DNA from: Leptolyngbyaceae cyanobacterium | GTDB taxonomy: Bacteria > Cyanobacteriota > Cyanobacteriia > Phormidesmidales > Phormidesmidaceae | Assembly: GCA_965263355.1 (NCBI GenBank) | Contig: CBDHHL010000056.1 | Span: 1,312,001-1,376,000, forward strand | Length of the DNA stretch: 64,000 nucleotides | Direction: 5' to 3' | Part shown: positions 1-64,000 of the stretch, in pieces | Layout of the letters: each line of letters begins with the position of its first letter | Position numbering within the stretch: the first letter of the stretch is position 1 | Translations under genes and position numbers: made by a program | The notes under the pieces: model-generated | Database searches by the model: none | What the model saw: the letters and a program-made list of their open reading frames with translations, nothing else | What the model was told of the DNA's origin: nothing

Positions 1-1358
1 GAGAAATGATATTTAGCATAATCTTGGAAAATGACACTTATTTGCTGTCGCATTTCTGTCACGTCAAATGTTCGCAAATCCATGTCATCAACTGTGATGC
101 GACCACTTGTTGGATCATAAAGACGGCAAAGTAGTTTGATGAGACTGGTTTTTCCTGAACCATTTTCACCTACCAGGGCAACTGTTTCTCCTGGGTTAAT
201 AGTTAGGGAAATATCTGTCAGGGCTTGGCGTTCAGTACCCTCATATTGAAAACTTACATTCTCAAACCGAATTCCTTTTTTTAAGGTTTTAGGAAATGCT
301 TTTGGTTGAGCAGGAACTTGGATTTGAGGTTGTAAATCAAGGAATTCATAGAGGTTGGTCAAAAAGAGATTATCTTCATATAAGCCAGACACACTTTTTA
401 CGAGTACTGCTAGTGCTGTGTGACCACGCTGCAGTGCCTGGTGATAAACCACTAAATCACCCAATTTTAGACGATTATTAAAGGTCTCATAAAGAATAAA
501 GCCATAGATGGCTGCAATAAAAATACCCGTAATCAATTGGGCTGCTAGCGAATAAATAGCTTTATAGGTGACCAGTTTAAGTTTAGCGTTGTAAATCTTT
601 TGGCGTAAATGGCGAAAACGTTGATTAAAGAGATCGCCTAAACTAAACAAACGTATTTCCTTGGCAAATAACTCTCCGGTTAATAGCCAGCCCAAATACA
701 TGGACTGACGGTCAACAGGTGTCCATTTTCGTTGCCAATGATAAAGTTTACGAGAGTAAATTACTTTAACAGCCAAACTTGGTAAGGCTGCTAGTAGTAA
801 AATGCCTGTGATGCCCCAATGAAGAGTGAGCAGCAAGCCTAGCATGGCGGCTAGAGAGATGAGGTTTTGCCCTACCTGAGCCAGTCTAGTGAGAATTTGA
901 TTGGGGCGATAGGTAGCTTCTTGCTGAGCACGCTGTAAAGTGTCGTGATAGCGAGCATTTTCATAATAAGCAAGATCTACCTCATAGGATTTGGCATATA
1001 AAATATGCCGCATATAGTCTGATACTTTCTGTGTTTGAGCGACTGCTATCAGCTCAGAAAAAGATGTGCAGAGTAACGTAATTAAGGCAATAAGACTAAT
1101 GGCTAATAAAGGTGGCCATAGTTGGGGGAATACATTAGTGAGCGTGTCTGTTGCATTCGCTGCAACTAATGCCTCAGTAAGTGAATCTACAATGAGTTTC
1201 GTCAGATAGATAGTGGCGGTGGGTAAAAGACCTTGTAATATGATGAGAGCAACCCGAACCACTGTCCACTTTGGACTACTTTGCCAGACCAGTTGTAGTG
1301 CAGGCCGTAGCAAACTAACGAATTTAAGTTTTTTCCTGACATATCTTAAAACTTGCAT
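1..1358 (-). CDS. ABC transporter, fused permease/ATPase (lasso-cluster exporter, D-like); 3' end runs off the window
   Basis: Not in the ORF track. Hand translation from ATG 1358 gives MQVLRYVRKKLKFVSLLRPALQLVWQSSPKWTVVRVALIILQGLLP. Sampled segments (361-540, 121-180) stay in frame and include TM stretches and Walker A ALVGENGSGKTSLIKLL near 125-180. Confidence 0.9.
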   Translation of the reverse strand, partial: MQVLRYVRKKLKFVSLLRPALQLVWQSSPKWTVVRVALIILQGLLPTATIYLTKLIVDSLTEALVAANATDTLTNVFPQLWPPLLAISLIALITLLCTSFSELIAVAQTQKVSDYMRHILYAKSYEVDLAYYENARYHDTLQRAQQEATYRPNQILTRLAQVGQNLISLAAMLGLLLTLHWGITGILLLAALPSLAVKVIYSRKLYHWQRKWTPVDRQSMYLGWLLTGELFAKEIRLFSLGDLFNQRFRHLRQKIYNAKLKLVTYKAIYSLAAQLITGIFIAAIYGFILYETFNNRLKLGDLVVYHQALQRGHTALAVLVKSVSGLYEDNLFLTNLYEFLDLQPQIQVPAQPKAFPKTLKKGIRFENVSFQYEGTERQALTDISLTINPGETVALVGENGSGKTSLIKLLCRLYDPTSGRITVDDMDLRTFDVTEMRQQISVIFQDYAKYHF

Positions 1359-1392
1359 AGTGTTTATGGCATGGCTGCCAATGGTGTTGATA

Positions 1393-2256
1393 CTACCCTA
1401 AATCTGTTTTGATGGTGTTGATAAGCTCAGGTAATTGTTGCAATGATTGCCTTTTGGGTAGTTGTGCTACAGGCACTGTTTTTAGTAAATGTTGACACTG
1501 CTCAAAATGAGTCCGCATAAAGTCTGGCCCCACCAGCGTATTCATAGTGCGTGAATAGCTTACCAAGCTCATAAAAGCCTGCGCACCTGAGACAGGTTCT
1601 ATCGTTGTTGACGATTCGCCACCCAATAGATACAGCTTCTTTAAAAGGATAGAGCGCTCAAAGAAATGAGTTTCTACTGGATGGATTCGTTTATTTGTAG
1701 AAGCGCCAAAGTCTATGGGAGAGTTAAGATGCTTTGCAGCAGTCACAGCTGAATCAGGCAAAAGCTTTACGAGTGGATAACTGGGAATAGCAAAGCATCC
1801 CTTCGTTTGAATATCAACGGTTAGGACATCATCGGTAATCAGGTCATGGCCCTGGCTATGAAATGCTGTTGCTAGGGTAGATTTTCCCCAACCTGAATGA
1901 CCTAGAAAAGCAATCGCTTCAGATCCAATGCGAACACTACTGCCATGTAAAATCAGATAACCTCTCTGGCGTAGGATAACAGACATGCCAGCAGCTAGTA
2001 CACTAACTCTGAGAAGTTCAGAATCAACATTTGCAACAGGAGAGACAATTAGCTCGCAGCCCTCCTTAAATAAAAAGTTAGCAATATCAGGTAAAGAGCC
2101 ACATAGTTGATTCGTTGTGTTGAGCTGCTCTTCTTTGCTTAAATCTAAAGTCTCGAGTCTTATATTTACATCTGGTTTATCTGATAGAGGTTGAGTATTT
2201 AGCAGTGATATATCACTTGAAATTGTTAGGCCGTATGCACTAAATAGATAAGCCAT
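1393..2256 (-). CDS. HPr kinase/phosphorylase-like kinase (lasso-peptide kinase type)
   Basis: LHGSSV...FLGHSGWGKSTLA (P-loop)...LITDDV motifs; lies between the precursor and the exporter. Confidence 0.85.
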   Translation of the reverse strand: MAYLFSAYGLTISSDISLLNTQPLSDKPDVNIRLETLDLSKEEQLNTTNQLCGSLPDIANFLFKEGCELIVSPVANVDSELLRVSVLAAGMSVILRQRGYLILHGSSVRIGSEAIAFLGHSGWGKSTLATAFHSQGHDLITDDVLTVDIQTKGCFAIPSYPLVKLLPDSAVTAAKHLNSPIDFGASTNKRIHPVETHFFERSILLKKLYLLGGESSTTIEPVSGAQAFMSLVSYSRTMNTLVGPDFMRTHFEQCQHLLKTVPVAQLPKRQSLQQLPELINTIKTDLG

Positions 2257-2375
2257 AACTATTTATTGAGTAAATAGTATCAATTAATACTTTAATCTTC
2301 TAACACCATTTAGAATAATATCTAAATTAAGTAAGCGAGGTTTCTTGCTGTAACTAGCATTACATCCTTTATTAA

Positions 2376-2400
2376 CAGCCCCCGGATTATCCGAGGGCTG
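2376..2400 (-). terminator. GC-rich hairpin immediately downstream of the precursor gene (terminator or stabiliser)
   Basis: Minus-strand CAGCCCTCGGA-TAA-TCCGGGGGCTG stem, 7 nt after the precursor stop; weak U tail. Confidence 0.55.
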
Positions 2401-2407
2401 ATTTGCC

Positions 2408-2578
2408 TTAAAGCGTGGTGTTAACGATTACATCATTAGAGCCAGTTTGATTAAGACCTAATAATGGATTACCATTAACAATAGTTGCATCAGACTGAGG
2501 TGCGCCTCCTGTAGCCTGAGTAAGCTCCTTTGCATTCCCAAAAGAGTTAAGCTTGGGTGCCTTGTATGCTTTCTTCAT
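2408..2578 (-). CDS. Lasso peptide precursor (A), 56 aa: MKKAYKAPKLNSFGNAKELTQ-ATGGAPQSDATIVNGNPLLGLNQTGSNDVIVNTTL
   Basis: Hand translated (below the ORF-track cutoff). GGAG RBS upstream; leader has YxxPxL (YKAPKL), Gly and Thr at -2; core Ala1 and Asp9; adjacent to the cyclase. Confidence 0.92.
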   Translation of the reverse strand: MKKAYKAPKLNSFGNAKELTQATGGAPQSDATIVNGNPLLGLNQTGSNDVIVNTTL

Positions 2579-2708
2579 GTACTTTTCTCCGATTTTAATG
2601 GATATTAATTGACAGGAATCAGTTAGTAGATGCGCCCATTATTCTACTAATAAAAAACTCTATAAGTCATCTACTAAAGTCTTATATTAGTATCAGATTT
2701 TAATATCT

Positions 2709-4736
2709 TCATCCAGTCTCCTTAGATTCAATAAAAGAGAACCAAATTGCCATTGTCATCGCAGACCAGATAATGCCGCTATCTTTTTCAGAAAGCTCTT
2801 GATTGCTCACAAAAAGCCTGCTGAGCTTTAGAAAGAAACTATAATTAATATAGTTGCTGATTAATGCTTCAGAATCAGAGAGTAGTTTTTCTAATCTAGT
2901 CTTATCAAATTTATTTAAAGTTCCATGAAATGCCTGTGCTGGAGTTTTTTTCCAATGACGCCATTGGATTTCGTGGGGTAATATATTTTCCATGGCTCGT
3001 CTTAAGATTACCCTTGACCAACCTCTATAAAGCTTCTGCTGAGATGGAACAGCAAGACAAAACTCTACTAATCTTTTATCTAAAAATGGATAGCGAGTTT
3101 CAATTGAGAAGGCGTAGCTCATCAGATCCATTATTTCTAAAGGGATTATAAAGAGACCTCCTGAAATTTTTTCCCATTGTCTATATCGAACAACTTGAGG
3201 TCCATCATGCGTAGTTTGTGGCGCTGATGTAGATCTTTTATTTTTTATGAGATCCCAGAAATCTTCTCTAATCAGAGATTGTGATTTATCTTTATCTATT
3301 TCTTTCCTCTGTCTTACCCAGTTATCTCTGCAGAATATCGCAAATTCTTTAAGCAATCCTGGTATCAATCCCTTTAAACAATAATCAACCACCAGTTGAG
3401 CTTTAGAAATGCATAACATGGGAGCAAGGTTATTTATAGCTCTAGCAATTAAAATAATCTTGCGTTGTTCTACTAGTTTTTCTAGTTGAGGTAATCCATG
3501 CTGTTTAGCTAGCAAAGAAAGCGGATAATTAGTCTTCTCACTTAGTTGATTAGCCTCTTGGACAAAAAGGTGCCATTGATTTTGACAGGCAATTTCTGTC
3601 AACCTCATGATTCCATGGGAAACGATGGTATCACCGTCAAACCCATTCAAAAGAATACGAACATCGGTTTGCTTCGCCATTTTATTGATGCCCCACATTA
3701 AATATCCATTGCCAATGGTGGGTTCTTCAACAGACTTAAACATTTCTACGCAGTTTGTCAGTGGTCCTGAGCGATCAGCATGGATGTAGTGGGGGATAAA
3801 ATCGTCATGATTGAGCACAAGGTCAATATATTCACGCTCATCAGACTCAGGAAAGTCATCAAAAATGTTAGAAAACGTATGTAGTTCTTGTTTTCCATGT
3901 TTCTGTAATAGGTTGCGAGCGGTGCAGGCAATAGATGAGGAGTCTAAGCCGCCACTCAGGTGGGAACCAATGGGAAACGCACTACGTAACCGACAATACA
4001 CGGCCTCTGTAAACAGCTTTTTGAAAGTTTTGGCGTAGTCTTCGTCAGATTCTAAGCAAATTTCACGGGTGGGGTCTAATGCCCAATATTTTTGAGGTTT
4101 GGAATATCCTTGAGCTGTGACGATTAGGCTGCTAGCAGGGGGTAAACGCCAAATATCTTGATACGAGGTGATCTCTTTGTCGTCTAGGTGACCTGTGAGA
4201 TAGTCTGCAATTCTTGCTTCGTTGATTTTGCAAGGAATACTTGATAGTCGTATTAATGCTTTAATTTCTGAAGCAAAAAGAAATCGGTGGTCAGATTTAT
4301 AGTAGTAAAAAGGTTTGACTCCAAAATGATCGCGGGCACAAAATAGCTGCTGTCCATCCCAAATTGAAAAGGCGAAGTCTCCAAGTAAATGATCAGGACA
4401 ATCTGTGCCCCATTTTTCATAGGCTGCCAAAATAAATTCGCTATCGGCAATCTTCTCTAATGGTCGATTGGGTAACGTTAGTACTCTAGCTAGCTCATCC
4501 CGGTTGTCAATACGTGCTTCAGCAGTGATCGATAAATTACCCTTTACCAAAGGGAGCCGTTCATTGAGTGATTCCGGGGTTGTCCAGAGCATACGGTGGC
4601 CCATACCGACGGAGCCGTCATACCAGATATCAGAGCTATCAGGACCACGATGGGCTAAAATTTCAACCATTTGATGTAGCTCATTGGCGTCTATTAGCTT
4701 CTGATTTAGATGGTATATACCGACAATACCACTCAT
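2709..4736 (-). CDS. Lasso peptide cyclase (C), asparagine-synthetase-like
   Basis: MSGIVG start (Ser instead of the catalytic Cys of AsnB), HRGPD, RDHFGVKPFYY, SHLSGGLDSS ATP motif, ETRYPFLD; overlaps B2. Confidence 0.92.
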   Translation of the reverse strand: MSGIVGIYHLNQKLIDANELHQMVEILAHRGPDSSDIWYDGSVGMGHRMLWTTPESLNERLPLVKGNLSITAEARIDNRDELARVLTLPNRPLEKIADSEFILAAYEKWGTDCPDHLLGDFAFSIWDGQQLFCARDHFGVKPFYYYKSDHRFLFASEIKALIRLSSIPCKINEARIADYLTGHLDDKEITSYQDIWRLPPASSLIVTAQGYSKPQKYWALDPTREICLESDEDYAKTFKKLFTEAVYCRLRSAFPIGSHLSGGLDSSSIACTARNLLQKHGKQELHTFSNIFDDFPESDEREYIDLVLNHDDFIPHYIHADRSGPLTNCVEMFKSVEEPTIGNGYLMWGINKMAKQTDVRILLNGFDGDTIVSHGIMRLTEIACQNQWHLFVQEANQLSEKTNYPLSLLAKQHGLPQLEKLVEQRKIILIARAINNLAPMLCISKAQLVVDYCLKGLIPGLLKEFAIFCRDNWVRQRKEIDKDKSQSLIREDFWDLIKNKRSTSAPQTTHDGPQVVRYRQWEKISGGLFIIPLEIMDLMSYAFSIETRYPFLDKRLVEFCLAVPSQQKLYRGWSRVILRRAMENILPHEIQWRHWKKTPAQAFHGTLNKFDKTRLEKLLSDSEALISNYINYSFFLKLSRLFVSNQELSEKDSGIIWSAMTMAIWFSFIESKETG

Positions 4737-5182
4737 CGTTTGACTCCTATTGCAGATAGTGGTTTAAATCGATTCAAATCCTTTAACCAGCCAATGATGA
4801 CCTGGTTTTGATATTCGATCCAGGCATGGGCTTCTAAGTCATTTGAATCACTTTTGGCAACACCAATATGTAACTGATGGTCATAGCCATATCGATTGAG
4901 CAGGAGTTGAGCTGTTAGTGCCTTTACCAAACATTTAGCGCCTCCGGGAGTGTAGTGGCTGCTAAGGGTAACGGCCCATATAATAAATCTCAAAGAGACT
5001 GACTCATGCTCACAGGTCCACACAGAAGTAATCTGTGCTAATTGATGTCTAACTGTATTGAAAGAAAATAGCCACAGGGCAAGACGCAAACTGTTAATCA
5101 GCAAACAAGCGTAGCAAATTACCTTGCGCTCATGCCATGACAAGCTCCATAGCTTAGATAGACGTCTCATCACTGACCTCAA
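4733..5182 (-). CDS. Lasso peptide leader peptidase (B2, transglutaminase-like)
   Basis: AKCLVKAL (Cys), IGVAK and EAHAWIE (His/acidic) motifs; lies between B1 and C. The start may be a few codons downstream. Confidence 0.9.
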   Translation of the reverse strand: MRSVMRRLSKLWSLSWHERKVICYACLLINSLRLALWLFSFNTVRHQLAQITSVWTCEHESVSLRFIIWAVTLSSHYTPGGAKCLVKALTAQLLLNRYGYDHQLHIGVAKSDSNDLEAHAWIEYQNQVIIGWLKDLNRFKPLSAIGVKR

Positions 5183-5462
5183 TCAGACAAGCTGCTTTCA
5201 TATCTTCAAGAATCCGTGTAAGGTCTTGTTTGCAGATGTCGGGTTCTACATCATATTCTGCAACTAATTTTTGATATATATCGTCAAAGGAACAAGGTTG
5301 CTGAATGAGTTCCCAGATACGTGCTCCTACTTCATTCAGGCCATAGTAAATACCTGAAGTCAAATTTAATATGATTGCTTCTCCCCCTAACTCAGATGCA
5401 ATTTGATCTTGAGCTGGTGAAATAGTCGCAATTGATGAAATATCTCCAATCTGTAAAGACAT
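5154..5462 (-). CDS. PqqD-family RiPP recognition element (lasso B1)
   Basis: ELGGEAIILNLTSGIYYGLNEVGARIWELI...AEYDV, a typical RRE; overlaps B2. Confidence 0.92.
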   Translation of the reverse strand: MSLQIGDISSIATISPAQDQIASELGGEAIILNLTSGIYYGLNEVGARIWELIQQPCSFDDIYQKLVAEYDVEPDICKQDLTRILEDMKAACLIEVSDETSI

Positions 5463-5661
5463 GGCTGATTAAGTATAAGAAAGGTTTAGTAATCTTGCTC
5501 TGTTGCTATACAATCTCTACGTAGTGCCATGGTGCTCAGCATAGACTGATTAGCCTAGTTATTTTCTCCAAAGAAGAAGTTCTATATCTGAAAAAAATAT
5601 TGATTTTGGCATCAACTTCATCAAAAAAAACTAACTTTTTACTTATATTTTGCAGTTTTTT

Positions 5662-6999
5662 TTAAGAGGCTTGCTTGAGGCATAGCTCATGCCAGCGCAG
5701 ACCAATTAACACGATACTGGTTAATGCAAAGCCAGGTTCTTCCATCAGAGTAAAAATGAAACCATTAACTAAAAAGTTCAGTACTAAGAATCGAGATACA
5801 TCATCTCTACAGGTTTTTCTCCAGGTTATGAACCATAAGGCGATATAACTAATCAAACCTAAAAATCCTAAATCTCCCCAGATGCCAGCCCAACCCCATA
5901 ACGGTGAGAAAAAGCTAGAGTCTAGGTAATGCCCTTGCCAGGCTTCCCATACTGCCTCACTAGCTGGATGGATTGTTGCGCCTAGTGACCCAACCAAGGA
6001 CCAATAATCTTTAAGCATCCAACCGCCAATGCGACCAATGGTATGTCCAGGACCTAAGCCCAGTAGCCAGTGGAAAGCAGAGGTATAGTAGGTAGGAATA
6101 ATTCTTAAAGGTTCAGTTTTCAAGAGGGTAGCATCACCATTAGGACCGTAAATCTCAGGGCGAATCCAAGTTTGATAAGCATGAAAAAGTTCTACATTAT
6201 AAATGCACCAGTAGAATGCATAACCGATTAAAAGTGCTGCAATGATATATTGAAAGGCGACTCTAAGGTCGGTAATCTTACTAAGGATCAGACATCCCCA
6301 AGCCAGAATCGCTACAAAAAGTACTTGTTTAGCATCTGCAAATAAGATTTGGCTTAGGACTGCGCCTAGTACAGAAATACGTACCCAAAGTGGTACCGTT
6401 TTGGCACTAACGTAGTAATACAGGCCAAATACTAAAGACGCACTAGCACCGACTACATGGCCGCCGGAGGATAAGTAAAAGACACCCTGAACATTGTCTT
6501 CAAGGGTCATGCGGGTATGTCTGAGCAGCCCCGTTTCCAAGCCAACTTTTTGGCTCAGTGCTAATCCAATATGAATAGCTCCAAAGCCAAGAATCCACTT
6601 TTTGAAACGGCTGAGAGATTCTGTTGTGAATGGAATAGAAATTATCGCTGTTAAAAAGATAAAGGGTTCTGAAATAATCATGAGCCCAAGAAAGACGTTA
6701 ACTAGCCCTGCATTATTTAGTAACGCACTGGCGGTTGCGATCGCAAACAATCCCATTAATCCACTAATCAATGCCTTCACAATAGTCAGCTGCTGTCGGT
6801 TTTGTCGTCGACTGCTAAACACAACCAAACTACAGGCAACAGGTGCCACCATAAAATGAACAAAATTTATTGGAGCCGGAGCCCCAAGTGACTGAAGAAT
6901 TCTTGGAAAAAAGGCAGCTGCAAATGCAATTATTAACAAGCGTGAGCTTGAAATAAAGCCTGCTTCTGCTTTGGAACGAGGGAGAGATTGAGTCTGCAT
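5662..6999 (-). CDS. Polytopic membrane protein, probable Wzy polymerase / O-antigen-ligase-like
   Basis: About 12 hydrophobic segments, a large periplasmic loop with LLGLGPG and a GDLGFLG segment; last gene of the GT arm. Confidence 0.6.
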   Translation of the reverse strand: MQTQSLPRSKAEAGFISSSRLLIIAFAAAFFPRILQSLGAPAPINFVHFMVAPVACSLVVFSSRRQNRQQLTIVKALISGLMGLFAIATASALLNNAGLVNVFLGLMIISEPFIFLTAIISIPFTTESLSRFKKWILGFGAIHIGLALSQKVGLETGLLRHTRMTLEDNVQGVFYLSSGGHVVGASASLVFGLYYYVSAKTVPLWVRISVLGAVLSQILFADAKQVLFVAILAWGCLILSKITDLRVAFQYIIAALLIGYAFYWCIYNVELFHAYQTWIRPEIYGPNGDATLLKTEPLRIIPTYYTSAFHWLLGLGPGHTIGRIGGWMLKDYWSLVGSLGATIHPASEAVWEAWQGHYLDSSFFSPLWGWAGIWGDLGFLGLISYIALWFITWRKTCRDDVSRFLVLNFLVNGFIFTLMEEPGFALTSIVLIGLRWHELCLKQAS

Positions 7000-8198
7000 T
7001 ATGGCAATATGGCCGCTGATGTTTGGGCAGATAAAGAAACTGGTAACAAGTTAGAATAGATAGATACCAGTTGCTTATAATTTGCTGTGGCTGTATAGTT
7101 CGCTTCAAACTCGGCACGGGCATTCCGCCGCATCTGTGCACATGCATCAGGCTGATTTAACATCCAAGTGACTTGACGTGCTAAATCACTCGAGTCGCCT
7201 GGGTTGAAATGTAAACCGGTATAGCCAGATTTCACAATTTCTGTAATGGCACCGATTTTAGAGGCAATCACAGGAGTGCCTGTTGCAAATGCTTCTACAG
7301 CTACACGACCAAACGTTTCGTACCATTTAGAAGGAAATATCAAAAACTTGGCTTCCCCCATCAGCTGATGTACTTCAGCCATAGGCCGACGGCCTAACCA
7401 TTCTATGTGTGATTGTTGTTGAGCTGCTTCAGTTACCAATGTAGACAGAGGGCCATCACCGACAACTTTTAGTGGAAAGGATACGTTTAACTGCCGCCAT
7501 GCAGCCAGTAGAGTATCTAAGCCTTTTTCCACTGATAAGCGACCTACAAAAAGGGCGTAATTACCTTTGCCATTACCTACACTTGGTTCTGGAGCAACAA
7601 AGTTTGGTTTGACCACAATTTTGTTGGCAGATAGACCTCCTTCAATAAATTTTTGACGTGCAAACTCTGTCAATGCAATATAGCGATCGACTTTACTATG
7701 CCAGGTATTTATGGCTCTATGGGCTGACAGCATAGCTGCCACTCCTGCACTGGCGATGCGATTTTCTCGATAACAGCCGTGCATAATGCCTGGGTAGGGA
7801 ATCGGCTTGCCGACACATGATTCACACACTTGGCCTTGCCGAAAAAATAGCCCATTAGGACACACCAAACGATAGTTATGCAGGGTTTGGACTACAGGAA
7901 TTCCTTCCGCCTTGGCTGCGTAATAAATAGAAGGGGAGATAAGGGGAAAGAAGTTTTGGACATGCACAATATCGTAGTGATTTTGCGAAAGGCTTTGACG
8001 AATGGTCTGATACGTTTTTTTCGACCAAACAGTCTGCGCTGCTAGCGTTAGTTTAGTAGCCTGAGAAATACTGTCGTTGTTTTCTTCGTAGAGGTCTACA
8101 TGGTGCCCATGCTGGCGCAACAGTTCCACCTCGGCTTCGTAGCATTCTTCTTCGCCACCTCGAATTTGATAGCGGTTGTGAACCCCTAGGATACGCAT
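6999..8198 (-). CDS. Glycosyltransferase family 4
   Basis: MRILGVHNRYQIRGGEE start (ATG 8198), FVGRLSVEKG, YETFGRVAVEAFATGTPVI. Confidence 0.9.
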   Translation of the reverse strand: MRILGVHNRYQIRGGEEECYEAEVELLRQHGHHVDLYEENNDSISQATKLTLAAQTVWSKKTYQTIRQSLSQNHYDIVHVQNFFPLISPSIYYAAKAEGIPVVQTLHNYRLVCPNGLFFRQGQVCESCVGKPIPYPGIMHGCYRENRIASAGVAAMLSAHRAINTWHSKVDRYIALTEFARQKFIEGGLSANKIVVKPNFVAPEPSVGNGKGNYALFVGRLSVEKGLDTLLAAWRQLNVSFPLKVVGDGPLSTLVTEAAQQQSHIEWLGRRPMAEVHQLMGEAKFLIFPSKWYETFGRVAVEAFATGTPVIASKIGAITEIVKSGYTGLHFNPGDSSDLARQVTWMLNQPDACAQMRRNARAEFEANYTATANYKQLVSIYSNLLPVSLSAQTSAAILP

Positions 8199-8714
8199 GT
8201 GCAATTTAGTCCAAGCTTTCTTCAAATCTACACAATCTCGCTCAAAAGTCAGGGCAGTTTATGAGATATATTCTAAACACCTGAAATGTTGCCATCCAGA
8301 CCTTTCAAGGTGTGCTGGCAATAAGTTTTACATTTGGACGAAGCTATCATTTGGTAAGGATTGGGACCTTACTCTGTAATTTAGACTGGCAGGTCAAATG
8401 TACTATTTTTAGATAATTTTGGCTAGTTTAGAGCTACGTAAGAAGTAATACTCCAAAAAAATAAACTATTGCTATCAGGAACCTTGAATTTATAGACAAA
8501 GCTTTCTTAAACTTTGAAAGCTAGGTTTATTTCCTAGAGAGGCTTTTGAAAATTATTAAAAATATTCATTTGACCTTGAAAGGGCTGATGTTGATATCCT
8601 AAAATACCTATACGGAAAAATAAATACTGCACTTATCTGCAGAAACTCTCTAGTAGTAGCTCGTGAGCTACCTACTATGAACAACCCTCAGTTAATACAT
8701 TTCCTTGATACAAG

Positions 8715-9740
8715 CTATGCTTTCTTGCTAGAAGAATAGCCCAATACTTGTGGCACAAACCTTTTCATAAAAATTGAAATACACACAGTAACAAAAGTTG
8801 CTAATGCAGTATAAATTATTGCTATCCCGATCCCCTTATCAAATATTGCTTTGTCTATATTCAATCCATATACTAGGAAGCCTGTAATTAGAGGAATAAC
8901 TAAGAGATGAGTTGAAAAAATAACTAATGTGTTTTCACCGATAATTGAGAGCACAGGATTATGTGGGATTAGTTTAGAAATAAAAGAAAATAAGAAGATT
9001 CCAGAAAATGCAGCTATATAAAACAAAAAATAGTTACCATAATCGCCTATATAAAATTCCACAGTAGAATTCAGAAAAGCTGTGAGTATAAATACCAAAA
9101 GCAATATAACTGCTATATACCAGCGTTGAATCCAAAGTTGATCATTACTATGTAACTGAAAACTAAGAATATAACCTACAGTAAAGAATACGAGTCCAGT
9201 CAAAGAAATTCCTAGGTTCCAAGGTATTGCTATGCCTTCAGGTGCCTTACACATATACCCAAGCACGGATATAGGCAGTAGCATAAAAGTGAATAAGAAC
9301 TTTCTGTTTCGTAATTTAAATAAAAAATAAAAATATATCTGAGTCGTAAATAATGCAGTAAAAAACCAGAGAGCAACATTATTACTAATCCATCCTTCCA
9401 CAGCTGTACCATAAAAAATACCAATCAATGCTTTTGGTGGGTCAAATGATTGAGCCTTAAAGTTTTGAAGAAAAAAAAGCCATATAAAAAAGGTTGATAT
9501 TGAGAAGAAAAGGTAGGGAATTAATAATCTCTGAGCCATCTTCTTTAAAACTAAAATAAATTTTTCCTCATAGAAACTGTCTTTTACTAAAAGCCCTGAA
9601 ACAAAGAAAAATAGTGGTATAAAAAAAGACTTTATATAAACTTCAAACCACATTCCACTAACACGACCTGTATGTACTAAAACTACTAATAAAATCCCAA
9701 TTGCACGTAGATTATCTATCCAATATATCCGCTTACTCAT
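8715..9740 (-). CDS. Acyltransferase-3 family membrane O-acetyltransferase
   Basis: RIYWIDNLRAIGILLVVLVH, FFIPLFFFVSG, RLLIPY, LWFF and GENTLVIF motifs; about 10 TM segments. Confidence 0.88.
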   Translation of the reverse strand: MSKRIYWIDNLRAIGILLVVLVHTGRVSGMWFEVYIKSFFIPLFFFVSGLLVKDSFYEEKFILVLKKMAQRLLIPYLFFSISTFFIWLFFLQNFKAQSFDPPKALIGIFYGTAVEGWISNNVALWFFTALFTTQIYFYFLFKLRNRKFLFTFMLLPISVLGYMCKAPEGIAIPWNLGISLTGLVFFTVGYILSFQLHSNDQLWIQRWYIAVILLLVFILTAFLNSTVEFYIGDYGNYFLFYIAAFSGIFLFSFISKLIPHNPVLSIIGENTLVIFSTHLLVIPLITGFLVYGLNIDKAIFDKGIGIAIIYTALATFVTVCISIFMKRFVPQVLGYSSSKKA

Positions 9741-9875
9741 AGTATTTTAATGGTATAAATTTAGTATAAAAATATCTTTTTTGATAACATCTTGAAAATT
9801 CAACTGTAAATAATAAGCGTGGTTTTTCAGGAGCTACGACAAAAAGAATTCTCTAAACTAAAGAATAAATTGGAG

Positions 9876-11123
9876 CTATAGTTCTAATTTATTCTTTGTA
9901 GCCTCCGATAACTCTTGATATAGCTGACTTAACTCTTGTCCTTTGGCATACCAACTGTACTGCTCTTTTATCAGTCTCTTCCCTGCTTCACCCATGTTTT
10001 TTCGCAAGTTAGAGTCTTTGGCCAAGCGAGCCATAGCATCACTTAAATCTTTGATCACTTGCTCTGGCGCATGGGCAACAATCCTAAATCCAGTTTCATC
10101 AGTAACCTGTGCGGCAGGACCTCCAAGGTCTAAACACAAAATCGGTCGTCCCGCTGCCATGCCTTCCAAACAAACCCAGCCACCAGAGTCATGTAGGCTA
10201 GGATGTACTAGCACATGGCTTTGGGCAAGTTTTTCTAATGTTTGCTCACGAGGCAGTCGTCCCCAAAATTTAACTTTGTTGGCAACGCCTAACTCTTTGG
10301 CCAATGCCTCAAAGTTTTCCATTTCAGGGCCGTCACCTAAAATCCAATATTCGGCATTAAGTAAGTTAGCCTTAGCAAAGGCCTTAATCCCTAAGTAAAA
10401 TCCTTTCCAATGCAGCAGACGTCCCATGCTGATAAAGCGCAAAGGGCCATCCTCTGGCAATGGACAGTGGTTTAGTTTTTCTATTTCTTCTAGGGCTAGG
10501 CCAGACTCTGATGCTATTTGTACCTGAGTAGCTCCCATTTTACTAAGTTGCTTTGCTGTATCTTGAGTAGTTGCACGTACCACAGCACTACGCTGTGCTG
10601 TTAACCGAGTAAAGGGATCAATTTCACCGACTTTATGAGCTAGCCAGCGCAGTTTTTCATACCGCTTTGCCTTGGTACTAAAGTCTTTGAAAAAGGGTTT
10701 AGGTGCTTGTTCACCACCGCCTACAGGTCCCCATACAAAAGGAATGGGCAATAGAGAGAGCCAGCTGGGTGTTGAATAACGGACAAAGGTAACATGGTGA
10801 GCCACGTCAAAGTTAATCTCTTTATGTAAGCGACGAGCCACAAAATAGGCCTGAATTTGCCAAAGATAATAGTGAATTTGCATTGCACCAGATTGCCCCA
10901 GACGCATGCTATCTTGCCAGAAAGGTAGAGTAAAATAGACAAATTTCAGATTTGGAGTTGGATTGCGAGCAAGTTCTGCTTCGATGGCGTCTTTACTTTC
11001 ATCGGGACGAGTCAAAGCCCAAACCTGATGATGTCTAGCCACTTCACGAACAATGTTCCAGCCAACACCTGGTTCGGATCCTTTGCCAGGTTCACATGAA
11101 TACGCTGATATAAGAACTTTCAT
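9876..11123 (-). CDS. Glycosyltransferase family 4
   Basis: MKVLISAYSCEPGKGSEPGVGW, GRLLHWKG, SLHDSGGWVCLEGMAAGRP. Confidence 0.9.
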   Translation of the reverse strand: MKVLISAYSCEPGKGSEPGVGWNIVREVARHHQVWALTRPDESKDAIEAELARNPTPNLKFVYFTLPFWQDSMRLGQSGAMQIHYYLWQIQAYFVARRLHKEINFDVAHHVTFVRYSTPSWLSLLPIPFVWGPVGGGEQAPKPFFKDFSTKAKRYEKLRWLAHKVGEIDPFTRLTAQRSAVVRATTQDTAKQLSKMGATQVQIASESGLALEEIEKLNHCPLPEDGPLRFISMGRLLHWKGFYLGIKAFAKANLLNAEYWILGDGPEMENFEALAKELGVANKVKFWGRLPREQTLEKLAQSHVLVHPSLHDSGGWVCLEGMAAGRPILCLDLGGPAAQVTDETGFRIVAHAPEQVIKDLSDAMARLAKDSNLRKNMGEAGKRLIKEQYSWYAKGQELSQLYQELSEATKNKLEL

Positions 11124-11207
11124 GAGTACTGCTTCCAAAATATTCAGCTATAGAGATAGCCACTTAGATTGATACTGCTGACTACAAATTTATAGAACAA
11201 GAGGAGA

Positions 11208-12077
11208 TCAGAGACTTATTTGAGACTGGCAAATAGTCCAAAAAGATGTGCCATGTGGAACCGCAACACAATTCCATGACCTTTCAACTTCTAAGTCCAA
11301 CATTCCATCACTTCGGAGTCTAAAAATCTTATATTTATCCTGACTCAGGATAGTTTGGATTACATCTAGTTTAAAGTGCTTTTTGCTTATATGATTATAC
11401 TCAAATATTATTAGTGGGCTATTTTTTCTGATAAATGTTAGTCCACCTCTAAGAACGTTCGGCTCAAACCCTTCTACATCAACAAGCATAATTGGATTTA
11501 AAACATCCTTCGGCAGCTCACTATCAAGAGTTGTTGGATAATAAACTTCTGCCTCTAAATCAGTTCTATAATCAATTACTCCAGAACCTTTTTGATTCCC
11601 CTTTTTATTATCAAAATACAAAGGAGAATTAGAATCACTGACAACAGCATCTATGACTTTAGCATCATGGAAATCGTTCAATTGCAGTGTTTTTTTAATA
11701 CTTTCAGAACATTCTTTAATCGGTTCAAAAGCATATATTTTCCTCACTTTTTTATAAGGAATCATACTTACAACCATCTCACCGATATTGGCACCCACGT
11801 CGATAAACTCACAAGATTCGGGAATATTTTCAACAACATGTTTTAGAATCTTATGCGTTTCAGGCTCTGTCCAGCAATCAGAAATGAGTTTATTATAGCA
11901 GGTAGATACTTTATGATTGAAATGCATCTTTCTGCCTTTAATGGTAAAAAAATGATCATCTCTAACTTGCTCTAATAGAAATTTATGTCCCTTTATCTGA
12001 ATTCCAAATATCTCTTTTAAAGACTTAAAAAGATAGCCGTATAATCTTGCAATCAGGAAAAACATATTGACAAGCAC
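11208..12077 (-). CDS. FkbM family methyltransferase
   Basis: FIDVGANIG, YAFEP, VDVEGFEPNVLRG, IIFEY. Confidence 0.88.
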   Translation of the reverse strand: MLVNMFFLIARLYGYLFKSLKEIFGIQIKGHKFLLEQVRDDHFFTIKGRKMHFNHKVSTCYNKLISDCWTEPETHKILKHVVENIPESCEFIDVGANIGEMVVSMIPYKKVRKIYAFEPIKECSESIKKTLQLNDFHDAKVIDAVVSDSNSPLYFDNKKGNQKGSGVIDYRTDLEAEVYYPTTLDSELPKDVLNPIMLVDVEGFEPNVLRGGLTFIRKNSPLIIFEYNHISKKHFKLDVIQTILSQDKYKIFRLRSDGMLDLEVERSWNCVAVPHGTSFWTICQSQISL

Positions 12078-12138
12078 CTAAAATAGAATCAAAACTTTTA
12101 AACCGCATTAAAATCAAAATAATGAATATTTAGATTTT

Positions 12139-13194
12139 TTATTTAAATAAAAAATCTAAATATTCATTTAGAACGATGTTCTTAGAGAAGTTTTCTTCCA
12201 TTAAATTACGGCTTTCTCTCTTCATTCTTTCAATAGTTTCTCGATTTTTAATTAAATAATCGAGCTTCTGCATTAAATCCTCTGAGGATTCACAAATAAA
12301 TCCATTTATTCCATTTTTGATGATTTCAGGAGCACCTAAAGCATGCTTAGTTGTCAGGACTGCTAATCCAGCACAAGCAGCCTCTCCTAAAACTGAAGGA
12401 TAACTATCACACTTTGTTGGAAGCACAAATATATCATGGCTAGAAAAGATTTCAGAATGTTTTGCTTCGCCATACTTTACATTAGCTTCAACTTTAATTC
12501 CAGGATAATAATCAATAGGATAGTTTGTCATAAAGGTCAGTCTTAGATTAGTCTTTTTAGACTCTTTAAACCACTGAATTAACTCTGGTCCACCCTTACG
12601 ACCAAAGTCTCCACCAACAAAAAGTAGTCTGACTTCGTCATCATTTCTATTAATACTCGGTGAAAATCTTTGTAAATCTTGGTCAAAAGGAAGCTTGACA
12701 TTGACAAGTTTATGGCGAGGAACTTTATAATCAGTCTCAATCTGATTAATAACAGCATTTGTAAGACACATTACCCGTTTTTGGGTATGTAGAACTTTTT
12801 TATGGATAGCTGTTTGGAGAAAGTTAGACATGCACTGATTATGAATCGATTCATAAAGCTTACGTGTCCAATCCGTAACAATAAAACTAGTGTTTTTAGA
12901 TGTTACTGGCAGTGCAAATAATGCAGGACTAACACCATGAAATAATATTATTCGACCTTCATTCTTAGCTTGTAATACGGCTCTCTGTAATGCAAAAGAT
13001 GCTAAAAACCTTTTAAATATTCGAATTGTATAACCTAAAATTGAGGTTGGATGTTTCTTATTCTTTTCAGGATGAAATTGATAGGTCTTTAAGTCAACGT
13101 TACCGCTAAATAAACTAGTGAATTTATTTTCAAAAGTTGTATTGCCTAAATCTACAGGAAAGGTTACCAAAAATAACTTCTTAGTCATCATCAA
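12139..13194 (-). CDS. Glycosyltransferase family 4
   Basis: LLFVGGDFGRKGG, DIFVLPTKCDSYPSVLGEAACAGL. Confidence 0.85.
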   Translation of the reverse strand: MMMTKKLFLVTFPVDLGNTTFENKFTSLFSGNVDLKTYQFHPEKNKKHPTSILGYTIRIFKRFLASFALQRAVLQAKNEGRIILFHGVSPALFALPVTSKNTSFIVTDWTRKLYESIHNQCMSNFLQTAIHKKVLHTQKRVMCLTNAVINQIETDYKVPRHKLVNVKLPFDQDLQRFSPSINRNDDEVRLLFVGGDFGRKGGPELIQWFKESKKTNLRLTFMTNYPIDYYPGIKVEANVKYGEAKHSEIFSSHDIFVLPTKCDSYPSVLGEAACAGLAVLTTKHALGAPEIIKNGINGFICESSEDLMQKLDYLIKNRETIERMKRESRNLMEENFSKNIVLNEYLDFLFK

Positions 13195-13572
13195 AGCCTA
13201 GTAATAAAAAACTTGAATTAGCTATAGTGCTTAAAATCTGGGATGTATTAAAGCTAATGACTTAAAGATTTAATAAATTAGAGTGATTTAAGCTAGTTTT
13301 CTACCATCAATGAGTCTTTTTAGCAGTAGTTAAACCTAATATCGAATAGTTATTCATTGAAAAGAACATGAATATAATATATGGTGATTTTATAATAAGT
13401 TCTCTCTATTTTTTGATCTAAAATTTATCTAAAAATTGTTGTTACTATGACTTACATCAGTAATTGATAAAATCCCCTTATTTCTCAGTATATTTTGGAT
13501 GTGATTTAGTCTCTTTTAGGGATCTTTGACTTGAACTTTTTGAGAGTATCAGGTAGATGACTAATAAAAGGT

Positions 13573-14679
13573 CTAGCTTAATACATCAGTGTATATTTTT
13601 TGGACTTTTTTAGTATTTTTTTCCCAGTTAAATAGCTGAACTCTACTAAGACTTTTTTGCCTAAGATTTTGATATTCATGTCTATTATCATATAGATAAT
13701 ATGCTGCATCTGCTATTTCATTGGGCTTCTTGGGGTCTATAAGGACGCCTGAATCACCAACAACTTCAGGCATAGCTGAAACCTTAGAAGTAATTACAGG
13801 AGTTCCACAGGCCATTGCTTCTACCAGTGTTAGTCCAAACCCTTCATGTAAAGAAGGGGCAATCAATAGATCAGCAATGTTATATAGTTTCATAAGATGG
13901 GTTTGGTTTGGTTTGCCGACATATTGTATTTCTGTCTGGATATTATGCTCTCTTATTAGTTCTTTTTGACGATCACTAAAGTCACTACCTGCCTTTAAAA
14001 GCATGACAGAAAGCCCGCGTTGTTTCAGCATAGAAACTGCTTTAATCAGATTTTCAAGATTCTTACGGGGATGATTAGACCCTACATTCAAAAGACATAA
14101 GGTATTAGACGAAATATTGTAAGCGGCACGAGTTTGGGAAATTTTTTCCTGAGGCAAGGGTAAAAAACTAGATTCAACCGAATTATATACAACCGTAATT
14201 TTAGCTGGATCAATGTTAAGGAAATTCACCATGTCATTGGCTGTCGTTTGAGATACGGCGATAATATGATCGGCATATCTCATCGACTTCACTGCTCTCA
14301 TCCATAAACCGTCACTAATTAGAGGCAGCCGAATCGAGTCACTCAAGTTTTTTCTATAGAAAAGGTTGATTAAGTCATGACATGTAACGACAACCTTTCT
14401 CTTGCTCTGTTTTAGCCAACGAACGATATGTGCTTCACTGTGATCTACAACATGAAAAATATCTGCAGACTGTTGTGTAATAGCGTGAGGAAAACGCCAG
14501 AATCTTTCGTAAGATTTCTGAGTTCGTAAAATTATTGACTGACTACTACGATCAATATTTTGAGGCTTGAGTTGGATAATATCCCATTCAGGCTGAATTG
14601 TCTGAAAGCCATGGACTAAACTATCAGCATAAACATCCATGCTGAAATTTTGCATTGTTCGTACTATCCCAAGTCTCAT
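13573..14679 (-). CDS. Glycosyltransferase family 4 (MtfB-like)
   Basis: VTCHDL, VGSNHPRKNL, SLHEGFGLTLVEAMACGTPVI. Confidence 0.9.
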   Translation of the reverse strand: MRLGIVRTMQNFSMDVYADSLVHGFQTIQPEWDIIQLKPQNIDRSSQSIILRTQKSYERFWRFPHAITQQSADIFHVVDHSEAHIVRWLKQSKRKVVVTCHDLINLFYRKNLSDSIRLPLISDGLWMRAVKSMRYADHIIAVSQTTANDMVNFLNIDPAKITVVYNSVESSFLPLPQEKISQTRAAYNISSNTLCLLNVGSNHPRKNLENLIKAVSMLKQRGLSVMLLKAGSDFSDRQKELIREHNIQTEIQYVGKPNQTHLMKLYNIADLLIAPSLHEGFGLTLVEAMACGTPVITSKVSAMPEVVGDSGVLIDPKKPNEIADAAYYLYDNRHEYQNLRQKSLSRVQLFNWEKNTKKVQKIYTDVLS

Positions 14680-14771
14680 AGCTTAATTACTAGTTATGCC
14701 TATTTTTGATTGTTTGAGAAAACTTCACTTGGTGAATATCCTAGCTAGTGGGGTATATGATGAGTTACAAA

Positions 14772-15401
14772 CTAGTATTTGTCTCCCATTAATAAATAGC
14801 TACCATAAATGCCTAAAAATGGAAATCGAGTCCCAAGATAGAGAGATATTTTCCCACTTCCAAAAACTTTTATGCGAGAAAATCCAATCATTTTCAAACG
14901 AAACTTAAGTGCATCAGGAAAATGCTGTGAAACGTGCGATGCCTGAAGAACAGTCTCTTTGTTAATAGTATTCTTTATACTGTATGGATTAGGAGTTGTC
15001 AGGAGTAGACGCCCCTTAGGACGTAAAACTCGAAAAAACTCTGATAGAGTTTTTTCAACATCAGCAGGATAAAGGTGTTCAATGAACTCACCTGCAGTAA
15101 CAATATCGAATGAATTATCCTCTACGGGGATATCAGTTGATAAACCATAGATGCTCTTTTTATAAACCCCCTTAGGTAGTCTTTCTAACTTGTCTTTAGC
15201 ACAATCCAACGCAAAAATTTCTAATTTTGATTCTAGTTTTTTTAACGTTTGGCCACCTTGCCCCATATTGCAGCCCACATCGAGAACTGTACTAGTATCT
15301 TTTGAAAAATGTCGATAAAACTGTGAATATCTAGTCTGAGTAAAAGGGTCTTCCCAGCCGATGGCATCTTGCAGGTTCAACTGTTCATATTTACTAAGCA
15401 T
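14772..15401 (-). CDS. Class I SAM-dependent methyltransferase
   Basis: VLDVGCNMG, FDIVTAGEFIEHL, RVLRPKGRLLLTTPN. Confidence 0.88.
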   Translation of the reverse strand: MLSKYEQLNLQDAIGWEDPFTQTRYSQFYRHFSKDTSTVLDVGCNMGQGGQTLKKLESKLEIFALDCAKDKLERLPKGVYKKSIYGLSTDIPVEDNSFDIVTAGEFIEHLYPADVEKTLSEFFRVLRPKGRLLLTTPNPYSIKNTINKETVLQASHVSQHFPDALKFRLKMIGFSRIKVFGSGKISLYLGTRFPFLGIYGSYLLMGDKY

Positions 15402-15652
15402 AATTTTTTCCTAGGGATAAGTAATAAATTTCTCTCAAGTTGGTGGGTAAGCTATGACAATAGTTAGAGCTATTGCTTAACCTCACACGATGACCCTTGG
15501 CACAATAGATACCGATAGCTAATTTTTTCACGTTCTCACAGCTTCAATTATCTATTCGATTTTAGAAAATGTATAAGTAATCAGTATTTATTTAAGTATT
15601 AGTAGATGTTGGTTGAGCAAATTGCCAAATCCTTATATGTCTAAGCTATTGC

Positions 15653-16891
15653 CTAATTGGTAAGAAGTTGAGTGCAAGTTTGGTGGTTTTGGGTTTTCTG
15701 TTGTTTTATACGGTCGATAATTGTTAAGAAAGCATTGACTTCACAATTTAAGTCTTGATTAGCAAATACTTCTTGAGCATTTTGGCTGTAGAGTTGACGC
15801 GTTTGAGTGTTGGTTAGTGAAAGAATAGCATTGGCGAGCGCATCAGGTTTACCACATGGGTAAACAAGACCATTGTAATGATGACGCACAGTATCACTAT
15901 AACCCCAGTTACCACATCGATCGCTAATGATGGCTGCACATCCACAGGCCATAGCTTCAGAAACTACTAATGGATGTGGATCTGACCATGAGCTAGCAAC
16001 AAATACATCCAAAGCCGCATAATAGAGTGGTAGCTTACTCTGATTAATAAATCCAACATTTAAGACCTCACCATTAAGCTCGCTCAGGCGTTGGTCAATA
16101 GCTGAGTTTAACTCACCACCACCCATCATAATGCCTCGAACTCGTGGGTCTTTACGATGAGCTTGAACAATCGCATCGATAAACTCAAAGGGATTTTTAC
16201 GCTCAATATATTTTCCAACAAAACCGTACAGAATTGTGTCGTTATTCCAAGCAAGTTCTGTTCTAACTTGTTTAATTGCTTCTGGATTATTTCTCAACGT
16301 TTGTTCGTAGCGTTCTCGATCCACTGGATAGCAACCCCTAACAATTTTATCGGCAGGAACGCCATAATGCCGAAGATATATCTCATTATGATCACCACTA
16401 GAAATCCAATGATCTACCCAACTATACATAGAGGGATAAAGTAAAGTGGTAATGAGCTTTCTTAAATAGCTAAAATGTGCATCAGTAATAATAGTTGAGT
16501 CGTTTTGCATAATAATGGGGATGCCTTGTTGTTTGCAAAGCAAGACAGCTAATCGGTAAGAATAGGCATAGAAGCTACTAATAAAAACAGCATCAAAGTT
16601 TTTAGATCTAAGTTGACTAATTAAACCCGGATTAAAAAGTGATCGTTTAATTGTTGGTGCAATATTACCGTCCCAATTTTGAAGATATTTATAGTTGTAA
16701 CCACTTGTCAGATCTACGTCCCAAGCTGCAGCATTACCTAAACCTTTAGCTCCTTGGGGTTGATTTTCAGTACAAAGATAAAATGCTGAGACAGAAACTC
16801 CTGGTTGGGCATTGAGTTTACGCCAGAGGGGCGCATGATGCTGAGTGGGATGTGTAAAAACAACGCCTAGGCAAAAGTCATCAGTTAACAT
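15653..16891 (-). CDS. Glycosyltransferase family 4
   Basis: THPTQHHAPLWR, FVGKYIERKNP, SDPHPLVVSEAMACG. Confidence 0.87.
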   Translation of the reverse strand: MLTDDFCLGVVFTHPTQHHAPLWRKLNAQPGVSVSAFYLCTENQPQGAKGLGNAAAWDVDLTSGYNYKYLQNWDGNIAPTIKRSLFNPGLISQLRSKNFDAVFISSFYAYSYRLAVLLCKQQGIPIIMQNDSTIITDAHFSYLRKLITTLLYPSMYSWVDHWISSGDHNEIYLRHYGVPADKIVRGCYPVDRERYEQTLRNNPEAIKQVRTELAWNNDTILYGFVGKYIERKNPFEFIDAIVQAHRKDPRVRGIMMGGGELNSAIDQRLSELNGEVLNVGFINQSKLPLYYAALDVFVASSWSDPHPLVVSEAMACGCAAIISDRCGNWGYSDTVRHHYNGLVYPCGKPDALANAILSLTNTQTRQLYSQNAQEVFANQDLNCEVNAFLTIIDRIKQQKTQNHQTCTQLLTN

Positions 16892-16996
16892 GGATCTGAC
16901 TACCTACTACTAATGGTTTAATAAAGGAACAATAACAGTACAAGTCTTCTCAGTTAGAAAATATTTAAAAAAGTTGTTTCTCAAAAAGGAATGAGA

Positions 16997-18151
16997 TTAG
17001 GAGATTCCTTGAACAATAGTTTGAGCTACGTTTTCCCAGGTGAATTTTTTTAGAACCGTTGCTTTACCTGCCTGACCCATTTGAGATGTTTGTTCTGGGT
17101 TATTAATAGCTTCAATAATAGAGCTTGCCAAATGTTTGGGCTTCATCGGTGGCGCTAGCCATCCTGTGATACCATTTTCAACAATTCCTGAGACAGATCC
17201 GGAGTCATAAGAAATAACCGCTAAACCTGTAGCCTGGGCTTCTGCAATAGCTCGTCCAAATGACTCCGCCCTAGACGGGAGTATGGCAAGGTGTGCCCAA
17301 TCGAGTTCTTTTCTTAGCTCATCAGGCTCTAAACGCCCTAAAAAGAGCACATTTTTTTCAAGGCCATATTGATTAATGGCATGTTTGACTTTTTCAACCT
17401 CACCCCAACCTGCAATTTTTAGTTGCCAATTATGATAGCCATCTTCTGTAATGGAATCTAGGGCTTCAAGTACATCAAAGATACCTTTAATAGGAGCTAG
17501 AGAACCATAGAAAATAAAGTTTGATATTTCTGTATAAGGTAGGCGTACAGACGACTTGAGAAAAATAGAATCTATTCCTCTGTAAGTAATGTGAATACAC
17601 TGATCATCTATAGCAAATAGGTTGATAAGTTCCTGGCGTGTAAACTCAGAAGATACAAACACAGCATCCGCTGCTTTAAGCATACGCCAGCGGAAATATC
17701 GATTGCTCAGATTTGAAAGCCATCGCATCTTGCGGGTACGATTAAGCAAAACCTCATAAGATGGATGGGCTGCGATCATACCAAAAGTAATATTATGCTT
17801 GGCTAAATAACCTCTTAAAAAGGCGGCCTCATAATCCCAACATAAGACTGCATGAAGGGGAGTTTTGCTATGCAGGTTTATGATTGCTTGCCTAAATGAC
17901 ATAGCAGTAAAGAAATAATGCCCCTTTTGTTTAGATACGGGAATAACTGAAATTGAGCTATCAGCCAGAGTAAATGGCGCATCATCAGAGATATGTAACA
18001 GAGTAACTTCTATTCCTAACTTTTCTAGATGACGTGCAATTTGGAGACAGCTTCTTGCGCCGCCGCCAGGATCTCTAAAGGGAGATGCAGGATAGGTGAT
18101 AGCTATTCTGAAAGCTTTATGCATATCTAATAAAAGAGAACAAAGTCTCAC
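16997..18151 (-). CDS. Glycosyltransferase family 4
   Basis: PGGGARS, YGSLAPIKG, SRAESFGRAIAEAQATG; start uncertain. Confidence 0.87.
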   Translation of the reverse strand: MRLCSLLLDMHKAFRIAITYPASPFRDPGGGARSCLQIARHLEKLGIEVTLLHISDDAPFTLADSSISVIPVSKQKGHYFFTAMSFRQAIINLHSKTPLHAVLCWDYEAAFLRGYLAKHNITFGMIAAHPSYEVLLNRTRKMRWLSNLSNRYFRWRMLKAADAVFVSSEFTRQELINLFAIDDQCIHITYRGIDSIFLKSSVRLPYTEISNFIFYGSLAPIKGIFDVLEALDSITEDGYHNWQLKIAGWGEVEKVKHAINQYGLEKNVLFLGRLEPDELRKELDWAHLAILPSRAESFGRAIAEAQATGLAVISYDSGSVSGIVENGITGWLAPPMKPKHLASSIIEAINNPEQTSQMGQAGKATVLKKFTWENVAQTIVQGIS

Positions 18152-18224
18152 CTCAAGTTGGTAATCTCTAAGCAGAACTTTAATGCTGAATTGTGCAAAT
18201 AAGCTAAGTCACTACGACAAAAGC

Positions 18225-19100
18225 CTATTTAGATACTCTGGTGCATAAAAAGTTACCCGAAATATTTTCACCTAATTTTTTAATAGAAGTTAGCTTATAG
18301 TTGTTAAAAGGAAGATACTCGATGCGTGAAATGGCATAACCTGTTTTTGCAAGTAGTTCAAAGACCTCCTTAGAGCTACTACCTAACTTAATAAGATGAT
18401 CGTTAGTTACTTCAATCAATAAATTTTCTATTTTTCCTTCTCTCAAAGTGTTAAGCATCCCTTTGAGCACTAACATTTCTGCACCTTCTACATCGATTTT
18501 CAATAGTTTTATATGGTCAATGGTGTGATTCTCAATGTAATTATCAAAGGTTACCATTTTTACAGTTTCCTTTGACTTATCAGGATAATTCTCAGAGTTT
18601 CGGACTATGCTAGCACCACCGCCATTTTTACCATTTACCCCTGAAAGAACTATTTCACCATTAGAATCAGAAATAGCGAGATTTTCAGTTACTACATTAT
18701 TGAAGTTGTTGATTTCGACATTTCTATTCAAATGAGCAAAGATATTACTTCCTGGTTCAAAGGCTATAACTTTCCCTTCAGAGCCAACAATATTTCCTAC
18801 CAATACTGTATACCAGCCAATATTTGCCCCAATATCAACAAAAACATCTCCTGAATTTAAGATTTTTTTCAGTATCTTTGCTTCTCGAAGTTCGTAGAAT
18901 CCACGAAAGAATAAATTTCGCTGAATATATTCTTTATAGTCTTTGATTTCGAACTTCCCCTTCAAATTATCTACTGATATAGAGATGATAGTTGGTTCTT
19001 CCGGATATTTGATATTTGAATCATGCCTCTCAATCAGCTTAATAATTCTATTTGGAATTAGCTTTGAAGATGTAAATCTCCTCAGTATTGATGCTTTCAT
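18225..19100 (-). CDS. FkbM family methyltransferase
   Basis: FVDIGANIGWY, IAFEP, LLKIDVEGAEMLVLKG. Confidence 0.9.
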   Translation of the reverse strand: MKASILRRFTSSKLIPNRIIKLIERHDSNIKYPEEPTIISISVDNLKGKFEIKDYKEYIQRNLFFRGFYELREAKILKKILNSGDVFVDIGANIGWYTVLVGNIVGSEGKVIAFEPGSNIFAHLNRNVEINNFNNVVTENLAISDSNGEIVLSGVNGKNGGGASIVRNSENYPDKSKETVKMVTFDNYIENHTIDHIKLLKIDVEGAEMLVLKGMLNTLREGKIENLLIEVTNDHLIKLGSSSKEVFELLAKTGYAISRIEYLPFNNYKLTSIKKLGENISGNFLCTRVSK

Positions 19101-19258
19101 AGTTCTAGAATTCCAGCTTATCAGGACAAGGTAAAATGCTTTTAATCTAAATATTTATGGTATCAACTTTACTATTTTTACATAGTGAATAGTCCAATTT
19201 CAGGCTATTTTTTCTTGTTTAATTGATTTCTTAGAAGTCTTAGTCAAGATATTTTTTA

Positions 19259-19301
19259 CTCTAACCTATAAAAATAATAATTATATTTTTATAGGTTAGA
19301 G
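19259..19301. repeat. Perfect 18-bp inverted repeat with a 7-nt loop
   Basis: CTCTAACCTATAAAAATA (19259-19276) pairs with TATTTTTATAGGTTAGAG (19284-19301). Confidence 0.85.
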
Positions 19302-19369
19302 ACTTAGTGTTGCATGACCTTTTTATGGCTTCTCTTATTTCCCACTAAAGTTTAGATTTTGGCTCTATA

Positions 19370-19510
19370 TGGATTTCTGGGAGGTCTAAATCAAGAAACG
19401 GCTAAAACCCTTATCACGCAAGGCTTTTAGTCCAGGAAGTGTAGTGCCTCTGAAATATGGTTTGGGTAAGGCTTACAGGCCATTTAATTAGTTCACCTCC
19501 CTGAAACAGC
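19370..19510. mobile_element. Possible ~140-bp MITE-like element
   Basis: Imperfect terminal inverted repeats TGGATTTCTGGGAGGT and ACCTCCCTGAAACAGC, flanked by TA on both sides; internal hairpin GGCTAAAACCCTT...AAGGCTTTTAGTC; GC higher than the flanks. Confidence 0.4.
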
Positions 19511-19527
19511 TATTGAGCCTAGATTTT

Positions 19528-20970
19528 TTAATGATTATTCTTTGTAATAAACGAAGTAATCTCCTCGATTAGGATAGGCTCACAATAGTACAGCATAAAT
19601 AGATACAAAAAAGAGCCAACTGAATATGTAACTATTAGCAGTTGACTATTCGTTAAGTGACTTGAAAGAAGAGATCTTAAGAGCCCTAAGATAGCTATTA
19701 AGATTGATGATACGAGAAGTGGAGAAATATATTGTTTTATCATTTCTTTTCTGCTCATTCTCAAAAAAACACAACTGATATAAATACTAATTGGAGCAGT
19801 GAGCAATGCCATAGCTACAAAGCCTTGCGAAACAGCAACTATTCCTTTATTAAAGACAAGAAAGAATACAGCAATATTAGCTGCTGTTTCTATAAGTCTA
19901 ATCTTTAAGGCTAATCCTGGTTTACCAATAGCAACAATCAATGTGCTATTTAGATATGTCAATGAGTGTATAATTCCCAAAATGGCTAGCCATCGCATGA
20001 CAGATATACTATCTTGCCATTGCTCTCCAAAGAAAACATTGACGATTTCAGGTGAAGTTAAAGCAACAGAACTAAATATAGGAAAAGAAAAAAGACTAAT
20101 AATATGTATTAACTTTGAAAAGAATTTTCTTAGTTTATTTATATCATTCTGCATTCTTGAGAAGGCAGGTACAGAGACTCGTTGTATAATCCCCATTAAA
20201 GATTCAGTTAGCAGTAATAGTAATCGGTAGGCAATGCTATATGTACCAAGTGCAGTAGTCCCTAAATAATAACCAATCAAAAAGTCATCCGCTCTTCTAT
20301 AGAAGAAATTTAGGCATTGTAAACCAATAACATTAGCGCCAAAACTAAACAACTCCCTAAAATGTTTAAGTGAAATCTTTAAACCAGGTCGCCAACGTGC
20401 AATATGCCAGAGCATAAGTAATCTGACACAGCTATGGGTAATTGACTTTAAAACTAGACTCCAAACACCCAATCCCCCAATTGCAGCAGCAATTCCAACA
20501 ATACCTGAGAGAAATGTAGCAGTTAAAGAGCGAGCTGAAAGAGATTTAAAGTCTAGATTTCTGATTAAGATTGCTTCTTGAACCTTGCTAAAGCCAGCTA
20601 ATATAAACCCAACTGAAAGCCATCTAATAACTGGTTTTAACAAGGGCTCATTCATCAAGTGAGCAATACTTCCAGCGATTGATATCATACATACAGTAAT
20701 GATGCCGCTTACGCTGAGGCTCACCCAAAAAGCTGTATTCAAATGTTCTTCTTCAATCTCTTTTCGCTGAACAATTGCTTGGGAGAAACCTTGGTCAATA
20801 AATAACTGTAAAAAATCTAGAAATACGGACGATAAAGCGACAAGGCCAAAGGCTTCTGGCTCTAGTAAGCGAGCTAAAGCAAAAAACACAGCCGCTGAAA
20901 TAAGACGTTGGCCCCAGCTTTCAAGTGCAGACCATAAGACTCCATGAACAGTTTTGAGTTTTATATTCAT
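19528..20970 (-). CDS. wzx: Wzx-type polysaccharide flippase (MOP superfamily)
   Basis: GVLWSA...LARLLEPEAFGLVA, DQGFSQAIVQ, NTAFW, GVWSLV, DDFLIGYYLG...LGTYSIAY. Confidence 0.88.
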   Translation of the reverse strand: MNIKLKTVHGVLWSALESWGQRLISAAVFFALARLLEPEAFGLVALSSVFLDFLQLFIDQGFSQAIVQRKEIEEEHLNTAFWVSLSVSGIITVCMISIAGSIAHLMNEPLLKPVIRWLSVGFILAGFSKVQEAILIRNLDFKSLSARSLTATFLSGIVGIAAAIGGLGVWSLVLKSITHSCVRLLMLWHIARWRPGLKISLKHFRELFSFGANVIGLQCLNFFYRRADDFLIGYYLGTTALGTYSIAYRLLLLLTESLMGIIQRVSVPAFSRMQNDINKLRKFFSKLIHIISLFSFPIFSSVALTSPEIVNVFFGEQWQDSISVMRWLAILGIIHSLTYLNSTLIVAIGKPGLALKIRLIETAANIAVFFLVFNKGIVAVSQGFVAMALLTAPISIYISCVFLRMSRKEMIKQYISPLLVSSILIAILGLLRSLLSSHLTNSQLLIVTYSVGSFLYLFMLYYCEPILIEEITSFITKNNH

Positions 20971-21199
20971 GAATCTGTAATTGCTAGTTGATATTTTTAG
21001 TAAAGAGCATCAATAGATTTTTCCAAAAAGAGATTTCAACTTAATCTGAAAAATCTTAGATAAGTTAGGATTCAGAGAATAAGGAGTAGAGAGGGTTGGA
21101 TTCTGATTTCTACCCTCTGAATCCTATCCTTAGAAAAACACTCCACTTTAATTTGCTGTTCTTAGCAAAATCCTGAAAATACTGGAAATAGAAAAGGTT

Positions 21200-22096
21200 C
21201 TATTTATGATGAGAGGCTAACTTGAGTTTTTGTATCATCTTTCTATCCTTACAACAAAGAACATCATGATACTTTGTACTTTCTGGCGTAAATTCTTGAA
21301 TAGGATTTAATATCGTTTCACAGTTTTGAGTATCAATGCCAAAAAGTGAAAAGCCATAATGTTCCATCTTTTGAAACAGAGAGATTTTTTCTTCTAATGG
21401 AATATGTGTGTTTTCAAATACGATAAATTTGAGTTTGTTTTGTTCTAGTAACCATGGTAATAGGTAAAGTTCTGCACCCTCTACATCAACTTTGGCACCA
21501 AAGTTTCTATCTGTTAATAGAGGTGGTAGATAGGTTTGAATATTTTTTACTTTCAAAGAAATCTTATCTGTTGCTTCTGAATCTTTGAATACAAAACTTG
21601 CTTCACCCGTGTGCTCACTAGAGCGACACATTTCAAGAACACCATCCTGGTTCATCAAGCCAACATCATGTAAAACCACGTTAGACAAGCTATTATTATG
21701 AATAGCATCCTTTAATCTATGACAAAGCTCAGGCTGAGGTTCAAAAAGATGAATTTCTCCATCAGAGCCTACAATATCCTGACACATTAAGCCAACTACA
21801 CCATAATTTGCACCGATATCTAAGAAAATGTCTCCTGGGCTCAGTAAAGATTGACATGTTTCAATAGTTTCTGGATAGGCTGAACCATATATATAGAGCA
21901 TTCTGCCGTTATAATCTTTAACATCCACAGTGATAGAGATGCCATTGTTAAGATGAGTCAGTATCTGAGTGTTTTGCTTTGGTAGTAAGAACTTGATATA
22001 ACGGCTATTGGACACTCGCTTATAAAGCGATCTTCCATTAGGTGAATATTTTAGAAAATATCGGATGATGTTTAAGATAGTTAGATTTAGGTTCAT
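21200..22096 (-). CDS. FkbM family methyltransferase
   Basis: FLDIGANYG, HLFEPQP, KVDVEGAE. Confidence 0.88.
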   Translation of the reverse strand: MNLNLTILNIIRYFLKYSPNGRSLYKRVSNSRYIKFLLPKQNTQILTHLNNGISITVDVKDYNGRMLYIYGSAYPETIETCQSLLSPGDIFLDIGANYGVVGLMCQDIVGSDGEIHLFEPQPELCHRLKDAIHNNSLSNVVLHDVGLMNQDGVLEMCRSSEHTGEASFVFKDSEATDKISLKVKNIQTYLPPLLTDRNFGAKVDVEGAELYLLPWLLEQNKLKFIVFENTHIPLEEKISLFQKMEHYGFSLFGIDTQNCETILNPIQEFTPESTKYHDVLCCKDRKMIQKLKLASHHK

Positions 22097-22159
22097 GTGA
22101 TTGTTTAGTTAGTGATTTTGCTGCTTACTTAATACAATTAGTGCTCTCTCAATACTTTT

Positions 22160-23173
22160 TCAGGATATTTCAGTATTTCTGATTCTTATATGAGTTTTAT
22201 CTGTGAGGTGAGGTTTCAACTGTTCAATTAAATCTGCTGTTCTAATTTTGACGCCTCGATTATGTAGATGATACTGAGAATCATAAAATAAGGAAATATC
22301 ATACATAGCCTGCTCTGGTGTCCCGATGATGGGAACTTCAAGATGTGCATAAAAATCTGCGATACTTTTGAAAAGGGATTGAGTATTGGGTTGTTGATAA
22401 ATCTCAAAACGAATTGTATTTGGCCATGTGGCTAATACTTCAATATCATTATCACGACAATATTTGATAAATTTCTCGATACTACTTAACCCTTTACTCT
22501 CAGATACGTAATGACTTTTTATCAAAGATTGCCAAGGCGGTAATTTGTCGCGCTTCTCAATTTGCTCTGCCGTCATGGTTTCTTCAAACATAATCGTTGC
22601 ATCACCATATTCATTCATACGGGAAAATTGTTCTTCTAAATCGATGTCCTCATTTTTGTCTCTAGACTCAATCCCTTCTACTAGTCTTAGAAAGCTTACA
22701 CCTCCCATGAATTTCATCTGAGTGTCCCACCCAGATTGTTTAAAGTAGGGATAGTCGCGTGCAAATATATAATCTATCGCAGTATTATTCGGCTCTCCAT
22801 TATAGAGGTAGCTCTCATACTCAAGCGGTAGTAGTACAACATCTCCAGGCTTAACCCATTTTTTTGCATTGTAGAAAATATAATCAATTCCTAGAGCAAA
22901 AGCAATACCGCCATTGAAACAGTTGATTTCAATCTCTTCTTCAATTTGCTGACAGCTCAGTCCTTGAAGTGAATTAGAACCAGAAATAAATACTAGTTTA
23001 TTCTGATCCTTAGGCATTTTTTGATATAGCTCATGCTTAACCAAAAGCGTCTTATGGCGAATTTCTGAACTTTTGGTTGGTGCACCAACCTGAGCATATA
23101 CTACACCTACATAAGTAAGACATAGAATAATTAACCCAGCAATAACACCTTGAAAGTATTTTCCGTATTTCAT
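22160..23173 (-). CDS. Membrane-anchored SGNH/DltD/AlgJ-like protein, partner of the MBOAT
   Basis: N-terminal TM helix, FISGSNS nucleophile-like motif, C-terminal FYDSQYHL (Asp/His); directly follows the MBOAT. Confidence 0.6.
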   Translation of the reverse strand: MKYGKYFQGVIAGLIILCLTYVGVVYAQVGAPTKSSEIRHKTLLVKHELYQKMPKDQNKLVFISGSNSLQGLSCQQIEEEIEINCFNGGIAFALGIDYIFYNAKKWVKPGDVVLLPLEYESYLYNGEPNNTAIDYIFARDYPYFKQSGWDTQMKFMGGVSFLRLVEGIESRDKNEDIDLEEQFSRMNEYGDATIMFEETMTAEQIEKRDKLPPWQSLIKSHYVSESKGLSSIEKFIKYCRDNDIEVLATWPNTIRFEIYQQPNTQSLFKSIADFYAHLEVPIIGTPEQAMYDISLFYDSQYHLHNRGVKIRTADLIEQLKPHLTDKTHIRIRNTEIS

Positions 23174-23175
23174 GC

Positions 23176-24681
23176 TTAGAAGTTAAAGTATAGAAACTCA
23201 CTACTAGGTGCCCGAAGAGCACACTTGACTGTCAAAAAAAGCAGTCCAGAAAGCGATAGACCAAATATGAAATTAGGCCGCCAATTTAAAGCTTTCCAAG
23301 TATTATCGGCTTTTTCAGATAGCTCGGTAATTGTGGGCTTGTAGTTCTGCATTAGCTGACTTATATTAGGCAATATTAAAACCCACAAGCATAGACCTAC
23401 AATCTGTATCAAGGTCTGTGGATAAACCTCTGAGAGTGATACTTGAAAGCCATTCAGACCTAGCATCGATTTCCATATATTCACTGCACTAGAAACTGTT
23501 TCCGCTCGAAATATTACCCAGCTAAAGACTACTAGTCCAAACGTTAGTAACTGTGCAGGTAATTTACTTATCCAATTTCCTTCTTTTGTGCTTTTATCAA
23601 ACAAATGTTTGGTTAACTTTCTCCAGACATGGTTTATGCTCAGGTAGAATCCATGAATACCCCCCCAAAGCACAAAAGTCCATCCAGCTCCGTGCCATAA
23701 TCCTCCAAGCAACATCGTAATCATCAAATTGCTAATTTGGCGTACCTGCCCATGACGATTGCCGCCTAGGGGAATATATAAATAGTCACGTAAGAAATTA
23801 GACAGTGTGATGTGCCAGCGACGCCAAAAGTCTGAAATATCAGTTGCTTTGTAAGGAGAATTAAAGTTGAGAGGCAATACAATTCCAAACATTCTGGCAA
23901 TACCCAATGCCATCTCTGAATAGCCAGAAAAGTCAAAGTACAGCTGAAAACTATAAGCAAGTGCTCCTATCCATGCCTGGCAAAGCGTTAGCGAATCTCC
24001 CCCTAATGAAGATGTAAACATCGTATTTGCAATAGGAGCCATATTGTCTGCAATAACAATTTTCTTGTAGAGTCCAGCACAAAAAATTGTTACGCCAACA
24101 GTAAAATCTTCGATATTAAACTGATATATTTTCTTATTCCTAAACTGATGCATCATCTCCTTGTGATGCACAATCGGTCCTGCAATCAGCTGAGGAAAGA
24201 AAGTCACAAATAGACAATAATCGAGAAAACTATATTCTTTAGTCTCACCACGATAGGCATCTACTAAATATGAAATTTGCTGAAATGTAAAAAAGGAAAT
24301 TGCTAAAGGTAATAGGATTTCAGGGTTATGTAAATCTAACCCTAGTAAAGCATTGAGTGATTCTATAAAGAAGTTAGCGTATTTAAAGTAACCTAGAAGA
24401 GCAATATTGATTATAATTCCACCTATTAGATAAGTTTGCTTTATTCGTATTTTTTTAGATGGTTGAATATTGCTAATATGATTTCCTAGAAAAAAATTAA
24501 ATCCGATAGAGCCTAAAATTAAAAATAAATAGTTTGGATTCCACCAGCTATAAAAAAATAAAGATGCTGCTGTAATTAATATGATAGATATCTTACGCAG
24601 TCCTATTAAGTTAGAACTAAAAAATAACAGTAGCGTTACAGGTAGAAATACAAATATAAATTCAGTAGAATTAAAGAGCAT
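23176..24681 (-). CDS. MBOAT O-acyltransferase (AlgI/DltB/PatA-like)
   Basis: MLFNS start, LPLAISFFTFQQISY, QLYFDFSGYS, FWRRWHITLS, GGLWHGAGW, EFLYFNF end. Confidence 0.93.
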   Translation of the reverse strand: MLFNSTEFIFVFLPVTLLLFFSSNLIGLRKISIILITAASLFFYSWWNPNYLFLILGSIGFNFFLGNHISNIQPSKKIRIKQTYLIGGIIINIALLGYFKYANFFIESLNALLGLDLHNPEILLPLAISFFTFQQISYLVDAYRGETKEYSFLDYCLFVTFFPQLIAGPIVHHKEMMHQFRNKKIYQFNIEDFTVGVTIFCAGLYKKIVIADNMAPIANTMFTSSLGGDSLTLCQAWIGALAYSFQLYFDFSGYSEMALGIARMFGIVLPLNFNSPYKATDISDFWRRWHITLSNFLRDYLYIPLGGNRHGQVRQISNLMITMLLGGLWHGAGWTFVLWGGIHGFYLSINHVWRKLTKHLFDKSTKEGNWISKLPAQLLTFGLVVFSWVIFRAETVSSAVNIWKSMLGLNGFQVSLSEVYPQTLIQIVGLCLWVLILPNISQLMQNYKPTITELSEKADNTWKALNWRPNFIFGLSLSGLLFLTVKCALRAPSSEFLYFNF

Positions 24682-24937
24682 GACTTAAATTCAATTTCTC
24701 AGTCCTATTGACTTTTCGATTAACCACTTTCTATGATAAAGAGACTTTAAAGACTTTTGCATAGAAAAAGAGTTTTTTGGGAAGTCCCTTCAAATTAAAA
24801 CTAAACTGTGATTTAAGCAATCTCCACAGTTTTCTATTACTGCCTAAGCAGCTTGCTGAAAATTTATGACTATACATACTCAACAAGCTGCTAAAAGGTT
24901 TCCGAATTAAGCTGCTATAACAAGTTAATCAACAAGA

Positions 24938-25807
24938 CTACCTTGTTATTCGCTGCTTCAGAGTAACTTCGGGATTAATCCAGCCAAATCTGGGCTCTAA
25001 ACCCAGCTTAATTTTCACCAGCTGTTTAGCTGCTAACAGAAGAAACAATGGACTCGTTTTTGCATAGCGTTTCCATAACCTCCGAGGCTCTTGTATTAAA
25101 CGATACAACCACTCAAGTCCACTCTTCTGAATCCAAACAGGAGCCCACTTCTTTTCACCAGCAAAGATCGGAAATACGCCACCTAGACCAACCATTACTG
25201 CCTGGACTCGGTCCTTATGCTCATGCATCCACCACTCTTGCTTAGGGCAACCTAATGACACCAGCACCAACCCAGCACCACTATCATTGATCTCCTGCAC
25301 TAACGCCTCATCCTCATCCCGAGTTAACGGCCTAAACGGTGGCGATACCATTCCCACCACGTTTAAAGAAGGAAATTCTACCTTCAACCGTTGTTCCATG
25401 CCATATAACACTCCAGGGGTGGAGCCTAAGAAAAAGACACTAATATCTTGCTGAGCCGCTTTCTTACACAAACTCAACAAAATATCCATCCCCGCTACCC
25501 GATCCTGCTTGCGCCTTCTGAGACGACTAGTCACCCATACCAGCGGCATACCATCCGGCGTCAGCATATCCGCCTGGTACAAAACCCTAGCAAACCCCTC
25601 ATGGGCCTTTGCCTCAATTAACATATGCACATTGGCCACACACACGACCTTACTAAGTCGCTGATGTGCCCAGCCCAGCATAGTATCAATTTGCCTAGAA
25701 AACGGTTCTGCGGTTACAGGAAAACTTATTACACTTTGCGTTTCCAGGGTTTGATTATTCTCCTGCCAAAGGTCTATAAGGCTGGACTTAGTAGTCGAAT
25801 ACAGCAT
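24938..25807 (-). CDS. WecB/TagA/CpsF family glycosyltransferase
   Basis: VANVHML, PDGMPLVW, RVAGMD, SPPFRP, LGCPKQE, GLEWLYRLIQEPRRLWKRY. Confidence 0.92.
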   Translation of the reverse strand: MLYSTTKSSLIDLWQENNQTLETQSVISFPVTAEPFSRQIDTMLGWAHQRLSKVVCVANVHMLIEAKAHEGFARVLYQADMLTPDGMPLVWVTSRLRRRKQDRVAGMDILLSLCKKAAQQDISVFFLGSTPGVLYGMEQRLKVEFPSLNVVGMVSPPFRPLTRDEDEALVQEINDSGAGLVLVSLGCPKQEWWMHEHKDRVQAVMVGLGGVFPIFAGEKKWAPVWIQKSGLEWLYRLIQEPRRLWKRYAKTSPLFLLLAAKQLVKIKLGLEPRFGWINPEVTLKQRITR

Positions 25808-26846
25808 AATGACTCTCGAATCTCTCTAAGGGCGGGTTACAAATGATTTCAGTTCATAAGGTGATCACTCAAAGCAAACAACCTATGAGAATGTATTGAC
25901 AAGTTTGCTACTTTGATCTACCAATCTGTTATTACTAATGAATGCGCTAATGGCTAAGAAATGCTTACCGTGCAGCTTATTATCATGGTTTCTGTTAGCA
26001 CATTTATAGATCATGAAATGCACTGTTGCTGCTGCCAGACTGACGAAGTTTAAAGACGTTCAAACAACCTGACACCAAGTATTTTATTTGTTTTTCACTT
26101 ATCTATATAGGCACACTTGTGCTACACAAGGACCTACTTAACAACAGGTTAGTGATATGCGCCCCGAAATTCCAATTAACAGATGCCTACTCAAAAATAG
26201 GAAAATTAATGGAACAACTTTCTATTCATTGTCTTCAAACTATCTCAGGAGAATTACCTATTAATCAAAAATTATTGATTAGATAAAACTCCAAAACCCT
26301 GAAATGTGTTGATAGATCCTCTGACTCATGGGCACAAGCAAAAAACTAGGGCAGAATTTATTCCTGCTGATTTACCTTACGTTACATTAACCCGAGAAAA
26401 CGGACATAAATTAACATCTACACGGAAATTACACATTACTTGCTGCAGGTTTACCATGGTACCTTCATGACTTTTTTATGAAGCTATGCCATTAATTTTA
26501 TGAACACCCTGCTTCTGAGTCAGTATAGACAAAAAAAATTGCTCTGTCATTGTATGGACGAAAAAAGTTCCCCCGCCCATACAAAAAATAAATATCCCTG
26601 TAGGGTTACTCCCTTGTGGATGCCCGTCGATACTGGGCGCTATTAGCCAGGATTACATAGGTCTATCTGACAAAGATTAGCTTCTGTCAAAATCAACCTT
26701 GCTCCTTCGCCCCCTGCTCCCATTTCCCCATTCTCCAAAAACTATTAAATTCAATCCAACGGTTTAAAAATCAAACGGATTAATACAGTTCGCTGCAGAA
26801 AACTAATACACCTCTAAAGGTTTGCCTTTTTGCAGCCTGGCACAGT

Positions 26847-28343
26847 GTGTTTGAAGCTTGTGTGCTCATGTCTCACATTGCAATCCGCTTGATACCTATG
26901 TTGAATCGTCACTCCTCCCAGTCAACCTTAGCCCTCCTTTCCATTGCCCTATGGGCAATCGGTATCTCGCCGGCCCCCGCCAGGGCAAATCTGCCACCCT
27001 TACCAAATAATGGTCTTGCCGAGGTTGCTACCCCCACAGTTGAAACCCCTTATACCCTCGGGGCCGGTGACGTTGTTGGCATTGATATCTTTAGAGTGCC
27101 GCAATACAGTGGTGAGCGTGAAGTACAGGTAGATGGCACCCTAAATTTACCATTAGTAGGCCCCGTCGATGTCACAGGCCTCACCATCGAAGAAACCACA
27201 GCACTCTTGTCTAATAAATATGGTCAATATCTAAGACGGCCCATAGTCACACTGAGTTTATTAACTCGACGGCCATTACAAGTCGGCATTTCTGGCGAAA
27301 TCAATACGCCAGGGGCCTATACCCTCACCCAAACCGGGACCCAGGCACCCCGACTAACGCAACTACTGGAACAGGCTGGCGGCGTTACCCAGGTAGCCGA
27401 TATTAGCCACGTAGAAATTCAACGCATGGAACGCAACGGCCTCAAGGTCTTTAGCATTGATCTATGGCAGCTATTGGAAACGGGTAACTCTCGATACGAT
27501 ATTTCCTTGAGGGATGGCGATTCGATTTTTATTCCCACCGGTACGCTCTCCCTGAAAGCAGCCTCTCGTTTAGCCGATGCCAGTTTTGCTGCCAGTGTCA
27601 GTGAATCAATTAATGTGGCTGTTATTGGTGAAGTCTATCGCCCAGGTCCCTACACCCTCCAGGGCGGTCTGGCCACCACCCGTGATGCCGGGGTACCAGG
27701 GGCATCCGCTAGTTCCAGTGCGCCTACCACTGTCACCAGCGCACTCCAGGTGGCCGGTGGCATCAAACCCCGAGCCGACATTCGTAAGGTGCAAGTAGTC
27801 CGACCAACCCGGACGGGCGGCACCCAGGTGATCGATGTGGACCTGTGGCAGCTGTTGGAAGTGGGCGATGTCTATCAAGATGTGGTGCTGCAGCCCAACG
27901 ATACTATCTTTGTTCCCGTGGCAACGGCCATCAGTCCTGAGGAATTACCCACAGTTATTGGCTCTAGCCTCTCTCCCAATGCGATTCGTGTCAACATTGT
28001 TGGCGAGGTTACCCAAGCAGGTCTTCGAGAAGTTCCACCGGATACCACCCTTAATCAGGCAATCTTAGCAGCGGGAGGCTTTAATAACCGGGCGAAGGAA
28101 AGCAAAGTCGAACTAATTCGTCTGAATCCGGATGGCACCGTCACCCGTGAAACAATTCCTGTGGACTTTGCCCAGGGGATCAATGATGCCAATAATCCTA
28201 TTTTGCAAAATAATGACGTGGTTATCGTCAACCCATCGTCCCTGGCTCGTATTACAGATGAGATTGGCGCAGTGTTAGGTCCCGTTGGTCAAGTGATTAA
28301 TAACGTGATTTCCCCCCTCAGGTTCCTCAACATACTCGATTAG
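26847..28343 (+). CDS. wza: Polysaccharide export protein (Wza/OPX, SLBB repeats)
   Basis: YTLGAGD...DGTLNLPLVG poly_export domain and three SLBB repeats; the true start is probably 26868 or later. Confidence 0.88.
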   Translation: MFEACVLMSHIAIRLIPMLNRHSSQSTLALLSIALWAIGISPAPARANLPPLPNNGLAEVATPTVETPYTLGAGDVVGIDIFRVPQYSGEREVQVDGTLNLPLVGPVDVTGLTIEETTALLSNKYGQYLRRPIVTLSLLTRRPLQVGISGEINTPGAYTLTQTGTQAPRLTQLLEQAGGVTQVADISHVEIQRMERNGLKVFSIDLWQLLETGNSRYDISLRDGDSIFIPTGTLSLKAASRLADASFAASVSESINVAVIGEVYRPGPYTLQGGLATTRDAGVPGASASSSAPTTVTSALQVAGGIKPRADIRKVQVVRPTRTGGTQVIDVDLWQLLEVGDVYQDVVLQPNDTIFVPVATAISPEELPTVIGSSLSPNAIRVNIVGEVTQAGLREVPPDTTLNQAILAAGGFNNRAKESKVELIRLNPDGTVTRETIPVDFAQGINDANNPILQNNDVVIVNPSSLARITDEIGAVLGPVGQVINNVISPLRFLNILD

Positions 28344-28360
28344 AGAATAACAACTTAAAG

Positions 28361-28384
28361 CCCCCAAGATTGGGGGTTGGGGGC
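28361..28384. repeat. Short cyanobacterial-type palindromic repeat
   Basis: CCCCCAA-GA-TTGGGGG followed by TTGGGGGC, between wza and wzc. Confidence 0.5.
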
Positions 28385-28465
28385 ATGGATAACTAATGGA
28401 TTCTTTTCCAAAAATATCCTCAGATTTTTTTTTAACTACTGACCTTTATTATTTATCTTCTACCC

Positions 28466-30649
28466 ATGAGAGCCGATACACTTCCCGCTTCCTCCGCTAG
28501 GATAGTCCCAGAGCGCATACTGACAGAAGACGAAGGTGGTCTCAATGTGGGTGCCCTACTTAAAACTCTGCAGCGTAAATGGTGGTTAATCACAGGGGTA
28601 ACTGTAGCTACCATGGGCCTAGCTGCCGTTAGAGTATTAACTGAAACGCCTATATACAACGGTGGTTTTGAAATCTTAGTTCAGGCTCAAAGTACTGAGA
28701 CTGAGGTGATTTCCAACATTCCAGAAACGTTTACTGGACAAGATCGAGAACAATTGCAATCGACCCTGGTTGATGGCGATTTACTCAAAATCTTGACGGG
28801 GCCTAAAGTTTTGCAACCTGTCGTCGAAGGAATTAAAGATAGATATCCCGACTATTGTCCATCGACATTGCCGGGGGTAGCTCTACCTGAGTCTGGTAGC
28901 AATCAGTTGAGTGTTAACTATGATCCTTGTTATCAGGTTTTAGTAAAACGGCTACGTGTGGCACCGTTGGGTCAAGGTTCAGATATCATTCGGGTGACAT
29001 TGTTAGATCCTGATCCACAAACGGTGCAGGTGATTTTAGATTTAGTATCCCAGGCCTATCTCACCTTTAGTCTAGAGTCCAAACAGGCGGATATTCGTCG
29101 TGCCATTGAGTTTGTTGAGCAAAAGTTACCCGATCTGACTAAAAAAGTAGAATCTCTGCAGGATCAGCTGCAAGCCCTACGGTTAAATTTCAATATTATT
29201 GATCCTGATTCCCGTGGGTCCCAGTTGGCAGGACAAGTAGGGGCATTTTCTAAACAACAGCTTGATCTGCAAATTGCCTTAGAACAAAATCGGGCCAACT
29301 ATGAGAACCTGCGGGCTCAGTTAAGTGGCCCTCAAGAACAGGCATCTTCGTCTGCTTTAGCGCAAAACCCTAGATACCAGACATTGCTTAATAGTTTGCT
29401 AGAGCTAGATGCCCAAATTGCAGAGGCATCGACTCTATATCTTGATAGTAGTCCTGATATGGAGGTACTAAAAGAACAACGCCAGAAATTACTACTGCTC
29501 CTGGAGCAACAGGGGGAACAATCTCAACGGGATCTGGCGAGTCAAATGCAGGAACTGGAAGCCCAAGAGCGTTCTTTAAATCGGACCTTGCAGGGGTTAA
29601 GTTCAGAGGTAGATGAACTCTCTGGCATTTCGCGGGAATATTTGGAAATTCAGCGAGAGCTAGGGATTGCGACGGAAAACCTGAATCAATTTTTGGCCAA
29701 GCAAGCGGCGTTAGAAATTGACGCGGCCCAGCGAGAAATTCCTTGGGAAATTGTTACGCCTCCTACAGAATTTCCCGTACCGCCAACCAGTCTGTTGCAG
29801 AATTTGCTATTAGGGGGAGTACTTGGACTGCTATTGGGTTCGGCACTTGCGCTGCTACTAGATAAGTCAGCCGGTGTGCTTTATTCAGACAAAGACATCC
29901 AGCGGGCAATGATGCCGTTTCCCATTTTGGGTAAAATCCCTGTTCCCCAGATTGTTACCCAAAATGTTTTTGCACCCAGAAAATCCTTACAATTGGCTAC
30001 GGATAAATCTTCTTCTGGAAGAGAAAAAACTGACAGTTCAACTGTCTACACTGAAGATCCGTTTATGGAGGCATTTCGCTCACTCTATACCAACCTCAGA
30101 TTGAGTAGTGTCGATCACCCCCTAAAATCGGTAGTGGTCAGTTCTGTTATGGAAGGGGAAGGGAAATCTATTGCCGCCATCCATTTGGCTGAGGCAGCCA
30201 CACTAATGGGACAGCGGGTACTGCTGGTGGATACAAACCTGCGGGCTCCTAAGATTCACAGCTATCTGAAATTACCCAATGATGCGGGTTTAACGGACCT
30301 TGCCTTGAGTGATCCCAGTGCTATCACTAAAAGTACGTTTTTACATGAGCCGATTGATGGCCTTAAGGTGCTCTGTGCCGGTACCAAGGGCCATGATGCT
30401 GGCCATATCTTGACAACTAAGCGGGTGCAGCGACTGATTCAACAACTTAAAACTAGATTTGACTTAGTGGTGTTTGATGCACCATCTTTGCTAGGCCAGT
30501 CAGACGCGTTCTTAATTGCGGAACAAGCAGATGGCATGTTGATTGTTGCCCGTCCCGGTCAACTTAAGCAAAGCCTGGTTGACCAGGCCATGGACCAAAT
30601 TACCATCGCTAATGCCAATGTCTTTGGCGTCGCTGTCCGAGAAAACTAA
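28466..30649 (+). CDS. wzc: Polysaccharide co-polymerase / tyrosine-kinase-like (Wzc/GumC)
   Basis: Two TM helices flank a coiled-coil periplasmic domain; EAFRSLYTNL, Walker A SVMEGEGKS, VLLVDTNLR, VVFDAP. Confidence 0.9.
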   Translation: MRADTLPASSARIVPERILTEDEGGLNVGALLKTLQRKWWLITGVTVATMGLAAVRVLTETPIYNGGFEILVQAQSTETEVISNIPETFTGQDREQLQSTLVDGDLLKILTGPKVLQPVVEGIKDRYPDYCPSTLPGVALPESGSNQLSVNYDPCYQVLVKRLRVAPLGQGSDIIRVTLLDPDPQTVQVILDLVSQAYLTFSLESKQADIRRAIEFVEQKLPDLTKKVESLQDQLQALRLNFNIIDPDSRGSQLAGQVGAFSKQQLDLQIALEQNRANYENLRAQLSGPQEQASSSALAQNPRYQTLLNSLLELDAQIAEASTLYLDSSPDMEVLKEQRQKLLLLLEQQGEQSQRDLASQMQELEAQERSLNRTLQGLSSEVDELSGISREYLEIQRELGIATENLNQFLAKQAALEIDAAQREIPWEIVTPPTEFPVPPTSLLQNLLLGGVLGLLLGSALALLLDKSAGVLYSDKDIQRAMMPFPILGKIPVPQIVTQNVFAPRKSLQLATDKSSSGREKTDSSTVYTEDPFMEAFRSLYTNLRLSSVDHPLKSVVVSSVMEGEGKSIAAIHLAEAATLMGQRVLLVDTNLRAPKIHSYLKLPNDAGLTDLALSDPSAITKSTFLHEPIDGLKVLCAGTKGHDAGHILTTKRVQRLIQQLKTRFDLVVFDAPSLLGQSDAFLIAEQADGMLIVARPGQLKQSLVDQAMDQITIANANVFGVAVREN

Positions 30650-30975
30650 GAGATTTACAGAAAACGACTTCAGTGCCTGTTAAAGAGATTAATTTTGAGC
30701 TGGTTTATGTGAGCTAGGCCACAATTGAAGGTGCTCATAGAGCCTAAGCCTCTATGTGTTGTTTTATCAATATCTCACACTTTCTTGATTTAAGTTCATA
30801 GCCTTTAAAGATAACGTGATGATTATGACAAATAAACAACTATTTATTTGGTTCCCAACGATGGAGTAAGTATAAGTATGCAGTCCTCTTAGGAATAAAT
30901 GCATTCCTTGAACACCATATATTTGGCTATTAGAGCTATCTATTAACACGTTTATTGATTAAGGAAGTTGAAAAT

Positions 30976-32040
30976 ATGATTCAGACCAAACGTGCACTAA
31001 TTACAGGAATCACAGGTCAAGATGGATCTTACCTTGCAGAATTTTTATTAGAAAAAGGCTACGAGGTCCACGGAATTATTCGCCGTACCTCAACGTTCAA
31101 CACAGATCGTATTGATCATATTTATATTGACCCCCACAGCGATAATGCTCGTCTATTTCTCCACTACGGTGACCTCAATGATGGCACCATGTTGCGGCGC
31201 ATTCTAGAGCAAGTTAAGCCCGATGAAGTCTATAATCTTGGGGCTCAGTCTCACGTACGTGTCAGCTTTGATTCTCCAGAATATACCGTTGATACGGTAG
31301 CCATGGGAGCCCTACGCCTTATGGAAGCTATTCGTGACTATCAGCAACGTACGGATGCAGAAGTGCGTTTCTATCAAGCAGGCTCTTCCGAAATGTTCGG
31401 TAAGGTTCAAGAAATCCCCCAGAAAGAAACGACTCCCTTTTATCCCCGCAGTCCTTATGCCTGCGCTAAGGTCTATGCCCACTGGCAGACTGTTAACTAT
31501 CGTGAGTCCTATAATATGTTTGCCTGCAATGGCATACTGTTTAACCATGAGTCCCCCCGTCGTGGTGAAACCTTTGTAACTCGAAAAATCACTCGTGCTG
31601 TGGCCCGGATTGTGGCTGGTCGTCAGCAGACTCTTTACCTTGGTAATTTGGATTCTAAGCGGGACTGGGGCTATGCGAAAGACTATGTCCGTGCTATGTG
31701 GCTAATGCTACAGCAGGATGAGCCTGATGATTATGTTGTTGCTACAGGTGAAACCCATACTATCAAAGAGTTTTTAGATATTGCCTTTGCTTATGTCAAC
31801 CTTGACTGGCATGATTACGTCAAATTTGATCCTCGCTATCTGCGTCCCGCTGAAGTCGATATTCTGATCGGTGATCCGACATATACCAAGGAAAAATTGG
31901 GCTGGAAACCTTCCATCAACTTTCCAGGTTTAGTTAAGCTCATGGTAGATGGAGATTTAGAAGCTATCGGCCTAGACCCGGTCAGTCAGCAGTCTGATGC
32001 AGCTACCGTACGGACTGCTATTGCTGGTGTGATGTCCTAG
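30976..32040 (+). CDS. gmd: GDP-mannose 4,6-dehydratase
   Basis: [58 protein letters not shown]. Confidence 0.97.
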
Positions 32041-32074
32041 GGTTTTCTCGGTTAATTGCACTCAATAGTCTAAA

Positions 32075-32107
32075 CGCCTCCTTTTGAATAAGTCTTCTAG
32101 GGAGGCG
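32075..32107 (+). terminator. Possible hairpin after gmd
   Basis: CGCCTCC...GGAGGCG stem about 35 nt after the stop; long loop and weak U tail. Confidence 0.35.
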
Positions 32108-32686
32108 CTTATGCTCATATCCAGGTTCTAGCCCTGACTGTCAATTACCGAAAAACTGCTATGGTTCTGGAGGTAAGCAAGTTTAACGAATTAAGGCTAA
32201 TTCCTAATCAAAAAGCATTGCTGAAAAAATTATCAAAAATGTTTGTCGTCTCAAGGGCTAGCTACTGTGCATCCTTCATGTAGAGAAAGAAAAAGAGGGT
32301 GGAGCCTAACTACCAAGAGTCCTTTTTTTTGGTTTTTGGTAAAGACATTAAAGATTTCTCATTTTGTTTCTTAGTTTATTTGATGTTTTGCCAAGGTACC
32401 TACTGAATACTGAAGAAAAGGAAGAAGCCTTTGCTAAAGTTATATCTGTACTAATGACTGTTTATACAGTTGGTTAAATTCTATAACTTAGACAGTGGTG
32501 CAATCTTCTAGAACCTACCTATAAAAGTAAATACTTTCCAGGTTAGATTTTTCTTATTTAAATCCGTAGATCTACCTGTGAATATAAGAAAATAGCTTTT
32601 TAGTGTAGGTTATTTGAAGAACAGCATTACCTTGTTGCTAATTTCTATCTAGTAGAGAAGCGTTAAGTACCTTCACCTGGCTGCTT

Positions 32687-33574
32687 ATGTCTAATGTTTT
32701 ATCTAAGTTGCGGCCATATCTTAAGTCCCATAAATCTGTTGCTCTAAATAAGCAAGGGCTACCTGAATATCCTCTTACTAATTACACGGAAGGGATGCGG
32801 GCAAATATTGCATTTTTAGAAAATCCGGAATGGTGCCAATATTATTTTGACACCCATCATCGAGATGAATCTTTTCGATCTCGATGGTTAGCAGTAACCG
32901 GTAGCTGGGATAATAAGGTAGTAATAGATATTGGCTGTGGCCCTGGCAATGTCTATGCCACTATGGGGGGGAAGCCTAAAACTCTGATTGGTGTAGATAT
33001 TGCCCCAAGAGCCTTAAAGATGGCTGAAAATGTAGGGTATATTCCCCTATTAGCAGATGCCCATGATCTTCCGTTGGCAAATAACTGTGCCGATATTGTT
33101 ATGCTCAATGCCACATTACACCACTGTGATGATATGGCCCAGGTTTTAGCAGAGGCGGCCCGGTTAGTAAAGCCAGGAGGAATATTGTTAGCGGATCAAG
33201 ATCCGCAGCGGTCTGCCTGGCATTTTATGGGTCTGGGGCTATGGCTCAGGAAAATTCGGTTTCCCTTCTACAAACTGTTGGGAAGTGCCCATTATTTACC
33301 CAAAGACCATCGCATGGCACGGCACGCAACGGAAATCCACAACCAAAAACCGGGAGACGGTGTAGACCCCGATTTTTATCAACAAGTGCTAGAACCTCTG
33401 GGGTTTAAGGTAAAGGTCCATGCCCATAACCATGACTTAGGGGCCGAGGTCTTGCAGGGAAAATTTGGCAAAGGGTCCTGGCGGTTTCGCCTTAGCCAAC
33501 GTCTTTCAGGCATTGATTGCGAATCAGCCTCAGGGGCACAGTCCTTAATTTGTGTTGCTAGACACGCTACCTGA
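32687..33574 (+). CDS. Class I SAM-dependent methyltransferase
   Basis: VIDIGCGPG, ADAHDLP, TLHHC, RLVKPGG. Confidence 0.85.
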   Translation: MSNVLSKLRPYLKSHKSVALNKQGLPEYPLTNYTEGMRANIAFLENPEWCQYYFDTHHRDESFRSRWLAVTGSWDNKVVIDIGCGPGNVYATMGGKPKTLIGVDIAPRALKMAENVGYIPLLADAHDLPLANNCADIVMLNATLHHCDDMAQVLAEAARLVKPGGILLADQDPQRSAWHFMGLGLWLRKIRFPFYKLLGSAHYLPKDHRMARHATEIHNQKPGDGVDPDFYQQVLEPLGFKVKVHAHNHDLGAEVLQGKFGKGSWRFRLSQRLSGIDCESASGAQSLICVARHAT

Positions 33575-33927
33575 GGACCCGTTAAACAATACCCCATAAT
33601 TGGAATCTAGGTTCTAGAGCTGCTGCAGAAACCAATGCAAAACAACTATCATTGTCCCAGCCGTAACCCCAACATAATGCCATTTGGGACAACCTAGTAC
33701 GGTGGGTTGTAGGGCGGCGTTCCGGCCCTGCCCACGGGGGTTTGGGGAATTCGGAGGGACCCCAAGCAACACTTTTATACTCCCCTGCAGTAGCTTAAGC
33801 TATTTTCGATTCCAAATCTTCGCTAACTACTGATGCGAAAAAGGTCTATATCCTAGCTAACTTTTATAAGTAGTCCTACTATCAGCTACTACAGCTCAAA
33901 CCGTGAGTTCAATTTTTTTAATGGGTT

Positions 33928-34713
33928 CTAAACATAACGTGTTAACCCAATCCGATAACGTTGTTTTTTAGTAATCATCACATCATCAATCTCCAGACGC
34001 CCTTTACCTCGAATAGCAACCAAATCCCCCGATTTTAATGTATGACTCGATTGGGAAATGGTTTTCCAATTGACCCGCACATCACCAGCGGTGATCATAT
34101 CTGCCATTTTGCTGCGGGACATGCCAAACCCAGCTGAAGCAACAGCATCCAACCGCATGGAGGCTTCGACGGTGGTCATTTCTTTTTTCTTCGGTTCCCG
34201 TACCCGTAGTTCGCTCCAGGTAATGGCTTTGGTCTTTACTGGCACAGACCGCACCTGGACCAGGCTCATTTCTAAAAACTCCACCAGTTCCGGCACAACA
34301 ATCATCTGAGCACCACGCTCACCCAGCACAATAATGTCCCCTACTTTTTCTCGGACGATGCCAGTGCCCAGTAGTGCACCCAAAAAATCGCGATGGGTGG
34401 CTGTATCAAATAAAAAGTTACCAGCAACGCTCAGTAAGGCTAGGGGAAGTTCTTGCCCGTCTAATGGAATTTCGGTACGGGCCATGGTTAATCGCTGCCG
34501 CTCAGCTTGGGGATAACCGCCCTGGGACTGGGTGTGGATATCGGTGAGTCGACTAAAGATGGCCTGGGCTTCGTAGAGTTCTGGTGGTGATAGAAAATCG
34601 CTGGTAACCGGCTCCCATGTGCGAATGGCTTGATCGGCTTGGTCAATAATACGGGTCAGGGTTTCGGCATTTTCGGCTCCTTTGAGCAGATCATCCTTAG
34701 GCAGCATAGGCAC
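33928..34713 (-). CDS. Photosystem II S4-domain protein (YlmH/Sll1252 family)
   Basis: SDFLSPP, GGYPQAERQR, HRDFLGALLGTGI and a C-terminal S4 domain (SMRLDAVASAGFGMSRS). Confidence 0.92.
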   Translation of the reverse strand: MPMLPKDDLLKGAENAETLTRIIDQADQAIRTWEPVTSDFLSPPELYEAQAIFSRLTDIHTQSQGGYPQAERQRLTMARTEIPLDGQELPLALLSVAGNFLFDTATHRDFLGALLGTGIVREKVGDIIVLGERGAQMIVVPELVEFLEMSLVQVRSVPVKTKAITWSELRVREPKKKEMTTVEASMRLDAVASAGFGMSRSKMADMITAGDVRVNWKTISQSSHTLKSGDLVAIRGKGRLEIDDVMITKKQRYRIGLTRYV

Positions 34714-34771
34714 GGCTTATGAAATGGGGTCTGTATTGTTAATAGTATGTAGTTTTGAGCTTGATGCAATA

Positions 34772-35650
34772 TTAGTGTAAAGTCTCAACTCTCTGGAGCC
34801 AGTTTGATACGTCCAGGTTGTAGTTCATGTCTAGCTGCCGCATTTCATCTTTGAGGGCATCTAAAATAAATTTCTTTTGGGCTACTGTGAGAGGGGGCAC
34901 ACTTTTTCTCTTCTGATTATCTAAGGGCTTAGACAAGAGATTTCTGACCTGGTTTTTGATCGCATCAGGAAAGATACCCTTTAAGGGTTTCAAATATTGT
35001 GACTCTCTCAAACTATGCCATATCGTATCCTGCCGATACGAATTTTTCGTGTTATATGCCTTGTCGAGGTAAAACTCAAAAGAGTCATCAATCGCCAAAA
35101 ACTGACAAGTTCTTTTCATTAAATGGTTAGCACTGTCTTTCTGTTTCAGATCTTCCGTTTTTAATAACAGAATATCTGACGATGAGAATGCTTGCTTAAA
35201 GTTATTAGCAATGGTGGCATAGCTCACTGGTTCAATGACTTGCAACGGTATACTATCCGGGGTTTCTTGTGCTAACAGTCTAGAATACCAACCATGGTAG
35301 GTACCATGTTCTCGCATTGATTCAATTTTTTGGATTGGATTTCTCAAGATGTAAATGAACCTAAATTTTGCATCCAGGGTTTTGAGACGATGAATGACAG
35401 TTTGGACTCCAGAAAAAGAGAGCGTATAGTTTGGGGAAGCTTCTAAGGCGATACGGTGCTTTATGGGATCCCAATGCCATAAACTTTCGTAATAGTCAAC
35501 TCCTTTTGCCCAGATTGAATCTTTAAAGAAGAAATTAGCTTCTTTGATTCTCGATGCTGCAATTTGTGGATGTTGGGATAGATAGTTGAACAGGCTAGTG
35601 GTTCCGCCTTTTTGTGTACCTATGATTAAACAGATATTATTTGGTTTCAT
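34772..35650 (-). CDS. Sulfotransferase (PAPS-dependent)
   Basis: 5'-PSB motif IIGTQKGGTTSL, HPQI, KEANFF, EASPNY, 3'-PB motif ILRNPI. Confidence 0.88.
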   Translation of the reverse strand: MKPNNICLIIGTQKGGTTSLFNYLSQHPQIAASRIKEANFFFKDSIWAKGVDYYESLWHWDPIKHRIALEASPNYTLSFSGVQTVIHRLKTLDAKFRFIYILRNPIQKIESMREHGTYHGWYSRLLAQETPDSIPLQVIEPVSYATIANNFKQAFSSSDILLLKTEDLKQKDSANHLMKRTCQFLAIDDSFEFYLDKAYNTKNSYRQDTIWHSLRESQYLKPLKGIFPDAIKNQVRNLLSKPLDNQKRKSVPPLTVAQKKFILDALKDEMRQLDMNYNLDVSNWLQRVETLH

Positions 35651-35886
35651 ACGACAAATAGCCAGATGGCATCAGTTTTAGTAGCGCGATGACTGCTTCG
35701 GCTAGTAGTAGCCTGTCCCATTGACATGCACCGTTGACAGTATAAATTAGCCATATTATACCGTCATAAAAATATCGTTTCTCTCATGTCTTGAATACAT
35801 CCCCATTCACTACTCACCATTCACTGACACAACCAAAATGATTTATCTAACCGAGAACACTATAGCGCCCTGTCATAGCCTATGAG

Positions 35887-36525
35887 TTAGGCTGAACAGC
35901 CAGACTGATCTTTCTTGGTGTAAATATTTTTCAGGTGCTTTTTGACGGTATTTTCAGAAATGTATAACTCACTGGCAATTTCTTTATAGCTATTGCCCAT
36001 GCGTTTTAGGCGCCATACATCGGCTTCACGGGTGGTGAGGCCATAGCGTTGAGCCTCATGGCTTGCAATGACGGCAAGAGACTGTTGGCGATTTTCTAGG
36101 GTAATGAGAAAACAGTTTTTACGTGAGCAGTCGGTATCATCCCAATCAAACCACTGGACTCTCATATAGATGGTGCCATGCTCAGTAAAAATCTCATCTT
36201 CTAAGACGATAGTGTAATCTGCAGGGAAGATCGCTGAGGCATCGGTCTGGTTTTCGATTAGACTTTGGCATGGGTGCCAAAGGATATCTGGAATGGCCTT
36301 GGCAGATGGGCAAGGCATTTGCTTGAGGAGCAGGTGTGCAAGTTTGTTTTTGTGTAAGATAGTGCCATTTTGAGACACAATAATAAGACCAAAGGTTGAG
36401 TTTTCGATGGCGGCTACTAGTAAAGCTGCCTGCATATCAAAGGAATGATTTAAGTCACTGTCACCACGGATTACTGTAGCCTGAGCTTGAGTCACGGAAG
36501 AAACACTTTCGATTTGAAAAGCCAT
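35887..36525 (-). CDS. LuxR-type HTH regulator with a PAS-like N-terminus
   Basis: C-terminal LTTREADVW...SYKEIASELYISENTVKKHLKNIY; no receiver domain. Confidence 0.85.
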   Translation of the reverse strand: MAFQIESVSSVTQAQATVIRGDSDLNHSFDMQAALLVAAIENSTFGLIIVSQNGTILHKNKLAHLLLKQMPCPSAKAIPDILWHPCQSLIENQTDASAIFPADYTIVLEDEIFTEHGTIYMRVQWFDWDDTDCSRKNCFLITLENRQQSLAVIASHEAQRYGLTTREADVWRLKRMGNSYKEIASELYISENTVKKHLKNIYTKKDQSGCSA

Positions 36526-36732
36526 AACTGATGGAAGTAGTTGGCAGATGAAATGAAATTCAAATTTCGTTGACTTCGCTAGCAGCGTCTGTGAGATTCG
36601 TATAAAAAGCTGAACTAAATTACTAGAAAATACGGATGCCGCTGATGATAGTTACCTCATTTCCAAAATTGGAAAATCCGTATAAAGTTGTGACAGTTTT
36701 GAAGGGCGGCATAGATTAGTTCAAATGCTTGG

Positions 36733-37302
36733 ATGGGAGCGGCTATGTGGCATGCTGTAAGGGCAATGCCTATGTGGAACCCGGTGTACGTTTTTACTCA
36801 AAAGGTATCGTCGGCGCTTGAGCCAACATTGACGCTAGCCCTAACCGCCGATGAGCGTAGCCGCTCACGATATCGCTACAGATTTTCTGGTGAGATTACG
36901 GATGACAAAAGTAGGGTTACGGGCTTAGTCACTGGCGATCCGGATCAGAGTGCGGTGGATGAAATATATCTGGAACTACCGCGAGGCACGATACTGCGCC
37001 ACGGGGATTGTCTAATTGGAGAGGACCATAATCAGGTGCTAAGAATTGTGGCGAAACCTGAACAGGTTTTAACAATTAGGGCTTCGACTGTCGCTCAGCC
37101 CTCTGATTCGGTGCCTTTGAAGTTATTACAGGCGGCGTATCATTTGGGCAATCGTCATGTGGACCTAGAGGTCGGACCTGACTATTTGCGTTTAGCTCCT
37201 GATCCGGTGTTGGAGGCAATGCTGCATCAGCTTGGGTTAACGTTAACTGCCGAAACGGTACCCTTTCAGCCGGAGTCGGGGGCCTATGGCCATCACCATT
37301 GA
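36733..37302 (+). CDS. ureE: Urease accessory protein UreE
   Basis: [42 protein letters not shown]; the start is probably nearer 36766-36784. Confidence 0.92.
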
Positions 37303-37966
37303 TCAGCAGGCGTTGCTGAAATTATTGCAGTTGACCAGTCCCGCCTTACCGGTGGGGGCCTTTAGCTATTCGGAAGGATTGGAAACTCTGGTGATGCAGG
37401 GGGCTCTGACGGATAGGGCTATGCTCCACAGCTGGCTGGTGCAAGAGTTGCGCTATGGCGGTGTCCGGTTGGATGTGGCGATCGCAACCCGCACCCACCA
37501 AAACCGGCACCATCCTGACCAGCTAGCCTATTGGAACCAATGGCTCACCGCCAGCCGCGATACTGCCGAACTGCGTCAGCAGAGCTGGCAAATGGGCCGA
37601 GCCCTCGTGCGTTTGGCCCAAAACCTGCACCCCGAACTGCAGCCCAGCTTTAATGACTGCGGCACACCTTGCAACTTCGCCGTTGCCTTTGGCCTGCTTG
37701 CCGCCCACTGGCAGATCGACGTCCATACTACAGCTCTGGGCTATCTACATAGCTGGGCCGCCAACCTGATTGGTGCCGCCGTCAAGCTGGTACCTCTGGG
37801 GCAAACCGATGGCCAGAGCTGCTTGCTACAGCTGCTCCCAGAGTTGACCACAGCAGCAGAATCCATAGTGGCCCTGCCAGATGATGAACTGTATGTCAGT
37901 GGGTGGGGGGGTGCGATCGCAAGCATGCACCACGAAACCCTATACACTCGCCTTTTCCGCAGCTAG
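37286..37966 (+). CDS. ureF: Urease accessory protein UreF
   Basis: [40 protein letters not shown]. Confidence 0.95.
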
Positions 37967-38070
37967 CAAAAACCTTTAAATTTCTCCTACCAATGCACTT
38001 AAAATCACCACCACGGGATACCTTTGTCTAACTGTTTAAGCTGGGTGTTGTGCCATAACTGATTACCCAT

Positions 38071-38094
38071 CACCCTCTCACCCCCTCACCCCCT
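38071..38094 (+). repeat. Short tandem repeat (CACCC[C/T]CT)x3, STRR-like
   Basis: caccctct caccccct caccccct immediately before ureG. Confidence 0.6.
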
Positions 38095-38100
38095 CCTCCC

Positions 38101-38733
38101 ATGCCATCCTCATCCCCCTACCGCGTTGGCGTTGCCGGTCCCGTCGGCTCTGGCAAAACTGCCCTGGTCGATGCCCTCTGCAAATCCATGCGTGATGACT
38201 ACTCCATCGCCGTGGTGACCAACGACATCTACACCCAGGAAGACGCCCAATTTTTGGTCCGTAGTCAGGCCCTGCTTGACCACAGCCGCATCGTCGGTGT
38301 TGAAACCGGCGGCTGTCCCCACACCGCTATTCGAGAAGATGCCTCCCTTAATCTGGTGGCCATTGAGGACCTAGAGGCCCGGTTTAACGACCTGGATCTG
38401 ATCTTTGTCGAAAGCGGCGGCGATAACCTGGCCGCCACATTTAGCCCAGAACTCGTCGACCTTACCCTCTACGTAATAGATGTAGCCGCTGGCGATAAAA
38501 TCCCCCGCAAAGGCGGACCCGGCATTACCAAATCAGACCTCCTGGTGATCAATAAAATTGACTTAGCTCCCCTGGTCGGTGCCGACCTCAATGTGATGGA
38601 CCGCGATGCCAAAACCATGCGTGGGGATAAACCCTTCGTATTTACAAACCTTAAGGCCAGACAAGGACTGGATACCATTCAGCAGTTCATTAAATTTCAT
38701 GGACGATTACCCGTGCCTCAGTCTGCTCAGTAA
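38101..38733 (+). CDS. ureG: Urease accessory GTPase UreG
   Basis: [36 protein letters not shown]. Confidence 0.97.
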
Positions 38734-38850
38734 CCCTTAATTATTGGCAATTATTGGCTTAAATGACGTGCTTCTGCTAGAGATCCAGCCATGGTAGGTG
38801 TGGGAAATCAAACGCAAACAAATGCGAAAAAACCCGTAGAAAATAAAAAA

Positions 38851-38892
38851 GTATCAAAGACTACAATTTTAGCCTTCTCCAAGATTTACCAT
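38851..38892 (+). promoter_or_regulatory. NtcA-activated promoter of urtA
   Basis: GTA-TCAAAGAC-TAC (GTAN8TAC, 38851-38864), then exactly 22 nt to TACCAT (TAN3T -10 box, 38887-38892). Confidence 0.85.
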
Positions 38893-38993
38893 CACGAAGC
38901 AAACATATGTATCGACGGTTACCGTGACATGCCCTGTCATGGTCGCTGGTGTGTGATGCGATAGGTGTGTGAGTCGTTAAAAAGGAAAGCTCG

Positions 38994-40310
38994 ATGACGA
39001 GGATTAATAGACGTAAGTTTTTGGTGTACGGCTCTACCGCCGTGGGCACCAGTATTTTGTTAAAGGCCTGCGGCAATCCAGAGCCCGCTGCTGATACTTC
39101 TGCACCCGCTGCTGATGGAGATGCCACCACAGTTGCAAGTAGCGATGGCGATACTATTAAGGTGGGTATTCTTCACTCCCTAAGTGGCACCATGGCCATT
39201 AGTGAGACCACCGTGGTAGATGCTGAAGAACTAGCCATCAAAGAAATTAACGCCGCTGGTGGTGTGCTTGGGAAGCAGATTGTTGCAGTTAAAGAAGATG
39301 GTGCATCTGACTGGGATACCTTTGCCGAGAAAGCTGAAAAGCTAATCGACCAGGATCAAGTAGCTGTGGTATTCGGCTGCTGGACCTCTGCTAGTCGTAA
39401 GAAAGTATTACCTGTATTTGAAGCAAAGGACCACATGCTGTGGTATCCCGTACAGTACGAAGGTCAGGAATGCTCCAAGAACATTTTCTATACAGGTGCT
39501 GCGCCTAACCAGCAAATTGAGCCCGCCGTAGACTGGCTGCTAGAAAATAAGGGTAAAGATTTCTTCCTAGTCGGTTCTGACTATGTCTTCCCTCGGACGG
39601 CTAACACCATTATTAAGGAGCAGCTCAAGGCTAAAGACGGCAACACCGTTGGAGAAGACTATCTGCCCCTGGGTAACACTGAGGTAACGCCTATTATCAC
39701 CAAGATTAAGGCTGCCCTACCCGACGGTGGCGTAATCTTTAACAGCCTCAATGGTGACAGTAACGTCGCCTTCTTTAAGCAGCTTAAGGGTGCTGGCATG
39801 GGTCCCGACAAGTACCCTGTTATGTCTGTAAGTATTGCAGAAGAAGAAGTCCGTACCATTGGTCCTGACTTTCTCAAAGGCCATTACGCTGCTTGGAACT
39901 ACTTCCAGACTGTAGAAAGTCCAGCCAATGAAAAGTGGGTATCTGATTTCAAAGCCGAGTATGGTGATGAGCGGGTAACTAACGACCCCATGGAAGCCGC
40001 TTACATCATGGTTTATCTATGGAAGCAGGCGGTTGAGAAAGCGGGTACAACCGATATCGCAGCAGTCCGTGAAGCGGCCTACGGTCAAGTATTCGAGGCT
40101 CCTGGTGGCACGGTTACCATGAACCCCAACCATCACATTTCTAAGACTGTTCGCATTGGTGAGATTCGGGAAGACGGTCTATTTGAGATTGTTTCCGCAA
40201 CCGATGGCCCGGTGACTCCAATTCCCTGGAATCAATTCGTGCCCGATACTAAAGGCTATGCCTGTGACTGGTCCGACCCATCTAAGGGCGGTAAGTACAA
40301 AGAAGCCTAA
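38994..40310 (+). CDS. urtA: Urea ABC transporter substrate-binding protein
   Basis: Tat-like RRKFL lipoprotein signal, [34 protein letters not shown]. Confidence 0.96.
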
Positions 40311-40331
40311 GGCTCTCGTAGGTTAGTTAGT

Positions 40332-40364
40332 AGGGAAGAGTCATTCGGGGCTCTTCCCTTTTTT
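40332..40364 (+). terminator. Intrinsic terminator/stabiliser after urtA
   Basis: AGGGAAGAG...CTCTTCCCT stem followed by a T run. Confidence 0.8.
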
Positions 40365-40449
40365 GATTTAACCTTTCCAATCACCACAAAGGCCCAAGGC
40401 CATGTGCTTACGCGTACCACTACTCACTTCTCTTTGACAGGATAGTTTC

Positions 40450-41616
40450 GTGCTTGACGGTTTAATCAACGGTATCTTTAACGGCATCAGTATTGGCGCA
40501 GTGCTCCTGATCGTCGCCCTCGGTCTGGCTATTGTGTTTGGCCTTATGGGGGTGATTAATCTGGCCCATGGAGAACTGATGATGCTTGGGGCCTACACCA
40601 CCTATGTGGTGCAAAATGGCTTTAAATCCCTCGGTGATGGGATGCAAGATTTTTACATCTGGCTAGCATTACCGCTCTCTTTTTTAGTCGCAGCTCTGGT
40701 GGGTTTGTTGCTGGAGCGCAGTGTGATTCGCCTCCTCTACGGGCGACCACTGGAAACGCTGTTAGCCACCTGGGGAGTGAGTCTTATTCTCCAGCAGTTT
40801 GTCCGCAGCGTTAGTTGGTCTATGGTGTTTGGCATTTTAACAGTGTGCATCCTGCTGTTTGGTGGACGGGCCATCTTAAAGAAGTTCGCAACCTTAGGAC
40901 CGCGTCAGAAGCTGGCAAATTTTGTTGTGCTAGTGCTGGCGGCTGCCATTGGGATTACCGTAGGTCGTTCTCTCAACAGTAATGCAGTGTTGGAAAAACC
41001 CTGGTTTAGCGCCCGTAATGTAGACGTGACGGCCCCTAAGTGGTTGCAAGATAGCATTAGCGTTACCGATACCCTGGCATTTCCAGCTGCCCGTATCTTC
41101 ATCATTGTGCTTACCATTATTTGTCTGGTGGGGACATTTTGGTTTCTCAACAAATCCGCCTGGGGGCTGCGGATTCGTGCTGTTACTCAAAACCGGGATA
41201 TGAGTGCCTGTTTAGGCATTCCGACAAAGAAAGTGGATGCCCTGACATTTGCTCTAGGATCTGGCTTAGCAGGAATTGCGGGTTGTGCCGTTACGCTGTT
41301 GGGGTCTGTTGGTCCCAATCTTGGCAGTAACTATATTGTGGATGCCTTTATGGTGGTGGTTGTCGGCGGTGTTGGTAAGCTGATTGGCAGTATTGTTGCT
41401 GCGTTGCTAATTGGTATTGTGACCTATATTGTGGGCTCTGGTACGTTGGTGCTGATGTTGCCCTCCAGTGAAGCATTACAACCCTTGATCGATACGATCA
41501 TATTCTTTGCAACAACAAGCATGGCAAAGGTGCTGGTGTTTGCTTTGATTATTGCCTTTCTCCAGGTTAAGCCCGCTGGCTTATTTCCCCAAAAAGGTCG
41601 CTCGGTGGAGGTGTAA
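40450..41616 (+). CDS. urtB: Urea ABC transporter permease
   Basis: FGLMGVINLAHGELMMLGAY, YGRPLETLLATWG, FPQKGR. Confidence 0.94.
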   Translation: MLDGLINGIFNGISIGAVLLIVALGLAIVFGLMGVINLAHGELMMLGAYTTYVVQNGFKSLGDGMQDFYIWLALPLSFLVAALVGLLLERSVIRLLYGRPLETLLATWGVSLILQQFVRSVSWSMVFGILTVCILLFGGRAILKKFATLGPRQKLANFVVLVLAAAIGITVGRSLNSNAVLEKPWFSARNVDVTAPKWLQDSISVTDTLAFPAARIFIIVLTIICLVGTFWFLNKSAWGLRIRAVTQNRDMSACLGIPTKKVDALTFALGSGLAGIAGCAVTLLGSVGPNLGSNYIVDAFMVVVVGGVGKLIGSIVAALLIGIVTYIVGSGTLVLMLPSSEALQPLIDTIIFFATTSMAKVLVFALIIAFLQVKPAGLFPQKGRSVEV

Positions 41617-41618
41617 CA

Positions 41619-42770
41619 ATGGCAGAAACAAGTTCTATGGGCAAAAAGCGTAGACGCGTCTTAGAAGCAGGTATCGTCATTGGTCTCTCCCTGTTTTTGA
41701 TTTTTGTTGCCCCATTACTATTGTCTGGTTTTCGTCTAGGGCTATTGGGTCGTTTCCTGGCCCTGGCAATTGTCGCCCTCGGTGTGGATTTGATTTGGGG
41801 CTACACTGGCTTGCTGAGTCTTGGCCAGGGAATTTTCTTTGCCCTGGGGGGCTATGCCTTTGCCATGCACCTGCAGTTAAATCTAGCAGGGGAAGGTCTG
41901 CCGGAATTCTTTGGTCTCTACGGTGTGTCAGAGCTGCCGTGGTTTTGGCAGCCGTTTTATTCATTGCCGGTTACGCTGATTGCCATTGTGGTGCTTCCAG
42001 GTATCGTGGCCGGGCTGCTCGGTTACCTGGTGTTCCGTAATCGTATTCGAGGTGTTTATTTCTCGATTTTGACCCAGGCGATGCTGGTGGTATTTTTCAA
42101 CTTTTTTAATGGTCAGCAAAAGTTGATCAACGGGACCAATGGTCTGACCACTGATACCACACTGTTGTTTGGGCAGCAGGTGGGTAGCGATCGCATGCAG
42201 TTTGCCTTCTATGTAGCTACCGTCATCGTCCTTGCCCTGACCTATGGTCTCTGTCGCTGGCTCACCCGTGGTCGCTTTGGCCGTTTACTAATTGCCATTC
42301 GCGATGATGAAAATCGTCTCAGGTTTTCAGGCTATAACCCGGCTATGTTTAAGGTGCTTGTGTTTGCTGTGGCTGGTGGCATTGCCGGAGCAGCCGGTGC
42401 CCTATATACCGTTCAATCCAGCGGTATCACTCCACAGTACATGAGCGTTGCCTTCTCCATTGAAATGGTGATCTGGGTGGCTGTGGGTGGACGTGCCACA
42501 CTAGGCGGTGCGGTTCTCGGTGCCCTGGTGGTTAACTGGGCCCAAGCTCTACTGAGTGAACAATTTCCAGAGGTGTGGCTGTTTTTTCAGGGTGCCCTAT
42601 TTTTGCTGGTGGTGACTGTGCTCCCCAAGGGCATTGTCGGCTGGCTAAGTGATGACGCTGTCCGCCAGATGCGTGATTTGTTTGGCCTACAACCCCAAAT
42701 CACCACCTATCCAGACCTGGAGCTAGACCCCGATGTCAAACGCGAACGGCGGGAACTCGCGGGTAAATAA
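41619..42770 (+). CDS. urtC: Urea ABC transporter permease
   Basis: DLIWGYTGLLSLGQG, GVYFSILTQA, SIEMVIWVAVGGR. Confidence 0.94.
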   Translation: MAETSSMGKKRRRVLEAGIVIGLSLFLIFVAPLLLSGFRLGLLGRFLALAIVALGVDLIWGYTGLLSLGQGIFFALGGYAFAMHLQLNLAGEGLPEFFGLYGVSELPWFWQPFYSLPVTLIAIVVLPGIVAGLLGYLVFRNRIRGVYFSILTQAMLVVFFNFFNGQQKLINGTNGLTTDTTLLFGQQVGSDRMQFAFYVATVIVLALTYGLCRWLTRGRFGRLLIAIRDDENRLRFSGYNPAMFKVLVFAVAGGIAGAAGALYTVQSSGITPQYMSVAFSIEMVIWVAVGGRATLGGAVLGALVVNWAQALLSEQFPEVWLFFQGALFLLVVTVLPKGIVGWLSDDAVRQMRDLFGLQPQITTYPDLELDPDVKRERRELAGK

Positions 42771-42910
42771 CCTCTTCGCCAACAAATCCCTTCTGAGGTT
42801 GGGTTGAAAAATCATTTAGATTCTCTTGTTTGCATACCTTACACCTCAACCCAACCTACACACGTACCAAATATCTCAAAAGCGACTGCAATCGAAAGAG
42901 TCTCCTCCCC

Positions 42911-44038
42911 ATGGCCAACAAAATCCTCGAAATCGATAACCTCACTGTCAGCTTCGATGGCTTTAAAGCCCTCAACAACCTCACCTTTGCCATGAACGAA
43001 GGCGAGCTAAGAGTCATCATCGGCCCCAATGGTGCAGGCAAAACCACCTTTCTAGATGTCATCACTGGCAAAGTCCAACCCACCCAAGGCAAGGTCCACT
43101 TCAAAGGTAAAAAACTTAGTGGTCGTGCAGAACATGACATTGCCCGTCTCGGTATTGGCCGCAAATTCCAAACCCCGCGCATTTACCTCAACCTGACACC
43201 ACGTGAAAACCTGGAACTGTGCTGCAACCAAAATAAAAGCGTCTTGTCCACATTGTTTAAGCCCACGCCTAAAGCGGAACGTCGTACCGTTGGGGGGTTA
43301 CTAGAAACCATTGGCCTGGACCACAAAGCCGATAAACCGGCTGCTCTGCTTTCCCATGGCGAGAAACAATGGCTAGAGATTGGCATGCTCGTGGCCCAGT
43401 CCCCCGATTTGCTTTTGGTCGACGAACCGGTTGCAGGGCTGACTGATGAGGAAACCGAACGTACAGGCGAACTACTGATTGCCTTGGCGGAAAGCCACTC
43501 TGTGATCGTCATTGAGCATGACATGGAGTTTGTCCGCCAGATTGCCCGTCAGGTGACGGTGTTGCATGAGGGTTCCGTTCTATGCGAAGGCACCATGGAC
43601 GAAGTTCAAAACGATCCTCGGGTGATTGAGGTTTATCTAGGGACTGAAACCTCAATTACACCAGACCAAATGTTGTTACTGCGCATTGCAGCCACTATGG
43701 CCTGGGCCGATGGCAACTTCGAGCCCGCTGAGCAAGAGATTATTCTTGAGCGCTTAAGTGTTCAGTTTGCTCAGGAACCTGCTGAACAAGAGGCCTTAAA
43801 AACTGAACTCAAAGATTTATTGGCGAAGAGAATACCCCTGGAAGAGTTAGTGCCTCAGCTACAAACCCCCAGCCAACGTGAGCAAGCTTTAATGTTGAGC
43901 TACGAGGTGATTAAGGCTAACCAAATTAATCAGGCGGAAGCATCGGCATATCAGAAACTGGTGCAATTGCTAGGGCTGCCTGAAGACACCGTCGGTCGTT
44001 TAGAAACGGCTGCCGTAGAGCAGTTTGATAATGTATAG
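42911..44038 (+). CDS. urtD: Urea ABC transporter ATPase UrtD with a C-terminal TerB-like domain
   Basis: VSFDGFKALN, GPNGAGKTT, LSHGEKQWLEIGM and PRVIEVYLG, then about 130 extra aa with MAWADG...E motif. ATG 42911 is preferred over the track start. Confidence 0.92.
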   Translation: MANKILEIDNLTVSFDGFKALNNLTFAMNEGELRVIIGPNGAGKTTFLDVITGKVQPTQGKVHFKGKKLSGRAEHDIARLGIGRKFQTPRIYLNLTPRENLELCCNQNKSVLSTLFKPTPKAERRTVGGLLETIGLDHKADKPAALLSHGEKQWLEIGMLVAQSPDLLLVDEPVAGLTDEETERTGELLIALAESHSVIVIEHDMEFVRQIARQVTVLHEGSVLCEGTMDEVQNDPRVIEVYLGTETSITPDQMLLLRIAATMAWADGNFEPAEQEIILERLSVQFAQEPAEQEALKTELKDLLAKRIPLEELVPQLQTPSQREQALMLSYEVIKANQINQAEASAYQKLVQLLGLPEDTVGRLETAAVEQFDNV

Positions 44039-44082
44039 CAACCTTATTTGTTATTCCCTAAACTTTCTACCAAGTACTATCT

Positions 44083-44838
44083 ATGACATCGACAGCTTTC
44101 CAACCTACCCATGATCTGTCTACAAAGGTCCCAATGCTGAAGATTTCGGGCCTGAATTTCTATTATGGGGAGAGTCATATTTTGCGAGATGTGGATCTTA
44201 CAGTGCCAAAGGGACAGATGGTCTGTTTGATTGGCCGTAATGGGGTAGGTAAGACCACATTGTTGAAGAATATAATTGGGTTATTGTCACCCAGAAGCGG
44301 TGCGATCGCATATGATGGCCAAACTATCAATACCCTAACCACCGATAACCGAGCCCGCATGGGCATTGGCTATGTACCTCAAGGTCGAGAAATTATTCCT
44401 CGTTTAACCGTTAAAGAGAATCTTCTAATCGGCCTAGAATCGTTGGGAAAAAGAGCACCAAAGGCCAAAAAAGAAATTCCTCACCTGATCTTTGAACTCT
44501 TCCCAGTATTAAAGACAATGCTATCGCGCATGGGTGGCGATCTCAGTGGTGGGCAACAACAACAATTGTCTATTGCCCGTGCCCTGATGGGACAGCCTCA
44601 GCTATTGCTCCTAGATGAGCCCACGGAAGGTATTCAGCCCTCAATTATTTTGGACATTGAAAACGCAGTGCGGCGGATTATTGAAACCACAGGCATCTCT
44701 GTATTGCTAGTGGAGCAGCATCTACACTTTGTCCGTCAGGCCGATTATTACTATGCCATGCAAAAAGGCGGTATTGTGGCCTCCGGCTCTACCGATCAGC
44801 TCAGCAATGACGTTATCCAAAAATTTCTAGCGGTTTAG
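44083..44838 (+). CDS. urtE: Urea ABC transporter ATPase
   Basis: YGESHIL, GRNGVGKTT, LSGGQQQQL, DEPTEGIQPSI. Confidence 0.95.
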   Translation: MTSTAFQPTHDLSTKVPMLKISGLNFYYGESHILRDVDLTVPKGQMVCLIGRNGVGKTTLLKNIIGLLSPRSGAIAYDGQTINTLTTDNRARMGIGYVPQGREIIPRLTVKENLLIGLESLGKRAPKAKKEIPHLIFELFPVLKTMLSRMGGDLSGGQQQQLSIARALMGQPQLLLLDEPTEGIQPSIILDIENAVRRIIETTGISVLLVEQHLHFVRQADYYYAMQKGGIVASGSTDQLSNDVIQKFLAV

Positions 44839-45245
44839 TCACAATCCAGTTTGCCTAGAATAGGCTATCCCCACTCACCGCCTTACCCAAAATTTCTAAG
44901 TTTGACACAAGACTAGAATCAATATCACCTGAACTGAAAACTGTTCCAATAGCTGATTCATAGATAACACAAATGACTGTGTTTTTTAAGAATGTTTTTT
45001 GATTTCCATTAATTGTCGATACACTGCGCAATATTTAGAAAGCTTGTAGCTTAAGAAACTGGCTTTTCCAAATAAACACTGATATATTCTGTCCTGTAAA
45101 TTCACCTTGAAGCTCAGAAAATACTCGCTAGTAGGTAGTTATATGCCTCAGCGATTCTAGCCTGGAGATGCGGTTTTCTTGCTATCCCCATTCAAGATGG
45201 TTTGCGAACACACAGGATAATTCTCACTTAAGGAACCTATCAAAT

Positions 45246-45668
45246 ATGGTTAGTAGACAGGCTCGTTCTAATGCCGTGAATTCCGCAGGTGGATTCATGA
45301 ATAATTTTCGTGAATTCTTGTTGCGTGGTAATGTTGTTGACTTAGCTGTAGCCGTTGTCATCGGTGGTGCGTTTGGTGCCGTTATCACGTCTTTTATTGA
45401 GGACATTATTACGCCTCTATTGCTGAGTCCTGCCCTTAAGGCAGCTGGCGTTGAAGACATTGCAAATCTATCTGCCAATGGCATCAAGTACGGTCTTTTC
45501 TTCTCCACCGTGATCAACTTTGTTGTCATTGCCTTCATATTGTTCGTACTCATTCGTACTTTTGAGCGCATGAAGCGCACTGAAGAGGTGGATGCAGGCC
45601 CCTCTACTGATGAAAAACTTAACGATACATTAGGTCGTCTAACCGGTTTCTTAGAGCAGCGCATGTAA
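45246..45668 (+). CDS. mscL: Large-conductance mechanosensitive channel
   Basis: FREFLLRGNVVDLAVAVVIGGAF, YGLFFSTVINF; start at 45246 or 45297. Confidence 0.93.
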   Translation: MVSRQARSNAVNSAGGFMNNFREFLLRGNVVDLAVAVVIGGAFGAVITSFIEDIITPLLLSPALKAAGVEDIANLSANGIKYGLFFSTVINFVVIAFILFVLIRTFERMKRTEEVDAGPSTDEKLNDTLGRLTGFLEQRM

Positions 45669-45827
45669 GATAAGTTGTTGTTTGTCTATAAAGACGTTGT
45701 GCAAATAAACTTGAACAGCAGGCTAGGGAATAATTTACTGGTCTGCTGTCTTGTATTTCGATGGATGTTCTACATCTTGAAATTCACTATGGGATAATAA
45801 AGGTGGCATCTGTAAGAACTCCTGGCT

Positions 45828-46682
45828 GTGACTTTACCGACTGCAACACTGTTAATTTCTTGCCCTGATCAACAAGGGTTAGTGGCTAAAATTGCCAACT
45901 TTATTTATGCCAATGGTGGCAATGTCGTCCATGCTGATCAGCATCGAGATGAGCCATCAGAGCTGTTTTTGTCTCGGATTGAATGGCAGCTAAAGGGTTT
46001 TAATCTGGGGCGAGAGCTGATTGGGCCTGCCTTTGATTCCATTGCCAAACCATTGGAAGCCAGTTGGGAGCTACGCTTTTCTGACCAGGTTCCCCGTGTT
46101 GCTATCTGGGTGAGTAAACAAAATCACTGTTTACTGGATTTGCTATGGCGACATCAGGCAGGAGAGTTAACCGCAGAAATCCCGCTAATTATCAGCAATC
46201 ATGAAACCCTCCGACCCATTGCTGAACAGTTTAATATTGCCTTTCATCATATTCCGATCACGAAGGCGACTAAGGCTGAGCAAGAAGAAAAACAACTGGC
46301 ACTGCTAAAAGAACACGCCATCGACCTGGTGGTACTGGCCAAATACATGCAAATTCTCAGTCCTGAGTTTATTGAACAGTTTCCCAGGGTGATCAATATC
46401 CACCATTCATTTTTACCGGCATTTGTGGGGGCCAATCCATACCATCGTGCCTACGAACGAGGGGTAAAAATTATTGGTGCGACAGGACACTATGTGACAT
46501 CAGACTTGGATGCGGGACCAATTATTGAGCAAGATGTGGTGCGGGTGAGTCACCGCGATCAGGTGAGTGATTTGATTCGTAAAGGTAAGGATTTAGAACG
46601 AGTAGTGTTGGCCCGCACAGTGTGGTTGCATTTGCAAAACCGAGTTTTGGTGTATGGCAACCGCACGGTGGTATTTGCATAA
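45828..46682 (+). CDS. purU: Formyltetrahydrofolate deformylase
   Basis: ACT domain SCPDQQGLVA, VLAKYMQIL, INIHHSFLPAF, LDAGPIIEQ. Confidence 0.96.
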   Translation: MTLPTATLLISCPDQQGLVAKIANFIYANGGNVVHADQHRDEPSELFLSRIEWQLKGFNLGRELIGPAFDSIAKPLEASWELRFSDQVPRVAIWVSKQNHCLLDLLWRHQAGELTAEIPLIISNHETLRPIAEQFNIAFHHIPITKATKAEQEEKQLALLKEHAIDLVVLAKYMQILSPEFIEQFPRVINIHHSFLPAFVGANPYHRAYERGVKIIGATGHYVTSDLDAGPIIEQDVVRVSHRDQVSDLIRKGKDLERVVLARTVWLHLQNRVLVYGNRTVVFA

Positions 46683-46695
46683 CTGTTATTTTACA

Positions 46696-46791
46696 GCGGT
46701 TTGTGTGGTGAAGATAATTCTTGCCTTCAGGTATACTCGGCAATAACTTTGCCCATTTCCCGGTAACTGGTATATCTTTGTGTTCTAAATC
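46696..46791 (-). pseudogene. Possible short remnant of a DNA cytosine-5 methyltransferase
   Basis: Peptide GKWAKLLPSIPEGKNYLHHTNR resembles, from recall, a variable-region segment of some C5-MTases (GKWAxLLPSIPEGxNYLxHTxR); no catalytic motifs present. Confidence 0.4.
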
Positions 46792-47007
46792 AGGACAGAT
46801 ATTCAAACAGGTTGAGAATCGAGCCTGGCTTTTGGACCTCAAATTTAATGGAGCTAATCAGTACCTAACGTCAGGGCAGCGGACGCACAAACAAAATCAC
46901 TGGCCTTCCTTGGCCGCTGATCTTGTGCCGCTAAGCTCAGACGTTGTAGCTTAATGCTTTTAAGGGATAGGAATTTTCCTAACCAATGTGACCAGCCCTA
47001 TATTCGG

Positions 47008-48447
47008 TCAACTGGAAGATATGAGACTCAGACCCAATTGCTCACTAAGGGCCTGAGAGATCCATTCAAATTCTATGGGGGTTAAGCCTAACTCGCTATA
47101 CTTAAGGCGATAGAACCCCGTAGTTTTATAAATTTCCAGGCTAGTTGGAGTCATCTCCAGGTTTAGATTGACAATATCTTCTCGCTTGGCCCTAAACAGA
47201 ATCTGGTGCGATCGCATCAAGAGTAATGTTTCTCGATAAATCAGCAACTGATTCTCATTCAAGCAAATATGCAATTGATCTAACAGCTTCTTTCTGGCGG
47301 GTGTGGGTAAAAACGTGATCGCGGCAAAGCCCGAAAGAAGGCTAATGATACTGGACAAGAGCCAGATCAGAGGCCAAACTCCAAAGTCTATAAAGTCAAA
47401 TAATGGAAAAATCACCCAGCTAACCATTCCCCCCATAGACGATGCAATACTAAACGTGATAGCGAGAACAAGTAAATCTAACCAAGACCCAATTTTGTTG
47501 CGTCGAAAGCCTTTAGCAGGAATAACAATATCGAGTGTGTCCTCCTGTTGATTGATTAAAATACGGCTTTGGGCCAGGGGATGATTGGTCAGGGTAGTGA
47601 GTTTGCCCTTTTCTAAAACAGTTTGTAACCCCTTGAGGGCATCTGTGGCTGATGGCGGACGCTGACTGATATCGGGGTTTGTCAGCCAACGCAGCCACTG
47701 ACGTATGGGCGCACTCACATGTTTAGCCTTGGCGTCAAACTGCATACGCATACGTTTCTGAGGCAAATCAGCAGGGTGACAGCCTGTCATAAGAAAGATT
47801 AAAGTAGCGCCTAAGCTATACAGATCTGAAGCCGGTTCTGCCCGACCCCCAAATTGTTCTGGTGGCATATAGCCATAGCTACCCACAATAGTTAGGGTGC
47901 CAGATGTATTTAAAAACGGGACTTGTACAGAGCCAAAATCTACCAGATAAAGCTGGCCCGGACTGTGGGCGGTGCGATTGCCCAGCAAAATATTGCTGGG
48001 TTTGAGATCCCGATGAATAATGGGCGGCATTTGATTATGGAGATATTGCAAAATTGCCAATAGCCGTTGGGCAATATCGATTACGTCCGCCTCACTAAAG
48101 CTCCGCCCCGCTTCCAGATGTTCCTGTAACGACTGCCCATCAATATAGCTCTGGACCAACGCATATCCCTTTGTATGGGGTAAATCGATTTCAAAATAAT
48201 CTAAATACTCAGGAATACCCGCATGATTAAGGGATTTAAGCACTTCTCCCTCGCGCTCAAAGAGTCGTAAATTAGCCCATTCAAAGTCACGATCAAAGGT
48301 GAGAATTTTGATTACTACAGAACATTTCGCTTGTATATCATCCGCCAGCAATGTTCTACGGCCAACGGCTTTACCTAGCTCTTTACGAATTGTGTAGCGA
48401 TTATTGAGCTGCTTCCCTAGCCAAGCTGATGAAGGGGCATCTTTCAT
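47008..48447 (-). CDS. Membrane-associated Ser/Thr protein kinase
   Basis: VVIK, HRDLKPSNIL, DFG, GSYGYMPPEQ, DLYSLG; C-terminal TM segments. Confidence 0.92.
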   Translation of the reverse strand: MKDAPSSAWLGKQLNNRYTIRKELGKAVGRRTLLADDIQAKCSVVIKILTFDRDFEWANLRLFEREGEVLKSLNHAGIPEYLDYFEIDLPHTKGYALVQSYIDGQSLQEHLEAGRSFSEADVIDIAQRLLAILQYLHNQMPPIIHRDLKPSNILLGNRTAHSPGQLYLVDFGSVQVPFLNTSGTLTIVGSYGYMPPEQFGGRAEPASDLYSLGATLIFLMTGCHPADLPQKRMRMQFDAKAKHVSAPIRQWLRWLTNPDISQRPPSATDALKGLQTVLEKGKLTTLTNHPLAQSRILINQQEDTLDIVIPAKGFRRNKIGSWLDLLVLAITFSIASSMGGMVSWVIFPLFDFIDFGVWPLIWLLSSIISLLSGFAAITFLPTPARKKLLDQLHICLNENQLLIYRETLLLMRSHQILFRAKREDIVNLNLEMTPTSLEIYKTTGFYRLKYSELGLTPIEFEWISQALSEQLGLSLISSS

Positions 48448-48459
48448 CCTATGGATCTC

Positions 48460-48780
48460 CTATTTATCAATGGATTGAAGTCCAAATAACCAGTGATATT
48501 GATAGCGCTGATCAAATTTAGGACAAACAAGCATAGGGTTACTGATGGATGACGTCTGGACTTGAGCGACTACATTGACGTTGATAAGTCGATTTGTAAT
48601 GGTTTCTGCCAGATTCTTCTCAACACCAGTCATCAACACACAAGGGCAATTCGCTTTCAGGTAGGTTAGCAACTCTTTAGCTTCTTTTAAGCCAATGCCA
48701 GCGATCTCTCGCATCACCCGTAGCACTGGAATATGGTTTTCTGGCAGCACTTGTATAAATATCTCAAACCGAGTTTCCAC
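48460..48780 (-). CDS. Small protein with a ribosomal L7/L12 C-terminal-like domain
   Basis: IPVLRVMREIAGIGLKEAKEL...GVEKNLAE motif; not a true rplL. Confidence 0.6.
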   Translation of the reverse strand: METRFEIFIQVLPENHIPVLRVMREIAGIGLKEAKELLTYLKANCPCVLMTGVEKNLAETITNRLINVNVVAQVQTSSISNPMLVCPKFDQRYQYHWLFGLQSIDK

Positions 48781-48885
48781 GCCCTAAATCTCCATAAAGA
48801 ACCTAACCCAATTAACTTCAAGCCATAAACGTCAATTCATAACTCTTGGCAGAAACTTTATACAGCGCTTGAACACGGGTAGTAT

Positions 48886-49383
48886 TTAAGTAAACAATTT
48901 GTCTAGACGAAAGTGGGCGATTTTGCCAATTTCTAACAATGCTTGCTGCTGTTCAACAACAGGGGTGTGATGTACACGTGTTGCAAATGCAGCCAGTATA
49001 GTCTCTTTTGTCTGGCCTGTAACTGCCATGATAAAAGGAAAGCCAAATTTGCCCCGGTAAGCTGTGTTCAGTTGTTGCCACTGTCCATACTCTGATGGAC
49101 TCAGTTGATCCAGACCGACACTCGCTTGTTCTTGGACAGAATCAGAGGCCATTTGCACGCTACTTCCCAAGTCTGGATGGGCTTGAATAAGCTCTAGTTG
49201 AGCCTCTTCTGGCATCTGCTCAACAATGTTCACCATGGTTTGGTGAAGATGGGGCAAATCCACAAACGGACGCTGGTGCCAGGTTTGTTCTGCAATGCTA
49301 GGGGTGTCTTCAAACACGCTGCCGAGGGCTGCGACAAACTCTGCTTGGGTCATTTGATTTATTTCAGTGATGGTGTACGCCAT
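48886..49383 (-). CDS. uraD: OHCU decarboxylase
   Basis: FEDTPSIA, AHPDLG, SVQEQASVGL, YRGKFGFPFI. Confidence 0.92.
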   Translation of the reverse strand: MAYTITEINQMTQAEFVAALGSVFEDTPSIAEQTWHQRPFVDLPHLHQTMVNIVEQMPEEAQLELIQAHPDLGSSVQMASDSVQEQASVGLDQLSPSEYGQWQQLNTAYRGKFGFPFIMAVTGQTKETILAAFATRVHHTPVVEQQQALLEIGKIAHFRLDKLFT

Positions 49384-49386
49384 GGC

Positions 49387-49731
49387 TTAGCTACCGCGAT
49401 AAGTGCTGTAGGACCAGGGAGAGCAGAGTAAAGGAACATGGTAGTGGGCGGTGGCATCGGCAATGCCAAACTGAATAGGAACCTGATCTAAGAAGAGGGG
49501 CTCTGGTAGGTGGCTGGATTGTTGTTTGAAGTAGTCACCTACAGCAAACCGGAGCTGATATACCCCAACGGTCAGTTCCTCATCTATCAGTAAGGGCACA
49601 TCGGTGCGACCATCGGCATTGGTGGTTACCGTTTTGAGTAGATGTTCGTCCTGCCACAGTTCGATGGTCAGCCCTGCTGCGGGACAACCCTGGGCCGTAT
49701 CGAGAACGTGGGTGGTAAGTTTGCCTGCCAT
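49387..49731 (-). CDS. uraH: 5-hydroxyisourate hydrolase
   Basis: LTTHVLDTA, TNADGR, HYHVPLL, C-terminal YSTYRGS. Confidence 0.96.
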   Translation of the reverse strand: MAGKLTTHVLDTAQGCPAAGLTIELWQDEHLLKTVTTNADGRTDVPLLIDEELTVGVYQLRFAVGDYFKQQSSHLPEPLFLDQVPIQFGIADATAHYHVPLLCSPWSYSTYRGS

Positions 49732-49739
49732 GGTAAATC

Positions 49740-50900
49740 CTAACGAAATGGACCTTTTTGGATTATTTTTGCGATCGCACCCATAATCCTATCCCCATCC
49801 TCTTGAGCCAGTTCCTCGTACCATTGCCCAGTCTTTTCCGGCACCTTGCCATGGATCATATCCGCCCGTTCCCGTGCCTTAAGGATAATCTCGGCTGTGC
49901 GATCTTTGCGCTCCGTTTCATAGCGTTTCAGAGCATCTTCCACGCTAATGTTGGTGGTGAGCAAGGCTGTCGTTAACGCCCAGGCATCCTCGATAGCCTG
50001 ACACCCCCCCTGGCCCAAATCAGGTGTGGTACTGTGGGCGGCATCCCCGAGTAAGGCCACCCGCCCTTTGACTAGCTGCGGCAACGGTTCCACATCATGA
50101 ATGGGAATACGATTCGTTTTTTCAGGATTTAAATATTGAATTAAGGTTTGCACGGGTGTGGCCCAACCGGCAAAATAGTGACTCAATTCCGCGCGAATAT
50201 CTGCTTGCGGTTGAACCGCTTTAGGCAACGGCACATCGAGAAAAAAGTAAAACCGGTCTCCTCCCACAGGCATCATGGACGCCCGCTGACCATCGCCCAC
50301 ATAGATCACCCAGCTATTGCTAGGAGCTAGTTCCGGGGCCGTTGCCACCAGACCGTTCCAATTCACATAGCCCGCATAGCGACGCTCTACCGTTTGACCG
50401 ACCACATAATTGCGAATAACAGAATGGGTGCCGTCAGCAGCAACGACAAGGTCCCCCGTAGCCCGCCGACCGTCGGCAAAAGTAGCAGTCGCTGTTGTTT
50501 CTGTCTGTTCTACTCCAACACATTGAGAATTTAGTTGGACACTATCAGCCCCCAATGCCGTCAACAGCATTTGTTGTAAATCTGTACGGGCCACCGGATA
50601 GGGACATTGCCCCACAGTCTCCACCAGGGGAGCAAGGCTAAAGTCAGTCAGGGGTCTGCCATCCTGGGTGAGATAGGTCATCCGCTCCATGGGACCACCA
50701 ATATTAGCAATGTCAGCCCCCAACCCCAGTCGATTCAGTACCTTAATGCCGTTGGACCATAGGGAAATGCCTGCACCAGCGGGTCGTAGCTCTCGTACCC
50801 GGTCATAAATTTCGACGGTATAGCCTGCTTGGCGTAGTGCGATCGCAGCCGTTAAGCCCCCCATTCCTGCGCCAACAACAATCGCTTTAAGGTCGTTCAT
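49740..50900 (-). CDS. hpxO: FAD-dependent urate hydroxylase
   Basis: GAGMGGL, AGISLWSNG, RRYAGYVNWNGLV, GDAAHSTTPDLGQGGCQAIED; in an operon with uraH and uraD. Confidence 0.9.
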   Translation of the reverse strand: MNDLKAIVVGAGMGGLTAAIALRQAGYTVEIYDRVRELRPAGAGISLWSNGIKVLNRLGLGADIANIGGPMERMTYLTQDGRPLTDFSLAPLVETVGQCPYPVARTDLQQMLLTALGADSVQLNSQCVGVEQTETTATATFADGRRATGDLVVAADGTHSVIRNYVVGQTVERRYAGYVNWNGLVATAPELAPSNSWVIYVGDGQRASMMPVGGDRFYFFLDVPLPKAVQPQADIRAELSHYFAGWATPVQTLIQYLNPEKTNRIPIHDVEPLPQLVKGRVALLGDAAHSTTPDLGQGGCQAIEDAWALTTALLTTNISVEDALKRYETERKDRTAEIILKARERADMIHGKVPEKTGQWYEELAQEDGDRIMGAIAKIIQKGPFR

Positions 50901-50951
50901 TCTGCCTTATCCTTGCCATGGCCTACAAACCAACTCTAGCTCTCATGCTAT

Positions 50952-50989
50952 ATTACGCGCAGCGAACATAATTACGCGCAGCGAACATA
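50952..50989. repeat. Perfect 19-bp tandem duplication ATTACGCGCAGCGAACATA x2
   Basis: Directly visible in the divergent intergenic region upstream of hpxO. Confidence 0.95.
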
Positions 50990-51041
50990 AACAACTCAAA
51001 GTCAGACATCAACAAATAAAAAATCCGGGAGATCTTCTGAG

Positions 51042-51365
51042 ATGGAGAAAAAACAGCTTTTAGCCCAGACAATGGCGTTTCTCTTATGTACCACCCCTGA
51101 GACTACATTGGGTAAGCTATTAGGGCTATGCTTAGCATCTAAGGTAGATGCTGAAAGGTCAGGCAAAAGCCCGTTAGAATTCGCTGAAGAATTACTCCAA
51201 CATCCCGAAAGAATATCCACCTGGATTACCGAAGTGGTGGATAGCGATGATCGCTACAGTGTCGAAGAAATGGTAGCCCTGACTGAAATGAATCTCAAAG
51301 ATCCTGAAAGTTTTATGAAGGCTTTGCTGGACGAAATGACCGTTTTAGATACCCAAGGTCTGTAG
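51042..51365 (+). CDS. Hypothetical protein
   Basis: 107-aa ORF with plausible composition and an upstream GGGAG; no recognised motif. Confidence 0.65.
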   Translation: MEKKQLLAQTMAFLLCTTPETTLGKLLGLCLASKVDAERSGKSPLEFAEELLQHPERISTWITEVVDSDDRYSVEEMVALTEMNLKDPESFMKALLDEMTVLDTQGL

Positions 51366-51582
51366 TCTGGTCAGTAGGACGGGCACTACCCACCGAACCC
51401 TGCAGATTCAGCAACCGTACTGAAAACCGAATAATTATGGCTTGTTAAGACCCTAGGCAATTTCCGAAGAGCTATGTCAGGATCGTTTTGCTGCCATCGG
51501 GAAAATTAAGCGTTTCTAGTGTTGTTACTTCTAGGCCCCTATTTTTTCCAAAGGCTGCACTATATCCATTCGGGAGGTTCCC

Positions 51583-52044
51583 ATGTTTCTACGTAGCGCA
51601 TTACTCGCTTTAATTTTGCCTATTTTGGTTGTCCTTCCTGGTCAGGCTGCTTCTGAAGAAGACTTGCAACGTCTTGAACTGACGGGTATGTGCGCCTACT
51701 GTGATCTCTCTGGTGCTGATTTGCAATCATCCCATTTGATTGGCGCAGACCTACGCGGTGCTAACTTGCAAGGGGCCAACCTGTCTGACAGTAATCTGGA
51801 AGGCGCTGATTTGAGCCATGCTAACTTAGCAGGGATTAATCTTAGCAATGCCTTTTTGACCAATACTGTTTTTGAGTCGGCTATTTTAGATGGCGCTAAC
51901 CTATCTGGTTCGACCCTCCATTTTACTGACGTTACCAATGCCTCCCTGGAGAACATTGATATAGCCGATGCTCAGGTATTTGGTACGCCCATTAGCATTG
52001 GCGGACCTTACGAAGATTACGAAGATGAGGTTGATAACTACTAG
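51583..52044 (+). CDS. Exported pentapeptide-repeat protein
   Basis: Signal peptide, CAYCDLSGADL, A(D/N)Lxx repeats, GGAGG RBS. Confidence 0.9.
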   Translation: MFLRSALLALILPILVVLPGQAASEEDLQRLELTGMCAYCDLSGADLQSSHLIGADLRGANLQGANLSDSNLEGADLSHANLAGINLSNAFLTNTVFESAILDGANLSGSTLHFTDVTNASLENIDIADAQVFGTPISIGGPYEDYEDEVDNY

Positions 52045-52089
52045 TGCGACGTCTAGCGCGTCAGCTTAAAAACGTCCCCACTCGTTTAA

Positions 52090-52545
52090 TTAAACTGGCG
52101 TAATAGACCGCTGGCACGAGGGGCATACAGCATGGATCAATAGCTGGCAGTCTAGCAAATGGTAACCTGATTTGTCAGCCATTTTGGCTCCAGCTTTGAG
52201 AACCGAGTCATTTTTGAATTCAATTGTTTTGTTACACCGCACACAAATCAGATGGTGGTGGTGGTGGGGTGACGGCTGATTAATTTCGTAGCGCTTTTGG
52301 CCTTCTGCTAGCTCTAGCTCTCGCAAAATACCCATGCGAGACATAAGCTTTAAGTTGCGATAAATAGTAGAGAGACTGATCGGTTCACCCTCTTCCTTAA
52401 GCAGCTCACACAGTTCCTCCGCACTGAGATGCTGGCCTTTATCAATATTTTGAAACGTATTCAAAATAGTCTCCCTTTGTGGAGTCATGCGCCATCCCCG
52501 TTCGTGAAGCTCAGCCTTCATTGCTGCGGGGGTATAGGAGACCAT
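52090..52545 (-). CDS. fur: Fur family transcriptional regulator
   Basis: RMTPQRETIL, HLSAEE, SLSTIYRNL, HHHHLICVRC, CPSC; start 52545 preferred. Confidence 0.9.
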   Translation of the reverse strand: MVSYTPAAMKAELHERGWRMTPQRETILNTFQNIDKGQHLSAEELCELLKEEGEPISLSTIYRNLKLMSRMGILRELELAEGQKRYEINQPSPHHHHHLICVRCNKTIEFKNDSVLKAGAKMADKSGYHLLDCQLLIHAVCPSCQRSITPV

Positions 52546-52623
52546 AACCGTTCCTCTATAAAATGTCATTAACAAAAGCTTAATGCGAATATAGCGAATT
52601 TTTTGGCCATTTGCAATAGTTTC

Positions 52624-52642
52624 ATATTATTGCGAATAATAT
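52624..52642. promoter_or_regulatory. Candidate Fur box (19-bp palindrome)
   Basis: ATATTATT-GCG-AATAATAT between divergent fur and futA; a related TATTATTTGAGAACTTTT lies at about 52838-52855. Confidence 0.6.
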
Positions 52643-52872
52643 CTAAAAGTTGGCGAAAAAATAATAGGGAGCAAAGACTGGTCAGCGTTCTAAGACAATA
52701 CTTAACTTGTTTTGTATGGGGTAAACGTGCTCGTATTGACTTGAAATCTAAAAGGTGCATATGCTCGTCAATTTTACTGGTAAATAAAATGTTTCTGGGT
52801 AGTCTTGAATTTTAAGCAGGGCAACTTTCACCTAAAATATTATTTGAGAACTTTTCCTGTTAACGGTTGGCT

Positions 52873-53934
52873 ATGTCGTATAAACCTGTTTTCTTGTGTG
52901 CTGCCATCATGTCACTTGCGATCTCAAGTTGTAACAATCAGGCTCAGGAGGCCACTACGCCAGATGCTGCAGTTGATTCAGACGCTGTTGTTAATGTCTA
53001 TTCAGCACGTCACTACGATGTAGACGATGATTTATTTGCCAGGTTTACTGAGCAGTCGGGAATTAAGGTCAATATTTTAGAAGGCAATTCAGATGAACTG
53101 ATCGAAAGAATCACGACTGAGGGTGAAAATAGTCCAGCCGATGTCTTTATTACCGTAGATGCAGGGCGACTTTGGCGAGCAGAACAAGAAGGAATTTTCC
53201 AACCAATTTCATCTGCTGTGTTAGATGAAAAAGTACCTGATAATCTACGTCATCCCGATGGTCTATGGTATGGCTTGACCAAGCGGGCGCGAGTCATCAT
53301 CTATAACGTGGATGCAGTCGACCCAGGGGAGCTATCGACCTACGAAGCCCTGGCCGGACCAGAGTGGAAGCACCGCGTGTGCGTTCGGAGTTCTAGCAAT
53401 ATCTACAATCAGTCCCTGTTGGGTTCTTTGATTGAAACCATCGGTTTAGAAGCAACCGAGGCTTGGGCCCAAGGTCTAGTGAACAACTTTGCGCGGGATC
53501 CCGACGGTGGCGATGTCAATCAAATTAAGGCAGTGGCGGCAGGTCAGTGTGATGTGGCAATTGCTAATCATTATTATTGGGCACGTCTGGCTAAGTCCGA
53601 TGAACCAGAGAGTCAAGCTGTGGTGTCAAAGACAGCTGTGTTTTTTCCCAATCAGGAGGACAGGGGTACCCATGTGAATATCAGTGGCTTTGGTATGGTC
53701 GTAGGCGCTGAGCATCGGGAGAGTGCGATCGCATTTCTAGAATTTCTAGTCAGTTCCGAAGCCCAGCAGATATTTGCCAACAGTAATAATGAATACCCTG
53801 TCGTGGAAAACGTTGACATAGATCCGATTGTGGCAGAATTAGGCGATTTCAAAGTGGATGAAGTCAATGTTTCTGCCTACGGTCGTAACAATCCTGAGGT
53901 GGTTAAACTTGTTGACCGAGTGGGTTGGCAGTAA
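52873..53934 (+). CDS. futA: Fe(III) ABC transporter substrate-binding protein (FutA/IdiA)
   Basis: Lipoprotein signal, VNVYSARHY, SPADVFITVDAGRL, RSSSNIYNQSL, ANHYY, GTHVNISG, NNEYP. Confidence 0.92.
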   Translation: MSYKPVFLCAAIMSLAISSCNNQAQEATTPDAAVDSDAVVNVYSARHYDVDDDLFARFTEQSGIKVNILEGNSDELIERITTEGENSPADVFITVDAGRLWRAEQEGIFQPISSAVLDEKVPDNLRHPDGLWYGLTKRARVIIYNVDAVDPGELSTYEALAGPEWKHRVCVRSSSNIYNQSLLGSLIETIGLEATEAWAQGLVNNFARDPDGGDVNQIKAVAAGQCDVAIANHYYWARLAKSDEPESQAVVSKTAVFFPNQEDRGTHVNISGFGMVVGAEHRESAIAFLEFLVSSEAQQIFANSNNEYPVVENVDIDPIVAELGDFKVDEVNVSAYGRNNPEVVKLVDRVGWQ

Positions 53935-53946
53935 GGGGTATAGTAA

Positions 53947-54116
53947 ATGCTGTTTCAAATTCCTGATGTGCTGTCTGTCGAGGAGCTGGGCCACCTCCAG
54001 CAGGCATTGGCCCAGGCTGAGTTTGTCGATGGTAAAACCATAGCTGGCTGGTATGCCAGACAGGTTAAGCACAATCAACAGCTAAAACAGGGCGCTGACC
54101 CAGAGTTAGAAGCAGC
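53947..54116 (+). pseudogene. piuC: 5' fragment of a PiuC/PKHD-type Fe(II)-dependent dioxygenase
   Basis: MLFQIPDVLS...FVDGKTIAGWYARQVKHNQQL is the typical N-terminus; similarity ends after about 55 aa and the HxD catalytic region is absent. Confidence 0.8.
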
Positions 54117-54502
54117 AACACATCCAAGCCACCATGGGTCACCGTAATCTCAATGGCCAGATTAGGAATCTTGCTGCGTGCCCCGACACAATAGGACTCG
54201 TCCGGCTCCTTACGCGCTCCCAATTGCTTTAAGCCAATCGTTGCACTCCCCTTGGCATAGAAGCGAATTTGCTTGAGCCGCATATATGCTTCTAACAATT
54301 GCGACAAAAGCTTCTTTGGCTCCTCATGCGCCTCAGAAAGTGGCACCATAATTTCTAAATATCCATCGAGATAAACCAGTCGAGCCTCCGTCTCTACTAA
54401 GCTTTTATCCAGTGCTTCTAGCACTGACCAGCTGACATTCGACAGAATGGTGTTACCTTTGACTGGAACAGCAGGAACCTCTCAAACTGGACTATTAACC
54501 AT
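54117..54502 (-). pseudogene. Uma2-family endonuclease pseudogene
   Basis: ATG 54502 MVNSPV*, in-frame TGA at 54482-54484, then LSNVSW...RLVYLDGYLEIM...KEPDESYC...PNLAIEI...GGLD; truncated before the usual GVPExW segment. Confidence 0.8.
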
Positions 54503-54988
54503 CGTTACGCCGTTCAATGCGCTACATCTGCCTTCTTATTTTAATGCCCAGGATCTAAATTTGAGAAAACTGGTTGGCGTTGCTCCAGCGGAGCAGCTTT
54601 GCCTTAGTGTTAGCCATGCCCTTTGGGCTAACGCAATCCAACTGTCACACTACCAACCACCCTCAAACCCTCATTCCACCATCCAGCTCTCGACGGCCAG
54701 CAGCTGCCCACTGTCACAGAGAACCATTACCACCGTAGAAAGCCTTATCCCAAGAATCCTTTAGTTAATACGCAATCGATTCCACACACAGTGATCACAG
54801 ACACAAACCAAGAAAACTTGATGCCTGTGTAAGCAGACCATAGGTTTATCCTGGCACGGTGTTAGTATGGTGCCGCCTTAGAATACAGTGAACTCATAGA
54901 CAAAGCACCCTATTGCATAACCTCCTATTTCGAACCCTATATCTAAGTAGACAGAATACTGTATTACTTAACCCTCTATATCTAACTC

Positions 54989-55023
54989 GAATCCCCCATG
55001 AACCTTAGGTTTGTGGGGGATTC
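54989..55023. repeat. Inverted repeat / hairpin
   Basis: GAATCCCCCA...TGGGGGATTC. Confidence 0.6.
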
Positions 55024-55194
55024 TTATATAAACTGGATGTTGGTCAATATCTGGGGTGAGTGAGCAATAGCACACCAAAAGATGACGAAGATCACAAATT
55101 CTGGTTTGGAATGCGCCTGCAGCGGCTTGTTTCCCTAGATAGAGACACAAACAGCTCACCTGTCTTTAATTCCTCTAAACAGCACAGTCCGTGG

Positions 55195-55226
55195 CCCCTG
55201 ATCGCTCTCCGTCAGGGGATTTTTTT
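55195..55226 (+). terminator. Intrinsic terminator with no convincing upstream CDS
   Basis: CCCCTGA-N10-TCAGGGG-A-T7. Confidence 0.65.
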
Positions 55227-55372
55227 GTCTTGTGATACCGGTCACCAATATTACTCAGCCAATCTCAGAAACCCCTTAAGCCACATTCAGTTACCGGTCA
55301 GATAGCGTTCAGCTACCCTCGGCATTCTTGTAATCAATGAGGTCAATCACTGATTCCCAAGGAGCTTTAACT

Positions 55373-55831
55373 ATGAAACGCACACTGCTTTCCGCCTTAA
55401 CCGTTCTCGTTGCTTCCGCTGCTATTGCCCCTATTGCCTCCGCCGTCGAGCCCGCCAGCTTCAATATTCAGTCCGCTCGGCTAGAAGCCCTCGATGCCCG
55501 CACTAAGAACACCGTCCACAAACTACGCATCGAGCACCTCAATAACCAAACCAAGGCCATCGAAGATATCCAAGCTACTCGTCTCGAAGCGCTAGATGCC
55601 CGTACTAAAGCTGTAGACAACATCCAAGCCACTCGTCTAGAAGCCCTAGACGCCCGTACTAAGAACAGTGTTCACAAGCTACGTCTTGAGCACCTTAATA
55701 ACCAGACTAAGGCCGTTGAGAATATTCAATCCGCTCGTTTAGACGCATTAGATGCCCGGACTAAAGCGGTCGATAACATCCAGGAAGCTCGCCTGGATGC
55801 GCTAGATGCTCGGACTAAGTCCGTCCGCTAA
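55373..55831 (+). CDS. Secreted tandem-repeat protein (152 aa, seven TK-ending repeats)
   Basis: AAGGAG RBS, signal peptide MKRTLLSALTVLVASAAIAPIASA, repeats IQxxRL(E/D)ALDARTK and VHKLRxEHLNNQTK with synonymous variation between copies. Confidence 0.85.
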   Translation: MKRTLLSALTVLVASAAIAPIASAVEPASFNIQSARLEALDARTKNTVHKLRIEHLNNQTKAIEDIQATRLEALDARTKAVDNIQATRLEALDARTKNSVHKLRLEHLNNQTKAVENIQSARLDALDARTKAVDNIQEARLDALDARTKSVR

Positions 55832-55961
55832 CAGATTGCTGAGCTGTTGCGGTACTCGGGCTGACAAGCTTGGGTGCCCGGTGCAGACTCCGTAATCTGT
55901 GAAATGCTTCATTACTTATTTCAGGGCACCCTTTTCCTCTCAGATCCTCACACACCAAATG

Positions 55962-55991
55962 AAGCCTCTGCCGATAGGGTGGAGGCTTTTT
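55962..55991 (+). terminator. Intrinsic terminator
   Basis: AAGCCTCTGCC...GGTGGAGGCTT followed by TTT. Confidence 0.7.
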
Positions 55992-55998
55992 GTTGACT

Positions 55999-56844
55999 TT
56001 AGGGTTGCGATCGCACCACTCTTGCTCTTGCTCCCAACGCTTTTTTTACGAGGCTTCTGACGCTAGAATAACCAGCCAGCAGACTTTCAGGAATCAAACT
56101 ATAATATCTAAACCAGTTTTCATTGGTTTTATCGCCTTGTTTTTTAGTCGCTTGGGAAATCTCTATCCCTTCCTCAGGGAGAACAACGCCAGAAAATTCT
56201 ATAACCTGGCGAATGGTGGGGGTAAATTCTCGAACGAAGTCCTCATAAACTACCTCAAAAAAAGGTAGGTTGTTGTTACTAAAAAATGATCGCCAGTTGT
56301 TGTTTCGAGCTTGGAGACCTTGCTTATACCGATAGATATTAAGGGGTTTAAAGAAGAGTTTTTTATCCTTATAAGTGAGTTTCCCGCTAAAGTCTTTTGG
56401 GATCATATAAATCCCGGTTTGATGCCCAATTTCAACAGAAATAGCTTGCTTAGTCAGGTTGTCACGCCGGATAAAAACAAAGCAAGGATTTGGGAAAAAT
56501 AACGTGAGAATTTCTATGTTTGATTTTGACTTTAATGTGGGATCTGTACGCGCTATCTTGGTTAAGAGTTTCATATGATCCCAATGGAGCTTAACACCGA
56601 ATACTCCATTGGATGTTGTCCCTTTTCTGTATACATCAGGAAGATAGTGGTAAAGCTCATCGGCTGATGAATGAACAGAATTTTTAACCAGGATATCAGG
56701 TCGAAAAAACTCATCGCACTGACCAAGACAGTTGAGGCTGCTTAAGGTTTTACCCAGTAAGGTACTGCCCGAGCGGCCAGTGGAACAGACAAGAATACTT
56801 TTAGCTGGCAATAGGTTCGTCGAGATTGTGTCGGAAAATGGCAT
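55999..56844 (-). CDS. Stf0-family sulfotransferase
   Basis: CSTGRSGSTLL, EFF, NGVFGVKLHW, RRDNLTKQAIS, VVYED. Confidence 0.88.
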   Translation of the reverse strand: MPFSDTISTNLLPAKSILVCSTGRSGSTLLGKTLSSLNCLGQCDEFFRPDILVKNSVHSSADELYHYLPDVYRKGTTSNGVFGVKLHWDHMKLLTKIARTDPTLKSKSNIEILTLFFPNPCFVFIRRDNLTKQAISVEIGHQTGIYMIPKDFSGKLTYKDKKLFFKPLNIYRYKQGLQARNNNWRSFFSNNNLPFFEVVYEDFVREFTPTIRQVIEFSGVVLPEEGIEISQATKKQGDKTNENWFRYYSLIPESLLAGYSSVRSLVKKALGARARVVRSQP

Positions 56845-57090
56845 ATGAATAGCTATGTCCTAGATTAGAATGCTACTTCTAAATACTACTCATGTTAAAA
56901 CCCCTACAGGAATATAGCTGTTACCAGCATCAACTTTCCCATAGGAGCTTTTAACTTACTCAACAATAAGGACAAACATATTCAACGTTTACACCTGCTG
57001 GGGGATCTTTTATGCAGCGCTGTGTGTATAGTGCTGGCTATCGTTCACTATCCCCAGGGTTAAAGGATAGTGCTAATGCAACTAAATGCA

Positions 57091-57618
57091 TTAATACGCG
57101 TCCTGAAGCTCGTAAAAGTCTGGTGAAATGTAGTCCTTGCGCATAGGCCAGCCTACCCAATCTTCAGGCATGAGTAAGCGCTTCAAATGTGGATGACCTT
57201 CGTAGACAATGCCATACATGTCATAGCTTTCACGCTCTTGCCAGTCAGCAGCCTTCCAAATCCAGTAGACCGAGGGCACCTTAGGATTTTCCCGTGGTAG
57301 GTAAACCTTGATACGGACCTCCTCAGGACGGTCAGCATTATCGCTTACCTTAAGGAGGTGATAAAAGCTGACCAAGGGTTTACCAGGACCTGCATCATAG
57401 GCCCCCTGACATTGCAGGTAGTTAAACCCATAGGCATAAAGCGCCGTACAAAAAGGAATCAAAAAGGCAGGTTCTACCTTAAGTAACTCCACACCCAAAT
57501 GGTCGCGCTCCATAATTTCATGGGCAAACCCCTGCTGGGTTAACCAGCTTGATACAGGTCCCGCCTCAACTAGCTTGCCTGCCTCTTCTGTCCCAGACTT
57601 AGTTTCGTTATCAGCCAT
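57091..57618 (-). CDS. ndhJ: NDH-1 subunit J
   Basis: [41 protein letters not shown]. Confidence 0.97.
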
Positions 57619-58357
57619 TAGTCTGCTCCTTCTGCTGAGCTACGGTCTCTGACTCAGGTAAGTTCATGGGCATACCCATAGCCTGCATCAGCTCCTTCGG
57701 AGGGGCCTCACGACTATCAGAACGAATATATTTGCCAGTAAGAATAGGCGCTACGGCTTCCATTTTGTGAGTACAGGTGTAATAGTGGTGGGTTTGTTCT
57801 AACACTCCCCGTTCACGCATAGACTCGTTGGCAATCTTCTTCCGCAACTTAATTACAGCGTCAAAAATTGCTTCAGGTCTTGGTGGGCAGCCAGGAATGT
57901 ACACATCCACTGGAATCAGCTTATCAACACCCCGTACCGCTGACGGTGAATCAACGCTAAACATACCGCCTGTAATAGTACATGCCCCCATCGCGATAAC
58001 GTACTTGGGCTCAGGCATCTGTTCGTAGAGTCGTACTAAAGCCGGAGCCATCTTCATAGTGACGGTGCCAGCAGTAATAATTAGATCGGCCTGACGCGGA
58101 CTGGAACGAGGGGCTAACCCAAATCGGTCAAAGTCAAATCGAGACCCCAATAAGGCCGCAAACTCGATAAAACAACAGGCAGTACCGTAAAGAAGTGGAA
58201 ATAAACTGGATAGCCGGGTCCAGTTGTAAATGTCATCAACGGTAGTCAAAATGACATTCTCTGAAAGATCCTGAGTTACAGCGGGGGGGGCTGCTGGGTT
58301 CATTACCCGCTCATTATCACCGATCAAGGAACTGCCCGATGGGGATTTTATGACCAT
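57611..58357 (-). CDS. ndhK: NDH-1 subunit K
   Basis: [37 protein letters not shown]. Confidence 0.97.
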
Positions 58358-58710
58358 TCCAATGCTCCTTTACGCCATGCGTAAACCAGACCGACAAGCA
58401 AAATTGCGATAAAAATCAAGGCTTCTATAAATGCTAGTACACCCAGCTTATGAAAGGCGACCGCCCAGGGATATAGAAAGACGGTTTCCACGTCAAAAAT
58501 TACAAATACCAGGGCGAACATGTAGTAGCGAATATTGAACTGAATCCAGGCACCGCCGATGGGCTCCATTCCAGATTCGTAAGTTGTCCGCCGAACTACA
58601 CCAGTGCCTTTGGCTCCAAGGAGTTTAGCGGCTAGCAGCGCCGATACAGGTACCAGGCTGCAAATAATCAAAAAGAGTAGAAAGTATTCGTATCCAGTTA
58701 GTACAAACAC
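58348..58710 (-). CDS. ndhC: NDH-1 subunit C
   Basis: GTG start; [32 protein letters not shown]. Confidence 0.97.
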
Positions 58711-58913
58711 GCGTGTTTTGTGATTTCCTGTTAACGGGCTGGCTGCCCCAATAAGCTTACTTCTATTCTAGTCAGCTGTGTAGGCCTATCCCACCGTGAT
58801 GGACAAATCCGACAATAAAAAATCCTAGCTTTATCTATAGAGGTTTCTGAAGTGATCACTGCAACGTCCATAGATATACAGGAGTCGCAGCTTGGTATGT
58901 AATAATTATTTAC

Positions 58914-59321
58914 ATGACGCTACCAGAACTTTCCATGAGTACTGAGCCTGATGCTAATCCAGTGGTGGATATGCCTGAAACCGAAGAGCCGTCTGCACCG
59001 CCCACACCCTATGAAATGGATCGCTACGAGTGTCGTCCTTGTGGCTACATCTATGAACCTGTGAAGGGGGATGGTAAGGCAGATATTCCTCCGGGAGTAC
59101 CCTTTACGGAGCTTCCCATCACCTGGCGCTGCCCAGTCTGTGGTTCACGTTCAAAGCTTTTTGCCAATGTTGGTCCGGCAGGTAAGCCTTCTGGCTTTAG
59201 TGAGAACCTGGGGTACGGTTTTGGTGTTAATACGCTGACACCAGGTCAGAAAAACATTCTGATTTTCGGAGCGTTAGGCATTGCCTTTCTCTTCTTTATG
59301 AGTTTGTACGGTCTCAAGTAA
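58914..59321 (+). CDS. rubA: Rubredoxin RubA
   Basis: CRPCGYIY...WRCPVC and a C-terminal TM helix; upstream of ycf48. Confidence 0.93.
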   Translation: MTLPELSMSTEPDANPVVDMPETEEPSAPPTPYEMDRYECRPCGYIYEPVKGDGKADIPPGVPFTELPITWRCPVCGSRSKLFANVGPAGKPSGFSENLGYGFGVNTLTPGQKNILIFGALGIAFLFFMSLYGLK

Positions 59322-59389
59322 GCTCAACTGAGCAAGTCTACTTGAGTACTGCGCAGTCTGACTTTCATGTTTAAATTTGTTTATTTGTC

Positions 59390-60457
59390 TTGGCCTTAGT
59401 AGAGATGCAAACGGTTTTAGCGGATTTTTTTAATGGGCGAGTAGCCATCGGGCTTAAGCGACTTTTGTTAGTTGCGATCGCAATTCTCACCGTCGGCTGT
59501 ACAAAATTTTTCCTACCATCCTTAGATAGCAATCCATGGCAAACCATTGCTCTGGAGACCGATGCCACGTTTTCCGATGTGGCGTTTACTCAGGATGCTA
59601 ACCATGGTTGGCTGGTCGGTAGCCGGTCTTCGTTATTCGAAACCAATGACGGTGGTAAAACTTGGGAGCAAAAGGTATTAGATCTGGGCGATCAGCGCTA
59701 CACCTTTACCGCCGTTAGTTTTGCAGGTGACGAAGGCTGGGTATCTGGGTTGCCTAGCGTGCTACTACACACCACCGATGGCGGTCAATCTTGGGCCAAT
59801 GTGCCCCTGAGTGCCCAGTTACCCGGCGGGCCTCTAATGGTCACCGCCCTGGGCCAAGGATCCGTTGAAATGGCTACCGATGTGGGCGCTATTTATCGCA
59901 CGGAGGATAGTGGACGCCACTGGTCTGCCCTGGTGCAAGCGGCTGTGGGTGTGGTGCGTAATATGACCCGTAGTGACGACGGTCGCTATGTAGCCGTTTC
60001 CTCCCGGGGAAATTTCTACTCCACCTGGGAACCTGGCCAAGATAGCTGGCAGCCCCACAATCGAGAGAACTCAAAGCGTCTGCAGAATATGGGCTTTACT
60101 AGTGACGGCAATCTATGGCTAATTGCCCGAGGGGGGCAAATGCAGTTTAGTCAGCCCAGTGACTCTCCTGAAGCCGTCAAGTACGAGATCTGGAGTGAGC
60201 CTGTTCGGCCTGAAATTGGCACCAGTTGGGGCTTCTTAGATGTTGGCTATCGTACTAATGCAGAGCTATGGGTAAGTGGCGGTAGCGGCACCCTGCTTAC
60301 AAGTAAGGATGGAGGAGAAACCTGGTTAAAGGATGAAAAAGCTGCGGATGTTCCTTCTAATCTGTATCGAGTCAAATTTTTTAGTGAGGAGCAAGGCTTT
60401 ATCCTTGGCCAACGCGGTTATCTACTCCGCTATATGCCTGGAGATTCAACGGTTTAA
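59390..60457 (+). CDS. ycf48: PSII assembly factor Ycf48
   Basis: BNR repeats (TNDGGKTW, TTDGGQSW), VAVSSRGNFY, RLQNMGF; the start is probably somewhat downstream. Confidence 0.95.
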   Translation: MALVEMQTVLADFFNGRVAIGLKRLLLVAIAILTVGCTKFFLPSLDSNPWQTIALETDATFSDVAFTQDANHGWLVGSRSSLFETNDGGKTWEQKVLDLGDQRYTFTAVSFAGDEGWVSGLPSVLLHTTDGGQSWANVPLSAQLPGGPLMVTALGQGSVEMATDVGAIYRTEDSGRHWSALVQAAVGVVRNMTRSDDGRYVAVSSRGNFYSTWEPGQDSWQPHNRENSKRLQNMGFTSDGNLWLIARGGQMQFSQPSDSPEAVKYEIWSEPVRPEIGTSWGFLDVGYRTNAELWVSGGSGTLLTSKDGGETWLKDEKAADVPSNLYRVKFFSEEQGFILGQRGYLLRYMPGDSTV

Positions 60458-60665
60458 GACCAGTTGCATGTATCCTTGAGTTTACTCAGGAGAGCAAAAA
60501 CATGAAGGAATCCTTAATCGTTGCTTGATAGGGATATCCTCTGTTCTCTATGATGGTATCAAAAGCTTCCCATATCAGAACTGTAGTTTTTAAGTAAGTG
60601 GAGGCTTGCAGTTCTGAACTTTGGATGTGAATTCCGCCTATTCGCTGTTAAAAGGAGATTTTGCA

Positions 60666-60911
60666 ATGGCAGGTAATACTGGCGAACGACCTTTTTCTGA
60701 CATTATTACAAGTATTCGCTACTGGATTATCCACAGCATTACCATTCCCGCGCTATTCATTGCCGGCTGGTTGTTTGTGTCTACGGGGCTTGCCTACGAT
60801 GTGTTTGGTACTCCTCGTCCTAACGAGTACTTTCCCAACAATCAGGTACAGGTACCGATTCTTGAGAACCGCTATGAAGCGGATAAGCAAATTACCCAAT
60901 TTGGTAATTAG
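60666..60911 (+). CDS. psbE: Cytochrome b559 alpha subunit
   Basis: [36 protein letters not shown]. Confidence 0.98.
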
Positions 60912-60949
60912 CGTCCTTGTTGATTGTCAATTGAGATTGGAATTTCCCT

Positions 60950-61084
60950 ATGACCAGCAGTAACCCTAACGAGCCCGTCGTATATCCTATTTTTACGGTA
61001 CGTTGGCTTTCCGTTCATGCCCTTGGCGTTCCCTCGGTCTTTTTCTTGGGTGCCATTGCTGCGATGCAATTTATTCAGCGATAG
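60950..61084 (+). CDS. psbF: Cytochrome b559 beta subunit
   Basis: Hand translated: [44 protein letters not shown]. Confidence 0.97.
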
Positions 61085-61093
61085 GAGATCACC

Positions 61094-61213
61094 GTGGAAA
61101 GAACCCCGAATCCAAATAAGCAACCCGTTGAACTAAACCGGACATCTCTGTTTCTTGGTTTACTTTTAGTTTTTGTTACGGGCCTGTTGTTTTCCAGCTA
61201 TTTCTTTAACTAA
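61094..61213 (+). CDS. psbL: PSII protein L
   Basis: GTG start; [38 protein letters not shown]. Confidence 0.97.
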
Positions 61214-61292
61214 AGCTGACGGGTGTAGGTAGCTAAGTAAGCTGTCTACACTCACTTTTCATGAGATTAGGCAATAAATAGGAGATAAATAC

Positions 61293-61412
61293 ATGTTTAA
61301 AGATGGCCGAATTCCCCTTTGGATTGTGGCAACTGTTGCTGGTACTGGCGTACTTGTAGTAGTAGGTCTATTTTTCTATGGTGCCTATGCTGGTGTTGGT
61401 TCGGGTGTCTAG
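61293..61412 (+). CDS. psbJ: PSII protein J
   Basis: [39 protein letters not shown]. Confidence 0.97.
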
Positions 61413-61507
61413 CCCTAGTTAACGTTGAACCTGAGCGATTTTCAAAATTGCCAAGTCGTTCTTACACCGTAAAACCTATTGTCAGCTCAGAAAGGTCACA
61501 TAGGCGT

Positions 61508-61547
61508 AGAAAAGCCCCTCACGTTAATTAGCGCGAGGGGCTTTTCT
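61508..61547. terminator. Bidirectional terminator between psbJ and psaI
   Basis: AGAAAAGCCCCTC...GAGGGGCTTTTCT. Confidence 0.85.
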
Positions 61548-61603
61548 GTAAGTCAAATGTTTCTTAGGTAGTCAGGCAAGCCCACAGACGATATATGGAC
61601 AAC

Positions 61604-61714
61604 CTATGCCGATGTTTCTTCCTGCTCTACGTACAAGAACATCGCGATCATAAATACAAAGGCATGAACAACCACAATGGGCACCATAACCTGAGGCAAA
61701 AGGGATGTATCCAT
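61604..61714 (-). CDS. psaI: Photosystem I subunit VIII (PsaI), divergent
   Basis: Hand translated: MDTSLLPQVMVPIVVVHAFVFMIAMFLYVEQEETSA; AGGAG RBS; LP..VP and FLYVE motifs; convergent with psbJ. Confidence 0.75.
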   Translation of the reverse strand: MDTSLLPQVMVPIVVVHAFVFMIAMFLYVEQEETSA

Positions 61715-61888
61715 TATCAAGTCTCCTCTCTCTACAGTGAGCAAATGCTCTGAAGATTTAGCCGTTTTTACATCCAAGACTAGATTTTTCTAAAAAAACA
61801 AACTTTTGGCTTGGATGCGGGTCTAGGACCTAGCCCTTAATTTACTGCGATTTGACGCAGCATATATCAATTGTGTAGAAAGTTTGCA

Positions 61889-64000
61889 TCAGACATCCCA
61901 GTCATCGAAGACAGATAGAGACTCGCCCGGTGGCATGACCCGCCGATTTTGCACCACTTTGCGACTTTCTTGCAGGGTGGTCATATCAACTGAGATAGCG
62001 GCAAACTGCAATTCTAAACAACCTTGAGGGATTTGTACTCGCATTAAGGTCTCAAGTTCATTGTTGTCATTGGGGGTAAATTGCATCAACAGACGAGGGG
62101 AGTCGATTACCGTACGAGTTTGCAAATCATTCATCCATACTTTGACGTAGGGTTGATAGTTGCCTGCAGGTATGCGCACCCTGATGGCCAGCCACTCCCC
62201 TGAGACCAGTTCTTGCTGTGGTACGTCTAAGATTGGAGGATACACTTGAATGGGGTCAGCGGATTCCTGCTTTTCCTGTTTCTCGCTCCAACGGGACTCT
62301 CTGGGGGTGTCGTAAACCACAAATTCATTACTTCTTTGATAGTTCCCCTCTGGTGGCGGGTCAGATGTTTTTAAGGCACGCTTTACCTCTAGGGACTGAC
62401 GGTAACCGTCTTGGGTAAAGAGGCTAAGCTTTTGCCAAAATCGTTCCCGTAGTTGTAATTTCTCAAATGCGCGATCAATACTGACTGTGTTATCGACTCT
62501 GGTAGTCTGGGCCCATCGAGTGTCTAAGGGGGGCGTATGGAGGACGTCTGGAGCCGCAGAATTTTCAAGCAGCAGCGCTGCTGACGGGAAATCCTCGGCT
62601 GTGGGAGCCCCATCAAGGGCAGCCGTGGCGAGTTCTAAATCTAGATCGTCATCTTCAATACTGCTCAGTTCAAATATTTGGGGTTTAGCAAAGGCAGGTG
62701 GTTCCTCCACGGGGACGTCATTTTTTGGGGAGATAGTGCTCTCTGAAATCACATCAGGGGGATCAAACTCGAATTCATCGATGTCATCAGACTCATCAGG
62801 CTCATTCAAGGCCGGCTCTACTACCAACTCTTTGGGTTCATCTGCTTTAGACGTTTCTGAGGGTACATCTAGTGAGTCCTCTGCAGTCACACTGACATCA
62901 TCTGCTTGGAAACTGCTAATGTCAGGCGGAAATGTGGGCAGTTCTGGTTGACGGTCAGGATCAAGATCCTGCTCGCTGGGGGGAGTCAGTTGTGGTGGTA
63001 AGGTGAACCCTTCAGAAGGGATGATTTCCTTAGGAGCAATGGGAATTTCCTTTGTGAGTAGCGCTTCTGCTTTTGCTGGAGGAGGCACAAAGGCTTCAGT
63101 GGAACCTGGAAAAATGGAGATTTCTTCTTCAAACTCCAGGTTTGGCTGATTTGCGATCGCATCCAGCATTTGGGCCAAACCCAGGGTGACGGTAAATGAA
63201 GCAGAGGTTAAAACGGTCTCATCCTGCGAGCGATTGCGATCAATCAGCGAAATTGCTCCCAAAATTACTTGAGTGGATAAGTCCTCTGGCAGGGGAATCG
63301 TGACTGAAAACGGCGATGGAGGCTGAGGCACCTCAAAGAGTATTTCCTTAACTGTGCTGGCCGTTTGTGGATCCCGTAATTCCACTAAAAGCTGATAATG
63401 CGTCCTCAGGTAAGCGCCAGACGTTGGAAACAGCTGACCAGATAACGTTAACGGTTGTCCCAATTGGGTGACGTAGGCTTGTTGCTGGAGCTGCAACTGA
63501 AACTCAGTGGCCTGGACGGCATTACCATCAGTTGTGCCATCGGCAATTATCTCAGCATCAGACCGATACTCAGGACTGGCCCCATGGATCTCCAAAGGCT
63601 GCTTTTGACTGGATTCAGTTGTGTTCTCTGACCAGTCAGGATCCCAGTCATCCTCATCTCGCGGGGTAACCTGCAGCTGAACAGAGTAATGCCAGCTCCC
63701 CTCCCCCAGGAAATCATCGATCACATCAGGGCTATTACACTCAATTTCCCAGCGTCCAGCACTTAACTGAATAAATGGAAAAATGGCCAATAGTCCTGAA
63801 TCATTAGTATTAGCTTTACGCTTACGGACTCGACGACGGGGAGGGATTTCATCCAGCAGGAGTTGGCTAACCCGAATTTCCACAGATGTACTGTCATAGC
63901 TCGTATGGGCCGCCATCCGATAACGACCTTCTAAAATTTCTACCTGCCGTGTTTCCAGAGGCAGCCAGGTTTGATCACCTTCCTGCTGAATTAAAAACTC
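61889..64000 (-). CDS. Large cyanobacterial hypothetical protein with an acidic, Pro-rich middle; 5' end beyond the window
   Basis: The frame stays open to 64000 (EFLIQQEGDQTWLPLETRQVEILEGRYRMAAH...); likely folded N- and C-terminal domains flank a low-complexity linker. Confidence 0.8.
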   Translation of the reverse strand, partial: EFLIQQEGDQTWLPLETRQVEILEGRYRMAAHTSYDSTSVEIRVSQLLLDEIPPRRRVRKRKANTNDSGLLAIFPFIQLSAGRWEIECNSPDVIDDFLGEGSWHYSVQLQVTPRDEDDWDPDWSENTTESSQKQPLEIHGASPEYRSDAEIIADGTTDGNAVQATEFQLQLQQQAYVTQLGQPLTLSGQLFPTSGAYLRTHYQLLVELRDPQTASTVKEILFEVPQPPSPFSVTIPLPEDLSTQVILGAISLIDRNRSQDETVLTSASFTVTLGLAQMLDAIANQPNLEFEEEISIFPGSTEAFVPPPAKAEALLTKEIPIAPKEIIPSEGFTLPPQLTPPSEQDLDPDRQPELPTFPPDISSFQADDVSVTAEDSLDVPSETSKADEPKELVVEPALNEPDESDDIDEFEFDPPDVISESTISPKNDVPVEEPPAFAKPQIFELSSIEDDDLDLELATAALDGAPTAEDFPSAALLLENSAAPDVLHTPPLDTRWAQTTRVDNTVSIDRAFEKLQLRERFWQKLSLFTQDGYRQSLEVKRALKTSDPPPEGNYQRSNEFVVYDTPRESRWSEKQEKQESADPIQVYPPILDVPQQELVSGEWLAIRVRIPAGNYQPYVKVWMNDLQTRTVIDSPRLLMQFTPNDNNELETLMRVQIPQGCLELQFAAISVDMTTLQESRKVVQNRRVMPPGESLSVFDDWDV

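Follow-up and report, generated by a model that had tools for sequence, protein, structure and literature searches.

A cyanobacterial lasso peptide gene cluster with a predicted phosphorylation site at a mid-tail serine

Six genes at the start of the window (the whole 64,000-nucleotide stretch of Leptolyngbyaceae cyanobacterium DNA analysed here) almost certainly encode, judging by their sequences, a working lasso-type pathway. We assign a probability of roughly 0.6 to the reading that its product is a 35-residue peptide closed by an Ala1-Asp9 macrolactam and phosphorylated at mid-tail Ser26, for which the expected monoisotopic mass is 3403.72 for the cyclised core and 3483.69 with one phosphate. 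A mid-tail serine would be a class of site not represented among the characterised lasso kinases in the literature covered; in the available parts of the sources, known lasso kinases modify a terminal Ser or Ser3, and what the phosphate does is described as unresolved (PMC9266682, PMC13381572). As a gene cluster it is nothing unusual for cyanobacteria, and it offers a testable lead rather than a surprise. With a specific residue to examine (Ser26), exact masses to look for and a core poor in plug residues, it makes both mid-tail phosphorylation and the idea of phosphate as a lock testable.

The lasso gene set and its cyclase

The genes form a single minus-strand run in the order B1-B2-C-A-K-D (B1, B2, cyclase, 56-aa precursor, HPr-type kinase and ABC exporter), and all six ORFs were recovered where the preliminary description had placed them. 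B1 (positions 5154-5462, 102 aa), a leader-binding RiPP recognition element (RRE) of the PqqD family, scored 70.4 bits against Pfam PF05402 (cut-off 23.4) and 78.4 bits against NF033536, slightly below the cut-off of 80. B2 (4733-5170), a leader peptidase of the transglutaminase-like Cys protease type, scored 97.6 bits against NF033537 (cut-off 33), also matched PF13471 and carries the Cys and His motifs implied by its earlier description as a Cys/His peptidase; its start is probably the ATG at 5170, which follows GAGG and gives 145 aa, with a TTG at 5182 as the alternative (ORF 4733-5182). The MsbA-like ABC exporter D (3-1358) exceeded the cut-offs of both PF00664 and PF00005 and is truncated, 452 aa in, by the edge of the window; the 3' end of its ORF is open at window base 1, which makes the description of the cluster as complete provisional. 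The class II lasso gene set of RRE (B1), leader peptidase (B2) and AsnB-like cyclase (C) is present beside the precursor, and A, B2 and C passed curated NCBIfam cut-offs. Precursor and cyclase did so against the cyanobacterial models lasso_cyano (NF033528) and lass_lactam_cya (NF033535), respectively, which upholds the original assignment to a lasso cluster and to the cyanobacterial family.

The cyclase C (2709-4736, 675 aa) scored 848.4 bits against NF033535 (cut-off 525). As first described, Ser replaces the N-terminal glutaminase Cys: C begins Met-Ser, and all 56 of the cyclases aligned have Ser2. A true asparagine synthetase was rejected, as TIGR01536 was barely passed (280.4 against 267.1) but the lasso model reached 848 and Ser2 is present. 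The closest relatives of C share at most 49% identity, and those bearing organism names are cyanobacterial. The preliminary description had regarded the lack of a small ORF beside orthologous cyclases as grounds for refutation; across 80 homologous-cyclase loci, many of them on short contigs, a precursor-like ORF was found at 52, a kinase match at 49 and both at 45. Because a single-cyclase query of the genome collection returned one distant locus, the cyanobacterial neighbourhoods compared are those of the window and two further loci, L010 and L022. Among plasmids, the searches turned up two cyclases, both distant, and not one precursor. A nucleotidyltransferase gene occurs in 21 of the 80 related loci; with the L022 protein as query, no such PsmN-like gene was found within the window, past the edge of which the cluster continues.

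By analogy with known lasso biosynthesis, the kinase would act first, on the linear precursor, with B1 binding the YxxPxL leader and B2 cutting after Gln21. At the expense of ATP, C would then link the amine of Ala1 with the side chain of Asp9 so that the ring closes around the tail, and D would export the finished peptide.

Precursor, leader and ring

Precursor A (2408-2578, minus strand) comprises a 21-aa leader and a 35-aa core, and scored 37.9 bits against NF033528 (cut-off 33). A ribosome-binding site, GGAG, lies at 2587-2590, and the leader (2516-2578) carries Y5-x-x-P8-x-L10 at -17/-14/-12, Gly at -8 and Thr20 at -2, so that the 56-aa ORF, its RBS, leader motif and Thr(-2) were all seen again in the sequence. 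Only one of 497 small ORFs in the window (30-90 aa, six frames) fits the leader-plus-ring pattern, and that ORF is precursor A. The precursor family yielded 679 matches at E<=0.001, with P8, G14 and T20 invariant in all 115 aligned members. Among 138 parsed new relatives, which are not independent samples, Thr(-2) was present in 138, Asp9 in 130, Gly3 in 124 and Ala1 in 66. These counts support the cleavage site behind Gln21 and the ring between Ala1 and Asp9 that were first proposed for this peptide, and on sequence grounds we consider both well supported, the macrolactam (encoded at 2489-2515) being highly probable. Core positions 7-10 contain no acidic residue other than Asp9, which rules out another ring size, and the core contains no Cys. 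A second macrocycle at Ser26/Asp28 was likewise ruled out, as there is no ATP-grasp protein among the identified genes.

The preliminary description had presented this as an unrecognised cyanobacterial lasso peptide. That stands for the exact peptide, which has no close relative (a single-sequence search matched only itself), but not for the family, which is already catalogued: NF033528 matches 114 of the 115 aligned relatives, and records from Richelia, Nostoc, Trichormus and Fischerella already carry the annotation 'lasso peptide'. The exact 56-aa protein, first described as missed by the ORF track, also exists as a called gene in a public protein collection, and its protein atlas neighbours were unnamed or generic lasso-leader clusters only (0.88-0.90). 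The 35-position NF033528 model aligned to precursor residues 1-30, that is, to leader and ring only, with the tail motif lying outside. A lasso cluster from Cyanocohniella sp. LLY (PMC9332814; P0370) belongs to the same precursor family, sharing Gly3, Asp9 and a G-S-I-D tail as well as B1, B2 and C genes, although that core, unlike the one here, begins with Gly and contains aromatics. The available part of that source describes the cluster in silico only and is silent on both a kinase and the tail serine (PMC9332814). No bench work on this cyanobacterial family was found in the literature searched, and RODEO-type or LassoPred catalogues may list members of it.

A conserved tail motif and the kinase

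Conservation and modelling point to Ser26 (precursor Ser47), within the tail motif G25-S26-N27-D28 (2432-2443, minus strand), as the probable target of the kinase. The pattern GSx[DN] occurs in 112 of the 138 relatives, against a mean of 6.1 and a maximum of 15 in shuffles, with the variants GTx[DN] and GAx[DN] in three and two relatives. Two controls addressed bias: 50 of 61 matches that passed on leader and ring alone have GSx[DN], and a profile built mostly from non-motif precursors recovered it in 13 of 14 cores with Gly3 and Asp9 versus 2 of 87 others. The motif could instead be a structural element for threading or for recognition by the cyclase. The preliminary description had overlooked this conserved tail motif, the likely kinase site.

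Kinase K (1393-2256, minus strand, 287 aa) is an HPr-kinase-like peptide kinase by its catalytic motif and by a profile search that matched HPr kinase structures at E 2.8e-9. All eight motif residues (H104-G119-G122-G124-K125-S126-D142-D143) are intact, with spacing identical to that of BsfK H148...D187. We hold it highly improbable that K does not act on the peptide, whether as a decaying gene or as one serving the adjacent polysaccharide machinery. K does score below the cut-offs of every curated HprK-related family model (NCBIfam, Pfam), has the longest end branch of the 22 kinases in our tree (1.29) and belongs to a cluster that adjoins a polysaccharide gene run, but its catalytic residues are complete and a kinase joins cyclase and precursor at the 45 loci counted above. 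In the same tree, the three loci with motif-bearing precursors formed one branch with support of 99/99, although this branch holds three sequences and would also be expected from shared descent.

A model of kinase, precursor, ATP and Mg scored 0.61, and the best of three controls 0.00; 116 out of 157 solved complexes reached the corresponding mark, compared with two of the 215 mismatched pairs, a calibration that applies only roughly here (own alignments, ligands present). Runs had at least 50% of contacts in common, with a partner pLDDT of 36-38 that leaves the partner fold uncertain. The modelled interface places precursor residues 45-54 on kinase residues including 104, 121, 143, 164 and 189, and it coincides with the sole conserved tail segment, which counts against a kinase unrelated to the peptide. 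The best listed contacts involve precursor residues 48-52 rather than Ser47, and the interface takes in Thr45 and Thr54 as well. From model and conservation together, the kinase N-terminal domain may grip the hydrophobic core residues V29-I30-V31, just past the motif, and that grip would put Ser26 at the His104/Asp143 site.

Comparison with characterised lasso kinases

The paeninodin and pseudomycoidin systems (PadeK, ThcoK, SyanK, PsmK, PsmN) share with the present cluster the split B1/B2, cyclase and ABC exporter (PMC9266682, PMC6993621), an HPr-type kinase with His-Lys-Asp-Asp (here H104, K125, D142 and D143) and an N-terminal Ala joined to an inner Asp. As far as the accessible parts of these sources go, they differ in gene order, in having a shorter core and in a kinase target that is the C-terminal Ser (PMC9266682, PMC6993621). 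The label 'paeninodin-type' given in the preliminary description therefore holds for the genes present but not for the substrate, as Leu35 is the last residue of the core here and a terminal Ser is found in only 6 of 138 relatives. A C-terminal Ser was found in 1 of 15 and 4 of 119 motif-bearing precursors versus 47 of 85 other relatives, a contrast that is not general because cores without a terminal Ser are common in kinase loci lacking the motif. Of 47 cores in kinase loci, seven were Ser-terminated and three were motif-bearing.

Trimming of the tail, before or after phosphorylation of Ser26, would give a shorter, paeninodin-like product with a terminal phosphoserine. Terminal Ser is the target of most characterised lasso kinases (PMC9266682, in the part available), and the 35-residue core is longer than any solved lasso structure, these ranging from 14 to 33 residues and coming from three phyla, none of them cyanobacterial (PMC12214591). 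We nonetheless consider trimming very improbable: the cluster genes that were identified include no additional protease, and the motif Ser is always followed by at least five residues, including a conserved Asp and hydrophobic positions, where the best modelled contacts also lie, which argues that the untrimmed tail is recognised.

In the Bsf cluster of Bradymonas sediminis (PMC10368454) and in LppK (PMC13381572), kinases with identical motif spacing phosphorylate an internal Ser of the precursor, with B1 assisting; the accessible text of both identifies this as Ser3, near the core N-terminus, whereas Gly3 occupies that position here, the predicted site lies in the tail, and Thr(-2) replaces the Ile(-2) of BsfA. 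By that precedent the target could be a ring residue (Ser8 or Thr2), leaving the tail motif structural, and 128 of 138 relatives do have Ser or Thr within the ring. We regard this as improbable, since position 3 is Gly in 124 of 138 relatives and Ser in none, Ser8 and Thr2 occur in only 18 and 17 of 138, and core positions 4-6, though Ser-rich in relatives, lack Ser/Thr here. The confident model contacts name no ring residue, although an unnamed one may be among them.

Threading and a possible role for the phosphate

Past the ring, the core contains no aromatic residue, Arg, Lys or His, which holds for just 6 of the 138 relatives, and stable threading is for this reason uncertain. This copy might carry a ring without being stably threaded, as a branched-cyclic peptide whose tail has no bulky plug, and the authors of the pseudomycoidin study note the same stability issue and suggest modifications as a lock (PMC6993621, in the part available). 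An unthreaded product nevertheless has a low probability in our view: plug positions tolerate 17 of 20 (upper) and 14 of 20 (lower) residue types (PMC12214591), and the tail could be held by Leu, Gln, Ile or a phosphate on Ser26. AlphaFold2 predicted one leader helix and a short bridge for the linear precursor, which is uninformative on threading.

A broader proposal, which we consider rather unlikely, is a third kind of lasso phosphorylation in which the kinase would read an S-x-D-hydrophobic tail motif and the mid-tail phosphoserine, perhaps sugar-extended by a nucleotidyltransferase or neighbouring glycosyltransferases, would serve as a stopper tying a plug-less peptide to the sheath. If true, hundreds of cyanobacterial precursors would share one chemistry and the purpose of lasso phosphorylation would become directly testable; the family concerned comprises at least several hundred precursors.

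Genomic and environmental context

Upstream of the cluster and co-oriented with it, a surface-polysaccharide gene run (5662-25807, minus strand, identified by Pfam) encodes six GT4 glycosyltransferases, a Wzx flippase, three FkbM and one class I methyltransferase, two acyltransferases and WecG, and ends 199 bp before B1. The lasso cluster stands at the end of this exopolysaccharide gene run, with a functional link or a shared pathway as a candidate. On possible co-transcription with the polysaccharide genes, promoter-like sites numbered 14 against 19.4 expected, not above chance, and terminator-like sites 9 against 5.4. In loci of at least 10 kb, 8 of 28 had any match to 19 window proteins, mostly weak and with no background control, which does not establish polysaccharide genes as a general companion of such loci. 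Clusters of the paeninodin/pseudomycoidin type are described as often sitting in capsular polysaccharide loci (PMC13381572, in the part available). For the peptide, a role at the cell surface or sheath is tentatively favoured over antibiosis, at somewhat less than even odds.

In environmental data, contigs from one sequencing run were almost identical to the stretch and may come from its source sample, hence are not independent, whilst seagrass and macroalgae runs yielded short, mostly partial pieces only; no RNA run was listed among the sequencing runs containing the sequence. Directly 3' of the precursor stop lies a G+C-rich, 11-bp hairpin (2376-2400, minus strand). The region 2257-2410 folds with a z of -3.31, equalled by none of 200 shuffles, and the hairpin may be an mRNA-stabilising or attenuating element.

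A lasso peptide cluster of a catalogued cyanobacterial family

On the window's minus strand, six ORFs follow one another in the same direction, in the order B1-B2-C-A-K-D. B1 (5154–5462) is PqqD-like by Pfam, and NCBIfam cut-offs were exceeded by the leader peptidase B2 (4733–5170; lasso_biosyn_B2, 97.6 bits, cut-off 33), the cyclase C (2709–4736; lass_lactam_cya, 848.4 bits, cut-off 525) and the 56-aa precursor A (2408–2578; lasso_cyano, 37.9 bits, cut-off 33). The kinase K (1393–2256) matched HPr-kinase models at scores under their cut-offs only, and the exporter D, with ABC membrane and ATPase domains, runs from 1358 until truncated by the window edge. These matches bear out the lasso cluster of the preliminary description; it is real, and an unremarkable representative of a cyanobacterial family that is already catalogued. 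For B2, the probable start is not the TTG at 5182 but the ATG at 5170, which has GAGG six bases upstream; the resulting 145-aa frame overlaps the B1 end. B1 and B2 overlap, as do B2 and C, and spacers of 130 and 151 bp flank A, which is preceded by a GGAG site and followed, 3' of its stop, by an 11-bp hairpin (z -3.31; 0 of 200 shuffles as stable). Among 497 small ORFs of the window, A alone matched a leader-plus-ring pattern, and its exact 56-aa product is already a called gene in a public protein collection.

The preliminary description had let its lasso reading depend on conservation of the small ORF beside orthologous cyclases. A query alignment built from 56 cyclases, out of 120 listed, retrieved 80 metagenome loci; 52 contained a precursor-like ORF, 49 a kinase match and 45 both, many contigs being short, and the gene order B1-B2-C-A-K was recurrent. 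The small ORF thus recurs next to homologous cyclases, and the lasso reading is not refuted. Two loci, L010 and L022, encode precursors with the same tail type as A, and six more pairings (P0270/P0018, P0361/P0096, P0368/P0020, P0370/P0080, P0180/P0105 and P0159/P0106), in which both partners are listed on contigs of equal length, indirectly suggest co-location of precursor and close cyclase homologue. L022 carries two precursor genes (5045–5638) that encode the same 70-aa peptide; its core begins with Tyr, and its tail has two Cys downstream of a G-S-x-N motif. Directly after the L022 lasso exporter, and in this locus only, a phosphoribosyltransferase-like domain is fused to a C-terminal PqqD domain (8653–9876).

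The precursor family is already catalogued by NCBIfam: among 115 members aligned, 114 match NF033528. Look-up of 29 distinct proteins gave six clusters with an organism name, all cyanobacterial, and two members of an earlier precursor search were labelled Methylomirabilota. The available text of PMC9332814 describes one member in silico from Cyanocohniella sp. LLY (P0370), and that of PMC6993621 mentions a kinase-bearing cyanobacterial cluster. In the main texts of mostly non-subscription papers, no laboratory work on cyanobacterial lasso peptides or on phosphorylation in the middle of the tail was found. One study (PMC11912497) reportedly concerns glycosylation of a mature lasso peptide.

A conserved serine motif in the precursor tail

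A profile of 14 precursors, searched against 1.84 billion representative proteins (E<=0.001), matched 679 proteins, the best 150 of which were taken further. From these, 138 of 144 new ids were parsed; four proteins >140 aa and two with the leader off pattern were dropped, the latter two still having the tail motif. Among the 138 relatives, drawn from the best 150 of 679 matches, Thr(-2) was present in all, even though the pattern also admitted Ser, Ile and Val, and Gly3 occurred in 124, Asp9 in 130 and Ala1 in 66; the median core is 37 residues long. Beyond a variable loop, G-S-x-D/N was found in 112 of the 138, whereas 500 shuffles of the tails gave 6.1 on average and 15 at most. Thr took the place of its Ser three times and Ala twice. 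Residues past the motif are hydrophobic, chiefly at +3 to +5; in the window core, G25-S26-N27-D28 is followed by V29-I30-V31. Because the search profile itself contained the motif, two bias controls were run. Matches that score 49.3 bits from the leader and ring only carried it in 50 of 61 cases, and in an earlier search, where 3 of the 11 profile rows contained the motif, it occurred in 13 of 14 cores with Gly3 and Asp9 versus 2 of 87 others. Four proteins (P0255, P0317, P0331 and P0334; 268–1926 aa) gave 5–14 separate precursor-profile matches each and are possibly polyprotein precursors or fused arrays.

The kinase and its likely target

The paeninodin-type assignment of the preliminary description did not hold for the kinase substrate. 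According to the available portions of PMC9266682 and PMC6993621, PadeK, ThcoK, SyanK and PsmK target a C-terminal Ser, whereas the window core ends in Leu and terminal Ser occurs in 6 of 138 relatives. Ser3, the target of BsfK (PMC10368454) and LppK (PMC13381572) in the accessible parts of those papers, was present in none of the 138. K nevertheless retains H104-G119-G122-G124-K125-S126-D142-D143, with the motif spacing of BsfK H148...D187. Across the family cores, no hydroxyl residue other than the motif serine is conserved; Ser8 and Thr2, as present in the window core, were matched in 18 and 17 of 138 relatives, respectively. Terminal Ser was found in 1 of 15 and 4 of 119 motif-bearing precursors versus 47 of 85 other relatives (one misparsed row dropped). 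The likely phosphorylation site sets this cluster apart from characterised kinase-tailored lassos.

As a caution against generalising, cores of kinase-bearing loci ended in Ser in only 7 of 47 cases and had the tail motif in 3 of 47, so other families must use further sites. Several kinase-bearing clusters within L033–L089 have many short basic cores ending K/R/H-T-x-x, not Ser, which hints at a near-terminal Thr phosphorylation site in another family. In a tree of 22 kinases (K and 21 others; 30 chosen loci had yielded 28, of which seven short ones were omitted), the three accompanying motif-bearing precursors formed one branch (support 99/99), a grouping that shared descent fits equally well.

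K, A, ATP and Mg were folded together with alignments. The complex scored 0.61 and the best of three controls 0.00. For calibration, 116 of 157 solved complexes attained the score mark, as did 2 of 215 mismatched pairs, counts only roughly valid for this job. At least 50% of contacts were common to model runs, with partner pLDDT of 36–38. The confident interface comprised precursor residues 45–54 (core 24–33), the conserved tail segment, and K residues 51–56, 60–61, 84–93 and 236–242 plus H104, S121, D143, K164 and K189, of which H104, D143 and K189 are invariant (22/22 aligned kinases). The tightest modelled pairs fell at precursor 48–52, so the Ser47-Asp143 contact is itself inferred. The solved structures closest to K in sequence are HPr kinases (profile E 2.8e-9), two of the matched entries presumably being complexes with HPr, and this likeness may contribute to the model. 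The model supports K-A binding and points to the tail-motif site, without demonstrating either.

Our best reading, at a probability of about 0.62, is a lasso pathway giving an Ala1-Asp9 ring and a phosphorylated mid-tail Ser26. Genes, motifs and conservation were observed directly. Following established lasso biosynthesis, B1 would bind the leader, K would phosphorylate the linear precursor, B2 would cleave after Gln21, C would close Ala1-Asp9 around the tail and D would export the product; conservation and the complex model together place the predicted phosphate on Ser26. Calculated masses are 3403.72 Da for the cyclised core and 3483.69 Da with one phosphate. No Phe, Tyr, Trp, Arg, Lys or His follows the ring, as in only 6 of 138 relatives, so the peptide may not stay threaded; for pseudomycoidin, the available text of PMC6993621 proposes a modification as a lock. 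The 35-residue core exceeds the 14–33 residues spanned by solved lassos in the portion of PMC12214591 available.

Polysaccharide surroundings

A 20-kb stretch of co-oriented genes for glycosyltransferases, flippase, methyltransferases and acyltransferases has the cluster at its downstream end. This run diverges from genes resembling Wza, Wzc and Gmd, and 199 bp separate its last gene from B1. Directly upstream of B1, a 445-aa membrane-type protein (5662–6999, minus strand), which has no Pfam or NCBIfam match, is possibly, as a guess, a polysaccharide polymerase or ligase. Behind the L022 lasso cluster, inside its gene run and immediately ahead of a nucleotidyltransferase, lies a methyltransferase with 60–62% identity to the class I enzyme of window 14772–15401 (minus strand), a homologue seen in no other locus; convergent homologues of window 5662–6999 (62%) and 6999–8225 (66%) are also present there. 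Homologues of the window's neighbours flank the L022 cluster, so the same neighbours travel with it in a different arrangement. Matches to window neighbours occurred in only 8 of 28 long loci, a count with no background rate for comparison. No nucleotidyltransferase was found within the 64-kb window. Paeninodin-like clusters are co-located with capsular polysaccharide loci, in a role stated as unknown, in the available part of PMC13381572.

Within 1–25807, G+C content is 40% in the lasso genes and 37% in the polysaccharide run, versus 47% in 26847–64000, a composition consistent with an acquired island. Two sulfotransferase genes (34772–35650 and 55999–56844, minus strand) are distant from the cluster, and a 164-aa ORF at 55337–55831 (plus strand) has a signal-like N-terminus, several near-identical repeats of ~15 residues and no Pfam match.

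Follow-up and report, generated by a model that had tools for sequence, protein, structure and literature searches.

The locus examined here raises the question of why a lasso peptide cluster should stand at the tail of a Wzx/Wzy-type polysaccharide locus, and whether its peptide is joined to the glycan or works beside it. Both sets of genes lie in a window of 64,000 nucleotides from a Leptolyngbyaceae cyanobacterium, and a sequence-only reading of this window had proposed a peptide-glycan system. We favor another explanation, and hold it with moderate confidence: a kinase-type lasso set fills a slot that is conserved where the Wzx/Wza/Wzc locus ends, and likely yields a Ser-phosphorylated, knotted peptide that would leave through its own ABC exporter as a separate, co-regulated partner of the coat, while the WaaL-fold protein would polymerise the glycan and not act on the peptide.

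As judged from sequence, the gene set is a lasso peptide cluster, with cyclase, B2 and precursor all above their family cut-offs. It is complete and of the kinase type (RRE, B2, cyclase, precursor, HprK-like kinase and ABC transporter), and lies on the minus strand throughout. The RRE (B1, PqqD-like; 5154..5462) matches PF05402 with 70.4 bits, scores 78.4 against the NF033536 cut-off of 80, and matches the solved lasso RREs 9x90 and 5v1u. It is followed by the B2 leader peptidase (4733..5182; NF033537, 97.6 bits, cut-off 33), which carries the Cys and His motifs, and by the AsnB-like lasso cyclase (2709..4736; NF033535, 848.4 bits, cut-off 525), in which Ser replaces the glutaminase Cys1 and the ATP-binding motif is intact. 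Assignment of the latter as an EPS amidotransferase (TIGR03108) or as AsnB was rejected on a score of 218.5 against a cut-off of 816.9 and on the Ser at the catalytic Cys position. The 56-aa precursor (2408..2578; NF033528, 37.9 bits, cut-off 33) has a YxxPxL leader, Thr at position -2 and a 34-aa core with a predicted Ala1-Asp9 ring, the register of the ring acid being set by alignment with homologues. Directly 3' of its gene, on the same strand, is a strong GC-rich hairpin (2350..2410; -21.8 kcal/mol, z -3.64, 1/200 shuffles) that likely stabilises or attenuates the transcript. The HprK-like kinase (1393..2256), predicted to phosphorylate the precursor, falls below the PF07475 cut-off of 33.3 (26.3 bits, E 6.3e-6) and has the Walker A, His and Asp-Asp motifs; such kinases occur in 40/53 cyanobacterial lasso loci. 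The earlier range of 1393..32040 took in these genes but left out the MsbA-like ABC exporter of the cluster (3..1358; PF00664, PF00005), which is cut by the left edge of the window.

By analogy with characterised pathways, RRE and B2 would bind the leader and remove it by a cut behind Thr(-2)-Gln(-1); closure of the Ala1-Asp9 ring would fall to the cyclase, and phosphorylation of a Ser to the kinase. Since the core ends in Leu and lacks the C-terminal Ser acceptor of the paeninodin type, Ser26 (inside a GSxD motif) and Ser8 are the candidate phospho-acceptors. A C-terminal Ser is not required, as the Bsf cluster of Bradymonas sediminis is phosphorylated at an internal Ser (PMC10368454). The present cluster resembles this Gram-negative example in being of the kinase type, but has Gly3 and Thr(-2) where Bsf has Ser3 and Ile(-2). 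The mature peptide is predicted to leave through the cluster's own ABC transporter.

Upstream of the lasso genes, 16 polysaccharide-type ORFs form a single minus-strand run from 25807 to 5662. It opens with a WecG/TagA glycosyltransferase (PF03808), an MBOAT O-acyltransferase (PF03062) and a 337-aa protein for which no family was matched (together 22160..25807), and continues with the Wzx flippase (19528-20970; PF13440, 316 bits) between two FkbM methyltransferases (PF05050; 18225..22096). Six GT4 glycosyltransferases, a class I methyltransferase, a third FkbM protein and an acyltransferase-3 follow (6999..18151, by Pfam), and a 445-aa polytopic protein (5662..6999) is the last. As had been noted from the letters alone, wza (26847-28343; PF02563), wzc (28466-30649; PF02706) and gmd (30955-32040; PF16363) are divergent, on the plus strand (26847..32040); the wzc product scores 105.3 for TIGR01007, slightly below the cut-off of 108. 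The locus thus has the Wzx flippase, Wza exporter and Wzc co-polymerase of a Wzx/Wzy locus. GC content is 31-45% in the AT-rich stretch from 8 to 25 kb, against 40-55% beyond 36 kb.

At the junction the RRE gene begins 199 bp past the 445-aa protein's gene, the last of the 16, on the strand of the whole ~20-kb run, as the sequence-only reading had it. Within this window the junction does not stem from faulty joining, since a single contig of 5500 bases from a public run, which may be the window's own sample, covers 2481-7980 with zero differences. That reading also saw no strong terminator between 5462 and 5662. A terminator scan lists no site there, but the gap (5463..5661, minus strand) holds a weak A/U-rich hairpin with a U8 tract right behind the upstream stop codon (z -2.21, 3/200 shuffles, 111-nt region), so that weak termination is possible. 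The gap shows no similarity to the regions upstream of the RRE genes of relatives. Moreover, intergenic gaps within the 20-kb run reach 489 bp, and two of them contain hairpins whose best 45-nt windows fold at -22.0 and -20.6 kcal/mol (computed without shuffles); the run therefore need not be a single transcript. The suggestion of co-expression from layout survives in altered form: read-through from the Wzy-like gene is not general, as 14/15 other loci are convergent and the head-to-tail layout is not conserved, but in 15/16 loci with both, the lasso strand carries a priming glycosyltransferase gene upstream of the lasso genes, 166-505 bp away in eight.

For a chemical link between peptide and glycan, the sequence-only reading had looked to the 445-aa protein as a possible oligosaccharyl-transferase. 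This protein has no match in Pfam or NCBIfam, and Wzy_C matched none of 96 homologues examined (96/96 negative), although an Atlas lead gave Wzy_C in 15% of one cluster; its GT-C family counts 1139 homologues among 7999 scored candidates. On the evidence of a predicted structure (pLDDT 89.8) it has the WaaL/Wzy GT-C fold, with WaaL as top structural match (Foldseek E 1.9e-5, TM 0.52; by VIA Z 18.2, 357 aligned, rmsd 5.3). The structure comparison called for earlier thus gave a fold, but one that ligases share and that cannot separate Wzy from ligase. Since no second GT-C candidate was found in this locus beside Wzx, Wza and Wzc, the modelled protein is likely the Wzy polymerase. In its Wzx, Wza, Wzc, GT4s and GT-C membrane protein, the locus resembles known Wzx/Wzy-dependent loci and WaaL (PDB 7tpg, 7tpj); unlike those loci, its GT-C protein stands outside Pfam and NCBIfam families, and the 64-kb window yielded no priming phosphoglycosyl transferase.

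Several of these features could be read as signs of a covalent peptide-glycan, in which the kinase primes a Ser and the WaaL-fold protein, or a route through a PsmN-like nucleotidyltransferase, moves a lipid-linked oligosaccharide onto the lasso to make a protease-proof sheath anchor or cap. The closest solved fold is that of a ligase, the priming glycosyltransferase gene (PF02397) directly precedes the RRE gene in 8 family loci, and O-antigen-ligase-TPR proteins lie near the lasso clusters of three loci (L015, L018, L022). Moreover, a PF14907 nucleotidyltransferase, homologous to PsmN, occurs in 23/53 cyanobacterial lasso loci and in most family relatives, and PsmN is required to add hexose to phosphorylated pseudomycoidin (PMC6993621). 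However, the Wzy-like gene stands without a B2 match in 32/57 family and 16/27 phylum-sample genomes, and its subtype is not coupled to that of cyclase, kinase or peptide; this makes a ligase dedicated to peptide-glycan formation unlikely, and the earlier proposal that this protein serves as oligosaccharyl-transferase for the lasso is not borne out. Were it such a ligase, the Wzx/Wzc/Wza locus would be left without an identified polymerase. Nor do the cores found in the slot share much besides the ring acid. Within the 64 kb, tblastn gave no PF14907 match, and Pfam no GT2 (PF00535) among the 29 window proteins scanned; like the priming transferase, such genes may lie past the left edge, the relatives' nucleotidyltransferase gene following the ABC gene that here leaves the window. 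We consider a covalent link improbable. The same low standing applies to its bolder form, in which an exchangeable lasso cassette in operon with the priming glycosyltransferase supplies a phosphorylated knot that nucleotidyltransferase and WaaL-fold protein join to the sheath polysaccharide, giving strain-specific surface tags of filamentous cyanobacteria. If true, the lasso would belong to the cell coat as a structural component resembling a serotype.

Whether the linkage is conserved in related genomes had been named as a test of the proposal, and in the host family it is. Polysaccharide machinery lies within 10 kb of the lasso B2 gene in 20/31 family loci, against 2/20 random windows (Fisher p 1.3e-4, among genomes related to one another). 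Enrichment does not extend to the phylum, where 6/33 B2 loci (p 0.69) are near background, which indicates that cyanobacterial lasso clusters for the most part function with no neighbor of this kind. In 11 of the 25 family genomes holding both, B2 and the Wzy-like gene share a contig and are less than 25 kb apart, and each of the 16 loci holding both has the lasso genes on the downstream side of the Wzy-like gene. These slot loci include Nostocales and Oculatellaceae whose Wzy-like proteins are just 37-53% identical to that of the window, and on the cyclase tree the label of standing beside a Wzy-like gene must change 10 times, in keeping with the slot having been filled more than once. Other variable cargo was also seen in the slot, namely the exosortase CrtC, PTPA-CTERM proteins, and lectin-domain and DUF4347 proteins.

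The family map could also be obtained from one ancestral insertion followed by allelic replacement. A rival to be taken seriously, though we rate it as less likely, is hitch-hiking: the locus tail would be a recombination hot spot for accessory genes, where a lasso cluster landed in the family ancestor and was swapped by homologous recombination, its function (e.g. as an ordinary antimicrobial or signal) being unrelated to the glycan. The AT-rich region, the variable cargo, the changing orientation and the B2 loci that have no machinery nearby (27/33 in the phylum, 11/31 in the family) are consistent with it. Against it, separate orders fill the same slot with different Wzy-like and cyclase lineages. 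Outside the cyanobacteria, machinery labels occur in 13/35 lasso loci (a count without matched control), two Acidobacteria loci have lasso genes within co-directional Wzy_C operons, and the link has been reported independently in Bacilli (PMC13381572).

Comparison of the slot among relatives points, at the level of sequence, to swapping of cyclase, peptide and kinase like a cassette, with different lasso cassettes kept in the same slot. Between the window and family loci, leaving aside the unrelated cassette of G491, identity is 58-69% for RRE, 57-62% for B2 and 61-63% for the ABC protein at the same position, against 43-49% for the cyclase and 31-38% for the kinase. The cyclase is itself a mosaic: its first 110 residues share 71-76% identity with one family clade, and beyond a breakpoint near residue 110 the remainder is no closer to it than to Nostocales. 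Neighbors also part company, G496 and G511 having Wzy-like proteins 42% and cyclases 81% identical, and G496 and G482 73% and 45%. No precursor motif is exclusive to linked or unlinked loci (GSxD in 15/28 vs 13/46). According to our favored explanation, the genes for leader handling and export would be lasting parts of the locus, and what is exchanged, in the manner of a serotype cassette, would be the cyclase body, the peptide and the kinase. Different lasso cassettes in one slot suggest that the peptide likely works alongside the sugar coat and is probably not chemically joined to it; its putative role is that of a strain-specific matrix signal or guard.

A further reading concerns the GT-C gene alone and is compatible with this explanation. 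It takes the WaaL-fold protein for an O-glycosylation ligase of exosortase-sorted PTPA-CTERM surface proteins, acting neither as polymerase nor on the lasso, which would be a co-resident of a wider cell-surface island. Among 19 family Wzy-like loci, cyanoexosortase C (CrtC) occurs in 13, HpsJ-like C in 11 and PTPA-CTERM motifs in 9, and PEP-CTERM proteins have been described as tying EPS to the cell surface (bioRxiv 2024.12.02.626408). In one relative's locus a HepA-family ABC transporter (NF045513, 968, cut-off 725) stands where the window has Wzx, which also speaks for this reading. However, CrtC is found in 0/20 phylum-sample Wzy-like stretches and is absent from the window, and Wzc lies just downstream in several phylum-sample Wzy-like loci. 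We regard a sorting-linked ligase as rather unlikely.

The locus is a cyanobacterial variant of an arrangement already published for Bacilli, and to call it undescribed was an overstatement. Popov et al. (2026; PMC13381572) describe capsular polysaccharide loci that contain kinase-type clusters, both lasso and LPP, of the paeninodin-like kind. They report joint induction of the lasso genes and an eps gene in Paenibacillus, and offer a role in biofilms as speculation. Those clusters likewise have discrete RRE, B2, cyclase, HprK-like kinase and MsbA-like ABC genes in or beside a polysaccharide locus. Here, in contrast, the host is a cyanobacterium, the leader reads YxxP instead of WxxP, no SpI peptidase is seen, the slot has a fixed position, downstream of members of a single uncharacterised GT-C family, the exchanged cassette comprises cyclase, peptide and kinase, and relatives have CrtC and PTPA-CTERM neighbors. 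In a term search of its six supplementary files, cyanobacteria appear once, as an RRE alignment row. With respect to the paeninodin type, the HprK-like kinase is present, whereas the C-terminal Ser (PMC10368454) and the WxxP leader and Bacillota host (PMC13381572) are absent. Pseudomycoidin (psmCAKB1B2ND; Zyubko et al. 2019, PMC6993621) is also the product of a kinase-type cluster, and its PsmN has the PF14907 counterpart in family relatives mentioned above. It carries phosphate and hexose on the C-terminal residue, whereas the present core lacks a C-terminal Ser and the window showed no nucleotidyltransferase. The same report notes a Stanieria cluster with a glycosyltransferase. IgtG, which puts sugars on a lasso peptide Ser (Sun et al. 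2025, PMC11912497), is a precedent for glycosylation, but is a deacetylase/GT2 protein and the sole GT of its cluster, whereas the window's GTs form a polysaccharide locus.

In conclusion, the literature states that it is unknown what kinase-type lasso peptides do biologically, and in the papers searched the capsule-locus link was found for Bacilli only (PMC13381572); the present locus extends it to cyanobacteria. It adds two points, the exchange of the peptide-shaping genes within a fixed slot and, in relatives, their place behind a priming glycosyltransferase gene. The uncharacterised GT-C family is a candidate cyanobacterial Wzy overlooked by Pfam. Since cultured cyanobacteria share the slot, a role of the lasso in sheath or biofilm formation is accessible to direct study.

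The association of the lasso genes with the polysaccharide locus is genuine, and it is conserved within the closest family of the host. In the window, 22 ORFs follow one another on the minus strand from 25807 to the left edge, and 16 of them form the polysaccharide run, encoding WecG, an MBOAT protein, a 337-aa protein without family, three FkbM proteins and one class I methyltransferase, Wzx, six GT4 proteins, an acyltransferase-3 and finally a 445-aa membrane protein, the Wzy-like protein (5662-6999). The genes wza, wzc and gmd are divergent from this run. After a further 199 bp come, on the minus strand and in this order, the genes for the RRE (5154-5462), the leader peptidase B2 (4733-5182), the cyclase (2709-4736), a 56-aa precursor (2408-2578), an HprK-like kinase (1393-2256) and an ABC transporter (3-1358). 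Cyclase, B2 and precursor (lasso_cyano) score above their NCBIfam cut-offs (848 vs 525, 97.6 vs 33 and 37.9 vs 33, respectively), and catalytic motifs are intact in the lasso proteins. By the known route these genes would likely give rise to a phosphorylated lasso peptide as their predicted product. That the cyclase is instead an EPS amidotransferase was rejected by family scoring and a check of the active-site motif. One contig of a public run, possibly the window's own source sample, covers 2481-7980, and the polysaccharide-lasso junction is therefore real; a metagenome scan with the window cyclase as query returned no relative.

Only 2 bp separate the MBOAT gene from the gene for the 337-aa protein downstream of it (22160-23173), and from this position the protein is likely to be the periplasmic acyl-transfer partner of MBOAT; its Atlas leads were LB_356 and DUF1574, at 11-18% of members. 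Possible further members of the glycan locus are a methyltransferase and a sulfotransferase encoded past gmd (32687-35650); the loci of relatives carry several sulfotransferases. From their translations, we take the ORFs at 36733-64000 to resemble urease accessory, urea ABC transport, ndh and photosystem II genes.

The sequence-only reading had described a lasso module attached to a polysaccharide locus, and this linkage held up in the closest family (120 genomes), which was picked because a flanking housekeeping protein found its best match among 50 genomes in G333 (76%). The census relied on B2, in preference to a cyclase census (14/401) that scored at most two candidates per genome. From 44 family B2 hits, 39 loci covering 41 hits were fetched, and leaving out eight that showed less than 12 kb (two of them also missed by BLAST labelling) gave 31 counted loci. 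Wzx, Wza, Wzc, WecG, a priming transferase or the Wzy-like gene lay within 10 kb in 20 of these 31, against 2 of 20 random 20-kb windows from six family genomes (Fisher p 1.3e-4, a value that overstates the evidence because the family genomes are related). A single one of the 20 depends solely on a Wzc label, and the protein labelled "Wzc" next to the priming transferase is a coiled-coil protein of 390-430 aa with no Pfam match. Both B2 and the Wzy-like gene occur in 25 family genomes, 11 of which have them at most 25 kb apart on one contig. For the phylum sample of 401 cyanobacterial genomes, the machinery count drew on 38 of 41 B2 hits, 33 of which showed at least 12 kb; six of these 33 scored, a share not distinguishable from the control (p 0.69). 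Among 68 non-cyanobacterial loci, 35 combined at least two lasso accessory genes with 12 kb or more of sequence, and 13 of these 35 scored, without a matched control.

The position of the lasso genes is more constant than their orientation. All 16 loci with a Wzy-like gene and lasso genes have the latter on the downstream side; in 14 of the 15 besides the window the two are convergent, and in the remaining one they are co-directional, with five intervening genes. The head-to-tail layout, from which possible co-expression had been read, is thus an exception, and on the same count we rejected the idea that read-through from the Wzy-like gene into the lasso genes is a conserved arrangement. The reported lack of a strong terminator at 5462-5662 was borne out by a terminator scan, which likewise found no site there, although a weak A/U hairpin followed by U8 does lie directly 3' of the Wzy-like stop codon (z -2.21). 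A strong hairpin follows the precursor gene (z -3.64). The polysaccharide run itself has gaps as long as 489 bp and contains two hairpins of about -21 kcal/mol, and hence one transcript covering all 26 kb is neither shown nor required. A sigma-70 scan gave no excess of sites (21 vs 27 expected), and a common promoter element upstream of the RRE genes of the window and its relatives was rejected.

A priming glycosyltransferase (PF02397) lies upstream on the lasso strand in 15 of the 16 loci holding one, 166-505 bp from the RRE gene in eight. Among 19 family Wzy-like loci, 13 carry cyanoexosortase C (CrtC), 11 HpsJ-like C and nine PTPA-CTERM proteins; CrtC, HpsJ-like C and PTPA-CTERM genes were seen near the Wzy-like gene in the fetched loci L171, L173, L181, L185, L188-L193, L195 and L196, with lasso genes present or absent. 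Within the window's 64 kb we found no CrtC, HpsJ-like C, HepA, priming transferase or nucleotidyltransferase; in relatives the nucleotidyltransferase and CrtC sit beyond the ABC gene, at which the left edge cuts off the window. In one relative that was checked, a HepA-family ABC transporter stands where Wzx would be. In Pleurocapsa, which is non-heterocystous, a lasso cluster (L006:3-4280) adjoins a block of HepC (NF045514 above cut-off), a partial HepA-like ABC transporter and Wzc. In some family genomes, lasso clusters have large proteins of the lectin/GSDH/PKD and beta-helix/laminin-G kinds on their flanks (L194:1964-7387, L212:16657-19803, L202:5766-7988, L212:6362-8629).

For the 445-aa protein, Pfam, NCBIfam and PDB gave no sequence match; its homologues have no consistent Pfam match, and its nearest named homologue is from Leptolyngbya sp. 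PCC 7375 (76%). An AlphaFold2 model built from 96 homologues (pLDDT 89.8) was closest to WaaL (Foldseek E 1.9e-5, TM 0.52; VIA Z 18.2, 357 aligned, rmsd 5.3), followed by RodA and FtsW; solved Wzy was absent from the fold-match lists, which does not exclude membership in the Wzy family. The GT-C fold is common to polymerases, ligases and O-oligosaccharyltransferases, and therefore the fold alone cannot pick among these activities. The Wzy-like gene is present in 27 of 401 phylum-sample genomes and 57 of the 120 family genomes, with no B2 match in 16 and 32 of them, respectively (genomes possibly incomplete), and in 20 of 20 fetched phylum-sample stretches it stood inside a run of glycan genes with no lasso genes in the stretch. 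The GT-C protein most probably works for the glycan, since its gene is often found where lasso genes are missing, its type varies independently of the peptide, and no other polymerase candidate was found in the locus. A covalent peptide-glycan conjugate, to which the WaaL fold, the priming transferase adjacent to the lasso genes in relatives and the PsmN-like genes there would all lend themselves, is in our view improbable. Outside the cyanobacteria, two loci (L018 and L022) have their lasso genes within co-directional operons that include Wzy_C genes. O-antigen-ligase-TPR proteins of 780-900 aa near lasso clusters of Acidobacteria and Desulfocapsa (L018:16621-19299, L022:18908-21628, L015:3364-5697) are better O-oligosaccharyltransferase candidates than the 445-aa protein.

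The peptides themselves diverge widely within the slot. Among 74 distinct precursors, Thr at -2 was universal (74/74, partly built into the search pattern), Asp or Glu stood at position 8 or 9 in 62, and 17 ended in Ser. Both linked and unlinked precursors can carry a GSxD tail motif (15 of 28 and 13 of 46, respectively), and a motif exclusive to linked peptides was accordingly rejected; alignment A4 was hand-picked for the GSxD motif. The window core has GSxD and lacks the terminal Ser. Related clusters were also encountered. Around B2 in L113, L114, L117 and L121 we saw RRE, GT4, kinase, GT2, ABC and nucleotidyltransferase genes, with an epimerase in two, and two tandem precursors with Gly/Ser/Thr-rich cores, but the fetched 20 kb contained no cyclase gene; they would appear to be linear glyco-RiPP clusters of cyanobacteria that bring their own glycosyltransferases. 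In several cyanobacteria (L216, L217, L126, L021, L137) we also met lasso-like modules that have a P450 and a second cyclase gene or module.

Several papers, as far as their text was accessible, bear on such peptides: phosphorylation at an internal Ser (PMC10368454), a kinase together with hexosylation that depends on PsmN, with mention of a Stanieria cluster with a glycosyltransferase (PMC6993621), glycosylation of a mature lasso peptide by a GT2 (PMC11912497), and glycosyltransferases adjoining 36% of complete rumen lasso clusters (PMC7533575). In the accessible text of PMC13381572, paeninodin-like clusters are embedded in capsular polysaccharide loci of Bacilli and co-induced with an eps gene, a biofilm role being the authors' speculation. 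The accessible part of PMC9332814 describes a cyanobacterial lasso cluster and leaves a polysaccharide link unmentioned, and the word "lasso" is absent from the available main texts of PMC12267927 and bioRxiv 2024.12.02.626408. In the openly accessible literature, subscription papers excepted, we found no publication on the cyanobacterial lasso-polysaccharide slot.

The contents of this slot are exchanged. Against nine family loci, the RRE, B2 and ABC proteins of the window are 57-69% identical, the cyclase 43-49% and the kinase 31-38%, and a tenth locus (G491) holds a cassette unrelated to the window's. Residues 1-110 of the cyclase are 71-76% identical to one family clade; beyond residue 110 it stands no nearer to that clade than to Nostocales. 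Judged from their sequences, Wzy-like type and cyclase type are uncoupled: Wzy-like and cyclase identities were 42% and 81% between genomes G496 and G511, 73% and 45% between G496 and G482, and 82% and 57% between G001 and G229. Moreover, the two trees (FastTree only) are discordant, and the label "beside Wzy-like" required 10 changes on the 79-row cyclase tree. Hitch-hiking, with the lasso cluster merely resident in a recombination hot spot, is a strong rival explanation, though the less likely one. The slot persists across cassette swaps, orders and other phyla, and this suggests, with a confidence that we would place about midway, selection for joint inheritance or joint expression of the lasso genes with the surface coat. 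Linkage of this kind has recently been described already; what our results add is a cyanobacterial host and the exchange of cassettes within a fixed slot.
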